Shown: piece after piece, positions 1 through 28,588 of the stretch
How positions within the stretch are numbered: position 1 is the first letter of the stretch
How the letters are laid out: every line of letters starts with the position of its first letter
Source: a bacterium (Candidatus Gribaldobacteria) CG07_land_8_20_14_0_80_33_18
GTDB lineage: Bacteria > Patescibacteriota > Minisyncoccia > Minisyncoccales > CG1-02-41-26
Assembly: GCA_002779425.1 (NCBI GenBank)
Contig: PEWP01000013.1
Location: 1 to 28,588 of the forward strand
Direction: 5' to 3'
Length of the DNA: 28,588 bases
Notes under the pieces: model-generated
Databases searched by the model: none
Told to the model about the DNA's origin: nothing
The model's input: the letters and a program-made list of their open reading frames with translations, nothing else
Translations under genes and position numbers: made by a program

Positions 1-88
1 TAAAGATTTGTTAAAAAAGAAAGTTGACGAAGCAATTAAAATTAACCCTTTATGGGAATCAGACCTCAAAAAATTCTTAGAAAGTTAA
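1..88 (+). CDS. 3' end of an unidentified CDS (partial)
   Basis: Open frame from position 2 reading KDLLKKKVDEAIKINPLWESDLKKFLES* to TAA at 86-88; too short to assign a function. Confidence 0.55.
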   Translation, partial: KDLLKKKVDEAIKINPLWESDLKKFLES

Positions 89-255
89 TCGCTCGGTAAC
101 GAAATTTCAAAGTACCGACCCTCAAAATCCCAGCGAGATTTTGGGGTCTGTTTTCTCGTCCCGCCACCCCGCTTTTAGCGGGGACCATGCTGGCGGGACT
201 CCGAAGACTACTTTGAAATTTGTTACCTCGCTCCTCTTATTAGTTCGCCTCGCTC
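89..255. repeat. TCGCTC-bounded multi-hairpin intergenic element
   Basis: TCGCTC 89-94; arm GGTAACGAAATTTCAAAGTA 95-114 pairs with TACTTTGAAATTTGTTACC 209-227 (one bulge); internal stems GTCCCGCCA/TGGCGGGAC and CCCCGCT/AGCGGGG; TCGCTC again at 228-233 and 250-255. Confidence 0.75.
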
Positions 256-279
256 TCTTTATAAATTTCGTTTTAAAGC

Positions 280-304
280 AAAAAGCGTTGGAAATCCCCA
301 ACGC
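280..304 (-). terminator. Probable intrinsic terminator of the DegT-family gene
   Basis: GCGTTGG 285-291 / CCAACGC 298-304 stem; on the minus strand it is followed by TTTTT (A-run 280-284), about 60 nt downstream of the stop at 367. Confidence 0.5.
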
Positions 305-366
305 CTTATGCCGACATAGATAAAGTTTTACGGTAAAACCGTAAATTTTGCACTCACATTCTGAGT

Positions 367-1506
367 TTAGCAAATTAAAAAGGATTTGTCAATAGTATTT
401 TTTATTTTTTTGATGAGTTTTTCAATATCTTTTTTACTATAAAAATTTTGCAAAGGGAAATTTACAATTCTTTTAGCAAGCTCAATTGTCTGGGGATACT
501 CGCTTAAATTAATTTTATATTCTTTTTGAACTTCTGGATTGAGAATAATGGGCGTATGCCAGATGCGAGTGGCAAATATTTTATCTTTTCTTAAAAGTTT
601 TACAAAGTTATCGCGGTTTAATTTTTTTGGGGCGAGAACCGAAAGATAACAAAAAACATTGTTTTTTTCTTCTTGAACCTCAAAATTTAACTTTTTCAAT
701 TCTTCTTGAAAGAACAAAGCAAGTTCAATTCTTTTTGTTAGATTTTTTTCAAAATTTTCTAAGAAGGTAGAAAAGAGATTTGATGAAACATTATTAATTT
801 CAGAAAATCTTTCTTTTTTTTCTTTCTTGAGCATCTTATAAGCGATTTCACCTCCGTATTTTTTGAAAAAATTAGCGAAAAAAGAAAAACAATTTAAAAA
901 AGAAATAAAATCACGAAAACTAAAAAAAGTTTTTTCTAAATCTATTTCCCAATCCAAAGGACAAATTAACATCCCTCCTCGTAAAGTTGGGAATTGTTTA
1001 TAAAGAGAAATAAAAGAAACATCGCCAAAATTTCCAAGATATTTTTCTTTGTATTTACCTAAAAAAGAATGGGAGCAATCCTCAATTACTTTTAAGTTGT
1101 ATTTCTTAGCTAAAAATAATATTTTTTCCATATTATTAGCTAAACCATAGGTATGAGAAATTAGGATTGATTTAGTTTTTGGAGTAATTTTCCTTTCAAT
1201 TTCTTCAATTTTAATATTAAAACTGAAAGGTTCGATGTCTAAAAAAATTGGAGAGATATTATATTTTTTAAAAATTGGATAAAAAATATCGCAGATATAG
1301 GCCGGAACTAACATTTCCGAATTTTCTAAATTTAATTTCTCAATTATAATTTTAAAAGCCGTTCTTCCCATATCGGTAAAAACAATCTGTTTTTTGGGAA
1401 AATAAAAAGAAAGCTTGTTTTTTAAATCAGGTTTTCTAAAAAAACAAGAAAAAATTTTTAAAAAATTTTTTCCATTTAATTTTATTTGAGGGTGGACGAA
1501 ATACAT
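367..1506 (-). CDS. DegT/DnrJ/EryC1/StrS-family PLP-dependent aminotransferase
   Basis: Motifs ENSEMLVPAYIC, ILISHTYG, VIEDCSHS, SFISLYKQFPTLRGGML (Schiff-base Lys region) and RIVNFPL. The start is moved to the ATG at 1506 (MYFVHPQ) from the TTG-type start in the ORF track. Confidence 0.85.
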   Translation of the reverse strand: MYFVHPQIKLNGKNFLKIFSCFFRKPDLKNKLSFYFPKKQIVFTDMGRTAFKIIIEKLNLENSEMLVPAYICDIFYPIFKKYNISPIFLDIEPFSFNIKIEEIERKITPKTKSILISHTYGLANNMEKILFLAKKYNLKVIEDCSHSFLGKYKEKYLGNFGDVSFISLYKQFPTLRGGMLICPLDWEIDLEKTFFSFRDFISFLNCFSFFANFFKKYGGEIAYKMLKKEKKERFSEINNVSSNLFSTFLENFEKNLTKRIELALFFQEELKKLNFEVQEEKNNVFCYLSVLAPKKLNRDNFVKLLRKDKIFATRIWHTPIILNPEVQKEYKINLSEYPQTIELAKRIVNFPLQNFYSKKDIEKLIKKIKNTIDKSFLIC

Positions 1507-1512
1507 TCTTTT

Positions 1513-1522
1513 ATTATATAAT
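1513..1522. promoter_or_regulatory. Overlapping divergent -10 boxes
   Basis: ATTATATAAT gives TATAAT on + (1517-1522) and TATAAT on - (1518-1513), between divergent genes. Confidence 0.5.
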
Positions 1523-1528
1523 GAAACC

Positions 1529-1585
1529 GGGTCGGGAGGTAGCACTCACAAAAGACATAGAATTGGAGTATAGCTCTCCCGACCC
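1529..1585. repeat. GC-rich hairpin (palindromic element or 5' leader RNA)
   Basis: Perfect 10-bp stem GGGTCGGGAG 1529-1538 / CTCCCGACCC 1576-1585, continued by AGC/GCT and ACTC/GAGT. Confidence 0.7.
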
Positions 1586-1590
1586 ATCCT

Positions 1591-1665
1591 TTAAATTTAA
1601 AATGCAAAATGCAAAGTGCAAAATTAAAGACCAAAATGCAAAATGACAAATCAAAATTCAAAATT
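1591..1665 (+). repeat. Degenerate heptamer tandem array (CAAAATG/CAAAATT)
   Basis: TTAAATT TAAAATG CAAAATG CAAAGTG CAAAATT aaagac CAAAATG CAAAATG acaaat CAAAATT CAAAATT. Confidence 0.85.
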
Positions 1666-2592
1666 AATAGAAAGTTCAAGAAGAATGTTTTATTGAGAGA
1701 TTATACTACTTTCAAAATTGGAGGACCGGCAAAATACTTTTTTGAAGCAAAAACAGAAGAAGATTTAATAGAAGCAATTAAGTTTGTTTATCAGAAAAAA
1801 TTGCCTTTTTTTGTTTTAGGAGGAGGAAGTAATATTTTATTTTCTAATGAGGGATTTGAGGGAATGATAATAAGATGTCAAATTTCAAATATTAAATGTC
1901 AAAATTCTAAAATTTATACAGAGGCAGGGGTGAAATTAAGCGATTTAGTAAAATTATCATCAGATAAGGGATTGAGCGGTTTAGAATGGGTAGCAGGAAT
2001 TCCAGGTACAGTGGGAGGGGCGATTTGGGGAAATGCCGGAGCATTTGGAAAATCGATAGCTGATATTATAAAAGAAGTTAAAATTTTTAATGCAAAAGAA
2101 TTACGAATTAAGAATTATGAATTAAGGGATTGTAAATTTGGCTATCGCGAGAGTATTTTTAAAAAAAATAAAAACTTAATAATTCTTTCTTGTCTTTTAG
2201 AGTTAAAGAAAGGTAAAAGAAAAGAAATTAGAAAAAAAATTAAAAAAAATATAGATTATCGTATTAAAAACCATCCCTTGAATTTTTCTTCAGCCGGTTG
2301 TGTATTTAAAAATTATGAATCAAGAATCAGGAATCAGGGATTGATGAAAAAGTTTTCAGAACTTAAAGAATTTAACAAAAAGCGTGAAATTCCGGCGGCT
2401 TGGTTGATTGAGAAATGTGGTTTGAAAGGAAGAAAAATTGGTGGTGCTCAAGTATCAGAAAAACATGCTAATTTTATTGTTAATTTAAGGAAAGCAAGTT
2501 CAAACGATATAATAAAATTAATCAATTTAGTAAAAAAGAAAGTAAAAGAAAAATTTGATATAAAATTAGAAAAAGAAATCCAAATTATTTAA
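1609..2592 (+). CDS. murB: UDP-N-acetylenolpyruvoylglucosamine reductase
   Basis: YTTFKIGGPA, GGGSNIL, GLEWVAGIPGTVGGAIWGNAGAFG, FGYRES, SAGCVFKN and VSEKHANFIVN. The start is uncertain (1609 or 1636); both candidates lie in the heptamer array. Confidence 0.95.
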   Translation: MQSAKLKTKMQNDKSKFKINRKFKKNVLLRDYTTFKIGGPAKYFFEAKTEEDLIEAIKFVYQKKLPFFVLGGGSNILFSNEGFEGMIIRCQISNIKCQNSKIYTEAGVKLSDLVKLSSDKGLSGLEWVAGIPGTVGGAIWGNAGAFGKSIADIIKEVKIFNAKELRIKNYELRDCKFGYRESIFKKNKNLIILSCLLELKKGKRKEIRKKIKKNIDYRIKNHPLNFSSAGCVFKNYESRIRNQGLMKKFSELKEFNKKREIPAAWLIEKCGLKGRKIGGAQVSEKHANFIVNLRKASSNDIIKLINLVKKKVKEKFDIKLEKEIQII

Positions 2593-2602
2593 ATAGTAAA
2601 TT

Positions 2603-3012
2603 ATGAAAATTGTTATTAAAGCTACTAATATAAAATTAACTGATGTTTTAGAAAAATATACTATTGAAAAATTGACTGGATTGGAGAAATTTTTGAAACC
2701 TGTTTTTGAAAAAACACAATCAGTAATGCATATTGAAATAGGCAAGTTATCAAAGCATCATCGAACGGGCAATATTTTTTATGCCGAAGGTCAGTTATTT
2801 TTACCCGGCAAAATTTTACGAGCAGTAGCGGAAAGGAAAAATTTTAAATTAGCCATAGTTGAAATTAAAGATGAACTTCAAAGGCAATTAAAACATATAA
2901 AGAGAAAGAAATAGTTAAACGTCAAAGGGGAGAGCGAAGGATTAAAAAAGACCTTAAATTATCTGAAGCAGCCAGATTCTATCGGAAAGGAAGAATTAGA
3001 GATGAAGGCTAA
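2603..3012 (+). CDS. raiA: Ribosome hibernation factor RaiA/HPF, apparently frameshifted near 2894-2900
   Basis: N-terminus IVIKATNIKLTDVLEKYTIEKL...YAEGQLFLPGKILRA...AIVEIKDELQRQL is HPF/S30AE-like. Frame 1 stops at 2914; the -1 frame stays open as YKEKEIVKRQRGERRIKKDLKLSEAARFYRKGRIRDEG* to 3012. Confidence 0.75.
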
Positions 3013-3218
3013 TCGCTCGGCAAACTGAGTCGCTCGGCAGCGCTGCTTCGAAGTGCACGCCGTCGGCTAATCAGTAAGAAAAGGTTTATTTCCAGCCGCG
3101 GCTATTACTCGCCAAGCCTTAAATAGTTTATTTGAAAGCGCAAACTCTATCTCGGGCTTGGCTCCGTAATGCACTTCTCATCAGCCATGCCTCGCTCCTT
3201 AATCAGTTTGTCTCGCTC
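3013..3218. repeat. Nested TCGCTC-bounded multi-hairpin element
   Basis: TCGCTC at 3013, 3030, 3192 and 3213. Outer arms GGCAAACTGA/TCAGTTTGTC; inner arms GGCA/TGCC, GCTG/CAGC, GAAGTGCA/TGCACTTC and CCAAGCC/GGCTTGG. Confidence 0.8.
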
Positions 3219-3227
3219 ATTTAGAAA

Positions 3228-3272
3228 TTAGTAGATTAGAATATTTATTAGTAGATTAGGATAATATTTATT
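3228..3272 (+). repeat. Direct repeat upstream of secA
   Basis: TTAGTAGATTAG at 3228 and 3248; each is followed by AATATTTATT (3240 and 3263). Confidence 0.6.
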
Positions 3273-3273
3273 T

Positions 3274-5784
3274 ATGTTTTTATCTAAACTCTTTGGCGCT
3301 TTTTTCAAAGCGCCTAATGAAAAATATTTAGAGAAACTTCAGCCAATTATTGAAAAAATTAATGAACTTGAACCAAAGTTTAAGAGTTTTTCTAAAGAAG
3401 AATTAAAGAAAAAAACCAATGAGCTTAAAGATCGATTAAAAAATGGAGAGAGTTTAAATGATGTTCTGGTGGAAGCTTTTGCTTTAGTAAGGGAGGCGGC
3501 GAAAAGAACATTAGACCAAAGACATTTTGATGTTCAATTAATGGGTGGAATAGTTTTGCATCAAGGAAAAATCGCTGAAATGAAAACCGGAGAAGGAAAA
3601 ACTTTAGCCGCTACTTTACCTCTATATTTAAATGCTTTAGAGGAAAAGGGTTGTCATTTAGTTACGGTTAATGATTATTTGACAAGAAGAGACACTGTTT
3701 GGATGGGACAAATTTATCACGCGCTCGGTTTGTCAGTTGGTTGTATAGCGCATGAGACAGCATATTTATATGACTCGGAATACAAAAAGCCAGCTGAGGA
3801 AAAGGAAAAAACGAGAGATGAATTGGGAGGCTTTTATATTGTTGAAGATTTTTTGAGACCTTGTACCAGAAAAGAGGCGTATTCAGCAGATATTACTTAC
3901 GGCACTAATAATGAATTTGCTTTTGATTATTTAAGGGATAATATGGTTTTTGATTTAAATCAGCAGGTTCAGAGACCTGCCCGCAATGCTTCGCATAGCG
4001 AAGCAGGCGGGGGATTTCACTATGCTATTGTCGATGAGGTCGATTCAATTTTAATTGACGAAGCCAGAACTCCTTTAATTATTTCTCAGCCAGATTTTGA
4101 GTCATCTAAGATGTATAAGGATTTTGCAGGAATAATTCCAAAATTGAAAAAAGATTCTGATTATTTAGTAGATGAAAAAAAGAAAGCAGCTACCTTAACT
4201 GAGGAGGGGATTAATAAACTGGAGAAAATTTTGGGGGTAGAAAACATCTATCAAGAGAAAGGGATAAAATATCTTCATCATTTAGAACAGGCGCTGCGGG
4301 CCCAGGTTTTTTTCGAGCGAGACAGAGATTATATTGTTAAAAATGGCCAGGTAATTATTATTGATGAGTTTACCGGTCGGCTTTTAATGGGTCGGCGATA
4401 TTCCGGGGGGCTCCATCAAGCGATAGAGGCAAAAGAAAGAGTAGAAGTTCAGGCCGAATCAAAGACTTTATCTACTATTACTTTTCAAAATTATTTCCGG
4501 CTTTATAAAAAATTAGGCGGGATGACAGGAACGGCCGCCACCTCAGCCGAAGAATTTGATAAAGTTTATGGTTTAGATGTAATAGTGATTTCAACCAATA
4601 AGCCAATGATAAGAAAGGATTTACCCGATAGAATTTATAAAACAGAGAGAGGAAAATATAAAGCACTTATAGAAGAGATTAAAGAAAGACACAAAACAGG
4701 CCAGCCTCTTTTAGTGGGGACGAGATCGGTTGAGAGAAATGAATATTTATCTAAATTACTTTCTCGGGAAGGAATTTCTCATCAAATTTTAAATGCCAAG
4801 CATCATGAGCAAGAAGGTCAAATTATTGCTCAGACAGGAAGATGGGGAGCTGTGACCATTGCCACAAATATGGCAGGTCGTGGGGTTGACATAATTTTGG
4901 GAGGAAATCCTCAAAATCCAGAAGAAGCAAAAAAAATTATTGGTTTGAATGGCCTCCATGTTATTGGCACCGAAAGGCATGAGGCAAGAAGGATTGACAA
5001 TCAGTTGCGGGGAAGAACAGGGAGACAAGGAGATCCCGGTTCGTCTCAATTTTTTATTTCGTTAGATGATGAATTAATGCGGATTTTTGGCGGAGAAAAA
5101 ATAAAATCTTTAATGGATACTTTTAAATTTCCAGAAGATGAACCAATTGAATTAAAGATAATTTCAAAAACCATAGAAAATGCCCAAAGCAGGGTGGAAG
5201 GATTTAATTTTGATATCAGAAAACATGTTTTAGAATATGATGAAGTAATGAACAAACACCGCGAAACAATTTATAAATTAAGGAAAAGATTATTGGAAGA
5301 ACCGGAAAAAATTCAAACGGAGCGGAGCATTAAAACTCAAATTTTAGAGATTATTGAAAATGAAATTAAGAGAATTGTTGAGAATTATGAATTGTCAGAA
5401 ATTTTTGAAGAGATAAAAACAATTTTTCCTTTATCCGAAGAAGCAATACTAAAGATGAAAGAAATGGAGAAAGAAGAAATTTTTAATTATTTAATTAACC
5501 TGGCAAAAAAAATCTATGAGCAGAAAGAAGAAAAGGATGGAAAAGAAAATATGAGAATACTTGAGAAGATGGTTTATTTGCGAATCATTGATAGTCTATG
5601 GCAAGAACATTTAGAGAACATGGAATATTTAAAGGAGTCGGTTGGTTTACGGGCTTACGGAGGAAGAGATCCTTTGGTTGAATATAAAACCGAAGGCCAT
5701 AAGATGTTTAAAAATTTACTAACTAACATTAATTTCCATCTTATTCGAACCATTTTCAAGCTGACCTTAACTCTTAAGATATGA
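3274..5784 (+). CDS. secA: Preprotein translocase ATPase SecA
   Basis: MKTGEGKT, VTVNDYL, YGTNNEFAFDYLRDN, IVDEVDSILIDEARTPLII, GMTGTA, ATNMAGRGVDI and QLRGRTGRQGDPG. No C-terminal SEC-C motif. Confidence 0.98.
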   Translation: MFLSKLFGAFFKAPNEKYLEKLQPIIEKINELEPKFKSFSKEELKKKTNELKDRLKNGESLNDVLVEAFALVREAAKRTLDQRHFDVQLMGGIVLHQGKIAEMKTGEGKTLAATLPLYLNALEEKGCHLVTVNDYLTRRDTVWMGQIYHALGLSVGCIAHETAYLYDSEYKKPAEEKEKTRDELGGFYIVEDFLRPCTRKEAYSADITYGTNNEFAFDYLRDNMVFDLNQQVQRPARNASHSEAGGGFHYAIVDEVDSILIDEARTPLIISQPDFESSKMYKDFAGIIPKLKKDSDYLVDEKKKAATLTEEGINKLEKILGVENIYQEKGIKYLHHLEQALRAQVFFERDRDYIVKNGQVIIIDEFTGRLLMGRRYSGGLHQAIEAKERVEVQAESKTLSTITFQNYFRLYKKLGGMTGTAATSAEEFDKVYGLDVIVISTNKPMIRKDLPDRIYKTERGKYKALIEEIKERHKTGQPLLVGTRSVERNEYLSKLLSREGISHQILNAKHHEQEGQIIAQTGRWGAVTIATNMAGRGVDIILGGNPQNPEEAKKIIGLNGLHVIGTERHEARRIDNQLRGRTGRQGDPGSSQFFISLDDELMRIFGGEKIKSLMDTFKFPEDEPIELKIISKTIENAQSRVEGFNFDIRKHVLEYDEVMNKHRETIYKLRKRLLEEPEKIQTERSIKTQILEIIENEIKRIVENYELSEIFEEIKTIFPLSEEAILKMKEMEKEEIFNYLINLAKKIYEQKEEKDGKENMRILEKMVYLRIIDSLWQEHLENMEYLKESVGLRAYGGRDPLVEYKTEGHKMFKNLLTNINFHLIRTIFKLTLTLKI
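3976..4011. repeat. 36-nt in-frame palindromic insertion in secA
   Basis: CCTGCCCGCAATGCTTCGCATAGCGAAGCAGGCGGG with stem TGCTTCGC-ATA-GCGAAGCA; encodes PARNASHSEAGG. Confidence 0.9.
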
Positions 5785-5796
5785 TAAAATGATTTT

Positions 5797-7086
5797 ATGG
5801 GAAAAAAGAAAATAGGCGTTAAATTGATATTTATTTTAATTTTAGTTTTTTTTACTTTTAATTTTGTTTATCCAAAATTTTTGAACCAGTACCTTGGTCT
5901 TAATTTTCCAGAAATTCCTTTTAAATTAGGGCTTGATTTGGTAGGCGGCTCGCGTCTCATTTACGAAACTGATTTATCAAAAGTAGAAAAAACAAAAACG
6001 GAAGCGCTGAGTGGTTTAAGAGATGTCATTGAAAAAAGGGTTAATATTTTAGGAGTGAGAGAACCCATAGTGAGAATTCAAGAGATTGGCGGTTCTGCTC
6101 GTTTGATGGTTGAATTGGCCGGCATAAAAAACGTAGAAGAAGCGATTAAAGCAATAGGCGAAACGCCGCTGCTTGAATTTAGAGAAATAGAAGTAAAGGA
6201 TTTGAACGCTCCGCTTCGCTCCGCTATAAATCCTTCGGATTTGAAACCAACATCTTTAACCGGTCAGTATTTAAAAAAGGCAAGTTTAGATTTTGACAAT
6301 GAAACTCTTGAGCCCATTGTTATTTTAGAGTTTGATAAAGAAGGAAAAGAGCTTTTTAAACAAATTACTTCCCGCAACGTTGATAAACCATTAGCTATCT
6401 TTATTGATAATAATTTGATTTCTTCGCCAGTGGTCAGAGAACCAATTTCTTCCGGCAGAGCTCAAATTACCGGAAATTTTACGCCGGAAGAGGCAAAAAA
6501 ATTAGTTAATAGTTTAAATGCCGGCGCCTTGCCAGTGCCGATAAAATTAATTTCTCAGGAAACAATTGCTCCCAGTTTAGGAAAAATTTCCTTAGAGAAG
6601 TCATTAAAAGCCGGTTTTTTCGGATTGTTGGGTATAATTTTGTTTATGATTTGTTATTATCAAATGGCCGGTTTGGCAGCTTCTTTATCCCTTTTGGTTT
6701 ATGGACTTATTCTTTTAAGTTTGTTTAAGTTATTTTCAATTACTTTAACTTTGGCTGGTATTGCCGGAGCTATTTTATCAATTGGTATGGCAGTGGACGC
6801 CAATGTTTTAATTTTTGCCAGAATGAAAGAAGAAATAAAGAAAGGCGATAGTTTTAGCCGGGCGATAGATATCGGTTTTAAACGGGCCTGGCCCTCAATC
6901 AGAGACGGTAATTTAACAACTTTAATTGAAGCAATGATTATGTTTTTTCTTGGCACCAGTTTTATTCAGGGTTTTGCCTTAACTACATCTTTAGGGATTT
7001 TGGTCAGTATGTTTTCTGCTATTTTTATTACTCAAACATTTTTAGAAATTTTTATCGGGTCAAAAGTAAGAAAACAAGATAAATAA
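5797..7086 (+). CDS. secD: Protein translocase subunit SecD
   Basis: KLGLDLVGG, RVNILGVREP, LAIFIDNN, ISSPVV, LNAGALPVP, IGMAVDANVLIFARMKEE and IRDGNLTT. Confidence 0.96.
   Translation: MGKKKIGVKLIFILILVFFTFNFVYPKFLNQYLGLNFPEIPFKLGLDLVGGSRLIYETDLSKVEKTKTEALSGLRDVIEKRVNILGVREPIVRIQEIGGSARLMVELAGIKNVEEAIKAIGETPLLEFREIEVKDLNAPLRSAINPSDLKPTSLTGQYLKKASLDFDNETLEPIVILEFDKEGKELFKQITSRNVDKPLAIFIDNNLISSPVVREPISSGRAQITGNFTPEEAKKLVNSLNAGALPVPIKLISQETIAPSLGKISLEKSLKAGFFGLLGIILFMICYYQMAGLAASLSLLVYGLILLSLFKLFSITLTLAGIAGAILSIGMAVDANVLIFARMKEEIKKGDSFSRAIDIGFKRAWPSIRDGNLTTLIEAMIMFFLGTSFIQGFALTTSLGILVSMFSAIFITQTFLEIFIGSKVRKQDK
6198..6245. repeat. 39-nt in-frame repeat unit in secD flanked by the GGATTTGAA direct repeat
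   Basis: GGATTTGAA at 6198 and 6237; core GATTTGAACGCTC-CGCTTCGCTC-CGCTATAAATC matches the reverse complement of 9338-9372. Confidence 0.85.
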
Positions 7087-7093
7087 AATAACT

Positions 7094-7996
7094 ATGGGGC
7101 TCATTCATTTTATTAAATATCGTAAAATTTTTTATTTAATCTCCGGAAGTTTAGTTGCTTTGAGTATCTTTATTATTGTAGTTTTTGGTTTGCGATTTGG
7201 AATTGAATTTACCGGTGGCACAATAATTAAGATTGAATATGAAAACACCAGGCCATCAGTTTTAGAAATAAAAGAAAAATTAAGAGAATTTCCGGGGATT
7301 ACAATTCAGGAAAAAGGGAATTTAGGAATAATTTTAGAAATGAAGGAAATTCCGCCAGAAACTCAATTTGAACTCATTAGGAAACTAAAAGAACTCGGAG
7401 AAATTAAAGAAGGTTCTTTAAGTGTTGAGACGATTGGACCGGTTATTGGCAAAGAAATGAGGCAAAAAACACTCATTGTTATTGTTTTATCTTTGTTCGC
7501 CGTATTAATTTATATTGCCATTGCTTTTTCTAAAGCTTCAAGACCGGTGAACTCTTTTATTTACGGAGTAATGGCTTTAATTGCTCTTTGCCATGATGTG
7601 ATTATTCCTTTAGGCGTTTTTTCAATTTTAGGTAAATACTTTGGAGTGGAGATTACTATCCCAATTATTACCGCTTTTTTATTTATTTTCGGTTATTCCA
7701 TTAATGATACAATCGTAATATTTGACAGGACTCGAGAAAATCTTTTAAAATTTTCAAAAGAGAATTTTGATGTTATTTTAGATAAAAGTCTTTCTCAGAC
7801 CTTAAGCCGTTCTTTAAGCATTTCTTTCACCACTCTCATTCCTCTTTTTGCTATATTTTTCTTTGGCGGAGAGACATTAAAATATTTTGTTTTGGCTTTA
7901 ATTTTAGGAATTAGTTTTGGCAGTTATTCTTCAATTTTTCTCGCTGCTCCCTTGGTTTATAGCTATTTTCTTTTCAGAGAGAAGAAAAAGGGTTGA
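7094..7996 (+). CDS. secF: Protein translocase subunit SecF
   Basis: GIEFTGGT, IGPVIGKEM, LCHDVII, GYSINDTIVIFDRTREN, QTLSRS and GSYSSIFLA. Confidence 0.96.
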   Translation: MGLIHFIKYRKIFYLISGSLVALSIFIIVVFGLRFGIEFTGGTIIKIEYENTRPSVLEIKEKLREFPGITIQEKGNLGIILEMKEIPPETQFELIRKLKELGEIKEGSLSVETIGPVIGKEMRQKTLIVIVLSLFAVLIYIAIAFSKASRPVNSFIYGVMALIALCHDVIIPLGVFSILGKYFGVEITIPIITAFLFIFGYSINDTIVIFDRTRENLLKFSKENFDVILDKSLSQTLSRSLSISFTTLIPLFAIFFFGGETLKYFVLALILGISFGSYSSIFLAAPLVYSYFLFREKKKG

Positions 7997-8021
7997 CATA
8001 AGAATAAAAATATAGTTAAAT
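7993..8021 (+). promoter_or_regulatory. Possible sigma70 promoter
   Basis: TTGACA 7993-7998 (overlaps the secF stop); TTAAAT lies 17 nt downstream, a weak -10 match. Confidence 0.4.
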
Positions 8022-8050
8022 AGATTAAGATAGAGAAATTATAGATTAAT

Positions 8051-9061
8051 ATGGAGAAATTCAATTATCAGAAAATTTGTCAGCAAATATTAAAACCATT
8101 AAATCCAGCCCAAAAAGAGGTGTTGGAGAGAAGATTTGGTTTAGTTTCGGCTGGAAGAGAAACCCTGGAATCAATTGGAAAAGATTTTGGCGTTACCAGA
8201 GAAAGAATTCGGCAGATTGAAAAAGAAGCTTTTTTAAAACTTCAAAGACAAAAAGAGGAAAGAATGGCAAAACTGGTTTTTTTCTCTTTTGAAACCTATT
8301 TTAGGAAAGCCGGGGGACTGAAGCGAGAAGATATTGCTTTATCTGATTTAGGCGGGAAAGATTTCCCAAATAATATTTCCTTTTTACTGACCTTTGGCGA
8401 CCCATTTTTTAAGTTTAAAGAAGCAGAAGAATATTACACTTTTTGGTCGGTTAACAAAGAGATCATCTCTAAAATTCCTTCATTATTAGAGCATCTGTAT
8501 CAACAGTTTAAAAAAATTGGTCATCCAATTTCTGAAGAAGAATTTGAAAAAGAACAAAAAATTGCTTCCCCTCAAATTATTCCCTCTCTGGTCGAAGTTT
8601 CAAAGAAAATAGAAATAGGACCCTCAGGAGTTTTGGGTTTAGTTAATTGGCCAGAAATTAAACCGAAGGGAGTAAAAGATAAGGCCTACTTAGTTTTAAA
8701 ACAAGAAGGAAAACCTTTGTATTTTAAAAAAATTAACGAGTCAATTAATTCAATGTTTTCTAATTTGAAACCGGTATTAACTCAGACGGTTCATAATGAG
8801 TTAATTCGAGATGAAAGATTTATTTTAGTTGGTCGAGGAATTTATGCTTTAAAAGAATGGGGATATGAACCGGGTGAGGTTAAAGACGTAATTATAAAAA
8901 TTTTAAAAGAGAGTAAAAATCCGCTTTCTAAAGAAGAAATTGTTAAAAGCGTTCTTGCCCAACGTTTGGTAAAAGAAAATACAATTTTACTTAATTTGAA
9001 TAATAAAGAATATTTTCTGAAGCTTCCTGACGGGAAATATATTTTTAAACAAAGCATATAA
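8051..9061 (+). CDS. Sigma-70 region 4 HTH protein with C-terminal winged-HTH-like domains
   Basis: EVLERRFGL...ETLESIGKDFGVTRERIRQIE is a region 4 HTH. No sigma region 2 motif is recognisable. C-terminal part includes VHNELIRDERFILVGRGIYAL. Confidence 0.75.
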   Translation: MEKFNYQKICQQILKPLNPAQKEVLERRFGLVSAGRETLESIGKDFGVTRERIRQIEKEAFLKLQRQKEERMAKLVFFSFETYFRKAGGLKREDIALSDLGGKDFPNNISFLLTFGDPFFKFKEAEEYYTFWSVNKEIISKIPSLLEHLYQQFKKIGHPISEEEFEKEQKIASPQIIPSLVEVSKKIEIGPSGVLGLVNWPEIKPKGVKDKAYLVLKQEGKPLYFKKINESINSMFSNLKPVLTQTVHNELIRDERFILVGRGIYALKEWGYEPGEVKDVIIKILKESKNPLSKEEIVKSVLAQRLVKENTILLNLNNKEYFLKLPDGKYIFKQSI

Positions 9062-9073
9062 CTTGAGCGCAAA

Positions 9074-9328
9074 ATGTTAATTTTTCAGTTTGGCTTAAAA
9101 ATTTTACTTTGGTTTACAATTATTTTTTGGGTAATCTTTTGCCCTTATTGTATTATTTGGACTGCACCCCATTTTTATTCGCCAAAAAATCCAAAAGCTG
9201 GTTTAATGATTTCTTTATTAGTGGCTTTTAAATTTTTTTTAATTGGTTTTTTTATTTTAGTTGCAATTTCTATTTTTCTTGCTTATCGCCAGGAGCTTTT
9301 TAGATTTATGTTTCCCGTTACTTCGTAA
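9074..9328 (+). CDS. Small hypothetical membrane protein
   Basis: 84 aa with two hydrophobic segments; co-oriented and fills the intergenic space. Confidence 0.6.
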   Translation: MLIFQFGLKILLWFTIIFWVIFCPYCIIWTAPHFYSPKNPKAGLMISLLVAFKFFLIGFFILVAISIFLAYRQELFRFMFPVTS

Positions 9329-9394
9329 AATCTGGTAAGATTTATAGCGAACGTAAGTGAGCGTTCAAATCTGGTAAGATTTATAGCGAAGCGT
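9328..9394. repeat. 39-nt-period tandem repeat element
   Basis: AAATCTGGTAAGATTTATAGCGAA at 9328 and 9367; each copy contains the AAATCT-GGTA-AGATTT hairpin. Confidence 0.85.
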
Positions 9395-9399
9395 TTATT

Positions 9400-10791
9400 A
9401 TGGATATTGTCCAGCTTGCCACAACATTAACTAACATATTGATAATAATCTGGCAGATTTTAAAAACCTGGTGGTGGTTTATTTTACCAGTAATTTTTTA
9501 TTTCCTTGCCCGTTATCTTTATGCTTATTGGGTGCGGTGGTTTTTTTGGTACCGGCAGTTTAAATGGGTTGTTCTTGAAATTAAAACGCCCAAAGAAATT
9601 TTAAAACCATTTAAAGCAATGGAAGATGTTTTTTCAGGTCTCTGGGGGATTATTGATGTTCCTAATTGGAGAGAAAGATGGTGTGAAGGCGAATTACCGA
9701 TAGGTGGAGGACTTTGGTTTTCTTTTGAAGTAGCCAGTTTTGGAGGGGACATTCATTTTTATCTGAGAGTGCCGGAAGGTGTTGACAATGTTGCTAAAAA
9801 TATCATTTATGCTCAATATCCAGAAGTTGAATTTAGTATAGTTAATGATTATACCAAAAATGTTCCTTCGAATATTCCTAATGAAAAATTTGATCTTTAT
9901 GGAGAAGATTTTACTTTTTTTAAAAAAAATGTTTATCCTCTCAAAACCTATCCGGAATTTTTTGAACCAATGGGAGAAAGAATTAGTAAAGAAGAAAAAA
10001 GAATAGACCCAATAAACGCTATTTTAGAGTCCTTGTCAAAACTTAATCCCGGGGAGCAAATTTGGATTCAAATTGTTGCTATTCCTATTACTAATGAACT
10101 TGTTCCTTGGATAGATGAAGGCAACAAAATTATTGAAAAAATAGCCAAAAGAACAAAACCAAAATCTAAACCGCTTATTGAAAGAGTGGCTAAAGGAATA
10201 GGGGATATTGCTGAAGAAATTGCTACGGGTGTAACAAAACCGGAGCGTTTAGAAGAAGTGAGAGAAAAAGCAATTTCACCAGCAGTTTCCGAAACCGGTG
10301 AGAGAGAAATGCTTATTACTCCCGGCGAAAGAAGAATTTTAACCGCCATCGAAAATAAAATATCAAAACCAGCCTATTTAACTTTTTTAAGGAGCCTTCA
10401 TATTTTTAAAACAGATGAACCCCATTTGCCAAAACATGACAAAATTCTCGATTCTTATCTTACTCATTTTGCTAGTGTTGACATGAATGCTTTACATCAC
10501 TTAGCGTCTACCCGAACGAGGATTCACTACTTTTTTAGGAAAAGCCGTAATTATGCCAGAGCCAGAAACAGTTTCAGGTATTATAAAGAAAGATTGCCTT
10601 ACTTTTGGCTTGCTTCAATGGAAGGGGAACCTCTTTGGAAATTAGGCCGGGGTAAAAAGAAAGCAACTGTTATTTTAAATACCGAAGAATTAGTTTCTAT
10701 TTTTCATTTTCCTTCTAAAATTGAACTTCCCACTGTTCCCCGGGTTGAAGCAAAAAAATCCGGGCCACCGCCCACTTTGCCTATTGAATAA
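9400..10791 (+). CDS. Hypothetical membrane-anchored protein, partner of the downstream ATPase
   Basis: N-terminal hydrophobic, Trp-rich segment; VLEIKTPKEILKP, WFSFEVASFGGDIHFY and LVSIFHFP; stop is 1 nt before the next ATG. Confidence 0.7.
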   Translation: MDIVQLATTLTNILIIIWQILKTWWWFILPVIFYFLARYLYAYWVRWFFWYRQFKWVVLEIKTPKEILKPFKAMEDVFSGLWGIIDVPNWRERWCEGELPIGGGLWFSFEVASFGGDIHFYLRVPEGVDNVAKNIIYAQYPEVEFSIVNDYTKNVPSNIPNEKFDLYGEDFTFFKKNVYPLKTYPEFFEPMGERISKEEKRIDPINAILESLSKLNPGEQIWIQIVAIPITNELVPWIDEGNKIIEKIAKRTKPKSKPLIERVAKGIGDIAEEIATGVTKPERLEEVREKAISPAVSETGEREMLITPGERRILTAIENKISKPAYLTFLRSLHIFKTDEPHLPKHDKILDSYLTHFASVDMNALHHLASTRTRIHYFFRKSRNYARARNSFRYYKERLPYFWLASMEGEPLWKLGRGKKKATVILNTEELVSIFHFPSKIELPTVPRVEAKKSGPPPTLPIE

Positions 10792-10792
10792 T

Positions 10793-12394
10793 ATGAAAAA
10801 AGAAGAGATAAATTTTTTCGGCCTAACAACTTTTCGTAATGAAAAGAAAAAATTTGGGATTAAACTTGACGATAGGCGTCGGCATTTTTATGCTGTGGGA
10901 AAAACCGGAATGGGAAAAACCGAACTTTTAAAAAATATGGCAATTCAGGATATAAGAAATGGTTGTGGAATTGGTTTTATTGATCCTCATGGCGAAGCAG
11001 CCGAAGACCTGCTTAATTTTATTCCCAAAGAGCGAATAGATGATGTCGTTTATTTTAATCCAGCTGATTTTGAATATCCGATTGCTTTTAATGTAATGGA
11101 AAAAGTTAGCGCTACCCATCGGCATTTAATAGCTTCTGGCCTGATGGGGGTTTTTAAAAAAATTTGGCCTGATGTTTGGTCTGCCCGGATGGAATATATT
11201 TTAAATAATTCTATTTTAGCTCTTCTTGAATATCCAGATTCTACTTTATTAGGGATAAATCGAATTTTAGCCGACCCTGATTATCGGAAAAAAGTTGTTG
11301 AAAATGTTACTGATCCGGTGATTAAAGCTTTTTGGACCCAGGAATTCGCCCGTTATACCGCTCGCTATGAAGTTGAAGCGACAGCTGCTATTCAGAATAA
11401 AATCGGCCAGTTTATTTCTGCTCCTTTAATTAGAAACAGTATTGGACAACTTCATTCTTTAATTAACATGAGAGAAGTGATGGATAAGGGAAAAATTTTA
11501 ATTGTTAATTTATCAAAAGGGAAAATCGGAGAAGATCCCTCGCGTCTTTTAGGAGGGTTATTGGTTACCAAATTACAATTGGCGGCAATGAGTCGGGTTG
11601 ATATGCCGGAGGAAAAAAGAAAAGATTTCTTTTTATATGTTGATGAATTTCAAAATTTCGCTACAGAGAGTTTTATTAATATTTTGTCTGAGGCAAGAAA
11701 ATATCGGCTTTGTTTAATTCTTTCCCATCAGTACATTACTCAAATGGAGGAGGAAGTTAGAGATGCGGTTTTTGGCAATATTGGCACTTTACTTTGTTTT
11801 CGGGTTGGAGCAGAAGACGCTGAATATTTAGAAAAAGAACTTACTCCCCAGCTGACTGCCGCTGATTTAGTTAATTTGGGAAAATTCAACATTTATTTAA
11901 AATTAATGATTGATGGAATCGCTGGCGATCCATTTTCTGCCGAAACCTTATTCCCCTTTGAAAGACCAAAAGAATCTTATAAAGAGGAAATAATAAAATT
12001 ATCGCGAGAGAAATATAGTGCTTCCAGAAAAATAGTAGAAGAAAAGATTGCTCAATGGACAGGAAATTATATTTTAAAAGAAGCTCCTCCTGCGCCGCCG
12101 GCTCTTTACGATGCCCAATGTAAAATCTGCGGCAAATGGATAAAAGTTCCTTTTAGACCAGACCTCAAAAGACCAATTTATTGCAAAACTTGTTTAAAAA
12201 AAGTTGAAGAAAAAAAGGAAAAAATTGTTGAAATTAAAACCATTTCTTTAAAAGAACTTTTACCTAAAGATGAGGAAAAAAACAAAAAACCAGTTTCTGA
12301 ACCTGAGTTAAAAAAAGTACTCAATGAGGCCTTAGAAGAAAAAGTAAAAAAAGGTATAATAAAACCAGGAGAGACAGTAAATTTTGACAAATGA
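10793..12394 (+). CDS. VirD4/TraD/HerA-like (DUF87-type) P-loop ATPase with C-terminal CxxC-x17-CxxC zinc ribbon
   Basis: DDRRRHFYAVGKTGMGKT (Walker A), IDPHGE, LYVDEFQNF (Walker B), LSEARKY and CKIC-17aa-CKTC. Start set at ATG 10793 (MKKEEINFFG). Confidence 0.85.
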   Translation: MKKEEINFFGLTTFRNEKKKFGIKLDDRRRHFYAVGKTGMGKTELLKNMAIQDIRNGCGIGFIDPHGEAAEDLLNFIPKERIDDVVYFNPADFEYPIAFNVMEKVSATHRHLIASGLMGVFKKIWPDVWSARMEYILNNSILALLEYPDSTLLGINRILADPDYRKKVVENVTDPVIKAFWTQEFARYTARYEVEATAAIQNKIGQFISAPLIRNSIGQLHSLINMREVMDKGKILIVNLSKGKIGEDPSRLLGGLLVTKLQLAAMSRVDMPEEKRKDFFLYVDEFQNFATESFINILSEARKYRLCLILSHQYITQMEEEVRDAVFGNIGTLLCFRVGAEDAEYLEKELTPQLTAADLVNLGKFNIYLKLMIDGIAGDPFSAETLFPFERPKESYKEEIIKLSREKYSASRKIVEEKIAQWTGNYILKEAPPAPPALYDAQCKICGKWIKVPFRPDLKRPIYCKTCLKKVEEKKEKIVEIKTISLKELLPKDEEKNKKPVSEPELKKVLNEALEEKVKKGIIKPGETVNFDK

Positions 12395-13566
12395 TTATGT
12401 TAAAAACACTTAAAGATTTTAATTTTTTCGATAAAAAAGTTTTAGTTAGAACAGATTTTAATGTGCCAATTGAAAATGGGAGAATTATTGATAGTTTTCG
12501 AATTGAGAGAACTCTTCCCACAATAAATTACCTTAGAGAAAAAGGTGCAAAAGTAATATTATTGTCTCATCAAGGCGATGGACTTTCCTTTCAACCAGTA
12601 GCCCTAAAATTAGAAGAACTATTAAAAAAACCGATAAAATTTTTAAATGACTGTTGCGGCAAAAAAGTAGAAAAAGAAATAAATAAAATGAAAAGTGGTC
12701 AGATAATTCTTTTAGAGAATTTAAGATTTTATCCCCAAGAAAAAGAAAATAATTTAGAATTTGCCAAAAATCTCGCAAAATTAGGCGATATTTATGTTTC
12801 TGAAGCATTTTCTGTTTCTCATCGTTCTCATGCTTCAATAGTTTCTTTACCGTTTCTTTTACAGGCAAAAGCTATCGGTTTTTTATTTGAAAAAGAAATG
12901 GAAACTTTATCTAAGGTATTAGGGCGCGCAGCGGCCAGGCCCGCCTGCGCAGGCAGGCCATTGGTTATTATTATTGGCGGGAAAAAGATTTCTTCCAAAC
13001 TTAAGGTAATCTCCAGTTTTATTGAAAAAGCTGACCATCTTCTTTTTGGAGGCGAATTGGCAAATGTAATTTTGAGAGTAAAAGGAATATGTGTGGGCAA
13101 GCCTTGGCCAGAAAAAGAAATGATTGAAGAAATTGGAAAAATAAATTTAACTGATACAAAAATTCATTTGCCGATGGATGTAATTGTTTCACCTGACGAG
13201 ACAGGAGAAATATATATTAAGGAAACCGGTCCGGGAAAGGTAAGAAAGGAGGAGGAAATTTTTGATATTGGTCCGGAAACAATTCAAACTTTTTCTTCTA
13301 TAATTAAAGAAGCAAAAACAATTATTTGGTCGGGCCCTTTAGGTTTAATTGAGAATAAACTATTTAAAAAAGGAACAGAAACAATTGCTCAAAGGATAGT
13401 TGCCAATACTTCGGCTTTTTCTATTGCTGGCGGGGGAGACACAATAAAGATTCTTCGCGAGCTTAATTTTATTGACAAATTTTCTTTTATCTCAACCGGA
13501 GGAAGCGCTATGCTTTCTTTTTTAGCTGAAGAAAAACTACCAGGAATTGAGGCGCTAAAAGTTTAG
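12391..13566 (+). CDS. pgk: Phosphoglycerate kinase (divergent)
   Basis: VRTDFNVP, LENLRF, SHRSHAS, IFDIGP, GGGDT, ISTGG and KLPGIEAL. Confidence 0.92.
   Translation: MIMLKTLKDFNFFDKKVLVRTDFNVPIENGRIIDSFRIERTLPTINYLREKGAKVILLSHQGDGLSFQPVALKLEELLKKPIKFLNDCCGKKVEKEINKMKSGQIILLENLRFYPQEKENNLEFAKNLAKLGDIYVSEAFSVSHRSHASIVSLPFLLQAKAIGFLFEKEMETLSKVLGRAAARPACAGRPLVIIIGGKKISSKLKVISSFIEKADHLLFGGELANVILRVKGICVGKPWPEKEMIEEIGKINLTDTKIHLPMDVIVSPDETGEIYIKETGPGKVRKEEEIFDIGPETIQTFSSIIKEAKTIIWSGPLGLIENKLFKKGTETIAQRIVANTSAFSIAGGGDTIKILRELNFIDKFSFISTGGSAMLSFLAEEKLPGIEALKV
12940..12957. repeat. 18-nt in-frame palindromic insertion in pgk
   Basis: CCCGCCTGCGCAGGCAGG contains the perfect palindrome GCCTGCGCAGGC and encodes PACAGR. 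Confidence 0.85.
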
Positions 13567-13569
13567 GAT

Positions 13570-14757
13570 ATGGTAGAAATCAAGAATCTAAAAAAAGCAG
13601 CTCAAAGAATTCTCTCAGCTATTAAAAAAAATGAGAGAATTATTTTATATGGCGATGCTGATTTGGATGGAACAACTTCAGTAATCATTTTAGAAGAAGC
13701 AATTAAAAACCTGAAAGGAGAAATAAGCGCCATTTATTTTCCAGACCGGGAAAAAGAAAATTATGGACTGACCGAAACTGGTTTAAATTTTCTTTCTCCA
13801 TTTGCCCCGGCTCTTCTCATTTGTCTTGATTTAGGCATAACCAATTTCAAAGAAGTGAAATTGGCGAGAGAAAAAGGATTTAAAGTGATAATCATTGACC
13901 ATCATGAAGCACTGAAAGAAATTCCGGAAGTATTAATTCTTGTTGACCCGAAACAAAAAACAGATAAATATCCTTTTAAACAATTAGCTGCTTGCGGGGT
14001 AGTTTATAAATTAGCTCAACTGATGTTTAAAAATAAAATTCCGTCGGCGCTGGAACAGAATTTTTTAGAATTAACCGCTTTAGGAACTTTAGCCGATATG
14101 ATGGCGGAAATAGATGATAATAAAATTTATATTGAAAAAGGGTTACCTTTGATTATTTCTTCTTTTCGGCCAGGATTGCGGGTCCTTTTAAAATTAGTAA
14201 GAAATAATTCTAATTCCGAAAGAGAGATGGTTTCAAGGATTATTTCTATTTTGAATATTTCAGAAATTAAAAACCATTTAACTGAAAGTTATTTAATTTT
14301 AAATTCTTCAACTGAAGCCGAAGTCCAAGAATTAACCCAAGAGATTTTTCAAAAATCTTTTGAGCGTTCGCTCAAAATTAAAGAAATAGTCGGAGAAGTT
14401 GAAACTTGCATTTCTCAAAACTCCGACCCAATTATTTTTGAAGGCGATGTTGATTGGACTTATCTTCTTTTAGGAGCAGTTGCTTCAAGAATTTGCAATA
14501 AACATAAAAAACCAACCTTTATTTTTAAAATTGGGGAAAAAGAAAGCAAAGGTTCGGTGAGAGCGCCCAAAGGAATAAATAGCGTCAAAATGATGGAAGA
14601 TTGTTCGCATCTTTTAAAAATGTTTGGCGGTCATGCCGCGGCTTCGGGTTTTACCCTCGCCAATGAAAATCTTGAAAAATTTAAGAATTGTTTATTATCA
14701 AACATTGAAAAATATGAGAAAAATAATGGGAAAAATAATGGGAAAAATAATTATTAA
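13570..14757 (+). CDS. DHH/DHHA1 phosphoesterase (RecJ-like)
   Basis: YGDADLDG, CLDLG, IIDHH, LVDPK, LAACGV, LGTLAD, KGSVR and FGGHAAASG. Confidence 0.88.
   Translation: MVEIKNLKKAAQRILSAIKKNERIILYGDADLDGTTSVIILEEAIKNLKGEISAIYFPDREKENYGLTETGLNFLSPFAPALLICLDLGITNFKEVKLAREKGFKVIIIDHHEALKEIPEVLILVDPKQKTDKYPFKQLAACGVVYKLAQLMFKNKIPSALEQNFLELTALGTLADMMAEIDDNKIYIEKGLPLIISSFRPGLRVLLKLVRNNSNSEREMVSRIISILNISEIKNHLTESYLILNSSTEAEVQELTQEIFQKSFERSLKIKEIVGEVETCISQNSDPIIFEGDVDWTYLLLGAVASRICNKHKKPTFIFKIGEKESKGSVRAPKGINSVKMMEDCSHLLKMFGGHAAASGFTLANENLEKFKNCLLSNIEKYEKNNGKNNGKNNY
14714..14749 (+). repeat. Three tandem 12-nt units at the DHH/RNase H junction
   Basis: ATGAGAAAAATA ATGGGAAAAATA ATGGGAAAAATA. Confidence 0.85.
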
Positions 14758-15178
14758 CATCGATGGTGGTTCGCGAGGTAATCCTGGTCCGGCGGCGCTC
14801 GGAGTTTTAATTTATGACCAAAAGAGAAATGTTTTTAAAAAATATTCTCAGTATTTAGGCGAAACGACTAATAACGAAGCTGAATACCAGGCATTGATAT
14901 TTGCGTTTAAAAAAATAAAAGCGCTTTTTGGCAAAGAAAAAATAAAAAGAATGGAAGTTGAAATAAAATCTGATTCAGAACTTTTAATAAAGCAAATGAG
15001 AGGGGAGTATAAAATTCTCGAACCAAAGATTCAGCAACTTTTTTTAAAGGCCTGGAATTTAAAAATTGATTTAGGCGAGATAAATTTTATTCTTATCCCT
15101 CGCGAAGAAAATAAAGAAGCCGACAAATTAGTAAATGAGATATTAGATTCTCAAGCAAAAAGTCAAAAGCTTTTTTAA
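14738..15178 (+). CDS. rnhA: Ribonuclease HI family protein
   Basis: INIDGGSRGNPGPAALG, TNNEAEYQAL, SDSELLIKQMRGEYK and PREENKEADKLVN. Start could be 14714, 14726 or 14738. Confidence 0.88.
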   Translation: MGKIIINIDGGSRGNPGPAALGVLIYDQKRNVFKKYSQYLGETTNNEAEYQALIFAFKKIKALFGKEKIKRMEVEIKSDSELLIKQMRGEYKILEPKIQQLFLKAWNLKIDLGEINFILIPREENKEADKLVNEILDSQAKSQKLF

Positions 15179-15197
15179 TAATTTATTATTATAGCAG

Positions 15198-15226
15198 TTG
15201 ACTCTTTTAAAGATTTTTACTATTAT
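15198..15226 (+). promoter_or_regulatory. Sigma70 promoter of rnpB
   Basis: TTGACT 15198-15203, 17-nt spacer, TATTAT 15221-15226 (TATAAT at 15224-15229), just before the RNA 5' end. Confidence 0.7.
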
Positions 15227-15230
15227 AATA

Positions 15231-15619
15231 GAGCTCAAGTAGACAAGGCAATCGCCCTGTTAGATAGAGCTTGTAAGCTCATCATTTAATGGGGAGGAAA
15301 GTCCGAACACCCTCCCGCATATATGCGGGATAAAAAAATAGCGGCTAACAGCCGTCCACCGTAAGGTGAGAGGTGCGAACAGAGACGCTCTAGAACCCGA
15401 AAGGGTTCGGGCCCCTATTCTGCCTTAGGGCAGACGGGTGATCTCCGAGTGAAAACTCGGAAGTGAAACGGCTAAATCCTTATTGGGTGCAAGAACAAAC
15501 TTTCGACAATCTCCGGATTTGTCGAAATGAAAAGTAGTTCGCTTGATCCCGTAAGTAATTATGGGACCAGATAAATGATTGTCTAAAACAGAATTCGGCT
15601 TATTGTCTGCTTGAGCTTT
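15231..15619 (+). ncRNA. rnpB: RNase P RNA
   Basis: P1 GAGCTCAAGTAGAC / GTCTGCTTGAGCTT; conserved GAGGAAAGTCC, AACAGAGAC, TGAAACGG, GGTGCAAG, AGATAAATGAT and AACAGAATTCGGCTTA. Confidence 0.95.
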
Positions 15620-15637
15620 TTTTATTAGAATGAATCT

Positions 15638-17290
15638 ATGTTCAATCGCGTTTTAAATTCAAAAGCGAAAAATATTACTTTTGCTGCTCTAATTCTTGCT
15701 GTCTCCGCTTTAATTAGTCAGCTTTTAGGATTTCTTCGCGATAATCTTTTAGCTAATTTGGTCCCAAGAGTTCAAACTGATATTTATTTTGCTGCTTTTC
15801 GAATTCCTGATCTGGTTTATGGAATTCTTATTACCGGTGGCGTTGTCGCTGCTTTTTTACCAGTTTTTGCTCAATATTTTAAACAAGGCCAAAATGAAGC
15901 AAAGAATTTAACCAATAATGTTTTAACCTTTTTTTTAATTGCTTTAGTTGTTATTTGTTCTTTTTTAGCAATTTTTACTCCCTATCTTATTAAATTTATT
16001 GTTCCCGGATTTTCAGGAGAACAAAAAAATTTAACCATTGTTTTAACTCGGATAATGTTTTTAAGCCCAATTCTCTTAGGCCTTTCTTCAATTTTCTCTT
16101 CTATTTTGCATTATTTTAATTTATTTATTGCTTATTCTTTAGCCCCTCTTTTTTATAATTTAGGCATTATTTTTGGTATTTTATTTTTTTATCCCTATTT
16201 TGGACTTTCCGGTTTAGCTTATGGAATTATTCTCGGCGCCTTAGCTCATTTGTTGATTCAAATTCCTTTTGCAATAAAAATGGGGTTTAGACCAACTTTT
16301 TCTTTTAATTTCAAACATCCTGGACTAATAAAGATATTTAAACTAATGCTTCCCCGAACTGTTGGTTCTATTGCCACCCATTTGAATTTAATTGTTATTA
16401 CTGCCATTGCTTCCGGCTTATCACTTGGTTCTATTACTATTTTTAATTTTTCTAATAATTTAGCCAGTGTACCAATTAGTTTAATCGGTATTTCTTTTGC
16501 TACTGCTGCTTTTCCAGCTCTTTCTCGAGATTTTCTCGAAGAAAAAGAAAAATTTTTTAAAAAAATTTCATCGGTTTTTTCTCAACTTCTTTATTTAATT
16601 ATCCCTTTGAGTGTTTTAATCTATTTACTTCGGGCTCAGCTCGTCAGAATAATTTTAGGAACGGCAATTTTAAAAAACGGCGGTTTTGGCTGGCAGGAAA
16701 CGCGGTTAACTGCTGCTGCTATTGGAATTTTTTGTTTTTCTCTTTTTGCTTCAACCTTTATTCCCTATTTAGTTCGGGTCTTTTTTTCTTTTCAAAACAC
16801 CAAAACACCGGTTAAGATTGCTCTTCTTTCAATACTTTTAAATATAATTTTGTGCTATTTTTTTGTTTGGTCTTTGAGTTTTAATAATTTTTTTCAAAAG
16901 GGGCTCATAAATTTTTTAAAACTTAAAGGAATTTCCAATATCTCAGTGTTAGGTTTGCCGTTAGCTTTTTCTATTTCATCTATTTTTCAATTTTTTCTTT
17001 TATTTTTTTTCTTAAAAAGAAAAATCTCAGGTCTCAGTTATAAAGATATTCATCAAACTTTTCTGAAAATTTTAATTTCAACTTTTATAATGGCAGTTAT
17101 TGTTTTTCTTACTCTGCAAATTTATTCATTATTTGGCACTACGAGAACCGTTATTGGAATTTTCTTTCAAACAATTTTAGCGGGGCTGACTGGCATTTTC
17201 TTTTATCTTTTTCTCTCTTTTATCTTACAATGCCCTGAACCAAAAATTATTTGGTCGTCAATTTTATCGCAATTTAAAAAACCCCAGTAG
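15638..17290 (+). CDS. murJ: Lipid II flippase MurJ (MviN)
   Basis: LLGFLRDNLLA, YFAAFRIPDLVY, AFLPVF, APLFYNLGII and FATAAFPALS; multi-pass membrane protein. Confidence 0.93.
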   Translation: MFNRVLNSKAKNITFAALILAVSALISQLLGFLRDNLLANLVPRVQTDIYFAAFRIPDLVYGILITGGVVAAFLPVFAQYFKQGQNEAKNLTNNVLTFFLIALVVICSFLAIFTPYLIKFIVPGFSGEQKNLTIVLTRIMFLSPILLGLSSIFSSILHYFNLFIAYSLAPLFYNLGIIFGILFFYPYFGLSGLAYGIILGALAHLLIQIPFAIKMGFRPTFSFNFKHPGLIKIFKLMLPRTVGSIATHLNLIVITAIASGLSLGSITIFNFSNNLASVPISLIGISFATAAFPALSRDFLEEKEKFFKKISSVFSQLLYLIIPLSVLIYLLRAQLVRIILGTAILKNGGFGWQETRLTAAAIGIFCFSLFASTFIPYLVRVFFSFQNTKTPVKIALLSILLNIILCYFFVWSLSFNNFFQKGLINFLKLKGISNISVLGLPLAFSISSIFQFFLLFFFLKRKISGLSYKDIHQTFLKILISTFIMAVIVFLTLQIYSLFGTTRTVIGIFFQTILAGLTGIFFYLFLSFILQCPEPKIIWSSILSQFKKPQ

Positions 17291-17319
17291 TAGAACCTGC
17301 GGGTTCACTACGGGGCAGG
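17282..17319. repeat. Palindromic element overlapping the murJ stop codon
   Basis: CCCCAGTAGTAGAACCTGCGGGTTCACTACGGGG-CAGG; the 3' end CTACGGGGCAGGTAAA is identical to that of the prfB insertion. Confidence 0.85.
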
Positions 17320-17326
17320 TAAAATT

Positions 17327-19153
17327 ATGGAAACATCACAAGTTCGCAATTTTTGCATCATTAGCCATGTGGACCATGGGAAATCAACTTTGGCAGATAG
17401 ATTTTTAGAATTGACAAACACAATCCCCAAAGAAAAAATGAAACCCCAGTATCTTGATTCAATGGGTTTGGAGCGAGAAAAGGGGATTACGATAAAAATG
17501 CACCCCTGCCGGATGGACTACTCTTTACAAACTACTCACTACATACTGAACCTGATAGATACCCCGGGTCATATCGATTTTAGCTATGAAATATCAAGAG
17601 CTCTGGCAGCTGCTGAAGGGGCAATTTTACTTGTTGATGCAACTTCTGGCATTCAAGCTCAAACTCTTTTTAATTTAGAAATGGCTCAAAGACAAAATTT
17701 AAAAATTATTGGCGCGGTAAACAAAATTGATTCAAAAGAAGCAAAGATTGAAGAAACAAAAAAAGATTTGAGTTTTCTATTAAAAGTACCCCCGGAAGAA
17801 ATTTTTTTGATTTCTGCTAAAGAAGGAACAAACATTTTACAGTTATTAGAAGCAGTAATTGAAAAAATTCCGCCACCCAAGATTGAAACTCAAAGAGCTG
17901 ATAGGAGTGGTTCTTATTTTCGCGCTTTGATTTTTGATTCAAAATACGACCCCTTTTATGGGGTAATTGCTTATGTAAGAGTTTTTGACGGTGAGATTAA
18001 AAAAGGAGAGAAAATTTATTTAATGGCAACTGATATTTTTAGCGAAGCAAAAGAAGTTGGTTATTTTGTCCCAGAATTAAAAAACGCAGAAGTTCTAAAA
18101 ACAGGAGATATTGGTTATATAAAAACCGGAATTAAAAATCCCAATAAAGTTAAAGTAGGGGATACAATTTGCCAAATGCCAAATGCCAAATTCCAAATTC
18201 CAAAAATCGAAGCGTTACCGGGTTATAAAGAACCGCAGCCAGTTTTATTTTTAAGTTTATATCCGCAAAATCCTGAAAATTTTTTAAATTTGAAAGGTGG
18301 TTTAGAAAAATTAAAATTAAACGATCCGGCTCTTCATTTTGAACTAGAATCCAAAAAAATTTTAGGTCAGGGATTTCGTTGTGGATTTTTAGGCTCTCTT
18401 CATGCCGAAATTGTTCTCCGGCGCTTAAAAGAAGATTATGATTTAGATTTAATTACTACTTCACCGGCAGTAATTTTCAAGATTTTAACTGAAAAGGGGA
18501 AAGAAAATTTTATTTCTTCAGCTTCAGATTTTCCAAGAAGTTCGGAGATTAAAGAAATAAAAGAACCCTGGATAAAACTTAAAATTATCACTCCTCTTTC
18601 TTATTTTAATTCCATTTTTAAAATTTTAAAAAATTTTAAAGCAAAACTTACAGAAACTAACTCATTTAGTTTTAATAAACTTATTTTAATTGCTGAAGCG
18701 CCTTTAAAACAAATTGAAACTCATAATTTTTATGACAAACTTAAAAGCGCCACTTCCGGTTATGCCTCGTTTAGCTTTGAAAATATTGGTTTTAGACCAG
18801 CCGATGTGGTAAAACTCGATATTCTTATTGCTAAAGAAAAAGAAGAAGCCTTTTCCAGAATTGTTGACCGAGATGAAGCGTATAATGAAGGAAAAACAAT
18901 AGTTTCAAAGCTTAAGGAAGTTTTACCACCCGAACAATTTGAAGTTCCACTTCAGGCAGCAATAGAAGAAAAAGTGGTTGCCAGAGAAACAATTGAAGCA
19001 AAAAGAAAGGATGTAACCGCGCCTTTATATGGCGGCGATGTTACCAGAAAAAGAAAACTCTTAGAAATCCAAAAAAAAGGAAAGAGAGAGTTAAAAAAAA
19101 GAGGCAGGGTTAGAATTCCTTTTCAGACCTATTTAGAAATGCTTAAAAGCTAA
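17327..19153 (+). CDS. lepA: Elongation factor 4 (LepA)
   Basis: RNFCIISHVDHGKSTLADR, LEREKGITIK, LIDTPGHIDF, NKID, GFRCGFLG and RKDVTAPLYGGDVTRKRKLL. Confidence 0.97.
   Translation: METSQVRNFCIISHVDHGKSTLADRFLELTNTIPKEKMKPQYLDSMGLEREKGITIKMHPCRMDYSLQTTHYILNLIDTPGHIDFSYEISRALAAAEGAILLVDATSGIQAQTLFNLEMAQRQNLKIIGAVNKIDSKEAKIEETKKDLSFLLKVPPEEIFLISAKEGTNILQLLEAVIEKIPPPKIETQRADRSGSYFRALIFDSKYDPFYGVIAYVRVFDGEIKKGEKIYLMATDIFSEAKEVGYFVPELKNAEVLKTGDIGYIKTGIKNPNKVKVGDTICQMPNAKFQIPKIEALPGYKEPQPVLFLSLYPQNPENFLNLKGGLEKLKLNDPALHFELESKKILGQGFRCGFLGSLHAEIVLRRLKEDYDLDLITTSPAVIFKILTEKGKENFISSASDFPRSSEIKEIKEPWIKLKIITPLSYFNSIFKILKNFKAKLTETNSFSFNKLILIAEAPLKQIETHNFYDKLKSATSGYASFSFENIGFRPADVVKLDILIAKEKEEAFSRIVDRDEAYNEGKTIVSKLKEVLPPEQFEVPLQAAIEEKVVARETIEAKRKDVTAPLYGGDVTRKRKLLEIQKKGKRELKKRGRVRIPFQTYLEMLKS
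17518..17547 (+). repeat. Degenerate heptamer array in lepA
   Basis: CTACTCT TTACAAA CTACTCA CTACATA (encodes YSLQTTHYIL). Confidence 0.55.
18170..18204 (+). repeat. Heptamer array in lepA
   Basis: TGCCAAA x3 then TTCCAAA x2 (encodes CQMPNAKFQIPK). Confidence 0.9.
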
Positions 19154-19155
19154 GG

Positions 19156-19243
19156 TTGACCCCGTTAGAAGTTTCCGAGAGACAATGTTTAAATAAAATT
19201 ATTTAGTAATATCTTTAATTATTGGGACTTCTAACGGGGTTGA
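19156..19243. repeat. MITE-like inverted-repeat element
   Basis: TTGA[CCCCGTTAGAAGT ... ACTTCTAACGGGG]TTGA: 13-bp perfect terminal inverted repeats around an AT-rich core. Confidence 0.8.
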
Positions 19244-19268
19244 AAAATGCCAAGTTTAATGATATATT
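19240..19268 (+). promoter_or_regulatory. Possible promoter at the right edge of the element
   Basis: TTGAAA 19240-19245, 17-nt spacer, TATATT 19263-19268. Confidence 0.5.
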
Positions 19269-19339
19269 AAAAAGAGCTGAAAATAAGGACCTGCCTTGCT
19301 AACAGTCGGCAGAACCTTGATTTCTCGCTTCGCTCGAAA

Positions 19340-19702
19340 ATGGAAAAAGCTAAAAAACCTTTAATTTTACTTGCTTTAATTCTAATATTTTTTACTGTTT
19401 TTTTAGCTATTTCTAATTTTAAAATAAATCAAAAGAAAACTGAACTTGATTCCGAACTCCAATCTTTAGAAAATAAAGCTAAAGAATTAGAACAAAAAAA
19501 GAACTTATTAGAGTCGCAAATTTCCCAATCTCAAAATCAAGAATATTTAGAAGAAGTAGCGAGAGAGCAACTTAATTTACAAAAAGAAGGAGAGAAAGTA
19601 GTAGCTTTTCCAATTTCAGAAAACCAAGAAGAAACTAAAGAAAATAAACCGGAAAAACAAACTTTTTGGCAGAAAATTAAAGTTTTTTTCGGAATAAAAT
19701 AA
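19340..19702 (+). CDS. Septum formation initiator (FtsB/DivIC-like)
   Basis: One N-terminal TM helix, a coiled coil, then YLEEVAREQLNLQKEGEKV. Confidence 0.85.
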   Translation: MEKAKKPLILLALILIFFTVFLAISNFKINQKKTELDSELQSLENKAKELEQKKNLLESQISQSQNQEYLEEVAREQLNLQKEGEKVVAFPISENQEETKENKPEKQTFWQKIKVFFGIK

Positions 19703-19709
19703 GCGGCAG

Positions 19710-19780
19710 GCGAGTGTAGTATAATGGTAGTACGTGACCTTCCCAAGGTTAAAGCGAGGGTTCGATCCCCTTCACTCGCT
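19710..19780 (+). tRNA. tRNA-Gly(CCC)
   Basis: Acceptor GCGAGTG/CACTCGC; anticodon arm TGACC-TTCCCAA-GGTTA; T-loop GTTCGAT; no encoded CCA. Confidence 0.93.
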
Positions 19781-19813
19781 CTGAAAGGGTGGGAGACCAA
19801 TTGAGTAAAATCT

Positions 19814-19885
19814 GCCGGGGTAACTCAGTGGTAGAGTAGCTGTTTCGTAAACAGCAAGTCGCGAGTTCGAATCTCGCCTCCGGCT
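19814..19885 (+). tRNA. tRNA-Thr(CGT)
   Basis: Acceptor GCCGGGG/CTCCGGC; anticodon arm GCTGT-TTCGTAA-ACAGC; T-loop GTTCGAAT; no encoded CCA. Confidence 0.93.
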
Positions 19886-19892
19886 AAAAAAT

Positions 19893-21048
19893 ATGAGAGA
19901 AATTGAACAACAAATTAAAGATTTAGAAAGTAAACTCCATCATCTGATGGACTGTCTTTGACCTTGAAAAGAAAAAAGAGGAAATAAAAACTTTGGAAAA
20001 GGAAATTACAAAACCGGATTTTTGGCAACACCCCGAAGGACCCCGCCAAGGCGGGGCCTACGGGGCAGGTAAAGAAAAAGCCATAAAAATTAGTCAAAAA
20101 CTAAAGAATCTACAGGAAGAAATAGAAAAGTTCGATAAATTACAAAAAGAATTAAGCGATTTAAAAGAATTATTGTCTTTAATCAAAGAAGGTTCCGGCG
20201 AGGAGGAAGAAATTAAAGAAAAAATAAAAGAAGTTAGTTTAAAAATAAAGGAAAAAGAACAGGAAGCTTTTCTTTCAGGGAAATATGATAAAGAAGGAAC
20301 AATTTTAACTATTCAAGCTGGCGCTGGCGGAAGAGAAGCAGAGGATTGGGTGGCAATGCTTTTGCGAATGTATCAAAAATATTGTCAAAGGCAACGATTT
20401 AAAACTAGAATTATAGACCAGAGTTTTGGTGAAGCGGGCGGTCCGGAAGGAAGAATTGGTATCAAAGAAATAACAATGGAAATTAAAGGAAATTTTGCTT
20501 TTGGATTTTTAAAAAAAGAGGGAGGAATTCACCGGTTGGTTAGAATTTCACCTTTTTCCAGCCAAGACCTTCGTCATACCTCATTTGCCAAGGTTGAAGT
20601 TATTCCGTTCATCCCGGCTGCTGATACGTCGGAAATAAAAATAAAACCAGAGGAATTAAAAATTGAAACATTTTGCGCTTCGGGTCCGGGGGGGCAGTAT
20701 GTGAATCGAAGAGAGACAGCAGTGCGAATTGTTCATTTACCAACCGGAATTGTCGCTAAGTCTCAAGCAGAAAGATTACAGGGAACAAATCGCGAGCGAG
20801 CAATGGAAATTTTAATGGCAAAACTTTATCAATTTTATCAAGAGCAAAAAGAGAAGGAGCTTCAAAAAATTAAAGGTAAAAAAATTTCTCCTTCTTGGGG
20901 AAACCAACGCCGCTCTTATGTGCTTTATCCTTATAAATTAGTTAAAGATTATCAAACAAAAGTTGAAACTTCTAATATAGAAGGAGTGTTAGACGGCGAT
21001 ATTAATCAATTTATTGAAGCAGAAATAATAAAAACAAAAAATGATTAA
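19893..21048 (+). CDS. prfB: Peptide chain release factor 2 with programmed +1 frameshift
   Basis: ATG 19893 reads MREIEQQIKDLESKLHHLMDCL to CTT TGA C at 19956-19962; the +1 frame continues DLEKKKEE. SPF motif (RISPFS) and GPGGQ are present. Confidence 0.96.
20031..20069. repeat. 39-nt in-frame palindromic insertion in prfB
   Basis: CCCCGAAGGACCCCGCCAAGGCGGGGCCTACGGGGCAGG with stems CCCCG/CGGGG and CCCCGCC/GGCGGGG. Confidence 0.9.
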
Positions 21049-21733
21049 ATTTAAAAATGTAACGAAAATTTATTGTTCTGTGAATTCAGAACAAATTACT
21101 GCTTTAGAAAATGTGTCTTTTGACATTCAACCAAAAGAGTTTGTTTCTATTGTTGGAAAATCCGGAGCGGGAAAGACAACCTTGATAAAACTTTTAATGG
21201 GAGAGGAGAAATTAACGAGCGGAGAAATTTTTTTTGATGGAATAAATGTTTCAAAAATAAAACCAAAGGAACTTCAAGAACTTCGTCGGAGAATAGGAGT
21301 AGTTTTTCAGGATTACAAACTTCTCCCTACTAAAACAGTTTATGAAAATGTCAGTTATGTGATGCAAGTAATTGGAACAAGCGATATTGATATAAAAAGA
21401 GATATACCCCAAGTGTTAGAAATGGTTGGCTTAGACCAGCGCGCTTTTAATTTTCCGTGTGAGCTTTCGGGCGGTGAACAACAAAGATTAGCGATTGCCC
21501 GAGCTTTAATTCACCGGCCAGAGGTAATTATTGCCGATGAGCCAACTGGCAATTTAGATGTTTATAACACCTTTGAAATTGTTAATCTTTTAAAGAAAAT
21601 TCATAATTTTGGGACAACAATAATTTTAGCGACCCATGATAAAACAATTGTTGACAGTTTAAAAAAGCGAGTCATTGCTTTAAATGAAGGGAAATTAATT
21701 CGCGATGACCATAATGGCAATTTCATTTTTTGA
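21041..21733 (+). CDS. ftsE: Cell division ABC ATPase FtsE
   Basis: GKSGAGKT, VVFQDYKLL, LSGGEQQR and IADEPTGNLD; upstream of ftsX. Confidence 0.93.
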   Translation: MIKFKNVTKIYCSVNSEQITALENVSFDIQPKEFVSIVGKSGAGKTTLIKLLMGEEKLTSGEIFFDGINVSKIKPKELQELRRRIGVVFQDYKLLPTKTVYENVSYVMQVIGTSDIDIKRDIPQVLEMVGLDQRAFNFPCELSGGEQQRLAIARALIHRPEVIIADEPTGNLDVYNTFEIVNLLKKIHNFGTTIILATHDKTIVDSLKKRVIALNEGKLIRDDHNGNFIF

Positions 21734-21735
21734 GT

Positions 21736-22659
21736 ATGTTTTCTAATTTTATTACTAATTTAAAAAGAATAATTTTTTTTGGTTGGCAAAGTTTATCTCG
21801 TAATAAAGGATTATCTTTCGGAGTAATTTTTATTATGAGCGTAGCTGTTCTTTTAATAACTTCGCTTTTTCTATTTCAGGGTTTTAGTGAATTTTTAATT
21901 AGCGAAGCCCAAAAAAAAGTTGATATTTCTGTCTATTTTAAAAAAAATATTACCCCTGAGAAAATTTTTGCAGTAGAAAGCGACCTCCGCCAAACATTTC
22001 CTAAAGTAGAAAATATTGAATATATTTCTCAAGAGAAAGCTCTTGAAATATTTAAAGAAAAACATAAAGATGATACTCTGTATCTCGATGCCCTAAAAGA
22101 GGTAGGAGATAATCCTTTTTTAGCATCATTAAATATAAAAACAAACGATCCCAATATCTACTCCCAGATTTCTAATTTTTTAGGAAGAGAGCCAACTGAA
22201 GATTTAATAGAAAAGGTTTCTTATTATCAAAATAAAAAAGTAATTGATAAATTATTTTCTTTTACCAATAATATGAAAAAGGGAGGAATTGTTTTAAGTG
22301 TTATTTTAGCTCTTTTAATTGCTTTAATAACTTTCAATACCGTGAAATTAACTATTGGCAGCTTTAAAGAAGAGATTTCAACGATGCGGTTGGTTGGCGC
22401 CTCAAATTGGTTTATCCGCGGCCCATTTTTGATTCAGGGGCTGCTTTATGGAATTATTTCTGTTTTAATTGTTGATATAGTTCTTTTTTCAGTTCTTTAT
22501 TTTTTAAATCCAAAATTGGGAAATTGGTTTTTAGATTTCAATCTTTTAAATTATTTTAAAACTAATTTCTTTTTATTAGTTTCAGTTCAATTTATTTTTT
22601 CTGTTATTTTGGGAGTATTTTCTTCTTTTATTGCTGTTCACCGATATTTAAAAATATGA
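21736..22659 (+). CDS. ftsX: Cell division permease FtsX
   Basis: Four-TM layout with VDISVYFK, NTVKLTI, EISTMRLVGASNWFIRGPF and HRYLK; ATG at 21736. Confidence 0.93.
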   Translation: MFSNFITNLKRIIFFGWQSLSRNKGLSFGVIFIMSVAVLLITSLFLFQGFSEFLISEAQKKVDISVYFKKNITPEKIFAVESDLRQTFPKVENIEYISQEKALEIFKEKHKDDTLYLDALKEVGDNPFLASLNIKTNDPNIYSQISNFLGREPTEDLIEKVSYYQNKKVIDKLFSFTNNMKKGGIVLSVILALLIALITFNTVKLTIGSFKEEISTMRLVGASNWFIRGPFLIQGLLYGIISVLIVDIVLFSVLYFLNPKLGNWFLDFNLLNYFKTNFFLLVSVQFIFSVILGVFSSFIAVHRYLKI

Positions 22660-22729
22660 TTCCCATCTTCGATGGGTCCCTGTATTTTCTATTTATATGA
22701 ATTTACTATTGTATAGAAAATAATAAAAT

Positions 22730-22803
22730 TGCGGGGTGATGTAACGGTAGCATGCGAACCTCTGGAGTTCGTCATCTTGGTTCGAATCCAAGCCCCGCAG
22801 CCA
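22730..22803 (+). tRNA. tRNA-Gln(CTG)
   Basis: Acceptor TGCGGGG/CCCCGCA; anticodon arm CGAAC-CTCTGGA-GTTCG; T-loop GTTCGAAT; CCA encoded at 22801-22803. Confidence 0.93.
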
Positions 22804-22807
22804 ACCT

Positions 22808-23608
22808 ATGATTTATAATATTAATGCTTATTATTTAGCTCGGGGAATCAATTTGAATAAAATAGAAAAGAAAAGAGGGGGCATTTGGAGGCTTCAAACA
22901 AAAACCAGAACCTGTCTGGTTTTTGAAGTTGAACCAGAACGTCCCATTTTTCTTTATTTTTTTGGTGTAGTAATTTTTATTAATCTTGAGAAAAAAACAG
23001 AGAGAAAAATAATTAAGAGCATAGAGAAATTTTTAATTAATCCGGTGCCAGAAAATGAAATTCCCAGCGAAGAATACAAAGTTGTAGAAGATGAAAATCT
23101 TATAAAAGATACAGTTGAATTTGAACAAGTGAAAATTAAAAAATTTGACCTGAATAGAAGAGAAATTATTGCTAACATTTTAGCTCAATCGGTTGCTATT
23201 GATTATTTCGAAAATTTAATTGACCAAATTTCGTTAAAATTTGAAGAAATAAACTCTGTTTTGGAAAAAAGAGGAAATTTAAAAATAAAAGGCAGGCAGG
23301 TCATAAAATTAATTGGTTTTAATAATACTATTCTTAGTTTTATTCTTTCTAAATTATCTCTTCTTGATAAACCCGATATTTTATGGGAAAGAGAAGATTT
23401 AGAATCGCTTTTTAAAAATTTGCGTTCAATGTTTGAGTTAGACGATAGATTTAAAAATTTAGAGATAAAAATTAATTTTATTCAAGAAAATTCAAAACTT
23501 ATGTTACAAACCTTAAACAATCGCCGAGCAGAAATGCTTGAATTAACTATTATTGTTTTGATTTTAATTGAAGTAATTTTGTTTATTTACGAGATATTTC
23601 TAAAATGA
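22808..23608 (+). CDS. RMD1/YagE (DUF155) family protein
   Basis: LYFFGVVIF, LAQSVAIDYFE, LLDKPDILWE, FELDDRF and C-terminal LELTIIVLILIEV. Confidence 0.8.
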   Translation: MIYNINAYYLARGINLNKIEKKRGGIWRLQTKTRTCLVFEVEPERPIFLYFFGVVIFINLEKKTERKIIKSIEKFLINPVPENEIPSEEYKVVEDENLIKDTVEFEQVKIKKFDLNRREIIANILAQSVAIDYFENLIDQISLKFEEINSVLEKRGNLKIKGRQVIKLIGFNNTILSFILSKLSLLDKPDILWEREDLESLFKNLRSMFELDDRFKNLEIKINFIQENSKLMLQTLNNRRAEMLELTIIVLILIEVILFIYEIFLK

Positions 23609-24192
23609 ATCAAATAGAATTTCTCCAGAAAAATAAATTTACCCGAAAGATTATTTATAAATTGGGGCGAAGCAGAACAAAGAAGATGGTTAAAAATATC
23701 GAGAAGTATTTTAATAAAACAGATAAAATATTGGATATTGGAAGCGGTATTTGTAATATTTGTGAAATCTTAAAAGAAGAGAATTTTAACGTCACTCCCT
23801 TAGATATTAAAAATTTGAGTTTTGTTGATAATATAGAACCGATTATTTATAATGGAGATAAAATTCCATTTAATGATAATGAATTCGATGTAGCTTTAAT
23901 TTCAACTGTTTTACATCATTGTAGAAAACCAGAAGAAATCATTAAAGAAGCAAAACGTGTTTCCAAAAGAATAGTAATCATTGAAGATATTTATCTAAAT
24001 GAGATTCATAAGCACCTAACTTATTTTTTTGATAGTTTAATTAATTTAGAATTTACCGGACATCCTCATACCAACAAAACCAATGAAGGATGGCAGGCAT
24101 TATTTAAAAAATTAAATTTAAAATTAAAAGATGTAAAATATGCTAATAGCTATTTAGTATTTAAACAAGCTATGTATTATCTTGAAAAATGA
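23605..24192 (+). CDS. Class I SAM-dependent methyltransferase
   Basis: ILDIGSG, IPFNDNEFDV and VLHH...EAKRV. Confidence 0.85.
   Translation: MNQIEFLQKNKFTRKIIYKLGRSRTKKMVKNIEKYFNKTDKILDIGSGICNICEILKEENFNVTPLDIKNLSFVDNIEPIIYNGDKIPFNDNEFDVALISTVLHHCRKPEEIIKEAKRVSKRIVIIEDIYLNEIHKHLTYFFDSLINLEFTGHPHTNKTNEGWQALFKKLNLKLKDVKYANSYLVFKQAMYYLEK

Positions 24193-28588: not shown

What the first reader, a model, noticed from the sequence alone, without database searches (positions are those of the whole stretch)
3013..3218. 206-nt nested hairpin: TCGCTC[arm TCGCTC[...]TCGCTC arm']TCGCTC
Seen: two concentric inverted-repeat pairs, each bracketed on both sides by same-orientation TCGCTC. Several mismatches are G-U compatible on the + strand (e.g. 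GGCAAACTGA/TCAGTTTGTC). The interior sequence is unrelated to that of the 89-255 element even though the ends are similar. Established: REP elements have a short non-palindromic foot recognised by RAYT, and IS200/IS605 ends are hairpins. Inference: an element inserted into another copy, or a structured RNA module with conserved ends and variable cargo located between raiA and secA.
Basis: partly seen in the sequence, partly recalled or inferred. Interest (0 to 1): 0.68.

Follow-up and report, generated by a model that had tools for sequence, protein, structure and literature searches.

The report
Structured palindromic mobile repeat in Patescibacteria
The 206-base nested hairpin between the hpf (raiA) and secA genes is one copy of an apparently undescribed family of small, gene-less, hairpin-folding mobile DNA repeats. 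The family has spread through an order of ultra-small groundwater bacteria and sits between housekeeping genes, right at their stop codons.

Summary
In detail: 3013-3218 is a nested inverted repeat with four same-strand TCGCTC. It is not unique.

- **Family size.** The 502-kb genome holds at least 10 full copies. A covariance model finds the family in 34 of 151 sampled genomes of the same Patescibacteria order, at 1 to 18 or more copies each.
- **Conserved core.** About 170 nt fold as a three-way junction. 35 of 38 pairs show compensatory changes and 94% of cells are paired. UC/UC internal loops are almost invariant.
- **Mobility.** Two congeneric genomes give occupied and empty sites with 8-9-bp target duplications and IS481-like terminal inverted repeats. 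Other genomes show 22-66-bp target duplications.
- **Local insertion.** In three relatives hpf and secA abut (0-4 nt), so the 261 nt here are an insertion.
- **Placement.** Copies mostly lie sense to the flanking genes (42 versus 7). 29 of 51 start within a few nt of the upstream stop codon.
- **TCGCTC.** It is lineage-specific. On the opposite strand it reads GAGCGA, which can pair with itself through tandem G·A.

Which strand folds in vivo, and whether as RNA or DNA, is unresolved. There is no Rfam match, no Y1 transposase, and no association with reverse transcriptase genes. This scan has reported similar stop-codon-hugging hairpin repeats in other Patescibacteria, but not this sequence family.

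Verdict: a new variant of a MITE-like element with an unusually conserved structured core.

The parts
2603..2914 (+). hpf/raiA, N-terminal reading frame (Ribosomal_S30AE)
   Evidence: Pfam PF02482, E 6.8e-10
2896..3012 (+). -1-frame C-terminal tail of HPF, ending at TAA 3010-3012, which directly abuts the element
   Evidence: The frame is read. Orthologues carry an uninterrupted tail ...ARFYRKGRIREEGI*. Contigs from 3 of the 4 metagenome runs cover the shift site (2896-2914) with 0-1 differences (X1, X11, X3).
3013..3029 (+). outer 5' arm: TCGCTC plus GGCAAACTGAG. It partly repeats the start of the inner arm at a 17-nt period.
   Evidence: (D14)
3030..3197 (+). conserved core: stems P1-P2 closing a three-way junction with two hairpins. 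UC/UC loops lie at 3034-3035/3192-3193 and 3048-3049/3178-3179, and a UC/UCC loop at 3109-3110/3163-3165.
   Evidence: CM R1 hit at 3026-3199, 181.9 bits. Covariation. Loop invariance.
3198..3218 (+). outer 3' arm: CTTAATCAGTTTGTC plus TCGCTC
3219..3273 (+). AT-rich tail with a 20-nt tandem repeat (3227-3246 and 3247-3266), running up to the secA ATG. It is part of the inserted material.
   Evidence: Repeat D4. Relatives have 0-4 nt between hpf and secA. Similar (RAAATTA)n tails follow 5 other elements in the genome.
3274..5784 (+). secA, the downstream gene
   Evidence: Pfam SecA_DEAD, E 7.8e-121
89..255 (+). family-1 element, a second structured repeat family with the same kind of ends. Its arm carries the 12-mer TCGGTAACGAAA, also found in the IS481-like terminal repeats.

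Best explanation
The 206-nt nested hairpin is one copy of a non-coding, palindromic, MITE-like mobile element.

**Anatomy.** The unit is a roughly 170-nt three-way-junction core conserved across an order of Patescibacteria, wrapped in lineage-specific outer inverted-repeat arms. In this genome those arms are the TCGCTC-GGCAAACTGA layer, followed by an AT-rich 3' tail.

**Origin of this copy.** The unit was inserted between hpf and secA, which abut or overlap in relatives. The hpf stop codon now touches the element.

**Mobilisation (shown only in another genus).** Mobilisation is in trans. Where the core is bracketed by IS481-type terminal repeats, a DDE (rve) transposase moves it and leaves 8-9-bp target duplications. 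Copies without such arms insert with 22-66-bp target duplications by a mechanism not yet identified.

**After insertion (inferred).** The element is read through as part of the operon transcript. Only copies and orientations that fold into a compact rod, and so leave the flanking genes and their expression intact, persist. This would explain the sense bias, the stop-codon adjacency and the compensatory changes.
For: **Multi-copy and widespread**
- At least 10 full copies in the own genome.
- Found in 34 of 151 genomes and 29 of 121 genera of the order, 1 to 18 or more copies each, with a patchy distribution. Also found in MAGs labelled Saccharibacteria or Patescibacteria.

**Mobility**
- Three occupied/empty pairs between the congeners G092 and G148.
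- Two of the three pairs have clean direct duplications of 9 and 8 bp. The third is ambiguous at 10-28 bp.
- The arms are imperfect terminal inverted repeats, GTAGTTGCTAACC...GGTTAGCAACTAC. They are specific to two genera.

**Link to a transposase**
- A 544-bp element in G092 with the same terminal repeats holds an rve_3 remnant (E 1.9e-6, above the curated cut-off).
- G000 contig C11 encodes an IS481-like transposase (NF033577, E 1e-53).
- The 12-mer in that contig's terminal repeats occurs exactly four times in the genome: in both IS ends and in the two family-1 elements.

**Insertion at this site**
- The hpf-secA spacer is 4, 1 and 0 nt in G001, G013 and G017, against 261 nt here.

**Placement**
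- 42 sense against 7 antisense between co-directional genes.
- 29 of 51 upstream stop codons lie within -5 to +8 nt of the core.
- The neighbours are operon pairs such as rpsB-tsf, nusG-rplK, rplW-rplB and dnaK-dnaJ.
- No terminator-like site, and no promoter-like site on the + strand, was found.

**Structure under selection**
- 94.3% of cells are paired, and 35 of 38 pairs show double changes.
- The covariation score is 0.53, against 0.18 when shuffled and at most 0.09 when slid.
Against: - For the G000 copies themselves, no empty site in a close relative, no significant target duplication (p = 0.16) and no IS481-type outer terminus could be shown. Mobilisation here is inferred from other genera.
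- A DDE transposase does not need an internal fold. It therefore does not explain why the core and its invariant loops are conserved across an order while the arms are not.
- The 22-66-bp duplications do not fit any DDE transposase.
- The antisense strand folds more stably in 54 of 62 copies. This fits poorly with an RNA role of the sense strand.
- No transcript data are available.
- The Logan contigs showed no empty allele at this site.
Confidence: 0.6

Rival explanations
1. It is primarily a functional, cis-acting RNA element of operon transcripts. Candidate roles are an intercistronic processing or stability signal (as T7 RNase III sites, REP/BIME, ERIC or Correia hairpins are), or a scaffold that holds the stop codon of one gene next to the start codon of the next. 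Under this view its spread is secondary. This overlaps with the best explanation rather than excluding it.
For: - Structure and loop nucleotides are conserved across an order although the outer arms change.
- Sense bias is 42 to 7, and the element fills the whole spacer between co-directional housekeeping genes. The start codon follows 3-20 nt after the stem base.
- The same gene pairs are occupied in different genera: rplW-rplB and pilC-pilin.
- One position has U-G in 21 copies on the sense strand.
- No terminator or promoter is predicted on the + strand.
Against: - No expression data.
- The sense strand is the less stable fold in 54 of 62 copies.
- C-A mismatches, which become G-U on the other strand, outnumber G-U by 73 to 47.
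- About 77% of sampled genomes of the order lack it, including most of the own family. It is therefore dispensable.
- Copies at the same site in different genomes resemble the other copies of their own genome more than they resemble each other.
Confidence: 0.25
2. It works as folded single-stranded DNA, or as a cruciform, on the G/A-rich strand opposite to the genes. A structure-specific enzyme would recognise it, in the manner of REP/RAYT, IS200/IS605 ends, integron attC or Ssn-bound NTS hairpins, or it would be copied by replication template switching. That strand carries tandem G·A pairs where the sense strand has UC/UC.
For: - The antisense strand is more stable in 54 of 62 copies, by 7.7 kcal/mol on average. 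It also has the better z-score with DNA parameters.
- Invariant UC/UC loops become GA/GA, and TCGCTC becomes GAGCGA, which is self-pairing as GA-GC-GA (what the sequence shows).
- Long, variable target duplications of 22-66 bp do not fit a DDE enzyme.
- In G092:C1 all three copies lie on one strand although the local gene direction changes.
- Small stand-alone GIY-YIG genes are present in these genomes. Ssn nucleases bind repeated hairpins (PMC11893778).
Against: - No Y1 transposase was found.
- The small GIY-YIG genes sit in other hairpins, in RNase P RNA, in 23S rRNA and next to a tRNA. They are not next to this family.
- The U-G site with 21 copies favours the sense strand.
- For family 1 the sense strand has the better z-score.
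- The 8-9-bp duplications with terminal inverted repeats in G092 are classical DDE signatures.
Confidence: 0.12
3. It is a SINE-like retroposon: a structured RNA with a simple-repeat 3' tail, copied by a reverse transcriptase, which would produce variable target duplications and 5'-truncated copies.
For: - Target duplications are variable and long.
- (RAAATTA)n tails of variable length lie 3' of the elements in G000.
- One copy is 5'-truncated (C23).
Against: - No RVT_1 in G000, and none listed in the high-copy genomes G092, G142, G063, G071 and G087.
- RT genes and the element overlap in 7 genomes of the 151, where about 8.3 are expected by chance.
- Terminal inverted repeats and fixed 8-9-bp duplications in G092.
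Confidence: 0.03

Closest known systems
MITEs derived from IS481/IS3-type (rve, DDE) insertion sequences
   Same: - Small, non-coding and multi-copy.
- Terminal inverted repeats.
- 8-9-bp target duplications and presence/absence between congeners.
- A decayed element with the same ends carries an rve_3 remnant.
- An IS481-like transposase in G000 shares a 12-mer of its terminal repeats with family-1 elements.
   Different: - The interior is a deeply conserved, covarying three-way junction with invariant loops, while the terminal repeats differ between lineages.
- Many copies have no recognisable IS-type ends, and these show 22-66-bp duplications.
- Orientation bias is strong.
Transcribed palindromic repeats of other bacteria: Correia/NEMIS (Neisseria), ERIC/IRU (enterobacteria), REP/BIME
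   Same: These are imperfect palindromes of 100-200 nt in intergenic spacers of operons, close to stop codons. From my own knowledge, not tested here, they are thought to be co-transcribed and to affect mRNA processing or stability.
   Different: - No sequence relation and no Rfam match.
- The fold is a branched three-way junction rather than a simple hairpin.
- No RAYT.
- The hosts are ultra-small Patescibacteria genomes.
Rickettsia palindromic elements (RPE)
   Same: These are selfish palindromic repeats tolerated in very compact genomes. They can contribute the last codons and the stop codon of genes. Here ORFs run into the element at C5:9915 and C5:5868.
   Different: - RPEs are typically found in frame inside genes, whereas this family is almost always between genes.
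- There is no sequence relation. The comparison rests on my own knowledge.
Ssn (GIY-YIG) nucleases with NTS/SRM hairpin repeats (Chenal et al. 2025, PMC11893778)
   Same: A repeated hairpin present in many copies around genes, with small stand-alone GIY-YIG genes in the same genomes.
   Different: The GIY-YIG genes of G000, G092 and G071 are not adjacent to this family. They sit in other hairpins within RNA genes. No binding or cleavage evidence exists.

Membership tests
MITE (non-autonomous DDE-transposon derivative) | Short, no coding capacity, many copies per genome | tested here: met
   170-250 nt. At least 10 copies in G000 and up to 18 or more elsewhere.
MITE (non-autonomous DDE-transposon derivative) | Terminal inverted repeats | tested here: met
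   G092 and G142 copies have GTAGTTGCTAACC...GGTTAGCAACTAC. In G000 the nested arms are inverted repeats, but no IS-type terminus is present.
MITE (non-autonomous DDE-transposon derivative) | Short target-site duplication of fixed length | tested here: inconclusive
   8-9 bp in four G092 copies, but 22-66 bp in ten copies of other genomes. Not significant for the window's copy (p = 0.16).
MITE (non-autonomous DDE-transposon derivative) | Presence/absence at orthologous sites | tested here: met
   Three G092/G148 pairs. hpf-secA is empty in G001, G013 and G017.
MITE (non-autonomous DDE-transposon derivative) | An autonomous partner with the same ends | tested here: inconclusive
   Only a decayed 544-bp element with an rve_3 remnant in G092, and an IS481-like IS in G000 that shares a 12-mer with family 1. 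No intact partner for family 2.
REP/BIME with RAYT | A Y1 (HUH) transposase gene, RAYT, in the genome | tested here: not met
   PF01797 was not found in a genome that is 99.7% complete.
REP/BIME with RAYT | 20-40-nt palindrome with a conserved GTAG-type foot | tested here: not met
   The unit is about 170 nt and branched. The TCGCTC foot is not conserved in relatives.
IS200/IS605-derived palindromic elements (PATE) | No target duplication, separate hairpins at each end, and a Y1 transposase or TnpB partner | tested here: not met
   Target duplications are present, the ends pair with each other, and there is no Y1 transposase. TnpB was not searched.
Integron attC | R''/R' core sites (RYYYAAC / GTTRRRY), arrays of cassettes and an IntI integrase | tested here: not met
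   No such core sites appear in the sequence. Copies are scattered behind housekeeping genes. IntI was not searched.
Any Rfam 15 RNA family | Match to a curated covariance model | tested here: not met
   No match over the elements at the gathering score, or at E up to 10 and 5, over the window and eight other copies.
SINE-like retroposon | A reverse transcriptase available in the genomes that carry it | tested here: not met
   G000 has no RVT_1 and the high-copy genomes checked are not listed with any. There is no association across 151 genomes: 7 overlap, about 8.3 expected.

The most novel reading that the evidence does not exclude
The conserved three-way-junction core, with its invariant tandem UC/UC (GA/GA on the other strand) loops, is a self-contained structured nucleic-acid module that propagates on different vehicles. 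One vehicle is a pair of IS481-type terminal repeats. The other is a 'naked' form that inserts with 22-66-bp target duplications, which rebuild the ends of the genes it lands in. That second route would point to an undescribed, structure-dependent insertion mechanism, or to a real function of the fold that makes hosts keep it.
Probability: 0.3. Interest if true: 0.8.

Novelty: new variant of a known kind. Interest (0 to 1): 0.6.

Why it matters
Patescibacteria have some of the smallest and most tightly packed bacterial genomes, so dispensable DNA is expected to be rare. Yet one structured repeat makes up roughly 0.4% of this 502-kb genome. It sits inside core operons such as ribosomal proteins, rpoC, dnaK-dnaJ and hpf-secA.

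- **If the fold acts in RNA**, it is a widespread, uncatalogued cis element of operon expression in a major uncultured lineage.
- **If the fold acts in DNA**, the long target duplications that regenerate gene ends point to an insertion route not known from classical bacterial transposons.
- **In practice**, these repeats break short-read assemblies and create false gene ends and starts, so knowing the family helps annotation of such genomes.

Tried and rejected
- **Rfam.** Searches at gathering and permissive thresholds found nothing over the elements.
- **Y1 transposase (RAYT, IS200/IS605).** Absent.
- **IS66 and IS256-type transposases.** Absent from G000 and four high-copy genomes.
- **Reverse transcriptase.** No association with the element across 151 genomes.
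- **Small GIY-YIG (Ssn-like) genes.** Present, but located in other hairpins and not next to this family.
- **RNA sequencing runs.** None was listed.
- **Logan contigs of four DNA runs.** They break inside the element and show no empty-site joint.
- **Genome-collection pattern scan.** My pattern was too loose and returned mostly chance matches in GC-rich genomes. Only 5 of 9 tested loci were real members.
- **A long target duplication around the window's copy** (ATTAGAGATGAAGGCTAA against 3247-3264). Not significant, p = 0.16.
- **The 98-nt hpf-secA spacer of G005.** It looked like a decayed copy by eye, but the model does not support it.
- **Strand assignment from wobble pairs.** Conflicting: G-U 47 against A-C 73, each concentrated at a few positions.
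- **My early idea of two swapped tip types.** Dropped after more copies were aligned. The tips are simply degenerate terminal repeats.
- **Literature searches.** No description of such repeats in Patescibacteria was found.

Full report
**Setting.** The window is contig C34 of a 502-kb, 33% GC genome of 57 contigs, estimated 99.7% complete. It comes from aquifer or groundwater metagenomes. The finding lies between hpf/raiA (Ribosomal_S30AE) and secA.

**Observation.** TCGCTC stands at 3013, 3030, 3192 and 3213, all on the + strand. The window has 17 copies of the hexamer against 6.98 +/- 2.16 in shuffles. The outer arms GGCAAACTGA/TCAGTTTGTC and the inner arms 3036-3057/3170-3191 pair. The 221-nt stretch folds into a rod ending in a three-way junction. 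With RNA parameters z is -4.4 on the + strand and -6.3 on the - strand. With DNA parameters z is -2.6 and -4.0. The region is a GC island of about 0.49 in 0.2-0.3 surroundings.

**It is a family.** BLAST, nhmmer and a covariance model (R1, built from 10 copies) find 10 full copies and 2 fragments in the own genome. The 89-255 element has 2 further relatives. R1 finds the family in 11 of 61 close relatives. In an even sample of the order it finds it in 34 of 151 genomes and 29 of 121 genera, with 1 to 18 or more copies each. Members also occur in MAGs labelled Saccharibacteria or Patescibacteria. No Rfam family matches.

**Structure.** I aligned 62 copies from about 40 genomes.
- 94.3% of cells form standard pairs and 35 of 38 pairs show changes on both sides.
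- The covariation score is 0.53. It is 0.18 in shuffles (0 of 500 reach the observed value) and at most 0.09 with slid partners.
- Three internal loops are almost invariant. UC/UC lies between P1 and P2 (60, 59, 59 and 54 of 62). UC/U(G/C)C lies in the second hairpin (62, 61, 62 and 61 of 62). UC/UC lies at the stem base in about three quarters of copies.
- The junction CAC, a single U and a bulged U are also nearly invariant.

So TCGCTC in this genome is two UC mismatches around a self-complementary GC. It is not a direct-repeat foot. In relatives the bases outside the UC covary as a helix, for example AAAGCC-TC-GG...CC-TC-GGCTTT in locus L027.

**Which strand folds?** This is unresolved.
- The sense strand is C+T-rich. 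The opposite strand folds more stably in 54 of 62 copies, by 7.7 kcal/mol on average.
- On the opposite strand the invariant loops read GA/GA, the classical stable tandem G·A motif (established knowledge). TCGCTC becomes GAGCGA, which can pair with itself as GA-GC-GA.
- Wobble evidence conflicts. One pair has U-G in 21 copies on the sense strand. Two pairs have C-A in 15 and 20 copies, which would be G-U on the other strand. The totals are 47 against 73.
- For family 1 the sense strand has the better z-score.

**Placement.** Between co-directional genes the element is sense in 42 cases and antisense in 7. In 29 of 51 cases the co-oriented upstream gene stops within -5 to +8 nt of the core. In relatives the next gene starts 3-20 nt after the stem. 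The neighbours are housekeeping operon pairs: dnaK-dnaJ, rplW-rplB (twice), rpsB-tsf, nusG-rplK, mraZ-rsmH, pilC-pilin (twice), lysS-serS and rpoC. Some ORFs run into the element and take their stop codon from it. No terminator-like site, and no + strand promoter-like site, is predicted around 3013-3218.

**Mobility.** G092 and G148 belong to one genus and their flanks are 91-95% identical. Three G092 copies are missing at the same sites in G148.
- The inserts are about 240 bp.
- Two of the three pairs have clean direct duplications: TGTAAACTG/TGTAAACTA, which contains the upstream TAA, and ACCTTAAC/ACCTTGAC.
- The third duplication is ambiguous at 10-28 bp.
- Eleven G092 copies share about 30-nt outer arms that are imperfect terminal inverted repeats. 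Two more copies show 8-9-bp duplications by eye.
- This terminal repeat occurs in G092, G148 and G142, but not in G000 or G063.
- The same arms enclose a relative of the 89-255 family, which still carries its own TCGCTC feet.
- Across genomes the opposite is true: the core is conserved and the arms are not.
- Core-less arms are deletion derivatives, because they keep half of P1.
- In G142 the interior is inverted inside the arms in some copies.

**Partner.**
- A 544-bp G092 element with these terminal repeats holds an rve_3 remnant (E 1.9e-6, 27.9 bits against a cut-off of 26.5).
- G000 contig C11 (1.4 kb) encodes a transposase closest to IS481 (NF033577, E 1e-53, below the curated cut-off; also rve and rve_3). 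Its terminal repeats begin with TGT.
- The 12-mer TCGGTAACRAAA occurs exactly four times in G000: in both IS ends and in the family-1 elements at C34:93 and C15:3149.
- The G092 arms carry GGTAACAAAT at a similar distance from the tip.
- An IS481-type enzyme is thus a plausible mover of armed copies. That IS481 elements make 4-15-bp duplications is my recollection, not tested here.
- IS66, IS256 and Y1 transposases were not found.

**A second mode.** Ten of 60 copies, mostly without such arms, are flanked by long direct duplications of the target, 22-66 nt (z from 9 to 46).
- The duplications contain gene ends, so an intact gene is regenerated. Examples are 62 nt with the fusA start (L040), 55 nt with the rpoC end (L047) and 42 nt with the start of a membrane protease (L048).
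- In L056 the two 66-nt copies differ at 8 positions, all synonymous.
- In L047 the arrangement is X-E-X-E'.
- In G091 and G147 the same site is occupied in both species, with species-specific duplicates.
- This does not look like DDE transposition.
- Reverse transcription gets no support from gene content. G000 has no RVT_1 and the high-copy genomes checked are not listed with any. The overlap across 151 genomes is at chance level, 7 against 8.3 expected.
- The mechanism is open. Widely staggered nicks, template switching and recombination with foreign alleles are my own suggestions.

**This site.** hpf-secA synteny holds in nine relatives. The spacer is 4, 1 and 0 nt in G001, G013 and G017, and 49-99 nt with other small hairpins in five more. 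A ninth relative, G044, has a 936-nt spacer. None carries this family. Orthologous HPF proteins end ...ARFYRKGRIREEGI/M*. In G000 that tail stands in the -1 frame, lacks only the last residue, and stops at the TAA that touches the element. The 261 nt between that TAA and the secA ATG are therefore inserted material: arms, core and the AT-rich tail. Similar (RAAATTA)n tails follow five other elements, out of ten such arrays in the genome. A target duplication for this copy is not significant. Logan contigs of four runs end inside the repeat and show no empty allele.

**Reading.** The best-supported account is a MITE-like mobile repeat whose interior is an unusually conserved fold.
- *Shown:* family, distribution, structure and covariation, presence/absence, short duplications with terminal repeats in one genus, long duplications elsewhere, and insertion at hpf-secA.
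- *Inferred:* co-transcription, selection for a compact fold and for orientation, and the IS481-type mover for G000.

The conserved core and invariant loops are not explained by a DDE transposase. They keep open an RNA function or a DNA-structure-dependent mechanism.

**Relation to this scan.** This scan has reported similar stop-codon-hugging hairpin repeats in other Patescibacteria genomes, one of them with structure favoured on the strand opposite the genes. Sequence look-up found this family only in the present window. Literature searches found no description.

Noticed in passing
window 2896-3012: hpf/raiA is split by a -1 frameshift near 2896-2914. The -1 frame encodes the conserved tail ...ARFYRKGRIRDEG*, which orthologues have in frame. 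Contigs from 3 of the 4 metagenome runs cover the shift site with 0-1 differences, so it is not an error of this assembly alone. Whether it is a pseudogene, a programmed shift or a population-wide mutation is open.
   Followed up: partly
window 3219-3273; G000 C12:~9573(-), C15:3306-3358, C23:3078-3112, C49:~4521(-): Arrays of the heptamer RAAATTA lie directly 3' of the elements and run up to the next start codon. Five of the ten such arrays in the genome follow an element.
   Followed up: partly
G000 contig C11 (locus L262:1-1399): A 1.4-kb contig holds an IS481-like (rve) transposase gene with terminal inverted repeats of about 30 bp that begin with TGT. It is the only rve hit in the genome.
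   Followed up: yes
G000 C3:4966, C18:6359, C27:5078, C41:2037-2492, C44:13935-14964: This is another short GC-rich repeat set, built on CTCGCT-TCGCTC-G with small hairpins. It is distinct from the families studied here.
   Followed up: no
G000 C37 and C5 downstream of elements; loci L022, L033: ATTCGTA/TACGAAT heptamer runs follow several copies.
   Followed up: no
loci L274 (G092:C6), L273 (G071:C19), G000 C33:382-615: Small stand-alone GIY-YIG genes of 77-86 aa sit inside hairpins of RNA genes: in RNase P RNA in G092, in 23S rRNA in G071, and next to a tRNA in G000.
   Followed up: partly
locus L056 (G084), 1434-1499 and 1690-1755: The two 66-nt target copies flanking the element differ at 8 positions, all synonymous for the upstream protein's C-terminus. 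It looks as if one copy came from a diverged allele.
   Followed up: no
locus L047 (G109), 1452-1800: The arrangement is tandem: rpoC end, element, rpoC end again, then a second variant element.
   Followed up: no
window 15236-15617, 19710-19885, 22730-22803: RNase P RNA (class A, 126.9 bits) and tRNA-Gly, tRNA-Thr and tRNA-Gln. These are ordinary.
   Followed up: no

Follow-up and report, generated by a model that had tools for sequence, protein, structure and literature searches.

GC-rich, mostly hairpin-forming repeats, probably of a REP/RPE-like kind, inside housekeeping genes of a small CPR genome

The window analysed here, a stretch of 28,588 nt, belongs to the AT-rich, 502-kb (~0.5 Mb), 89%-coding genome of a groundwater bacterium, and its genes for SecA, SecD, PGK and RF2 each contain a short in-frame unit (Table 1). 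As the initial annotation had it, the units in secA, secD, pgk and prfB measure 36, 39, 18 and 39 nt, and deleting them yields the joins VQR/GFHY, KDL/KP, AAR/PLV and FWQH/KEKA. The intergenic relatives that it had named are equally real, one being of the secD type, one of the RF2 type and one a member of a further inverted-repeat family, and each of the four coding units has copies elsewhere in the genome, in agreement with the proposal of dispersed, non-autonomous repeats. The idea of a single family of palindromic elements held for the palindromic character of the secA, pgk and prfB units but not for their unity: there are several families, namely at least two palindromic superfamilies, whose ends are fixed while the hairpin centre varies, and a secD family that is not palindromic.

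Table 1 Repeat units and related elements in the window.
Feature	Position	Strand	Basis
Long nested-hairpin repeat, ~200-300 nt, upstream of secA	2991..3286	.	self-BLAST
secA unit, 36-nt nested hairpin, in frame	3976..4011	+	sequence, orthologues, fold
secD unit, 39 nt, in frame, NAPLRSAINPSDL region, P1 head	6204..6242	+	repeat copies
Intergenic tandem of ~1.8 secD-type 39-nt units	9323..9399	-	sequence comparison
pgk unit, exact 18-nt palindrome CCCGCCTGCGCAGGCAGG, in frame	12940..12957	+	orthologues, copies, model
Intergenic RF2-type copy, 38 nt, between murJ and lepA	17282..17319	+	shared end, fold
Inverted-repeat element, arms ACCCCGTTAGAAGT / ACTTCTAACGGGGT, downstream of lepA	19159..19240	.	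sequence
Dispersed repeat upstream of a DivIC-like gene	19279..19363	+	copies in genome
prfB unit, 39-nt hairpin (CCCCGAAGGA ... CCTACGGGGCAGG), in frame	20031..20069	+	orthologues, fold

The first superfamily consists of the 18-nt palindrome CCYGCCTGCGCAGGCRGG and longer derivatives. The palindrome itself has 17 copies in the genome (reversed control, 0), carries neither a GTAG nor a CGTC tag, and lies in Pfam-confirmed genes in about two thirds of cases (~11/17), the hosts being PGK, MnmA (two), LigA, PPDK, KsgA, POR, GT2 (two), PCMT and a Mur ligase. None of its six frames contains a stop, and copies are read in all three frames; with all three in use, conservation is of the DNA or RNA and not of the peptide, and selection on the peptide was therefore rejected. 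A reading as a DNA-uptake sequence was also ruled out, the copies being too few. In PGK, the unit inserts PACAGR after the hinge helix, ahead of the strand that follows, and its removal gives a protein of equal length with at least 13 orthologues. The AlphaFold model of PGK has a mean pLDDT of 91, and its sole segment below 50, residues 180-188, is the insert, which in this model lies in a loop.

The secA unit shares the ends of the 18-nt palindrome around a longer centre and folds strongly as DNA (z = -4.9). It places PARNASHSEAGG at the VQR/GFHY join, the DEVD (Walker B) strand following six residues later, and is missing in ~20 SecA orthologues; in G030, another genome, SecA has been hit independently, by a 48-nt palindromic insert of its own at a distance of one codon. 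The SecA insert is modelled as coil with pLDDT below 50, in a model that is poor overall (mean pLDDT 66.6), and the earlier placement of the insertions in tolerant loops stands at least for PGK, the SecA model being too poor to count for much. Copies of the secA unit with 83-90% identity lie on three other contigs (C5:9648-9683, C37:6957-6992 and C35:2692-2727), and those on C5 and C37 adjoin copies of the long nested-hairpin repeat that also lies upstream of secA in the window. By self-BLAST, this long repeat has 8-9 genome copies at 70-94% identity with paired changes in its arms, and no Rfam family matches it.

The second superfamily, CCCCGAAGGA...CCTACGGGGCAGG, is typified by the prfB unit, which extends domain 1 of RF2 by 13 residues behind FWQH; the CTT TGA C +1 frameshift site (19957-19963) lies ~70 nt upstream of the unit. 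This unit is missing in 16 RF2 orthologues and has a DNA fold z of -4.8. We find ~6-9 genome copies of the RF2 type, among them copies in MnmA, MurC and a histidine kinase that have the shared ends and a different centre, and A-rich flanks at most of them. Read on the opposite strand, the RF2-type end has a GTAG that sits beside the inner stem and is partly paired in the predicted fold. The left arm of the intergenic copy provides the TAG stop of murJ, whose ORF ends at 17290; this copy has a relative on contig C40 and a DNA fold z of -4.5, so that the secA, prfB and intergenic units together span z = -4.5 to -4.9.

The secD unit is of another kind. Its sole hairpin is small (AAATCC/GGATTT) and sits at the 3' end, the unit has no hairpin fold as DNA (z = -0.1), and it matches at least 8 copies of a 36-39-nt repeat, found on other contigs and in the intergenic tandem. 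That tandem lies immediately upstream of a gene starting at 9400, and its small 3' hairpin differs from that of the secD copy by a compensatory change. The secD-type unit includes a promoter-like TTGAAC, 17 nt and TATAAA; a simple promoter role appears unlikely, as the orientation of the copies relative to genes does not fit. The window contains two further repeats. An 11-mer from the arm of the inverted-repeat element occurs 7 times in the genome, and the dispersed repeat that precedes the DivIC-like gene combines a CCTGCC...GGCAG hairpin with a CTCGCTTCGCTCG motif after it, and has at least 6 copies and very high contig depth in groundwater runs.

These units are part of a genome-wide phenomenon. 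The genome contains 77 GC-rich perfect hairpins, against 5-6 expected from local shuffles, and 82 of its 124 strong GC hairpin islands fall within called genes, with further in-frame hosts including MnmA (three), LigA, PPDK, KsgA, MurC, GlmM, LeuRS, RNase HII and others. The units measure 18-39 nt and, if translated, add 6 to 13 residues. Empty sites are seen in orthologues of SecA, PGK and RF2, at two clean MnmA sites and in the BRCT domain of LigA; the remaining MnmA site, the first of the three, unlike the two clean ones lies in a length-variable stretch. Alignment of orthologues, as called for in the initial annotation, was gap-free against 13-20 sequences for SecA, PGK and RF2 once the unit was removed, but not for SecD, where the stretch is hypervariable: it spans about 7 to 150 aa among relatives, and because of this variation in length an empty site is not demonstrable there. 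This natural variability, shared by the first MnmA site, is what might be expected of chance GC-rich codon runs or of variable loops made by slippage. Such an origin, or an assembly artefact, is nevertheless exceedingly improbable: sequences of 18-39 nt are found in identical form at loci unrelated to one another, and also in other families of the order, and next to none turn up in shuffled and reversed controls. Moreover, contigs from four independent groundwater runs span the secD and pgk inserts, and the presence of inserts in independent contigs argues against an artefact. No empty alleles, which recent activity as proposed in the initial annotation might leave, were found at secD or pgk in these contigs; at secA and prfB the contigs break and are uninformative. 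One contig without exactly 36 nt at the secA site was considered as an empty allele and rejected, its differing flank indicating another organism.

Members of the order that are only distantly related to the host also carry these repeats within genes. Of 201 genomes of the order, 14 have the 18-mer and 38 the RF2-type end, the reversed controls scoring 0 in both searches, and ends of the RF2 type are conserved from family to family. Among 10 sampled RF2-type copies elsewhere, the 8 with a recognisable left end measure 33, 36 or 39 nt.

Altogether, our results favour a reading in which REP/RPE-like, non-autonomous families of GC-rich repeats, mostly hairpin-forming, are probably translated as loop peptides in housekeeping genes. 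In our model, units would be copied as single-stranded hairpins by an HUH/Y1 enzyme (RAYT- or IS200/IS605-type) acting in trans and since lost from, or unassembled in, the host genome. Lysine-rich surface stretches may be their usual landing places, as suggested by the A-rich flanks of most RF2-type copies. The inserts would be translated as additional loop residues, and in an 89%-coding genome the units that persist would be those that are 3n long and stop-free.

All coding copies examined are of 3n length and open in the frame used. The initial annotation had explained this by a selection filter for 3n lengths; the coding copies agree with such a filter, but lengths of 18 and 36 nt also occur among intergenic copies, so that the 3n property is partly inherent to the units and more than a filter on single insertions. 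The same observation bears on the possibility that the inserts are not translated at all and are skipped by ribosome bypass or removed from the RNA, by analogy to phage T4 gene 60 and the mitochondrial 'byp' elements. Strong hairpins with tetraloops inside coding sequence might recall such systems; removal, however, would not require each copy to be 3n and open, no intergenic copy divides a gene into two frames, and no stop codon follows a take-off site, making this alternative very unlikely.

Orientation raises a different alternative, namely that the hairpins are kept for a role in the mRNA (stability, processing or ribosome pausing in long essential genes) and that mobility merely delivers them. 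RF2-type copies are sense-oriented in 4 of the 4 confirmed coding cases in the host genome and in 10 of the 10 sampled elsewhere, the latter all within ORFs; their ends are conserved across families, and their centres vary with compensating changes in the stem, often around a TTCG-like loop. Yet the host genes and positions are unrelated, the 18-mer is identical on both strands, and a sense bias is also expected both from replication-coupled Y1 insertion, if genes run with the fork, and from the TAG that antisense copies put in one frame. We therefore regard a retained mRNA function as unlikely, if the least so of the alternatives to REP/RPE-like repeats.

The junctions bear on how the units arrived. 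Exact removal of the units in secA, pgk and the MnmA C-terminus restores the orthologous reading and leaves no target-site duplication at any of these three junctions; the combination of terminal inverted repeats and target-site duplication that marks MITEs is thus lacking there. A flanking direct repeat is seen only at secD and belongs to the unit itself. A missing target duplication would also suit spread by double-strand-break repair or gene conversion in place of transposition, with breaks possibly made by small GIY-YIG nucleases. The host genome has two small GIY-YIG genes, and in three other genomes (G030, G206 and G079) the 18-mer lies within a 5' fragment of tRNA-Gln beside a small GIY-YIG gene. 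Against this, the GIY-YIG genes of the host genome have no adjoining repeat and the link appears at only 3 of 12 sampled loci; small GIY-YIG genes are in any case common near tRNA genes. Spread by break repair is in our view improbable, somewhat more so than an mRNA role.

Mobilisation of the REP/RPE-like repeats by a RAYT/Y1 enzyme is what we infer from the GTAG-containing end, the missing target duplication and a weak association across the order. Y1 genes occur in about half of the order's genomes (103 of 201), and in 31 of 46 repeat-carrying genomes versus 72 of 154 others (odds ratio 2.4, a weak association among related, non-independent genomes). The earlier statement that the window encodes no mobilising enzyme extends to the whole assembly: the Y1 profile (PF01797) gave zero matches in the host genome at E up to 1, and tblastn with Y1 proteins of 8 relatives gave nothing below E = 0.1. 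The anticipated RAYT/TnpA-Y1 genes flanked by the repeats were not seen at the Y1 loci of relatives. In G030, ~600 nt and an intervening ORF separate one 18-mer-like palindrome from a Y1 gene. Duplicated 2-kb blocks on contig C26, considered as transposase copies, encode secreted proteins and were rejected.

It is tempting to speculate further, and we do so tentatively, given that this stronger version is rather doubtful, that the repeats are adapted to the coding sequence of gene-dense CPR genomes, being 3n long, without stops in the frames that are read (in any of the six, for the 18-mer), sense-oriented, aimed at A-rich lysine-loop stretches, shared horizontally among families and mobilised in trans by RAYT-like Y1 enzymes possibly absent from the same genome. 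If so, they would steadily supply essential proteins with new loop peptides. CPR bacteria, whose genomes rank among the smallest and most gene-dense on record, are generally described as repeat-poor; selfish or semi-selfish DNA would here persist inside essential genes (SecA, RF2, PGK, DNA ligase, MnmA and tRNA synthetases), the units being so short and stop-free that nearly any insertion would be tolerated. Conserved proteins may thus acquire lineage-specific loop insertions simply, from short stop-free units, and annotators and phylogeneticists are cautioned that such loops, when found in CPR marker genes, may have arisen by repeat insertion and not be evolved features. The RF2-type family, order-wide and sense-only, provides a tractable system in which to study REP-like choice of strand and target.

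We found no description of such elements in CPR/Patescibacteria in the open-access literature, and relatives must be sought among better-known repeats. Rickettsia palindromic elements (RPEs), at ~100-150 bp, add 30-50 residues with a conserved peptide (Ogata et al. 2000, reviewed in PMC10969869). They resemble the present units in comprising several palindromic families in a small AT-rich genome, with many in-frame copies in unrelated housekeeping genes, a presumed surface-loop location and no transposase of their own, and differ in that the units here are 18-39 nt, add 6-13 residues, use all three frames and reside in a CPR-like host. Because length and host differ, we treat the units as an analogue and not a member of RPE-1 to RPE-10. 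GTAG-tagged REPs, mobilised by RAYT (Y1/HUH) transposases, are reported to occur within genes and to provide TAG stop codons (Di Nocera et al. 2013, PMC3733652). Like the units here, the GTAG-REPs of the RAYT system are GC-rich imperfect palindromes of 20-40 bp with many copies, fixed ends and variable stems, have a GTAG beside the stem (here in the RF2-type unit, where it pairs in part and is no free tag), can provide TAG stops with their ends, occur inside genes in some species and make no target duplication. Unlike them, ~2/3 of the 18-mer copies are intragenic whereas REPs are mostly extragenic, and no RAYT gene was found in the host and no repeat-flanked RAYT was seen in relatives. The GC clusters of yeast mitochondria are likewise short, GC-rich, palindromic mobile units of a very AT-rich genome with occasional in-frame genic copies, although their setting is an organelle and their sequences are unrelated (PMC4478555). 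QMITE of Coxiella burnetii (PMC5896051) and intragenic ERIC are also small non-autonomous repeats fused in frame with host ORFs, but they are longer and, as is typical of IS-derived MITEs, end in inverted repeats and are flanked by target duplications; no such duplication is seen here. On our best reading, the REP/RPE kind is thus already known, and what is new is the variant described here, units of 18-39 nt inside essential genes of a CPR genome.

The GC-rich inserts in secA, secD, pgk and prfB are part of a real, genome-wide system that belongs to the known REP/RPE kind. All four lie where the initial annotation placed them, and its proposal that their deletion restores canonical spacing held in orthologue alignments for SecA, PGK and RF2; in SecD no empty site is demonstrable because the region varies from ~7 to 150 residues among relatives. 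In SecA, 12 additional residues that are absent in ~20 orthologues separate VQR from GFHY, and in RF2, 13 additional residues that are absent in 16 orthologues follow FWQH; the CTT TGA C frameshift site lies ~70 nt upstream of this insert. Without the exact 18-nt palindrome of pgk, AAR joins PLV and the protein equals its orthologues in length. Further clean empty sites surround LPAQAG in MnmA (between VVFY and KG), an 11-residue RF2-type insert in MnmA, and GPPAQA in the LigA BRCT; after exact removal of the 18-mer no duplicated bases remain and the orthologous reading is regained. Contigs from four runs cover the secD and pgk inserts gap-free, which excludes an assembly artefact, and none of them carries an empty allele at either site. 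In the AlphaFold model of PGK (mean pLDDT 91) the sole segment below 50, residues 180-188, is the insert, which is predicted to form the loop joining helix 164-181 to strand 191-195; a SecA model of poor quality places its insert in coil ahead of the DEVD strand.

The window is an entire 28.6-kb contig of a 502-kb genome (57 contigs, 33% GC, completeness rated 99.7%, 89% coding density by rough gene calls) recovered from groundwater/aquifer metagenomes. Its genes, including SecA, SecDF, PGK, MurJ, LepA, RF2, FtsEX and a TrwB-like ATPase, fit a reduced, CPR-like bacterium. The nearest genomes compared belong to other genera (SecA identity ~69%).

Genome self-comparison bore out the view that the units form families, recovering further copies of all four. 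The secA unit has three (83-90% identity), two of them adjoining copies of a 200-nt nested-hairpin repeat that also lies upstream of secA; the secD unit recurs as at least eight copies of 36-39 nt, some in tandem and most directly upstream of gene starts; and the pgk unit is one of 17 copies of CCYGCCTGCGCAGGCRGG. The ends of the prfB unit, CCCCGAAGGA ... CCTACGGGGCAGG, are common to copies with another hairpin as centre, and the ends of the 18-mer surround longer centres in the secA unit and in a 46-nt insert in LeuRS. Fixed shared ends with differing centres thus define two superfamilies, besides the secD family and others. The inserts are repeats rather than private loops. Perfect GC-rich hairpins number 77 in the genome against 5-6 in local shuffles, and 82 of 124 strong-hairpin GC-rich islands lie inside genes (rough gene calls). 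Folded as single-stranded DNA, the secA and prfB units and an intergenic RF2-type copy between murJ and lepA (17282) far outperform shuffles (z = -4.5 to -4.9); against shuffles of equal GC richness the pgk 18-mer shows no excess, and the secD unit forms no hairpin in this test.

Other repeats accompany these families (see table). The nested-hairpin repeat has no Rfam match; it may represent either a MITE-like element of larger size or a structured RNA of unknown type. The secD-type unit resembles a sigma-70 promoter and, in reverse orientation, places GGAG 7-9 nt ahead of several start codons; from such motifs it may serve as a mobile leader or promoter.

Features of the window and related elements elsewhere (C, other contigs of the genome; L, loci in other genomes, G, of the order; f, families)
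Feature	Location	Observation
secA unit	3976-4011	
secD unit	6204-6242	
pgk unit	12940-12957	
prfB unit	20031-20069	
prfB start	19894	ATG
CTT TGA C	19957-19963	classic +1 frameshift site
Listed prfB ORF	from 19993	downstream frame only
RNase P RNA (class A)	15236-15617	explains GC-rich stretch there
tRNA-Gly, tRNA-Thr	19710-19885	
Nested-hairpin repeat, 200-300 nt	2991-3286; C4, C5, C12, C37, C48, C49, C53	8-9 copies, 70-94% identity, paired arm changes
secD-type unit	6201-6230; e.g. C17:13342-13412	TTGAAC, 17 nt, TATAAA
157-nt structured element	89-245; C15:3145-3303	two copies, 96% identity, starting directly after stop codon
AATTCAG(T/C)TCGCT...CGAATTTCCCGC, 6-bp stem, TGCG, matching stem, CCTC	C5, C18, C19, C23, C41, C44, C45, C52, C55	~15 copies, majority intergenic; stems vary with compensation
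GlmM 30-residue insert	C12:5227-5313	composite copy of CGAATTTCCCGC repeat
Palindromes TTTCGAGATCCGATCTCGAAA	C17, C18, C23, C26, C44, C45, C51	~13 copies; three flank duplicated secreted-protein genes on C26
TTTCGAGATCCGATCTCGAAA in MurC	C44:19102-19130	two, in frame
Heptamer arrays (CAAAATG, CCAAATG/T types)	1591-1665; 18170-18207	at gene starts; recur on other contigs
18-mer in tRNA-Gln-like 5' fragment, between acceptor stem and D arm	L082:1470-1914 (G030); L081 (G206); L088 (G079)	adjoins small GIY-YIG nuclease gene and intact tRNA-Gln; three genomes, two families (f7, f56)

Pfam confirmed the host genes, with units within or between domains: the 18-mer in PGK, MnmA (two), LigA, PPDK, KsgA, POR, GT2 (two), PCMT and a Mur ligase; RF2-type units in RF2, MnmA, MurC and a histidine kinase; and longer composite inserts in GlmM, LeuRS, RNase HII and AsnB. 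The 18-mer, free of stops across six frames, is read as PACAGR, LPAQAG or CLRRQ, and RF2-type units use all three sense frames; conservation therefore does not lie in the peptide. No gene was found to be split by an intergenic copy.

Across the order, 14 of 201 genomes contain the 18-mer (at most one mismatch), several of them in multiple copies (23, 12, 8, 5, 4), and again it lies inside long ORFs; five same-family genomes yielded no copy, and the reversed control gave zero. The 13-nt RF2-type end occurs in 38 of 201 (control matches, zero). All ten loci sampled elsewhere lie in sense orientation within ORFs of 195-608 aa, their stems showing compensating changes around TTCG-like loops; eight of the ten, with a recognisable left end, measure 33, 36 or 39 nt. 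Intergenic RF2-type copies in this genome measure 38 and ~28 nt, that is, not 3n. In SecA of G030, another genome of the order, an unrelated palindrome of 48 nt is inserted one codon away from the site used here. The sense-only orientation could arise from replication-coupled single-strand insertion plus gene-strand bias; a role in mRNA is another possible cause. A-rich flanks at the majority of RF2-type copies hint that the units may favour stretches that are lysine-rich and exposed.

Several features suggest elements of the REP/RAYT kind: the units are hairpins without target duplication, the RF2-type unit when reverse-complemented has a GTAG (partly paired in the predicted fold) adjoining its stem, and a unit provides the TAG stop codon of murJ. 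For REP/RAYT elements, copies within genes and TAG-donating ends have been recorded (PMC3733652). Y1_Tnp genes are present in 103 of 201 genomes of the order, somewhat more often with either repeat (31/46) than without (72/154; Fisher p = 0.018, overstated since related genomes are not independent). As initially reported, the window encodes no mobilising enzyme; the whole genome likewise yielded no Y1_Tnp gene and the relatives no repeat-flanked Y1 gene, so that we only infer that a Y1 enzyme would mobilise the units in trans. Compared with known REP/RPE elements, this system has another host, its units are very short and tolerate any reading frame, its location is mostly intragenic, and one order-wide family is strictly sense-oriented.

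Follow-up and report, generated by a model that had tools for sequence, protein, structure and literature searches.

The question raised by this locus is why secA and pgk, two indispensable genes of an AT-rich genome, each carry a short GC-rich palindrome inside their reading frame, and whether the two palindromes are versions of one and the same element. The window, that is, the whole stretch of DNA analysed (28,588 nucleotides), is contig C34 of a Patescibacteria genome labelled G000, a fragmented MAG of 502 kb in 57 contigs that is 99.7% complete by marker genes and has a G+C content of 33%, compared to ~75-83% in the two palindromes. The nearest named homologue of its SecA, at 71% identity, comes from a Candidatus Nealsonbacteria MAG. 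Within the window, the argument turns on the following features:

3274..5784, + strand: secA, host of the long copy (open reading frame list and translation; SecA Pfam domains on an identical database protein)
3976..4011, + strand: the long, 36-nt copy, with its top strand on the + strand (from the sequence); equals SecA residues 235-246
12391..13566, + strand: pgk, host of the short copy (open reading frame list and translation; PF00162 on homologues)
12922..12939, + strand: 18 nt with a strikingly high G+C content, adjoining the pgk copy on its 5' side (from the sequence); not alignable with orthologues
12940..12957, - strand: the short, 18-nt copy, b-type, with its top strand on the - strand (from the sequence); read on the + strand as PGK residues 184-189 (PACAGR)

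The secA unit consists of CCTGCCCGC, 18 further nucleotides and GCAGGCGGG, while the pgk unit is simply CCCGCCTGCGCAGGCAGG. Both have the 9-nt termini CCYGCCYGC and GCRGGCRGG, with the 18-nt core being present in the secA unit only. When the reverse complement of the secA unit is set against the pgk unit, the left 9-mers agree fully and the right ones in all but one base, such that 17 of 18 positions match; since it is the reverse complement of the secA unit that gives this match, the two copies are opposite in orientation on the + strand. A sequence-only reading of the window had proposed precisely this arrangement, i.e., opposite orientation, common 9-nt ends with one mismatch and an 18-nt spacer in secA, and all of it can be read directly in the letters. 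The same holds for its statement that the secA copy sits just ahead of motif II: SecA residues 235-246 (PARNASHSEAGG) lie between the conserved VQR and the strand that bears DEVD, and they end 5 residues ahead of IVDEVD (DEVD from residue 254). The pgk copy is flanked at both edges by a CAGGCC direct repeat, leaving its boundary ambiguous by up to 6 nt. In the local alignment, the G000 PGK shows 7 extra residues, and LGRAAA where the others have a conserved (K/R)xNPA; the adjoining stretch at 12922..12939 may be a decayed second copy of the element.

If the two units belong together, further copies with these termini should exist in the genome, and a genome-wide search indeed returned 21 such loci, corresponding to ~1 copy per 25 kb. 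The degenerate 18-mer CCYGCCYGCGCRGGCRGG has 16 exact matches, compared to ~6e-7 expected by chance. In addition, there are four 36-nt copies (contigs C5, C34, C35 and C37), one 42-nt copy (C52, in leuS), one 20-nt variant (C23) and two near-variants, and copies form head-to-tail dimers at two loci (C23 and C55). The control pattern, read backward, occurred neither in G000 nor in any of 400 other genomes. Approximately 15 of the 21 loci are within genes identified by Pfam. Hosts named in this way are infB, ligA, a POR-like gene, a family-2 glycosyltransferase gene (GT2, carrying a tandem dimer), a Mur ligase gene, mnmA (two copies), ppdK, leuS, ksgA, pcm, pth and archease, with pieces of the latter at two contig ends. 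At least 13 housekeeping genes that carry copies have kept their reading frame. The copies use all three frames and both orientations, thereby encoding peptides such as LPAQAG, PACAG(G/R), PARAGG and CLRR(R/Q), and none of the six frames of the short forms contains a stop codon; the 36-nt form has one in a single frame. As observations in their own right, G000 also possesses several other GC-rich hairpin families, and two of its contig ends (C6 and C55) break within a gene beside copies.

Comparison with orthologues identifies these copies as insertions. In all 19 related genomes compared, SecA is without the insert, its sequence running from VQR directly into GF. Its closest database homologues (71% identity) measure 824 instead of 836 amino acids, with the gap at the insert, and the 12 residues are also missing from the solved SecA of T. 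maritima (3DIN), so that orthologues lacking the loop, which the sequence-only reading had suggested looking for, are available at several evolutionary distances. Similarly, PGK, LigA, LeuRS and both MnmA sites are without the element in 5 of 5 related genomes, and the nearest database homologues of PGK have 385 amino acids versus 391. Deleting the element in silico restores the orthologous codons and leaves no duplicated target at the secA, ligA, leuS and second mnmA sites. In metagenome contigs, the empty secA site had no exact match, and no presence/absence polymorphism was seen within the species. One JGI contig (L179) was considered as a clean empty secA allele and rejected, its first ~190 nt being divergent, which indicates a chimera or another lineage.

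Could the inserts nonetheless have arisen in the computer or the sequencer? The fragmentation of the MAG, with contig ends C6 and C55 breaking in a gene beside copies, would fit an assembly or sequencing artefact. However, an independent JGI contig from another sample contains the identical secA insertion, all host reading frames are kept, and the family recurs in ~50 independent genomes (see below), which leaves practically no room for this explanation.

With respect to the protein, a SecA of another genus (L014) carries a different, 48-nt palindrome at almost the same position, which marks a site that tolerates insertions, is prone to them, or both. Modelling of the loop on SecA, another suggestion of the sequence-only reading, gave an AlphaFold model that assigns residues 235-246 to a coil between helix 212-223 and the DEVD strand at 250-254; with a mean pLDDT of 60, it is too poor for placing the loop in three dimensions. 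That the insert forms a surface loop is thus a prediction derived mainly from the alignments.

We considered whether the inserts become part of the proteins at all. Tiny introns or translational bypassing would remove or skip them and leave the proteins unchanged, as is the case for the byp elements of yeast mitochondria, which the ribosome skips and whose length is not bound to multiples of three. The present inserts resemble byp elements in being GC-rich hairpins in an AT-rich genome, they are strong (folded as DNA, the secA copy reaches -15.4 kcal/mol, z = -5.1), and the one in SecA is close to the catalytic motif of an essential ATPase. Removal, however, would make length irrelevant, whereas the inserts follow a length filter. 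In a length test with 85 copies from ten other genomes, 23 of the 65 copies with a length divisible by three were located deep in long ORFs, compared to 1 of the 20 others (Fisher p = 0.009). That single copy, in a DUF2298 gene, has a core of 20 nt, and the bases on its flanks may make up a full number of codons. In G000, too, gene-internal copies all measure 18, 36 or 42 nt and contain no stop codon in the frame used, while the 20-nt variant, the only one in this genome that is not a multiple of three, is found upstream of the rplB start. Furthermore, the occurrence of both orientations rules out a common RNA signal, and no Rfam family matches. Removal or skipping is therefore very improbable. 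Because gene-internal copies are essentially confined to multiples of three, we infer that they are transcribed and translated rather than removed, adding 6 to 14 residues at tolerant sites.

To define the structure of the element, covariation was evaluated in an alignment of 12 distinct 36-mers from 6 genomes. The supported fold consists of a free CCTG tail and a 5-bp CCCGC/GCGGG stem, which leads through a small internal loop to an inner stem of 8 bp capped by a triloop (ATA in the secA copy), with 91% of the cells being paired across the 12 sequences. Pair 16-26 is UA in 7 of them, AU in 5 and unpaired in 0, and the covariation score of the fold was reached by 0 of 500 shuffles. A register with a full-length 15-bp hairpin had no covariation support and was rejected, as was strand-specific folding, given that both strands fold comparably well. 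The c-type short form corresponds to the long form with a GCAG loop in place of the apical stem-loop. The sequence-only reading was right that the ends are shared, with the refinement that they form a CCTG tail followed by the 5-bp stem instead of a plain 9-bp inverted repeat.

The family is patchily distributed. The short form was absent from all 38 genomes compared from the taxonomic family to which G000 belongs and present in 11 of 400 genomes that evenly sample the phylum Patescibacteria, at up to 15 copies each. The long form, searched as CCTGCCCGC-N(12-26)-GCAGGCGGG, was present in 45 of the 400, and reversed controls gave 0 throughout. Carriers thus make up roughly one genome in eight of the phylum sample (~50 genomes), with ~87% being without the motif. 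An identical 36-mer is found in four families (G000 on contig C37, G089, G181 and G220), and the 20-nt variant is shared with two other genomes. From this combination of patchy spread and near-identical sequence we infer horizontal movement, a recognition constraint, or both. As for the origin of the long form, a nested insertion was ruled out: its 18-nt inner core, a hairpin by itself, never occurs alone in G000, and the long form is therefore a single unit and not a nested pair.

These data also bear on the possibility that the long and the short unit are GC-rich palindromes of separate origin whose ends have become alike by convergence in an AT-rich genome. The presence of other GC-rich hairpin families in G000 is compatible with this, as is the fact that 5 of the 11 short-form carriers are without the c-type long form. 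Convergence would nevertheless have to produce ends that match at 17 of 18 positions, and it would not explain why the two forms travel together: the long form is present in 6 of 11 short-form carriers versus 39 of 389 non-carriers (odds ratio 10.8, p = 4e-4, with the caveat that related genomes are not independent). In addition, the asymmetry of the termini, with a T·G and a C·A position, is invariant in all long forms of the 45 genomes, and in genome G337 (L232) one short copy directly adjoins partial long copies as a tandem. We regard convergence as highly unlikely. By contrast, the proposal that the secA and pgk units are long and short versions of one element is upheld by the shared termini and by the co-occurrence of both forms in G000 and in distant Patescibacteria genomes. 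It is thus likely that both units represent a single family of GC-rich hairpin insertion elements of 18 to ~44 nt, which would be non-autonomous, selfish and patchy within Patescibacteria.

A different view of the same distribution would be that the host keeps the motif for a function at the DNA level, be it as an uptake signal, a site bound by a nucleoid protein or a recombination protein, or a signal in replication or repair, with the genic copies as tolerated by-products. The strict conservation of the termini across distant families does suggest sequence-specific recognition by something, and Patescibacteria rely on imported DNA and nucleotides. The density of copies is low, however, and a core function is ruled out by the absence of the motif from the 38 closest relatives and from most of the phylum sample. 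Moreover, none of the tested insertions is conserved in orthologues, and the pgk copy has already mutated in a 99%-identical strain variant, where a Gly-to-Ala change lies within the element. Taken together, we think a host function unlikely and favor selfish insertion elements.

Where the elements land may reveal something of how they move. After deletion of the element, 6 of the 21 sites in G000 lie in arrays with a 7-nt period, compared to 0.37% of random positions, and two further sites lie in an 8-nt array; in G109, such periodic arrays harbor 8 of 9 sites. The array in leuS is also present in the orthologue from an element-free genome, and arrays can therefore precede insertion. The idea that the 7-nt arrays are target-site duplications was rejected as a general rule, since there is no duplication at the secA, ligA and second mnmA sites (the edges in pgk being ambiguous) and the leuS array is found in an orthologue from a genome lacking the element. 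Of the 17 copies in G089, 5 are in or next to a loop belonging to another palindrome, compared to 1.7% of random positions. Similarly, a 27-nt family member in G373 splits a hairpin loop, and an intact twin of that hairpin is found across a Y1 transposase gene. These patterns suggest a preference for DNA that is able to become single-stranded.

Regarding the mover, PF01797, the Y1/RAYT family, had no match in G000, which is a fragmented MAG. Across the phylum sample it is present in 189 of 400 genomes, more often in long-form carriers (35/45) than in others (154/355; odds ratio 4.6), a link that may reflect only that these genomes are rich in repeats. A RAYT was rejected as the mover: in addition to the absence of PF01797 from G000, the 12 RAYT-like genes examined in five carriers have different hairpins of their own on both sides. 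We also looked for an autonomous or parent copy between closely spaced pairs of elements, which enclosed a SocA/HTH cassette, housekeeping genes and ORFs of unknown function but no recombinase. Neither G000 nor the carrier genomes yielded a cognate transposase or other mobilising enzyme.

We propose the following mechanism. The element is a 4-nt CCTG tail followed by a hairpin with a CCCGC/GCGGG foot, whose apical part is a 4-nt loop in the short form or a second, covarying stem-loop in the long forms. It would spread as a single-stranded DNA hairpin with the help of an enzyme supplied in trans, and would land in DNA that is transiently single-stranded or structured, namely the AT-rich 7-nt tandem arrays of G000 and the loops of palindromes elsewhere. 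Copies are precise insertions without target-site duplication, in any frame and in either orientation, and the element would have arrived in the G000 lineage by horizontal transfer. A bolder version, which we put forward tentatively and consider doubtful as a whole, posits a phylum-wide superfamily of CCTG hairpins that, at sizes down to 18 nt, would be smaller than any mobile DNA seen so far. Having no transposase of their own, they would be moved by a host, phage or hijacked HUH enzyme and would insert specifically into single-stranded loops, such as those of other REP hairpins and of slipped 7-nt arrays. If this were true, the 7-nt arrays that AT-rich Patescibacteria carry in core genes would be landing pads or footprints, and changes in protein length in these reduced genomes would to a large part come from CCTG hairpins.

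How does the family relate to known repeats? GTAG- and CGTC-tagged REPs are palindromes of 20-40 bp, some of which reside within genes, including RPE-4 and RPE-6 of Rickettsia; for the CGTC-tagged REPs, which have no dedicated transposase, the question of the mover was left open (Di Nocera et al. 2013, PMC3733652). Like these, the present element is a short GC-rich stem-loop in many copies, as singles and dimers, with a tetranucleotide at its end, and some of the copies of both kinds are in genes for replication, repair and translation, their sites sometimes being similar between species. Unlike these, it has a tag that reads CCTG (top strand) or CAGG (bottom strand), with neither GTAG nor CGTC at either end; its shortest form is 18 nt, a modular interior (0-26 nt) lies between constant termini, and its host belongs to the Patescibacteria. 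Likewise, whereas REPs are mostly extragenic, most of the G000 copies are genic. The REP/RAYT systems (REPtrons, REPINs) share with it a hairpin with a single-stranded tag, the absence of target duplication and a presumed movement as single-stranded DNA, in addition to the enrichment of Y1_Tnp genes among carriers; in contrast, G000 has no Y1 gene, and in five carriers the hairpins next to RAYT-like genes are of other kinds, one of them having been invaded by the present family. Because it differs in its tag, in the hairpins flanking RAYT genes and in its location within genes, we place the family outside the GTAG/CGTC REP families, as a new family of the same kind. A MITE is a poor fit as well: imperfect inverted ends are present, but there is no target duplication (with the pgk edges ambiguous) and no parent element between pairs.

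Other small palindromes offer partial parallels. The RPE-1 elements of Rickettsia, which Ogata et al. are said to have described in 2000, are reportedly selfish palindromes of ~100-150 bp that lie in frame in essential genes and are translated. The present copies resemble them as palindromes that are in frame in protein genes and compatible with the protein, with orthologues lacking the inserts; going by their description, RPE-1 elements are set apart by length (18-44 nt here), by an unrelated host (Patescibacteria, not Rickettsiales) and probably by the lack of any sequence relationship. Cyanobacteria reportedly contain small dispersed repeats of ~20 nt (Elhai et al. are said to have described them in 2008) that are palindromic, insert into one another and are mostly intergenic. 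Here, the likeness is in very small palindromes entering other repeats, and the differences are in sequence, host and genic location. Finally, the GC clusters of yeast mitochondria are short mobile GC-rich palindromes in an AT-rich genome (PMC8811140). GC clusters and byp elements are GC-rich in AT-rich surroundings and also occur within coding sequence, as do the present copies; unlike byp elements, the latter obey the length filter, which points to plain translation. In the literature that we searched, no palindromic in-frame elements have been described for CPR/Patescibacteria.

For annotation, the family accounts for odd GC-rich peptides such as LPAQAG, PACAGR and PARNASHSxAGG, and for some contig breaks. 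The constant termini, combined with a variable, covarying interior, provide a handle for finding the enzyme that moves transposase-less REP-like repeats. The insertion sites amount to a natural map of protein positions that tolerate insertions. Even a nearly minimal genome of 0.5 Mb still carries selfish DNA, and does so in indispensable genes, among them those for SecA, PGK, IF-2, DNA ligase and aminoacyl-tRNA synthetases.

At 6 of the 21 sites in the source genome (G000) that carry the element termini, the elements lie in AT-rich tandem arrays whose period is 7 nt, compared with 0.37% of random positions. The array units in this genome were AAAAATC, CAAACTA, and GAAAATT, and the leuS array was also found in an orthologue from an element-free genome.

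Arrays of 7-nt period holding elements in G000
Contig C22, 12870-12930
Contig C43, 2170-2240
Contig C52, 14730-14810
Contig C35, 2670-2745
Contig C6, 5120-5175

Two contigs of G000 (C6:5139-5239 and C55:20872-21069) each end inside one half of the same archease gene, adjoining a single element copy in one case and a dimer in the other; the assembly probably broke in this gene at the repeat. At the secA site, a JGI metagenome contig (3300008010; L179) is identical to the window 3′ of the insertion site, while 5′ of it (L179:1-190) the identity is only ∼80% and the element is missing. Either the assembly of this contig is chimeric, or the contig is a recombinant whose breakpoint lies close to the element.

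The SecA of another genus (L014, G024:C7) carries an unrelated 48-nt palindromic insert with the ends TCCCGA...TCGGGA, corresponding to 16 residues and placed between VQ and GF, a position near-identical to that of the secA insert studied here. Within the window itself, a right arm, GGCAGGCAGG, stands alone at 23289-23301 inside ORF 22808-23608, with no left arm to match it. It could be a remnant, or the match could be due to chance. G000 also harbors, on many contigs, a second abundant GC-rich repeat family, in which GCGGGAAATTCGCGAAC comes after a variable GC hairpin.

Example loci of the second GC-rich family in G000
Contig C1, 4244-4290
Contig C5, 5652-5681
Contig C27, 10630-10674
Contig C52, 17370-17395

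The sole family copies of G103 are two identical 30-nt members in direct orientation (L294:983-2413, contig C6) around an HTH-SocA/Panacea antitoxin-like gene plus a 118-residue ORF. In G086, another Patescibacteria genome, two members of 33 nt and 30 nt lie in frame within one isoleucyl-tRNA synthetase gene (L297, C12:7000-10600).

In G373:C1, a RAYT-like Y1 gene is bracketed by its own hairpin, TGTGCGA...TCGCACA (L283:1559-1609 and 808-830), whose upstream copy has its loop interrupted by a 27-nt CCTG family member, a clean nested insertion. Finally, a short copy in G337:C8 (L232:1001-1060) is directly followed by partial long-form copies in tandem, and the two forms are thus physically joined.

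What the first reader, a model, noticed from the sequence alone, without database searches (positions are those of the whole stretch)
6198..9394. The SecD loop and an intergenic tandem repeat are the same 39-nt unit, with a compensatory base change
Seen: the secD unit read on minus is AAATCC-GAA-GGATTT-ATAGCG-GAGCGAAGCG-GAGCGTTC (39 nt). The intergenic unit on plus is AAATCT-GGTA-AGATTT-ATAGCG-AACGTAAGT-GAGCGTTC (39 nt). The stem covaries (C-G versus T-A). In both places the hairpin end is duplicated at a 39-nt period. Inference: the hairpin is functional (recognition or target site), and the element inserts at, or duplicates, that hairpin.
Basis: seen in the sequence. Interest (0 to 1): 0.75.

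Follow-up and report, generated by a model that had tools for sequence, protein, structure and literature searches.

The report
Hairpin-linked GC-rich micro-repeat in SecD
The extra 13 amino acids in this tiny groundwater bacterium's SecD protein and the repeat between two nearby genes are copies of a species-specific, roughly 20-copy family of 36-39-base DNA repeats. Each copy is a GC-rich core placed directly after a small AT-rich hairpin, and the repeats sit between and inside essential genes and still change copy number between strains.

Summary
SecD (5797-7086) carries an antisense, in-frame 39-nt unit, and the 71-nt spacer at 9329-9399 holds 1.6 units of the same kind. Both belong to a genome-wide family ("module A", about 20 loci in 502 kb).

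Each unit has three parts:
- a locus-specific AT-rich hairpin, with a 4-6 bp stem and mostly a GAA-type loop;
- a shared core, TATAGCG-(RAGCG)1-3-AGCGTT;
- an A-rich tail that restarts the hairpin.

The period is 36 nt at three other loci and 39 nt in this window.

- Distribution: the family was not found in 150 genomes of the same order or 38 of the same family. All 185,579 species genomes gave only 8 single hits in unrelated taxa, about the number I estimated for chance.
- Activity: arrays vary between 99.7%-identical strains (1/2/3 units at one locus, 3/4 at another). The two window copies are fixed.
- Hairpin: hairpins with unrelated stem sequences end on the first T of the core at 4-5 independent loci. 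Flanking direct repeats are locus-specific. At rplP the native KTKF codons are duplicated around the insert.
- Mechanism: no cognate transposase was found.

The closest known elements are intragenic REPs, Rickettsia palindromic elements and mitochondrial hairpin elements. The scan has noted similar micro-elements in other Patescibacteria, but not this sequence.

The parts
5797..7086 (+). secD gene (429 aa), host of the in-frame copy
   Evidence: ORF list and translation. Pfam finds SecD_1st at residues 75-131, the P1 head at 152-247 and SecD_SecF_C at 249-416.
6198..6245 (-). Module A copy inside secD. It is 39 nt plus a 9-nt direct repeat, antisense to the gene, and is read as residues 135-149, DLNAPLRSAINPSDL.
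   Evidence: nhmmer E=3e-11. It lies in the hypervariable linker between the P1 base and the P1 head. The shortest relatives read EFREEIKEEPYFKPT there. In the AlphaFold model it is coil with the lowest pLDDT (58).
6228..6242 (-). AT-rich hairpin of the secD copy: AAATCC-GAA-GGATTT (6 bp stem, GAA loop). Its 3' arm ends on the first T of the core.
6205..6228 (-). GC-rich core of the secD copy: TATAGCG-GAGCG-AAGCG-GAGCGTT, a pentamer repeat (TRF period 5).
6198..6206 (+). First copy of the 9-nt direct repeat GGATTTGAA (the second is at 6237-6245). It gives the DL...DL duplication in the protein.
9328..9366 (+). Intergenic unit 1 (39 nt): hairpin AAATCT-GGTA-AGATTT, then core TATAGCGAACGTAAGTGAGCGTT, then C. 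It starts on the last A of the upstream TAA stop.
   Evidence: Its 31-nt core is identical to the copy on contig C13.
9367..9399 (+). Intergenic unit 2 (truncated): the same hairpin plus a minimal core TATAGCGAAGCGTT, ending 4 nt before the ATG at 9400.
   Evidence: In relatives the orthologous spacer is 1-30 nt, AT-rich and repeat-free.
9074..9328 (+). Upstream neighbour: an 84-aa membrane protein with no Pfam family.
9400..10791 (+). Downstream neighbour: a 463-aa protein with no Pfam family, conserved and syntenic in 24 of 24 relatives.

Best explanation
Both features are copies of a lineage-specific, non-coding, non-autonomous DNA micro-repeat, here called module A.

The shared part is a 14-24-nt GC-rich core, TATAGCG-(RAGCG)n-AGCGTT. 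It lies immediately 3' of a short AT-rich hairpin, and an A-rich tail after the core repeats the start of that hairpin.

Inferred mechanism:
1. The core is copied into a new site next to a hairpin-forming, A-rich sequence.
2. Copying goes by a DNA-level process that duplicates 7-16 nt of the target. The most likely route is replication or repair template switching, or snap-back priming, at the hairpin. A structure-specific nuclease may start it.
3. The resulting hairpin-core-hairpin arrangement then grows and shrinks by slipped-strand mispairing in whole units of 36 or 39 nt.

Insertions in genes survive only where the length is 3n, the frame is open and the protein tolerates a loop. In SecD the copy adds 13 residues to the flexible linker between the P1 base and the P1 head.

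What is shown: family membership, species specificity, hairpin adjacency, locus-specific direct repeats, unit-wise copy-number polymorphism, and the in-frame tolerated position.

What is inferred: the insertion mechanism and the enzyme.
For: Family:
- About 20 loci share the core; nhmmer E-values run from 1e-13 to 1e-2.

Species specificity:
- 14 pattern hits in the own genome. There were no real hits in 150 genomes of the same order or 38 of the same family.
- All 185,579 GTDB species gave only 8 single hits in unrelated taxa, about the number I estimated for chance.

DNA-level element, not a conserved peptide:
- Copies are read in three different frames or strands: KTKFIAKRSGAF, NEVYSEAKRSVK, and antisense NAPLRSAI.

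Insertion:
- At rplP the native C-terminus KTKF[IV]KK*, present in 23 relatives, is interrupted. The 12 nt AAAACGAAGTTT stand on both sides of the insert, and the old end KTKFLKK* is still readable downstream.
- The orthologous spacer in relatives is 1-30 nt without the repeat.
- The SecD site is a hypervariable linker that carries the repeat peptide in none of 29 relatives.

Hairpin linkage:
- Stems of 6 bp or more, of unrelated sequence, end at the core start at the secD/9329 lineage and at the C41, C22 and miaB loci. The background frequency is 0.019.

Locus-specific flanking repeats:
- 1 of 5000 permutations reaches the observed similarity.
- At miaB the AT-rich part of the unit is the local start-codon region.

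Ongoing unit-wise change:
- 1, 2 or 3 units at the histidine-kinase locus and 3 or 4 units at miaB, among strains 99.7% identical.

Tolerated position:
- Coil, lowest pLDDT, between two Pfam domains.

Related nested module:
- A double hairpin ('module B') sits in the loop of module A, flanked by 12-14-nt direct repeats. It has 9 of 17 pairs with compensatory changes and almost no G.U pairs, which shows that hairpin formation at the DNA level is maintained in this repeat system.
Against: - No filled-versus-empty allele of any module A locus was found. The secD, 9329, rplP and C22 copies are identical in all conspecific contigs, so an insertion event has not been observed directly.
- No close congeneric genome exists in the collections: SecD identities jump from 99% to 66%.
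- The direct repeats vary in length (7-16 nt) and several are imperfect. This does not fit a single staggered-cut transposase.
- Copies are co-oriented with the surrounding genes 18 to 1 (and manual reading), which a purely neutral DNA parasite does not predict.
- Predicted folding energies of single copies are modest, with z-scores from 0 to -3.
- No cognate enzyme was identified.
Confidence: 0.72

Rival explanations
1. Module A is a cis-acting RNA element, such as a 5'-UTR or intercistronic stabiliser, a processing site or a translation-initiation context. On this reading its sense orientation is selected, and the secD copy is an accidental antisense stray.
For: - 18 of 19 loci are co-oriented with the flanking genes.
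- Many copies end 3-12 nt before a start codon. In some, the core's GGAG lies 7-10 nt upstream of the ATG.
- The invariant G.T pair in the AGCG/CGTT stem is strand-specific.
Against: - Intergenic spacers in this genome and its relatives are only a few bases long. Any intergenic insert therefore abuts a start codon.
- Genes are strongly co-oriented per contig, with a mean majority share of 0.83. Orientation to transcription cannot be separated from orientation to replication.
- Many copies lie inside ORFs, in different frames.
- There is no Rfam family, no covariation above shuffles and only weak folding.
- The family is absent from all relatives although the flanking genes are conserved.
Confidence: 0.12
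2. Module A is a classical transposase-driven miniature element, either a REP/REPIN mobilised by a RAYT or a MITE derived from an insertion sequence.
For: - Small size.
- An imperfect terminal inverted repeat: GTTTATAGCG / CGTTAAAAAC, with 8 Watson-Crick pairs and 1 G.T of 10.
- Flanking direct repeats.
- One rve-type integrase gene exists on contig C11.
Against: - No Y1/RAYT, IS110, TnpB or reverse transcriptase gene was found in a genome rated 99.7% complete.
- There is no GTAG or CGTC tag.
- Copies are in direct tandem, not inverted pairs.
- Direct-repeat length is not constant (7-16 nt).
- The AT-rich arm differs from locus to locus, unlike fixed transposon ends.
Confidence: 0.08
3. There is no mobility. 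Each locus arose on its own by slippage of a local (AGCGN)n microsatellite, and the similarity is convergent or due to chance.
For: - The core is a pentamer repeat (TRF period 5).
- The number of pentamers differs between copies.
- Unit-level slippage is directly observed.
Against: - Twenty columns, including TTTATAGCG on the 5' side and AGCGTT on the 3' side, are invariant across 14 copies.
- The copies on C13 and at 9329 share 31 identical bases.
- The control pattern read backwards gives 0 hits in the own genome against 14 for the real pattern.
- The genome is 33% GC, so such GC-rich seeds are not expected by chance.
Confidence: 0.03

Closest known systems
Intragenic and extragenic REPs (GTAG- and CGTC-tagged palindromic repeats; Di Nocera et al. 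2013, PMC3733652), including BIME-type mosaics
   Same: - Palindromic repeats of 20-40 nt.
- Species-specific families.
- Mostly between co-directional genes, with some copies inside genes.
- Combine with other modules into mosaics.
- CGTC REPs also lack a known transposase (abstract read).
   Different: - No GTAG or CGTC tag, and no RAYT.
- Units stand in direct tandem rather than as inverted dimers.
- The hairpin arm is locus-specific and only the GC-rich core is shared.
- Long direct repeats flank the copies.
- Fixed unit period of 36 or 39 nt.
Rickettsia palindromic elements (RPE)
   Same: - A reduced, AT-rich genome.
- Repeats inserted in frame into essential protein genes, read through as extra surface loops, and also present between genes.
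- No known enzyme (established knowledge; also the comparison chosen by earlier scan notes).
   Different: - RPEs are 100-150 bp and fold as one long stem; this unit is 36-39 nt with a 4-6 bp AT stem.
- There is no sequence relation.
- This family shows tandem arrays with copy-number polymorphism.
Repetitive hairpin-forming elements, double-hairpin elements and GC clusters of sponge and fungal mitochondria (PMC2800124)
   Same: - Short GC-rich hairpin or double-hairpin repeats in an AT-rich compact genome.
[quoted passage not shown]
- Not removed from transcripts (passages read).
- Module B is a close structural analogue of a double-hairpin element.
   Different: - The host is a bacterium rather than an organelle.
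- Module A's own hairpin is AT-rich and locus-specific.
Coding and 5'-proximal VNTR/minisatellite arrays that change by slipped-strand mispairing
   Same: Whole-unit gain and loss between near-identical strains, with a period of 3n.
   Different: A VNTR is confined to one locus. Here the same core is dispersed over about 20 loci.

Membership tests
REP / REPIN (RAYT-mobilised) | Imperfect palindrome of 20-40 nt | tested here: inconclusive
   An imperfect 10-12 nt inverted repeat exists (GTTTATAGCG / CGTTAAAAAC). Its inner 7 pairs are invariant, its outer pairs are mostly unpaired, and covariation is not above shuffles. Folding z-scores run from 0 to -3.
REP / REPIN (RAYT-mobilised) | Conserved unpaired GTAG (or CGTC) tag at one end | tested here: not met
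   Neither tag is present in the 14-copy alignment.
REP / REPIN (RAYT-mobilised) | A RAYT (Y1 transposase) gene in the genome | tested here: not met
   PF01797 gives no match in the own genome (99.7% complete, 57 contigs). The control genomes do give matches.
REP / REPIN (RAYT-mobilised) | Units commonly paired in inverted orientation | tested here: not met
   All multi-unit loci are head-to-tail.
MITE | Terminal inverted repeats shared with a parent insertion sequence | tested here: not met
   No longer element with these ends was found. Only one rve gene (C11) and one tyrosine recombinase (C18) are present. No IS110, TnpB or Y1 gene was found.
MITE | Target-site duplication of a fixed length | tested here: not met
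   Direct repeats are real and locus-specific. Their lengths differ, though: 9 nt (secD), 12 nt (rplP), 11-12 nt (miaB), 16 nt (9329) and about 7 nt (C22).
Rickettsia palindromic elements | In-frame insertion in protein genes as well as intergenic copies | tested here: met
   In-frame copies occur in SecD, LigA, Tmk and a radical-SAM protein. Others lie in the RpoA and S16 tails, at the L16 end and at the GrpE and histidine-kinase N-termini.
Rickettsia palindromic elements | Length of 100-150 bp with one long stable stem, and homology to the RPE families | tested here: not met
   The unit is 36-39 nt with a 4-6 bp stem. There is no Rfam match. Homology to RPE sequences was not tested directly.
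Mitochondrial-type repetitive hairpin or double-hairpin elements (an analogy, not a homologous family) | Short GC-rich hairpin repeats in an AT-rich compact genome, lineage-specific, intergenic and in variable parts of genes | tested here: met
   The genome is 32.8% GC. GC-rich islands cluster into families. The family is species-specific. Module B's double hairpin has 9 compensatory pairs.
Known RNA families (Rfam 15) | A match to a curated covariance model | tested here: not met
   No family matches the elements at the gathering threshold or at E<=1.

The most novel reading that the evidence does not exclude
Module A would be a structure-targeted insertion system of a kind not yet described. 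A roughly 20-nt GC-rich pentamer-repeat core, itself made of GCGAAGC-type mini-hairpin motifs, is placed specifically at the 3' foot of AT-rich GAA-loop DNA hairpins and duplicates them. A host or selfish structure-specific nuclease would drive this. The two small stand-alone GIY-YIG genes of this genome are candidates, not a transposase. The locus-specific stems would then record the targets, and the elements would be a general way in which ultra-small bacteria gain new protein loops.
Probability: 0.15. Interest if true: 0.8.

Novelty: new variant of a known kind. Interest (0 to 1): 0.58.

Why it matters
A 0.5-Mb, nearly minimal genome would be expected to be free of repeats. This one carries several families of GC-rich hairpin repeats. 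One of them writes extra residues into at least eight housekeeping proteins (SecD, DNA ligase, thymidylate kinase, GrpE, and the L16, S16 and RpoA termini, among others), and it still changes copy number between co-existing strains.

The family gives an unusually clear handle on mechanism. The shared core always follows a hairpin whose sequence differs from site to site, and local direct repeats flank it. That points to a structure-guided, transposase-independent way of spreading DNA.

It also matters for annotation. These insertions shift stop and start codons, as at the L16 and S16 ends and the miaB start. They also look like lineage-specific protein 'loops' in alignments and structure models of Patescibacteria.

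Tried and rejected
1. Empty site in a close relative:
- The metagenome scan with SecD gave one 83%-identical contig (L049), but it starts just after the loop.
- The protein search found nothing between 66% and 99% identity.
- All 6 sequence variants of the conspecific SecD carry the insert.

2. Strain polymorphism at the two window copies:
- None was found in 10 conspecific contigs.
- None was found in Logan contigs of 4 further runs. Those contigs bridge the secD copy without gaps.
- Contig breaks at 9340-9369 are explained by the 31-mer shared with contig C13.

3. Expression: no RNA holder was listed for this stretch, so nothing can be said about transcription or about retention of the insert in mRNA.

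4. Rfam: there is no family for module A or B. The only hits were tRNAs and RNase P.

5. Alternative genetic code: the idea was that TGA read-through joins the 9329 repeat to the downstream ORF. I dropped it without a separate test, because table-11 ORFs tile the window.

6. CRISPR-like reading of GTTT...AAAAC 36-mers: rejected, because the units abut without spacers.

7. LigA as a clean empty-site case: rejected as inconclusive. The linker length varies from 6 to 34 residues among relatives.

8. Three exact-protein look-ups failed because I cut minus-strand genes one codon short, and a fourth did on its first try. One search repeated the miaB look-up correctly. The repeat still found nothing on record.

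9. Literature: two full-text searches found no description of such repeats in CPR/Patescibacteria.
Full report
**Observation**

The window is contig C34 of a 502-kb, 32.8% GC genome in 57 contigs, rated 99.7% complete. Names given by public sources to the homologous SecD proteins place it among Patescibacteria (CPR). Its near-identical strains come from groundwater and aquifer metagenomes.

In secD (5797-7086, +) the minus strand reads AAATCC-GAA-GGATTT-ATAGCG-GAGCGAAGCG-GAGCGTTC-AAATCC. On the plus strand the 9-mer GGATTTGAA stands at 6198-6206 and again at 6237-6245, 39 nt apart. The protein therefore reads K-DL-NAPLRSAINPS-DL-KPT.

The 71-nt spacer at 9329-9399 lies between an 84-aa and a 463-aa ORF. 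It consists entirely of AAATCT-GGTA-AGATTT-ATAGCG-AACGTAAGT-GAGCGTTC followed, 39 nt later, by a second and shorter unit that ends 4 nt before the ATG. The shared 11-mer and 13-mer are far beyond chance.

**A genome-wide family**

Searching the whole genome shows that these are members of a family I call module A.
- About 20 loci lie on 14 contigs.
- All share TTTATAGCG, one to three further RAGCG pentamers, and AGCGTT followed by A-rich sequence.
- Twenty alignment columns are invariant over 14 copies.
- The commonest form is AAAAC-GAA-GTTTATAGCG-AAGCG-AAGCG-GAGCGTT-A.
- This form stands in head-to-tail arrays with a 36-nt period on contigs C17 and C48. A variant array on C4 also has a 36-nt period.
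- The window copies and one on C13 form a GATTT subfamily with a 39-nt unit.

The family is specific to this species.
- The pattern hits the own genome 14 times.
- There were no real hits in 150 genomes of the same order or in 38 of the same family.
- A stricter pattern gives 8 single hits in unrelated taxa across all 185,579 species genomes. That is about the number I estimated for chance.

A second family, module B, is a roughly 65-nt double hairpin.
- It has about 17 copies and was not found in the 60 nearest genomes.
- On contigs C23, C41 and C18 it lies nested in the loop of module A, flanked by 12-14-nt direct repeats of that loop.
- Its consensus structure has 17 pairs. Nine of them have compensatory double changes, and there are almost no G.U pairs.
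- B occurs in both orientations relative to genes.
- So in this repeat system hairpins are kept at the DNA level, or on both strands.

GC-rich islands of the genome cluster into several more families. Rfam has no model for any of them.

**DNA-level insertion, not a protein motif**

Copies lie inside or at the ends of many housekeeping genes.
- Internal copies: SecD, DNA ligase, thymidylate kinase and a radical-SAM enzyme.
- Terminal copies: the RpoA and S16 tails, the L16 end, and the GrpE and histidine-kinase N-termini.
- They are read in two different sense frames, and in SecD on the antisense strand. No peptide is conserved.

The clearest junction is at rplP.
- Twenty-three relatives end L16 with KTKF[IV]KK/R-stop.
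- Here the 12 nt AAAACGAAGTTT (the KTKF codons) stand on both sides of an A+B composite.
- The old end KTKFLKK-stop is still readable after the insert, and the gene now ends ...KTKFIAK-stop.

The SecD site is a hypervariable linker.
- Among 29 relatives its length runs from a minimal EFREEIKEEPYFKPT to more than 60 extra residues. None of them has the repeat peptide.
- It lies between the SecD_1st and P1-head Pfam domains.
- In an AlphaFold model (mean pLDDT 82) it is coil with the lowest confidence of the protein.

For the intergenic copy, the gene pair is syntenic in relatives. Their spacer is 1-30 nt, AT-rich and repeat-free.

**The hairpin**

Over 14 copies, the long stem GGATTTATAGCG / CGTTCAAATCC gives no covariation signal. 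Its inner pairs never vary, its outer pairs are unpaired in most copies, and the covariation score is reached by 69 of 500 shuffles.

The C13 copy has a C.A mismatch where the two window copies have C-G and T-A. Each 'compensatory' state is therefore one step from a mismatch.

A different comparison is strong. I asked only for a hairpin whose 3' arm ends on the first T of the core. The loci then carry stems of unrelated sequence:

| Locus | Hairpin |
|---|---|
| secD | AAATCC-GAA-GGATTT |
| 9329 spacer | AAATCT-GGTA-AGATTT |
| C41 | AAACGT-(9 nt)-ACGTTT |
| C22 | ATTTTT-GAAT-AAAAAT |
| miaB | ATTATT-ATGA-AATAAT |
| common form | AAAC-GAA-GTTT |

At 4,933 other TATA sites of the genome, a stem of 6 bp or more occurs in 1.9% of cases.

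The AT-rich part is at least partly local.
- At miaB it is the start-codon region of the gene, repeated with each unit.
- At rplP it is the native KTKF codons.
- Over 16 loci, the 5' part and the 3' flank of the same locus resemble each other more than those of different loci (1 of 5000 permutations).

**Activity**

The two window copies, the rplP copy and the C22 copy are identical in every conspecific contig examined, at 99.7% identity. Arrays do change, however.
- The histidine-kinase locus has 1, 2 or 3 units of 36 nt in ten independent assemblies.
- The miaB array has 3 or 4 units.

These arrays are shorter than a sequencing read, and the 1-unit allele carries its own base change. Assembly error is therefore unlikely.

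**Mechanism**

Shown:
- a shared GC-rich core;
- a hairpin immediately 5' of the core;
- locus-specific direct repeats of 7-16 nt;
- nesting of modules with duplication of the host loop;
- gain and loss of whole units.

Not found:
- Y1/RAYT, IS110, TnpB or reverse transcriptase genes;
- only one rve gene, one tyrosine recombinase and two small GIY-YIG genes are present.

The variable and sometimes imperfect direct repeats, set against nearly identical cores, argue against a staggered-cut transposase. They favour template switching or snap-back priming at hairpins during replication or repair, followed by slipped-strand expansion. This step is inference.

The 18:1 co-orientation with genes remains unexplained. 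It keeps an RNA-level role as the main rival. Two facts weaken that rival: spacers are so short that proximity to start codons is unavoidable, and gene direction cannot be separated from replication direction.

**Comparison and novelty**

Module A works like intragenic REPs (PMC3733652), Rickettsia palindromic elements, and the GC-rich hairpin and double-hairpin elements of sponge and fungal mitochondria (PMC2800124). It fails the defining tests for REP/RAYT membership, for MITEs and for RPEs (see the membership table).

Two full-text searches found no description of such repeats in CPR. Earlier notes of this scan report similar micro-elements in this window and in many other Patescibacteria genomes. 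A sequence look-up found this particular family nowhere else.

I rate it a new variant of a known kind. Its distinctive features are the locus-specific hairpin joined to a shared core, and the demonstrable unit polymorphism.

Noticed in passing
Own genome: C41:2022-2196, C23:11728-11794, C18:15148-15214, C5:5658, C19:15540, C44:9643, C52:17373 and 18826, C45:6141, C55:20752, C43:5855, C1:4248, C27:10630: Module B is a species-specific double hairpin of about 65 nt: GAGG-stem-CCGCAG-stem, then GGGAAATTC...GAATTTCCC-AGTGG. Nine of its 17 pairs show compensatory changes. It occurs in both orientations, sometimes nested in module A or another hairpin element, and sometimes abuts tRNA genes.
   Followed up: partly
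window 12914-12966 and 13 other islands of the own genome (e.g. C23:19761, C50:4436, C55:20885): A third family is a perfect GC palindrome of about 18-20 nt, CCTGCCTGCGCAGGCGGG. It has 14 islands, some in tandem, and one lies inside a window ORF region.
   Followed up: no
Own genome C2:4170-4470 (between the ftsA-like and ftsZ genes): A 92-codon stand-alone GIY-YIG nuclease ORF is flanked by a perfect 14-nt inverted repeat (ACCCTGTGAAATAA / TTATTTCACAGGGT). It looks like a tiny mobile cassette.
   Followed up: partly
Own genome C33:215-640: A tRNA is followed by GC-rich hairpins and then a second small GIY-YIG ORF (382-588). Its stop runs into TTTATAAGCCAAGCGTTCAAAC, which looks like a minimal module A core (nhmmer E=4, not significant).
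   Followed up: partly
Own genome C4:18756-18869 and conspecific loci L251-L257: Each 36-nt unit of the array upstream of miaB repeats the gene's own start region. It therefore carries a mini-ORF ATG-AAA-TAA. Strains differ by one unit.
   Followed up: partly
Own genome C41:2000-2533: Ribosomal protein S16 has a lysine-rich C-terminal tail that is cut short by a stop codon inside an A+B+B composite insert. The former tail (…KPVEEKPKEEKVE-stop) is still readable downstream in another frame.
   Followed up: partly
Own genome C17:13313-13420 and loci L211-L220: The histidine-kinase ORF may begin upstream of the array. If so, the 36-nt units would be read as 12-residue N-terminal repeats (NEVYSEAKRSVK), and gene callers give 540, 552 or 564 aa in different strains. 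The true start codon is uncertain.
   Followed up: partly
window 9400-12394: The conserved 463-aa protein with no Pfam family is followed by a TrwB/TraG-type coupling-protein ATPase. The pair is syntenic with secDF in most relatives.
   Followed up: no
All arrays: C17, C48, C4 (36 nt); window (39 nt): Three arrays have the same 36-nt period even though they split it differently, into roughly 12-15 nt of AT-rich part and 21-24 nt of core. I have no explanation for the constant total length beyond it being a multiple of 3.
   Followed up: no

Follow-up and report, generated by a model that had tools for sequence, protein, structure and literature searches.

Rickettsia palindromic elements (RPEs) are the classic example of palindromic elements that lie in frame within genes and are read through as an extra surface peptide, and no transposase is known for them. 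Transposition in the IS200/IS605 and REP/RAYT systems uses single-stranded hairpins and produces no duplication, and the GC clusters and bypass elements of yeast mitochondria are GC-rich mobile palindromes that invade the coding regions of an AT-rich genome; bypass of GC-rich palindromes in AT-rich mitochondrial genomes is known from one case. The genomes of Patescibacteria, the hosts of the element described here, measure about 0.5 Mb and contain very little spacer DNA. RPEs are approximately 100-150 nt long and restricted to Rickettsia (in part from PMC3733652), and the ends of GTAG-tagged REPs, some of which are intragenic, often give TAG stops to the flanking ORFs (Di Nocera et al. 2013, PMC3733652).

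The window analyzed here is a stretch of 28,588 nucleotides from a Candidatus Gribaldobacteria genome (502 kb in 57 contigs, 32.8% GC, estimated to be 99.7% complete). It includes a 38-nt stretch between murJ and lepA that very probably represents an insertion element of Patescibacteria that forms a hairpin and is non-autonomous; we found no description of this family in the open-access literature searched. The element resembles both RPEs and GTAG REPs and differs from them in host phylum, size, copy number, intragenic share, quantised length and the lack of a linked transposase. As is the case for RPEs, its copies are non-autonomous palindromes of a small AT-rich genome that are located between genes or in frame in conserved genes, namely prfB, murC, another Mur ligase gene, mnmA and a histidine kinase gene, where they are presumably translated. 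On the other hand, its core is 33-45 nt rather than about 100-150 nt, the host belongs to the Patescibacteria, the sequences appear to be different, the lengths go in steps of three and almost every copy within ORFs is in the sense orientation. The likeness to GTAG REPs, which are imperfect palindromes of 20-40 nt, lies in the core of mostly 33-39 nt (z about -5), in a bottom-strand GTAG directly 5' of the variable hairpin and in the location of many copies just past the upstream gene. However, the GTAG of the element is paired with CTAC or GAAG in the outer stem whereas the REP tag is unpaired, there are 1-9 copies per genome against hundreds for REPs, the majority of copies (46-48 of 86) lie within genes while REPs are predominantly extragenic, and this genome lacks a RAYT and the element is not associated with Y1 genes.

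With the hairpin MITEs derived from IS200/IS605 (PATE) the element shares the lack of target duplication, a fixed short flank (A at -1, YAAA at +1 to +4) and a conserved hairpin instead of classical terminal inverted repeats; those elements have separate left- and right-end hairpins and rely on a cellular TnpA, whereas this one is a single hairpin with no TnpA linked to it. Classical MITEs have terminal inverted repeats and generate a duplication, which is lacking here at four inferred sites. The bypass elements of yeast mitochondria are similar in being GC-rich mobile palindromes that enter coding regions of an AT-rich genome, but there the frame need not be kept, and this element keeps it in 44 of 45 ORF copies.

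The murJ-lepA and prfB copies

The genes and element parts of the two loci are listed below.

15638..17290, + strand: murJ, lipid II flippase (Pfam PF03023, E 2.3e-77).
17282..17319, + strand: element copy of 38 nt, recognized by its sequence, its fold and a covariance-model match (53 bits, E 8e-14).
17288..17293, + strand: TAG TAG in the left arm, the ORF being 15638-17290 and orthologous MurJ proteins ending in ...QFKK.
17308..17319, + strand: right arm CTACGGGGCAGG, less variable than any other part of the family (its alignment columns are invariant).
17320..17323, + strand: TAAA, the ancestral murJ stop TAA plus A; host target sequence, outside the element.
17327..19153, + strand: lepA (EF4), identified by Pfam GTP_EFTU and LepA_C and by synteny.
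19893..21048, + strand: prfB (RF2), identified by Pfam PCRF and RF-1.
20031..20069, + strand: coding element copy of 39 nt in prfB, absent from 18 orthologues (covariance model 54.5 bits).
20070..20073, + strand: TAAA 3' of the prfB copy, consisting of the last base of a His codon and a Lys codon; host sequence.

The murJ-lepA copy has the DNA layout CCCC-A-GTAGT-A-GAACC-TGCG-GGTTC-ACTAC-GGGG-CAGG and is predicted to fold into one irregular hairpin of -21.7 kcal/mol (z -5.1, with none of 200 shuffles equally stable), in which CCCC, a bulged A, GUAGU, a second bulged A and GAACC lead to the loop UGCG and are followed by GGUUC, ACUAC and GGGG, the unpaired CAGG forming a 3' tail. The prfB copy, CCCCG-A-AGG-A-CCCCGC-CAAG-GCGGGG-CCT-A-CGGGG-CAGG, gives one irregular hairpin as well (-29.6 kcal/mol, z -4.7), and its stability was matched by none of 200 shuffles. 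As had been pointed out in an earlier note on this DNA, the internal hairpins differ, the inner stem being GAACC/GGTTC in murJ (17293-17297 with 17302-17306) and CCCCGC/GCGGGG in prfB (20041-20046 with 20051-20056); its lengths of 38 nt for 17282-17319 and 39 nt for 20031-20069 also hold.

What the two copies have in common is their 3' end. CTACGGGGCAGG, located at 20058-20069 in prfB, is directly followed in both by TAAA, and the 16-nt end that the 17282-17323 region was said to share with 20058-20073 is an exact identity. The 12-mer CTACGGGGCAGG has just these two matches in the window even when two mismatches are allowed (shuffles gave an expectation of 0.34), and GGGGCAGGTAAA is found only at these two places across the 502-kb genome. 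The copies are not mutually closest: that of murJ belongs to a CCCCAGTAGTAG-type subfamily and that of prfB is of the CCCCGAAGG type.

In most relatives murJ and lepA are neighbours that abut or overlap, while here they are 36 nt apart. The MurJ protein of the closest relative (66% identical) ends in ...QFKK with the codons TTT AAA AAA TAA, the TAA overlapping the lepA ATG, and MurJ of other relatives likewise terminates as QFKK(x)-stop; the site lacks the element in all relatives compared. The order in the Gribaldobacteria genome is ...QFKK, the 38 nt, and TAAAATT-ATG(lepA). Since MurJ of the closest relative ends in QFKK-TAA and here the same residues are followed by 38 nt and then TAA, the comparison of MurJ C-termini places the insertion exactly after the last Lys codon and directly in front of the ancestral TAA, which persists at 17320-17322 and is now out of frame. 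The final codons of the ORF 15638-17290 are CCC CAG TAG (17282-17290), encoded by the left arm as the earlier note had stated; Pro-Gln (17282-17287) are element-derived codons, the present stop is the first TAG (17288-17290), and a second TAG comes directly after it. The comparison with the relatives shows that the left arm supplies the current murJ stop and that murJ has become two codons longer (Pro-Gln) and been re-terminated at TAG. The donation of a stop codon by a repeat is ordinary as a single finding and has already been described for GTAG REPs.

The prfB copy is located 70 nt downstream of the programmed +1 frameshift site CTT TGA C (19956-19962). Its conceptual reading is PEGPRQGGAYGAG, an addition of 13 amino acids flanked by FWQH and KEKA. 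The motif was recognized in 18 RF2 orthologues, and in all of them FW-x-x-x-(K/E)-A is uninterrupted, FWQ-[D/N/K]-[K/Q]-EKA being seen among them, and in silico deletion of 20031-20069 gives FWQ-H-K-EKA, as in the orthologues. The orthologous residues imply ancestral codons xAT AAA that were split in prfB as xA^T AAA, and prfB and murJ share the insertion junction A^TAAA. In an AlphaFold2 model of the frameshift-mended RF2 sequence, built with 15 orthologues (mean pLDDT 80), the insert corresponds to residues 48-60 and falls largely in a predicted coil (41-58) between domain 1 helices 25-40 and 59-97, with pLDDT below 50 at residues 51-57. This prediction fits a tolerated loop. Contigs from independent metagenomes cross the prfB copy without gaps.

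Family structure, distribution and insertion sites

The exact 12-mer CTACGGGGCAGG is found five times in this genome and also in seven genomes of other genera, while its reversed control did not occur in the genomes searched. An alignment of 11 copies gave the consensus A-CCCCG-A-AGG-A-[variable stem-loop]-CCT-A-CGGGG-CAGG-YAAA. In the core of the element, which is 33-45 nt long, the left arm is CCCCGAAGG or CCCCAGTAG, the inner stem-loop varies and the right arm is CTACGGGGCAGG; the hairpin has a conserved A.A mismatch and a bulged A, and CAGG forms an asymmetric 3' tail. Pairing was observed in 96.5% of the alignment cells compared with 83.7% after shuffling, four pairs have changed on both sides, the covariation score was reached by 0 of 500 shuffles, and sliding the partners abolishes pairing. 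The claim of conserved ends enclosing a variable interior is borne out by 59 plus 83 further copies, and covariation is seen in the stems. Several kinds of GC-rich hairpin are abundant in this genome.

A covariance model built from the 11-copy alignment recovered eight copies in this genome; of 39 genomes from its taxonomic family, 24 gave matches, at 1-9 per genome. The search for further copies proposed in the earlier note was productive both here and in many relatives. A strict two-arm pattern was found in at least 119 stretches of the species-representative public genomes (596 Gb), mostly in Patescibacteria; matches carried the labels Nomura-, Kaiser-, Nealson-, Giovannoni-, Brenner- and Tagabacteria and Paceibacterota, which are Patescibacteria or of the Parcubacteria group. 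Some matches outside Patescibacteria (Streptomyces, Pseudomonas) are at the level of chance for a 20-base GC-rich pattern in 596 Gb. Carriage by phages was considered and rejected, the six matches to viral contigs being chance-like and all in GC-rich contexts.

Four aquifer or groundwater metagenomes in which the organism occurs gave a summed contig depth of 100-440 at 17251-17367 compared with 3-12 in the bins just upstream; in these metagenomes the summed contig depth of the hairpin exceeded that of its flanks by a factor of 100-200, the flanks of the contigs being unrelated. Many contigs align to 17281-17317 alone and then diverge into unrelated sequence, which indicates that the murJ-type hairpin is common community-wide. 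No empty murJ or prfB alleles were seen in the metagenome contigs, and recent movement in the lineage is thus hypothetical; the repetition of the element causes these contigs to break there.

An independent sample comprised 83 copies with both arms from AT-rich loci, and in it an ORF was defined as at least 150 codons. The earlier note had suggested a target preference for TAAA, which directly follows both the murJ and the prfB copy. A bias of the flanks is real in this sample and broader than TAAA: position -1 is A in 59 of the 83 copies, +1 is C in 49 and T in 18, and each of +2 to +4 is A in 47-54. Given the excess of C at +1, the element may extend one base beyond the boundary drawn here.

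Comparison of filled and empty sites shows, at the level of sequence, that the element enters as an exact block beside A^YAA(A/G) and without target-site duplication. The inserted blocks are of exactly 33, 38 or 39 nt and duplication is absent at the murJ, prfB and mnmA sites and in a relative genome (G016), in which a 33-nt copy is located in an otherwise alignable gene that lacks it in three genomes of the same genus. MurC has 13 extra residues at one point that are missing from ten orthologues. At one site in mnmA an old murJ-type copy is present in four other genera, with the palindrome decayed in one of them, and several genera have no copy. In the genome studied here, the loop of the old mnmA copy contains a second, canonical copy of 33 nt as a nested insertion (GAA^CAAG, exactly +11 residues), and the four other genera carry the old copy without the nested one. 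In the three events where it could be inferred, YAA(A/G) was host sequence: the murJ stop, the xAT-AAA of prfB and the CAAG of the mnmA loop. For a second intergenic copy (L073), the spacer was too variable in the same-genus comparison for the event to be defined.

Length, frame and orientation of the copies

Five of the eight copies of this genome are in frame, in the genes for RF2, MurC, a second Mur ligase, MnmA and a histidine kinase; one of the other three is located at the start of an hsdS gene and two are in intergenic spacers. The in-frame copies use three different reading frames, which indicates that the added peptide is not what is conserved. All three sense frames of the canonical core are free of stops and encode peptides rich in Pro, Gly, Arg, Lys, Glu and Ser, while one antisense frame has a TAG and the other two are more hydrophobic.

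Among the 83 copies, 65 have lengths of 33 nt (37 copies), 36 nt (21) or 39 nt (7), with few others, and 69 have lengths that are multiples of three. It had been proposed that selection for frame acts only in genes. The genic part of that proposal stands, with 44 of the 45 copies inside ORFs being multiples of three and those of other lengths almost confined to the outside of ORFs (1 of 45 inside). The restriction to genes needs correction inasmuch as 25 of the 38 copies outside ORFs are also multiples of three, and this enrichment indicates that quantisation at 33, 36 and 39 nt applies to the entire family. On the whole, the observation in the earlier note is confirmed as real, each of its factual statements being correct, and its interpretation, with these refinements, is supported.

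Orientation was examined in a recount that included the same loci and one more (86 copies, ORFs of at least 120 codons). Copies in ORFs were sense in 46 cases, antisense only in none and ambiguous in two, and among the intergenic copies 19 were co-oriented with their neighbours and 10 opposed. The covariance-model sample of close relatives gave 17 sense and 3-4 antisense copies in ORFs. Stop codons alone predict a ratio of about 3:2 of sense to antisense in ORFs, which the observed near-total bias exceeds. A strand bias of the target motif was rejected as the cause, the strand ratio of the motif being about 1, and the GC skew, by which orientation linked to replication could be told from that linked to transcription, is confounded with gene direction. 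Selection on the peptide may account for the near-absence of antisense copies in ORFs. By this pattern, copies within genes apparently persist only when their length is divisible by three and their orientation is sense, and we infer that the coding copies in RF2, MurC, the other Mur ligase, MnmA and the histidine kinase are translated as surface loops.

The intergenic copies that were checked separate distinct genes (among them those for a histidine kinase and a response regulator, a ClpP neighbour, RuvB and GyrA), and none of them splits the halves of one broken gene. In pairs of genes in the same direction, they tend to be located 4-24 nt past the upstream stop codon.

Alternative explanations and mobilization

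The effect of the intergenic copy is most likely incidental, consisting of two additional residues and a new stop in murJ and a junction spread apart by a stable hairpin. A scan of 17100-17500 for intrinsic terminators and promoters gave nothing at the hairpin, and since a T run is absent and CAGGTAAAATT follows, the murJ-lepA hairpin is not an intrinsic terminator. Rfam searches of the whole window at gathering thresholds, and of 17200-17400 at permissive ones, found nothing at the element; elsewhere in the window the Rfam matches were confined to RNase P RNA and tRNAs. The lepA ATG follows the unpaired CAGG at a distance of 7 nt, and CAGG could thus act as a weak site for ribosome binding. 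The donation of such a site was rejected as a general role, a suitably spaced ATG being found in just 5 of the 86 copies.

An alternative is that the hairpin is a selected RNA element of the murJ-lepA transcript (a stabiliser, an RNase site, a translation decoupler or the donor of a ribosome-binding site to lepA) and that its spread reflects this function rather than selfish insertion. The covarying stems, the preference of intergenic copies for the 4-24 nt past an upstream stop in same-direction pairs, the unpaired CAGG 7 nt upstream of lepA and the mild co-orientation with neighbours (19 versus 10) could all be read in this way. However, 46-48 of the 86 copies are inside ORFs of unrelated genes, the murJ-lepA site is empty in all relatives compared and other sites vary within a genus, the old mnmA copies decay, few copies (the 5 of 86 above) have an ATG at the distance of a ribosome-binding site, and there is neither a T run nor a match to an Rfam family. 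We consider both parts of this alternative improbable.

It is less probable still that the coding copies are left untranslated, either removed as miniature introns or bypassed by the ribosome as in yeast mitochondria, and equally so that the intergenic copy is the same element at a place where removal is unneeded. The strong hairpin, the conserved ends, the essentiality of prfB and the one known case of bypassed GC-rich palindromes in AT-rich mitochondrial genomes would agree with removal or bypass, but neither would need what is seen in 44 of the 45 ORF copies, a multiple of three that is stop-free in the frame of the host. Moreover, the copies of other lengths are almost all outside ORFs, all three frames are used, the old copy in mnmA evolves like ordinary coding sequence and the RF2 insert is modelled as a loop between helices. 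The notion that chance or an assembly artefact links two unrelated hairpins, encouraged by the abundance of several kinds of GC-rich hairpin in this genome, is negligible in view of an exact match of 16 nt against an expectation of 0.34 loose 12-mer matches, of the same arms in dozens of genomes from independent studies and of contigs from independent metagenome runs that span the prfB copy without gaps.

For the non-autonomous insertion element, the hairpin with its A.A mismatch, bulged A and CAGG tail would be the recognition structure of an enzyme acting in trans. The lack of target duplication together with the fixed flanking bases fits single-strand hairpin transposition of the IS200/IS605-REP type, by which the element might be moved. 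Nevertheless, no Y1/HUH gene (PF01797) is present in this 99.7%-complete genome. Y1 genes were found in 21 of the 39 relatives, often as several ORFs of about 250 codons; their presence is not associated with that of the element (both in 12 genomes, the element only in 12, Y1 only in 9 and neither in 6), and none of them is flanked by or beside an element copy. With no Y1 gene here and no association in the relatives, a single-strand mechanism with a Y1 enzyme, suggested by analogy, appears rather doubtful.

More tentatively, the family may be a mobile element shaped for genomes almost devoid of spacers, with lengths quantised at 33, 36 and 39 nt, stop-free frames, flexible peptides, a strand-specific enzyme, the target A^YAAR and nesting. 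The conserved asymmetric foot (the A.A mismatch, the bulged A and CTACGGGGCAGG) would be the handle of a putative strand-specific enzyme that inserts at A^YAAR, the loop of a resident copy would itself be a target, such that nesting could build the variable interiors, and three stop-free sense frames encoding flexible hydrophilic peptides would permit settlement in essential genes. The element persists across many Patescibacteria lineages because it is housed inside genes, and these serve cell-wall synthesis, translation termination and tRNA modification.

At the level of the family, the combination of 33-39-nt hairpins, a rule of three, sense-only copies in essential genes, A^YAAR and nesting is of moderate interest. 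The copies are a natural data set on protein loops that tolerate approximately 11-13 extra residues and a marker of recent genetic exchange among uncultivated groundwater bacteria, and the 33-nt hairpin with its target A^YAAR is a defined substrate for finding the mobilizing enzyme. In annotation, the element explains odd C-terminal extensions, changed stop codons and otherwise unexplained insertions in marker genes of Patescibacteria.

Copies near the murJ-lepA junction and copies of unusual build

In G006, a related genome of a different genus, lepA contains a canonical 39-nt copy of the hairpin element, in frame and roughly 70 codons from the start of the gene (contig C15:10222-10270, locus L071). 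This copy, just 3' of the same murJ-lepA junction that carries the 38-nt copy in the window, is an independent hit in that neighbourhood. Other copies depart from the usual build. At locus L070 (1460-1543), within a 380-codon ORF, the 13-nt sequence CCCCGAAGCAGAA, consisting of the left arm and part of the stem, is found in tandem triplicate followed by a complete copy. In two others (L087 and L093, from the related genomes G016 and G054), the family arms surround an AT-rich interior of 70-76 nt, the largest seen in the family, which contains a further small hairpin. Tandem arrays of heptamers (AAATCTC, AAAATCA, AACTACA or AAAATGC) are located directly 5', and sometimes also 3', of many intergenic copies in other genera; loci with such arrays in the left flank are L051, L052, L073, L074, L035, L048 and L050. 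As the earlier note had observed, 7-nt arrays are also present in the window.

Other dispersed repeats and Y1_Tnp genes

A second repeat family in the genome of the window (G000) is the perfect 18-nt palindrome CCYGCCTGCGCRGGCRGG, found at about 14 sites, including the following.

Window 12940-12957, inside pgk
G000 C43:2192, inside mnmA
G000 C43:2886, inside mnmA

Its flanks are often TTTA...TAAA or AAAATCA-type repeats. Because the palindrome and the hairpin element share a GGCAGG end followed by YAAA, their sequences suggest that the two may use a common insertion machinery. ORFs with moderate matches to Y1_Tnp (PF01797), several per genome and about 245-275 codons each, occur in 21 of the 39 related genomes (for example G054:C25:18468-18737); unlike these relatives, G000 has no ORF with such a match.

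A third family in G000 comprises 16 sites (C19:15578, C23:1285 and C52:3040, among others) at which the conserved lead GAATTTSCCGC precedes a hairpin. The stem of this hairpin varies among copies but keeps its pairing (GCGACC/GGTCGC, GCGCTC/GAGCGC, GCCGCC/GGCGGC). A further dispersed repeat of about 35 nt, from a genus of the same taxonomic family (L089:1323-1361, in G016), is present at no fewer than 12 near-identical places in the related genome G053, with 87-97% identity among copies.

RNA genes and the prfB frameshift

The window also includes the following RNA genes.

15236-15617, class A RNase P RNA (127 bits), directly 5' of murJ
19710-19780, tRNA gene, one of two directly 5' of prfB
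19814-19885, tRNA gene, the other of the two
22730-22800, third tRNA gene

The programmed frameshift in prfB is kept by G000 (window 19956-19962) and several other genomes; the closest relative, G017 (L002), has prfB in one continuous frame, without the CTT TGA C site.
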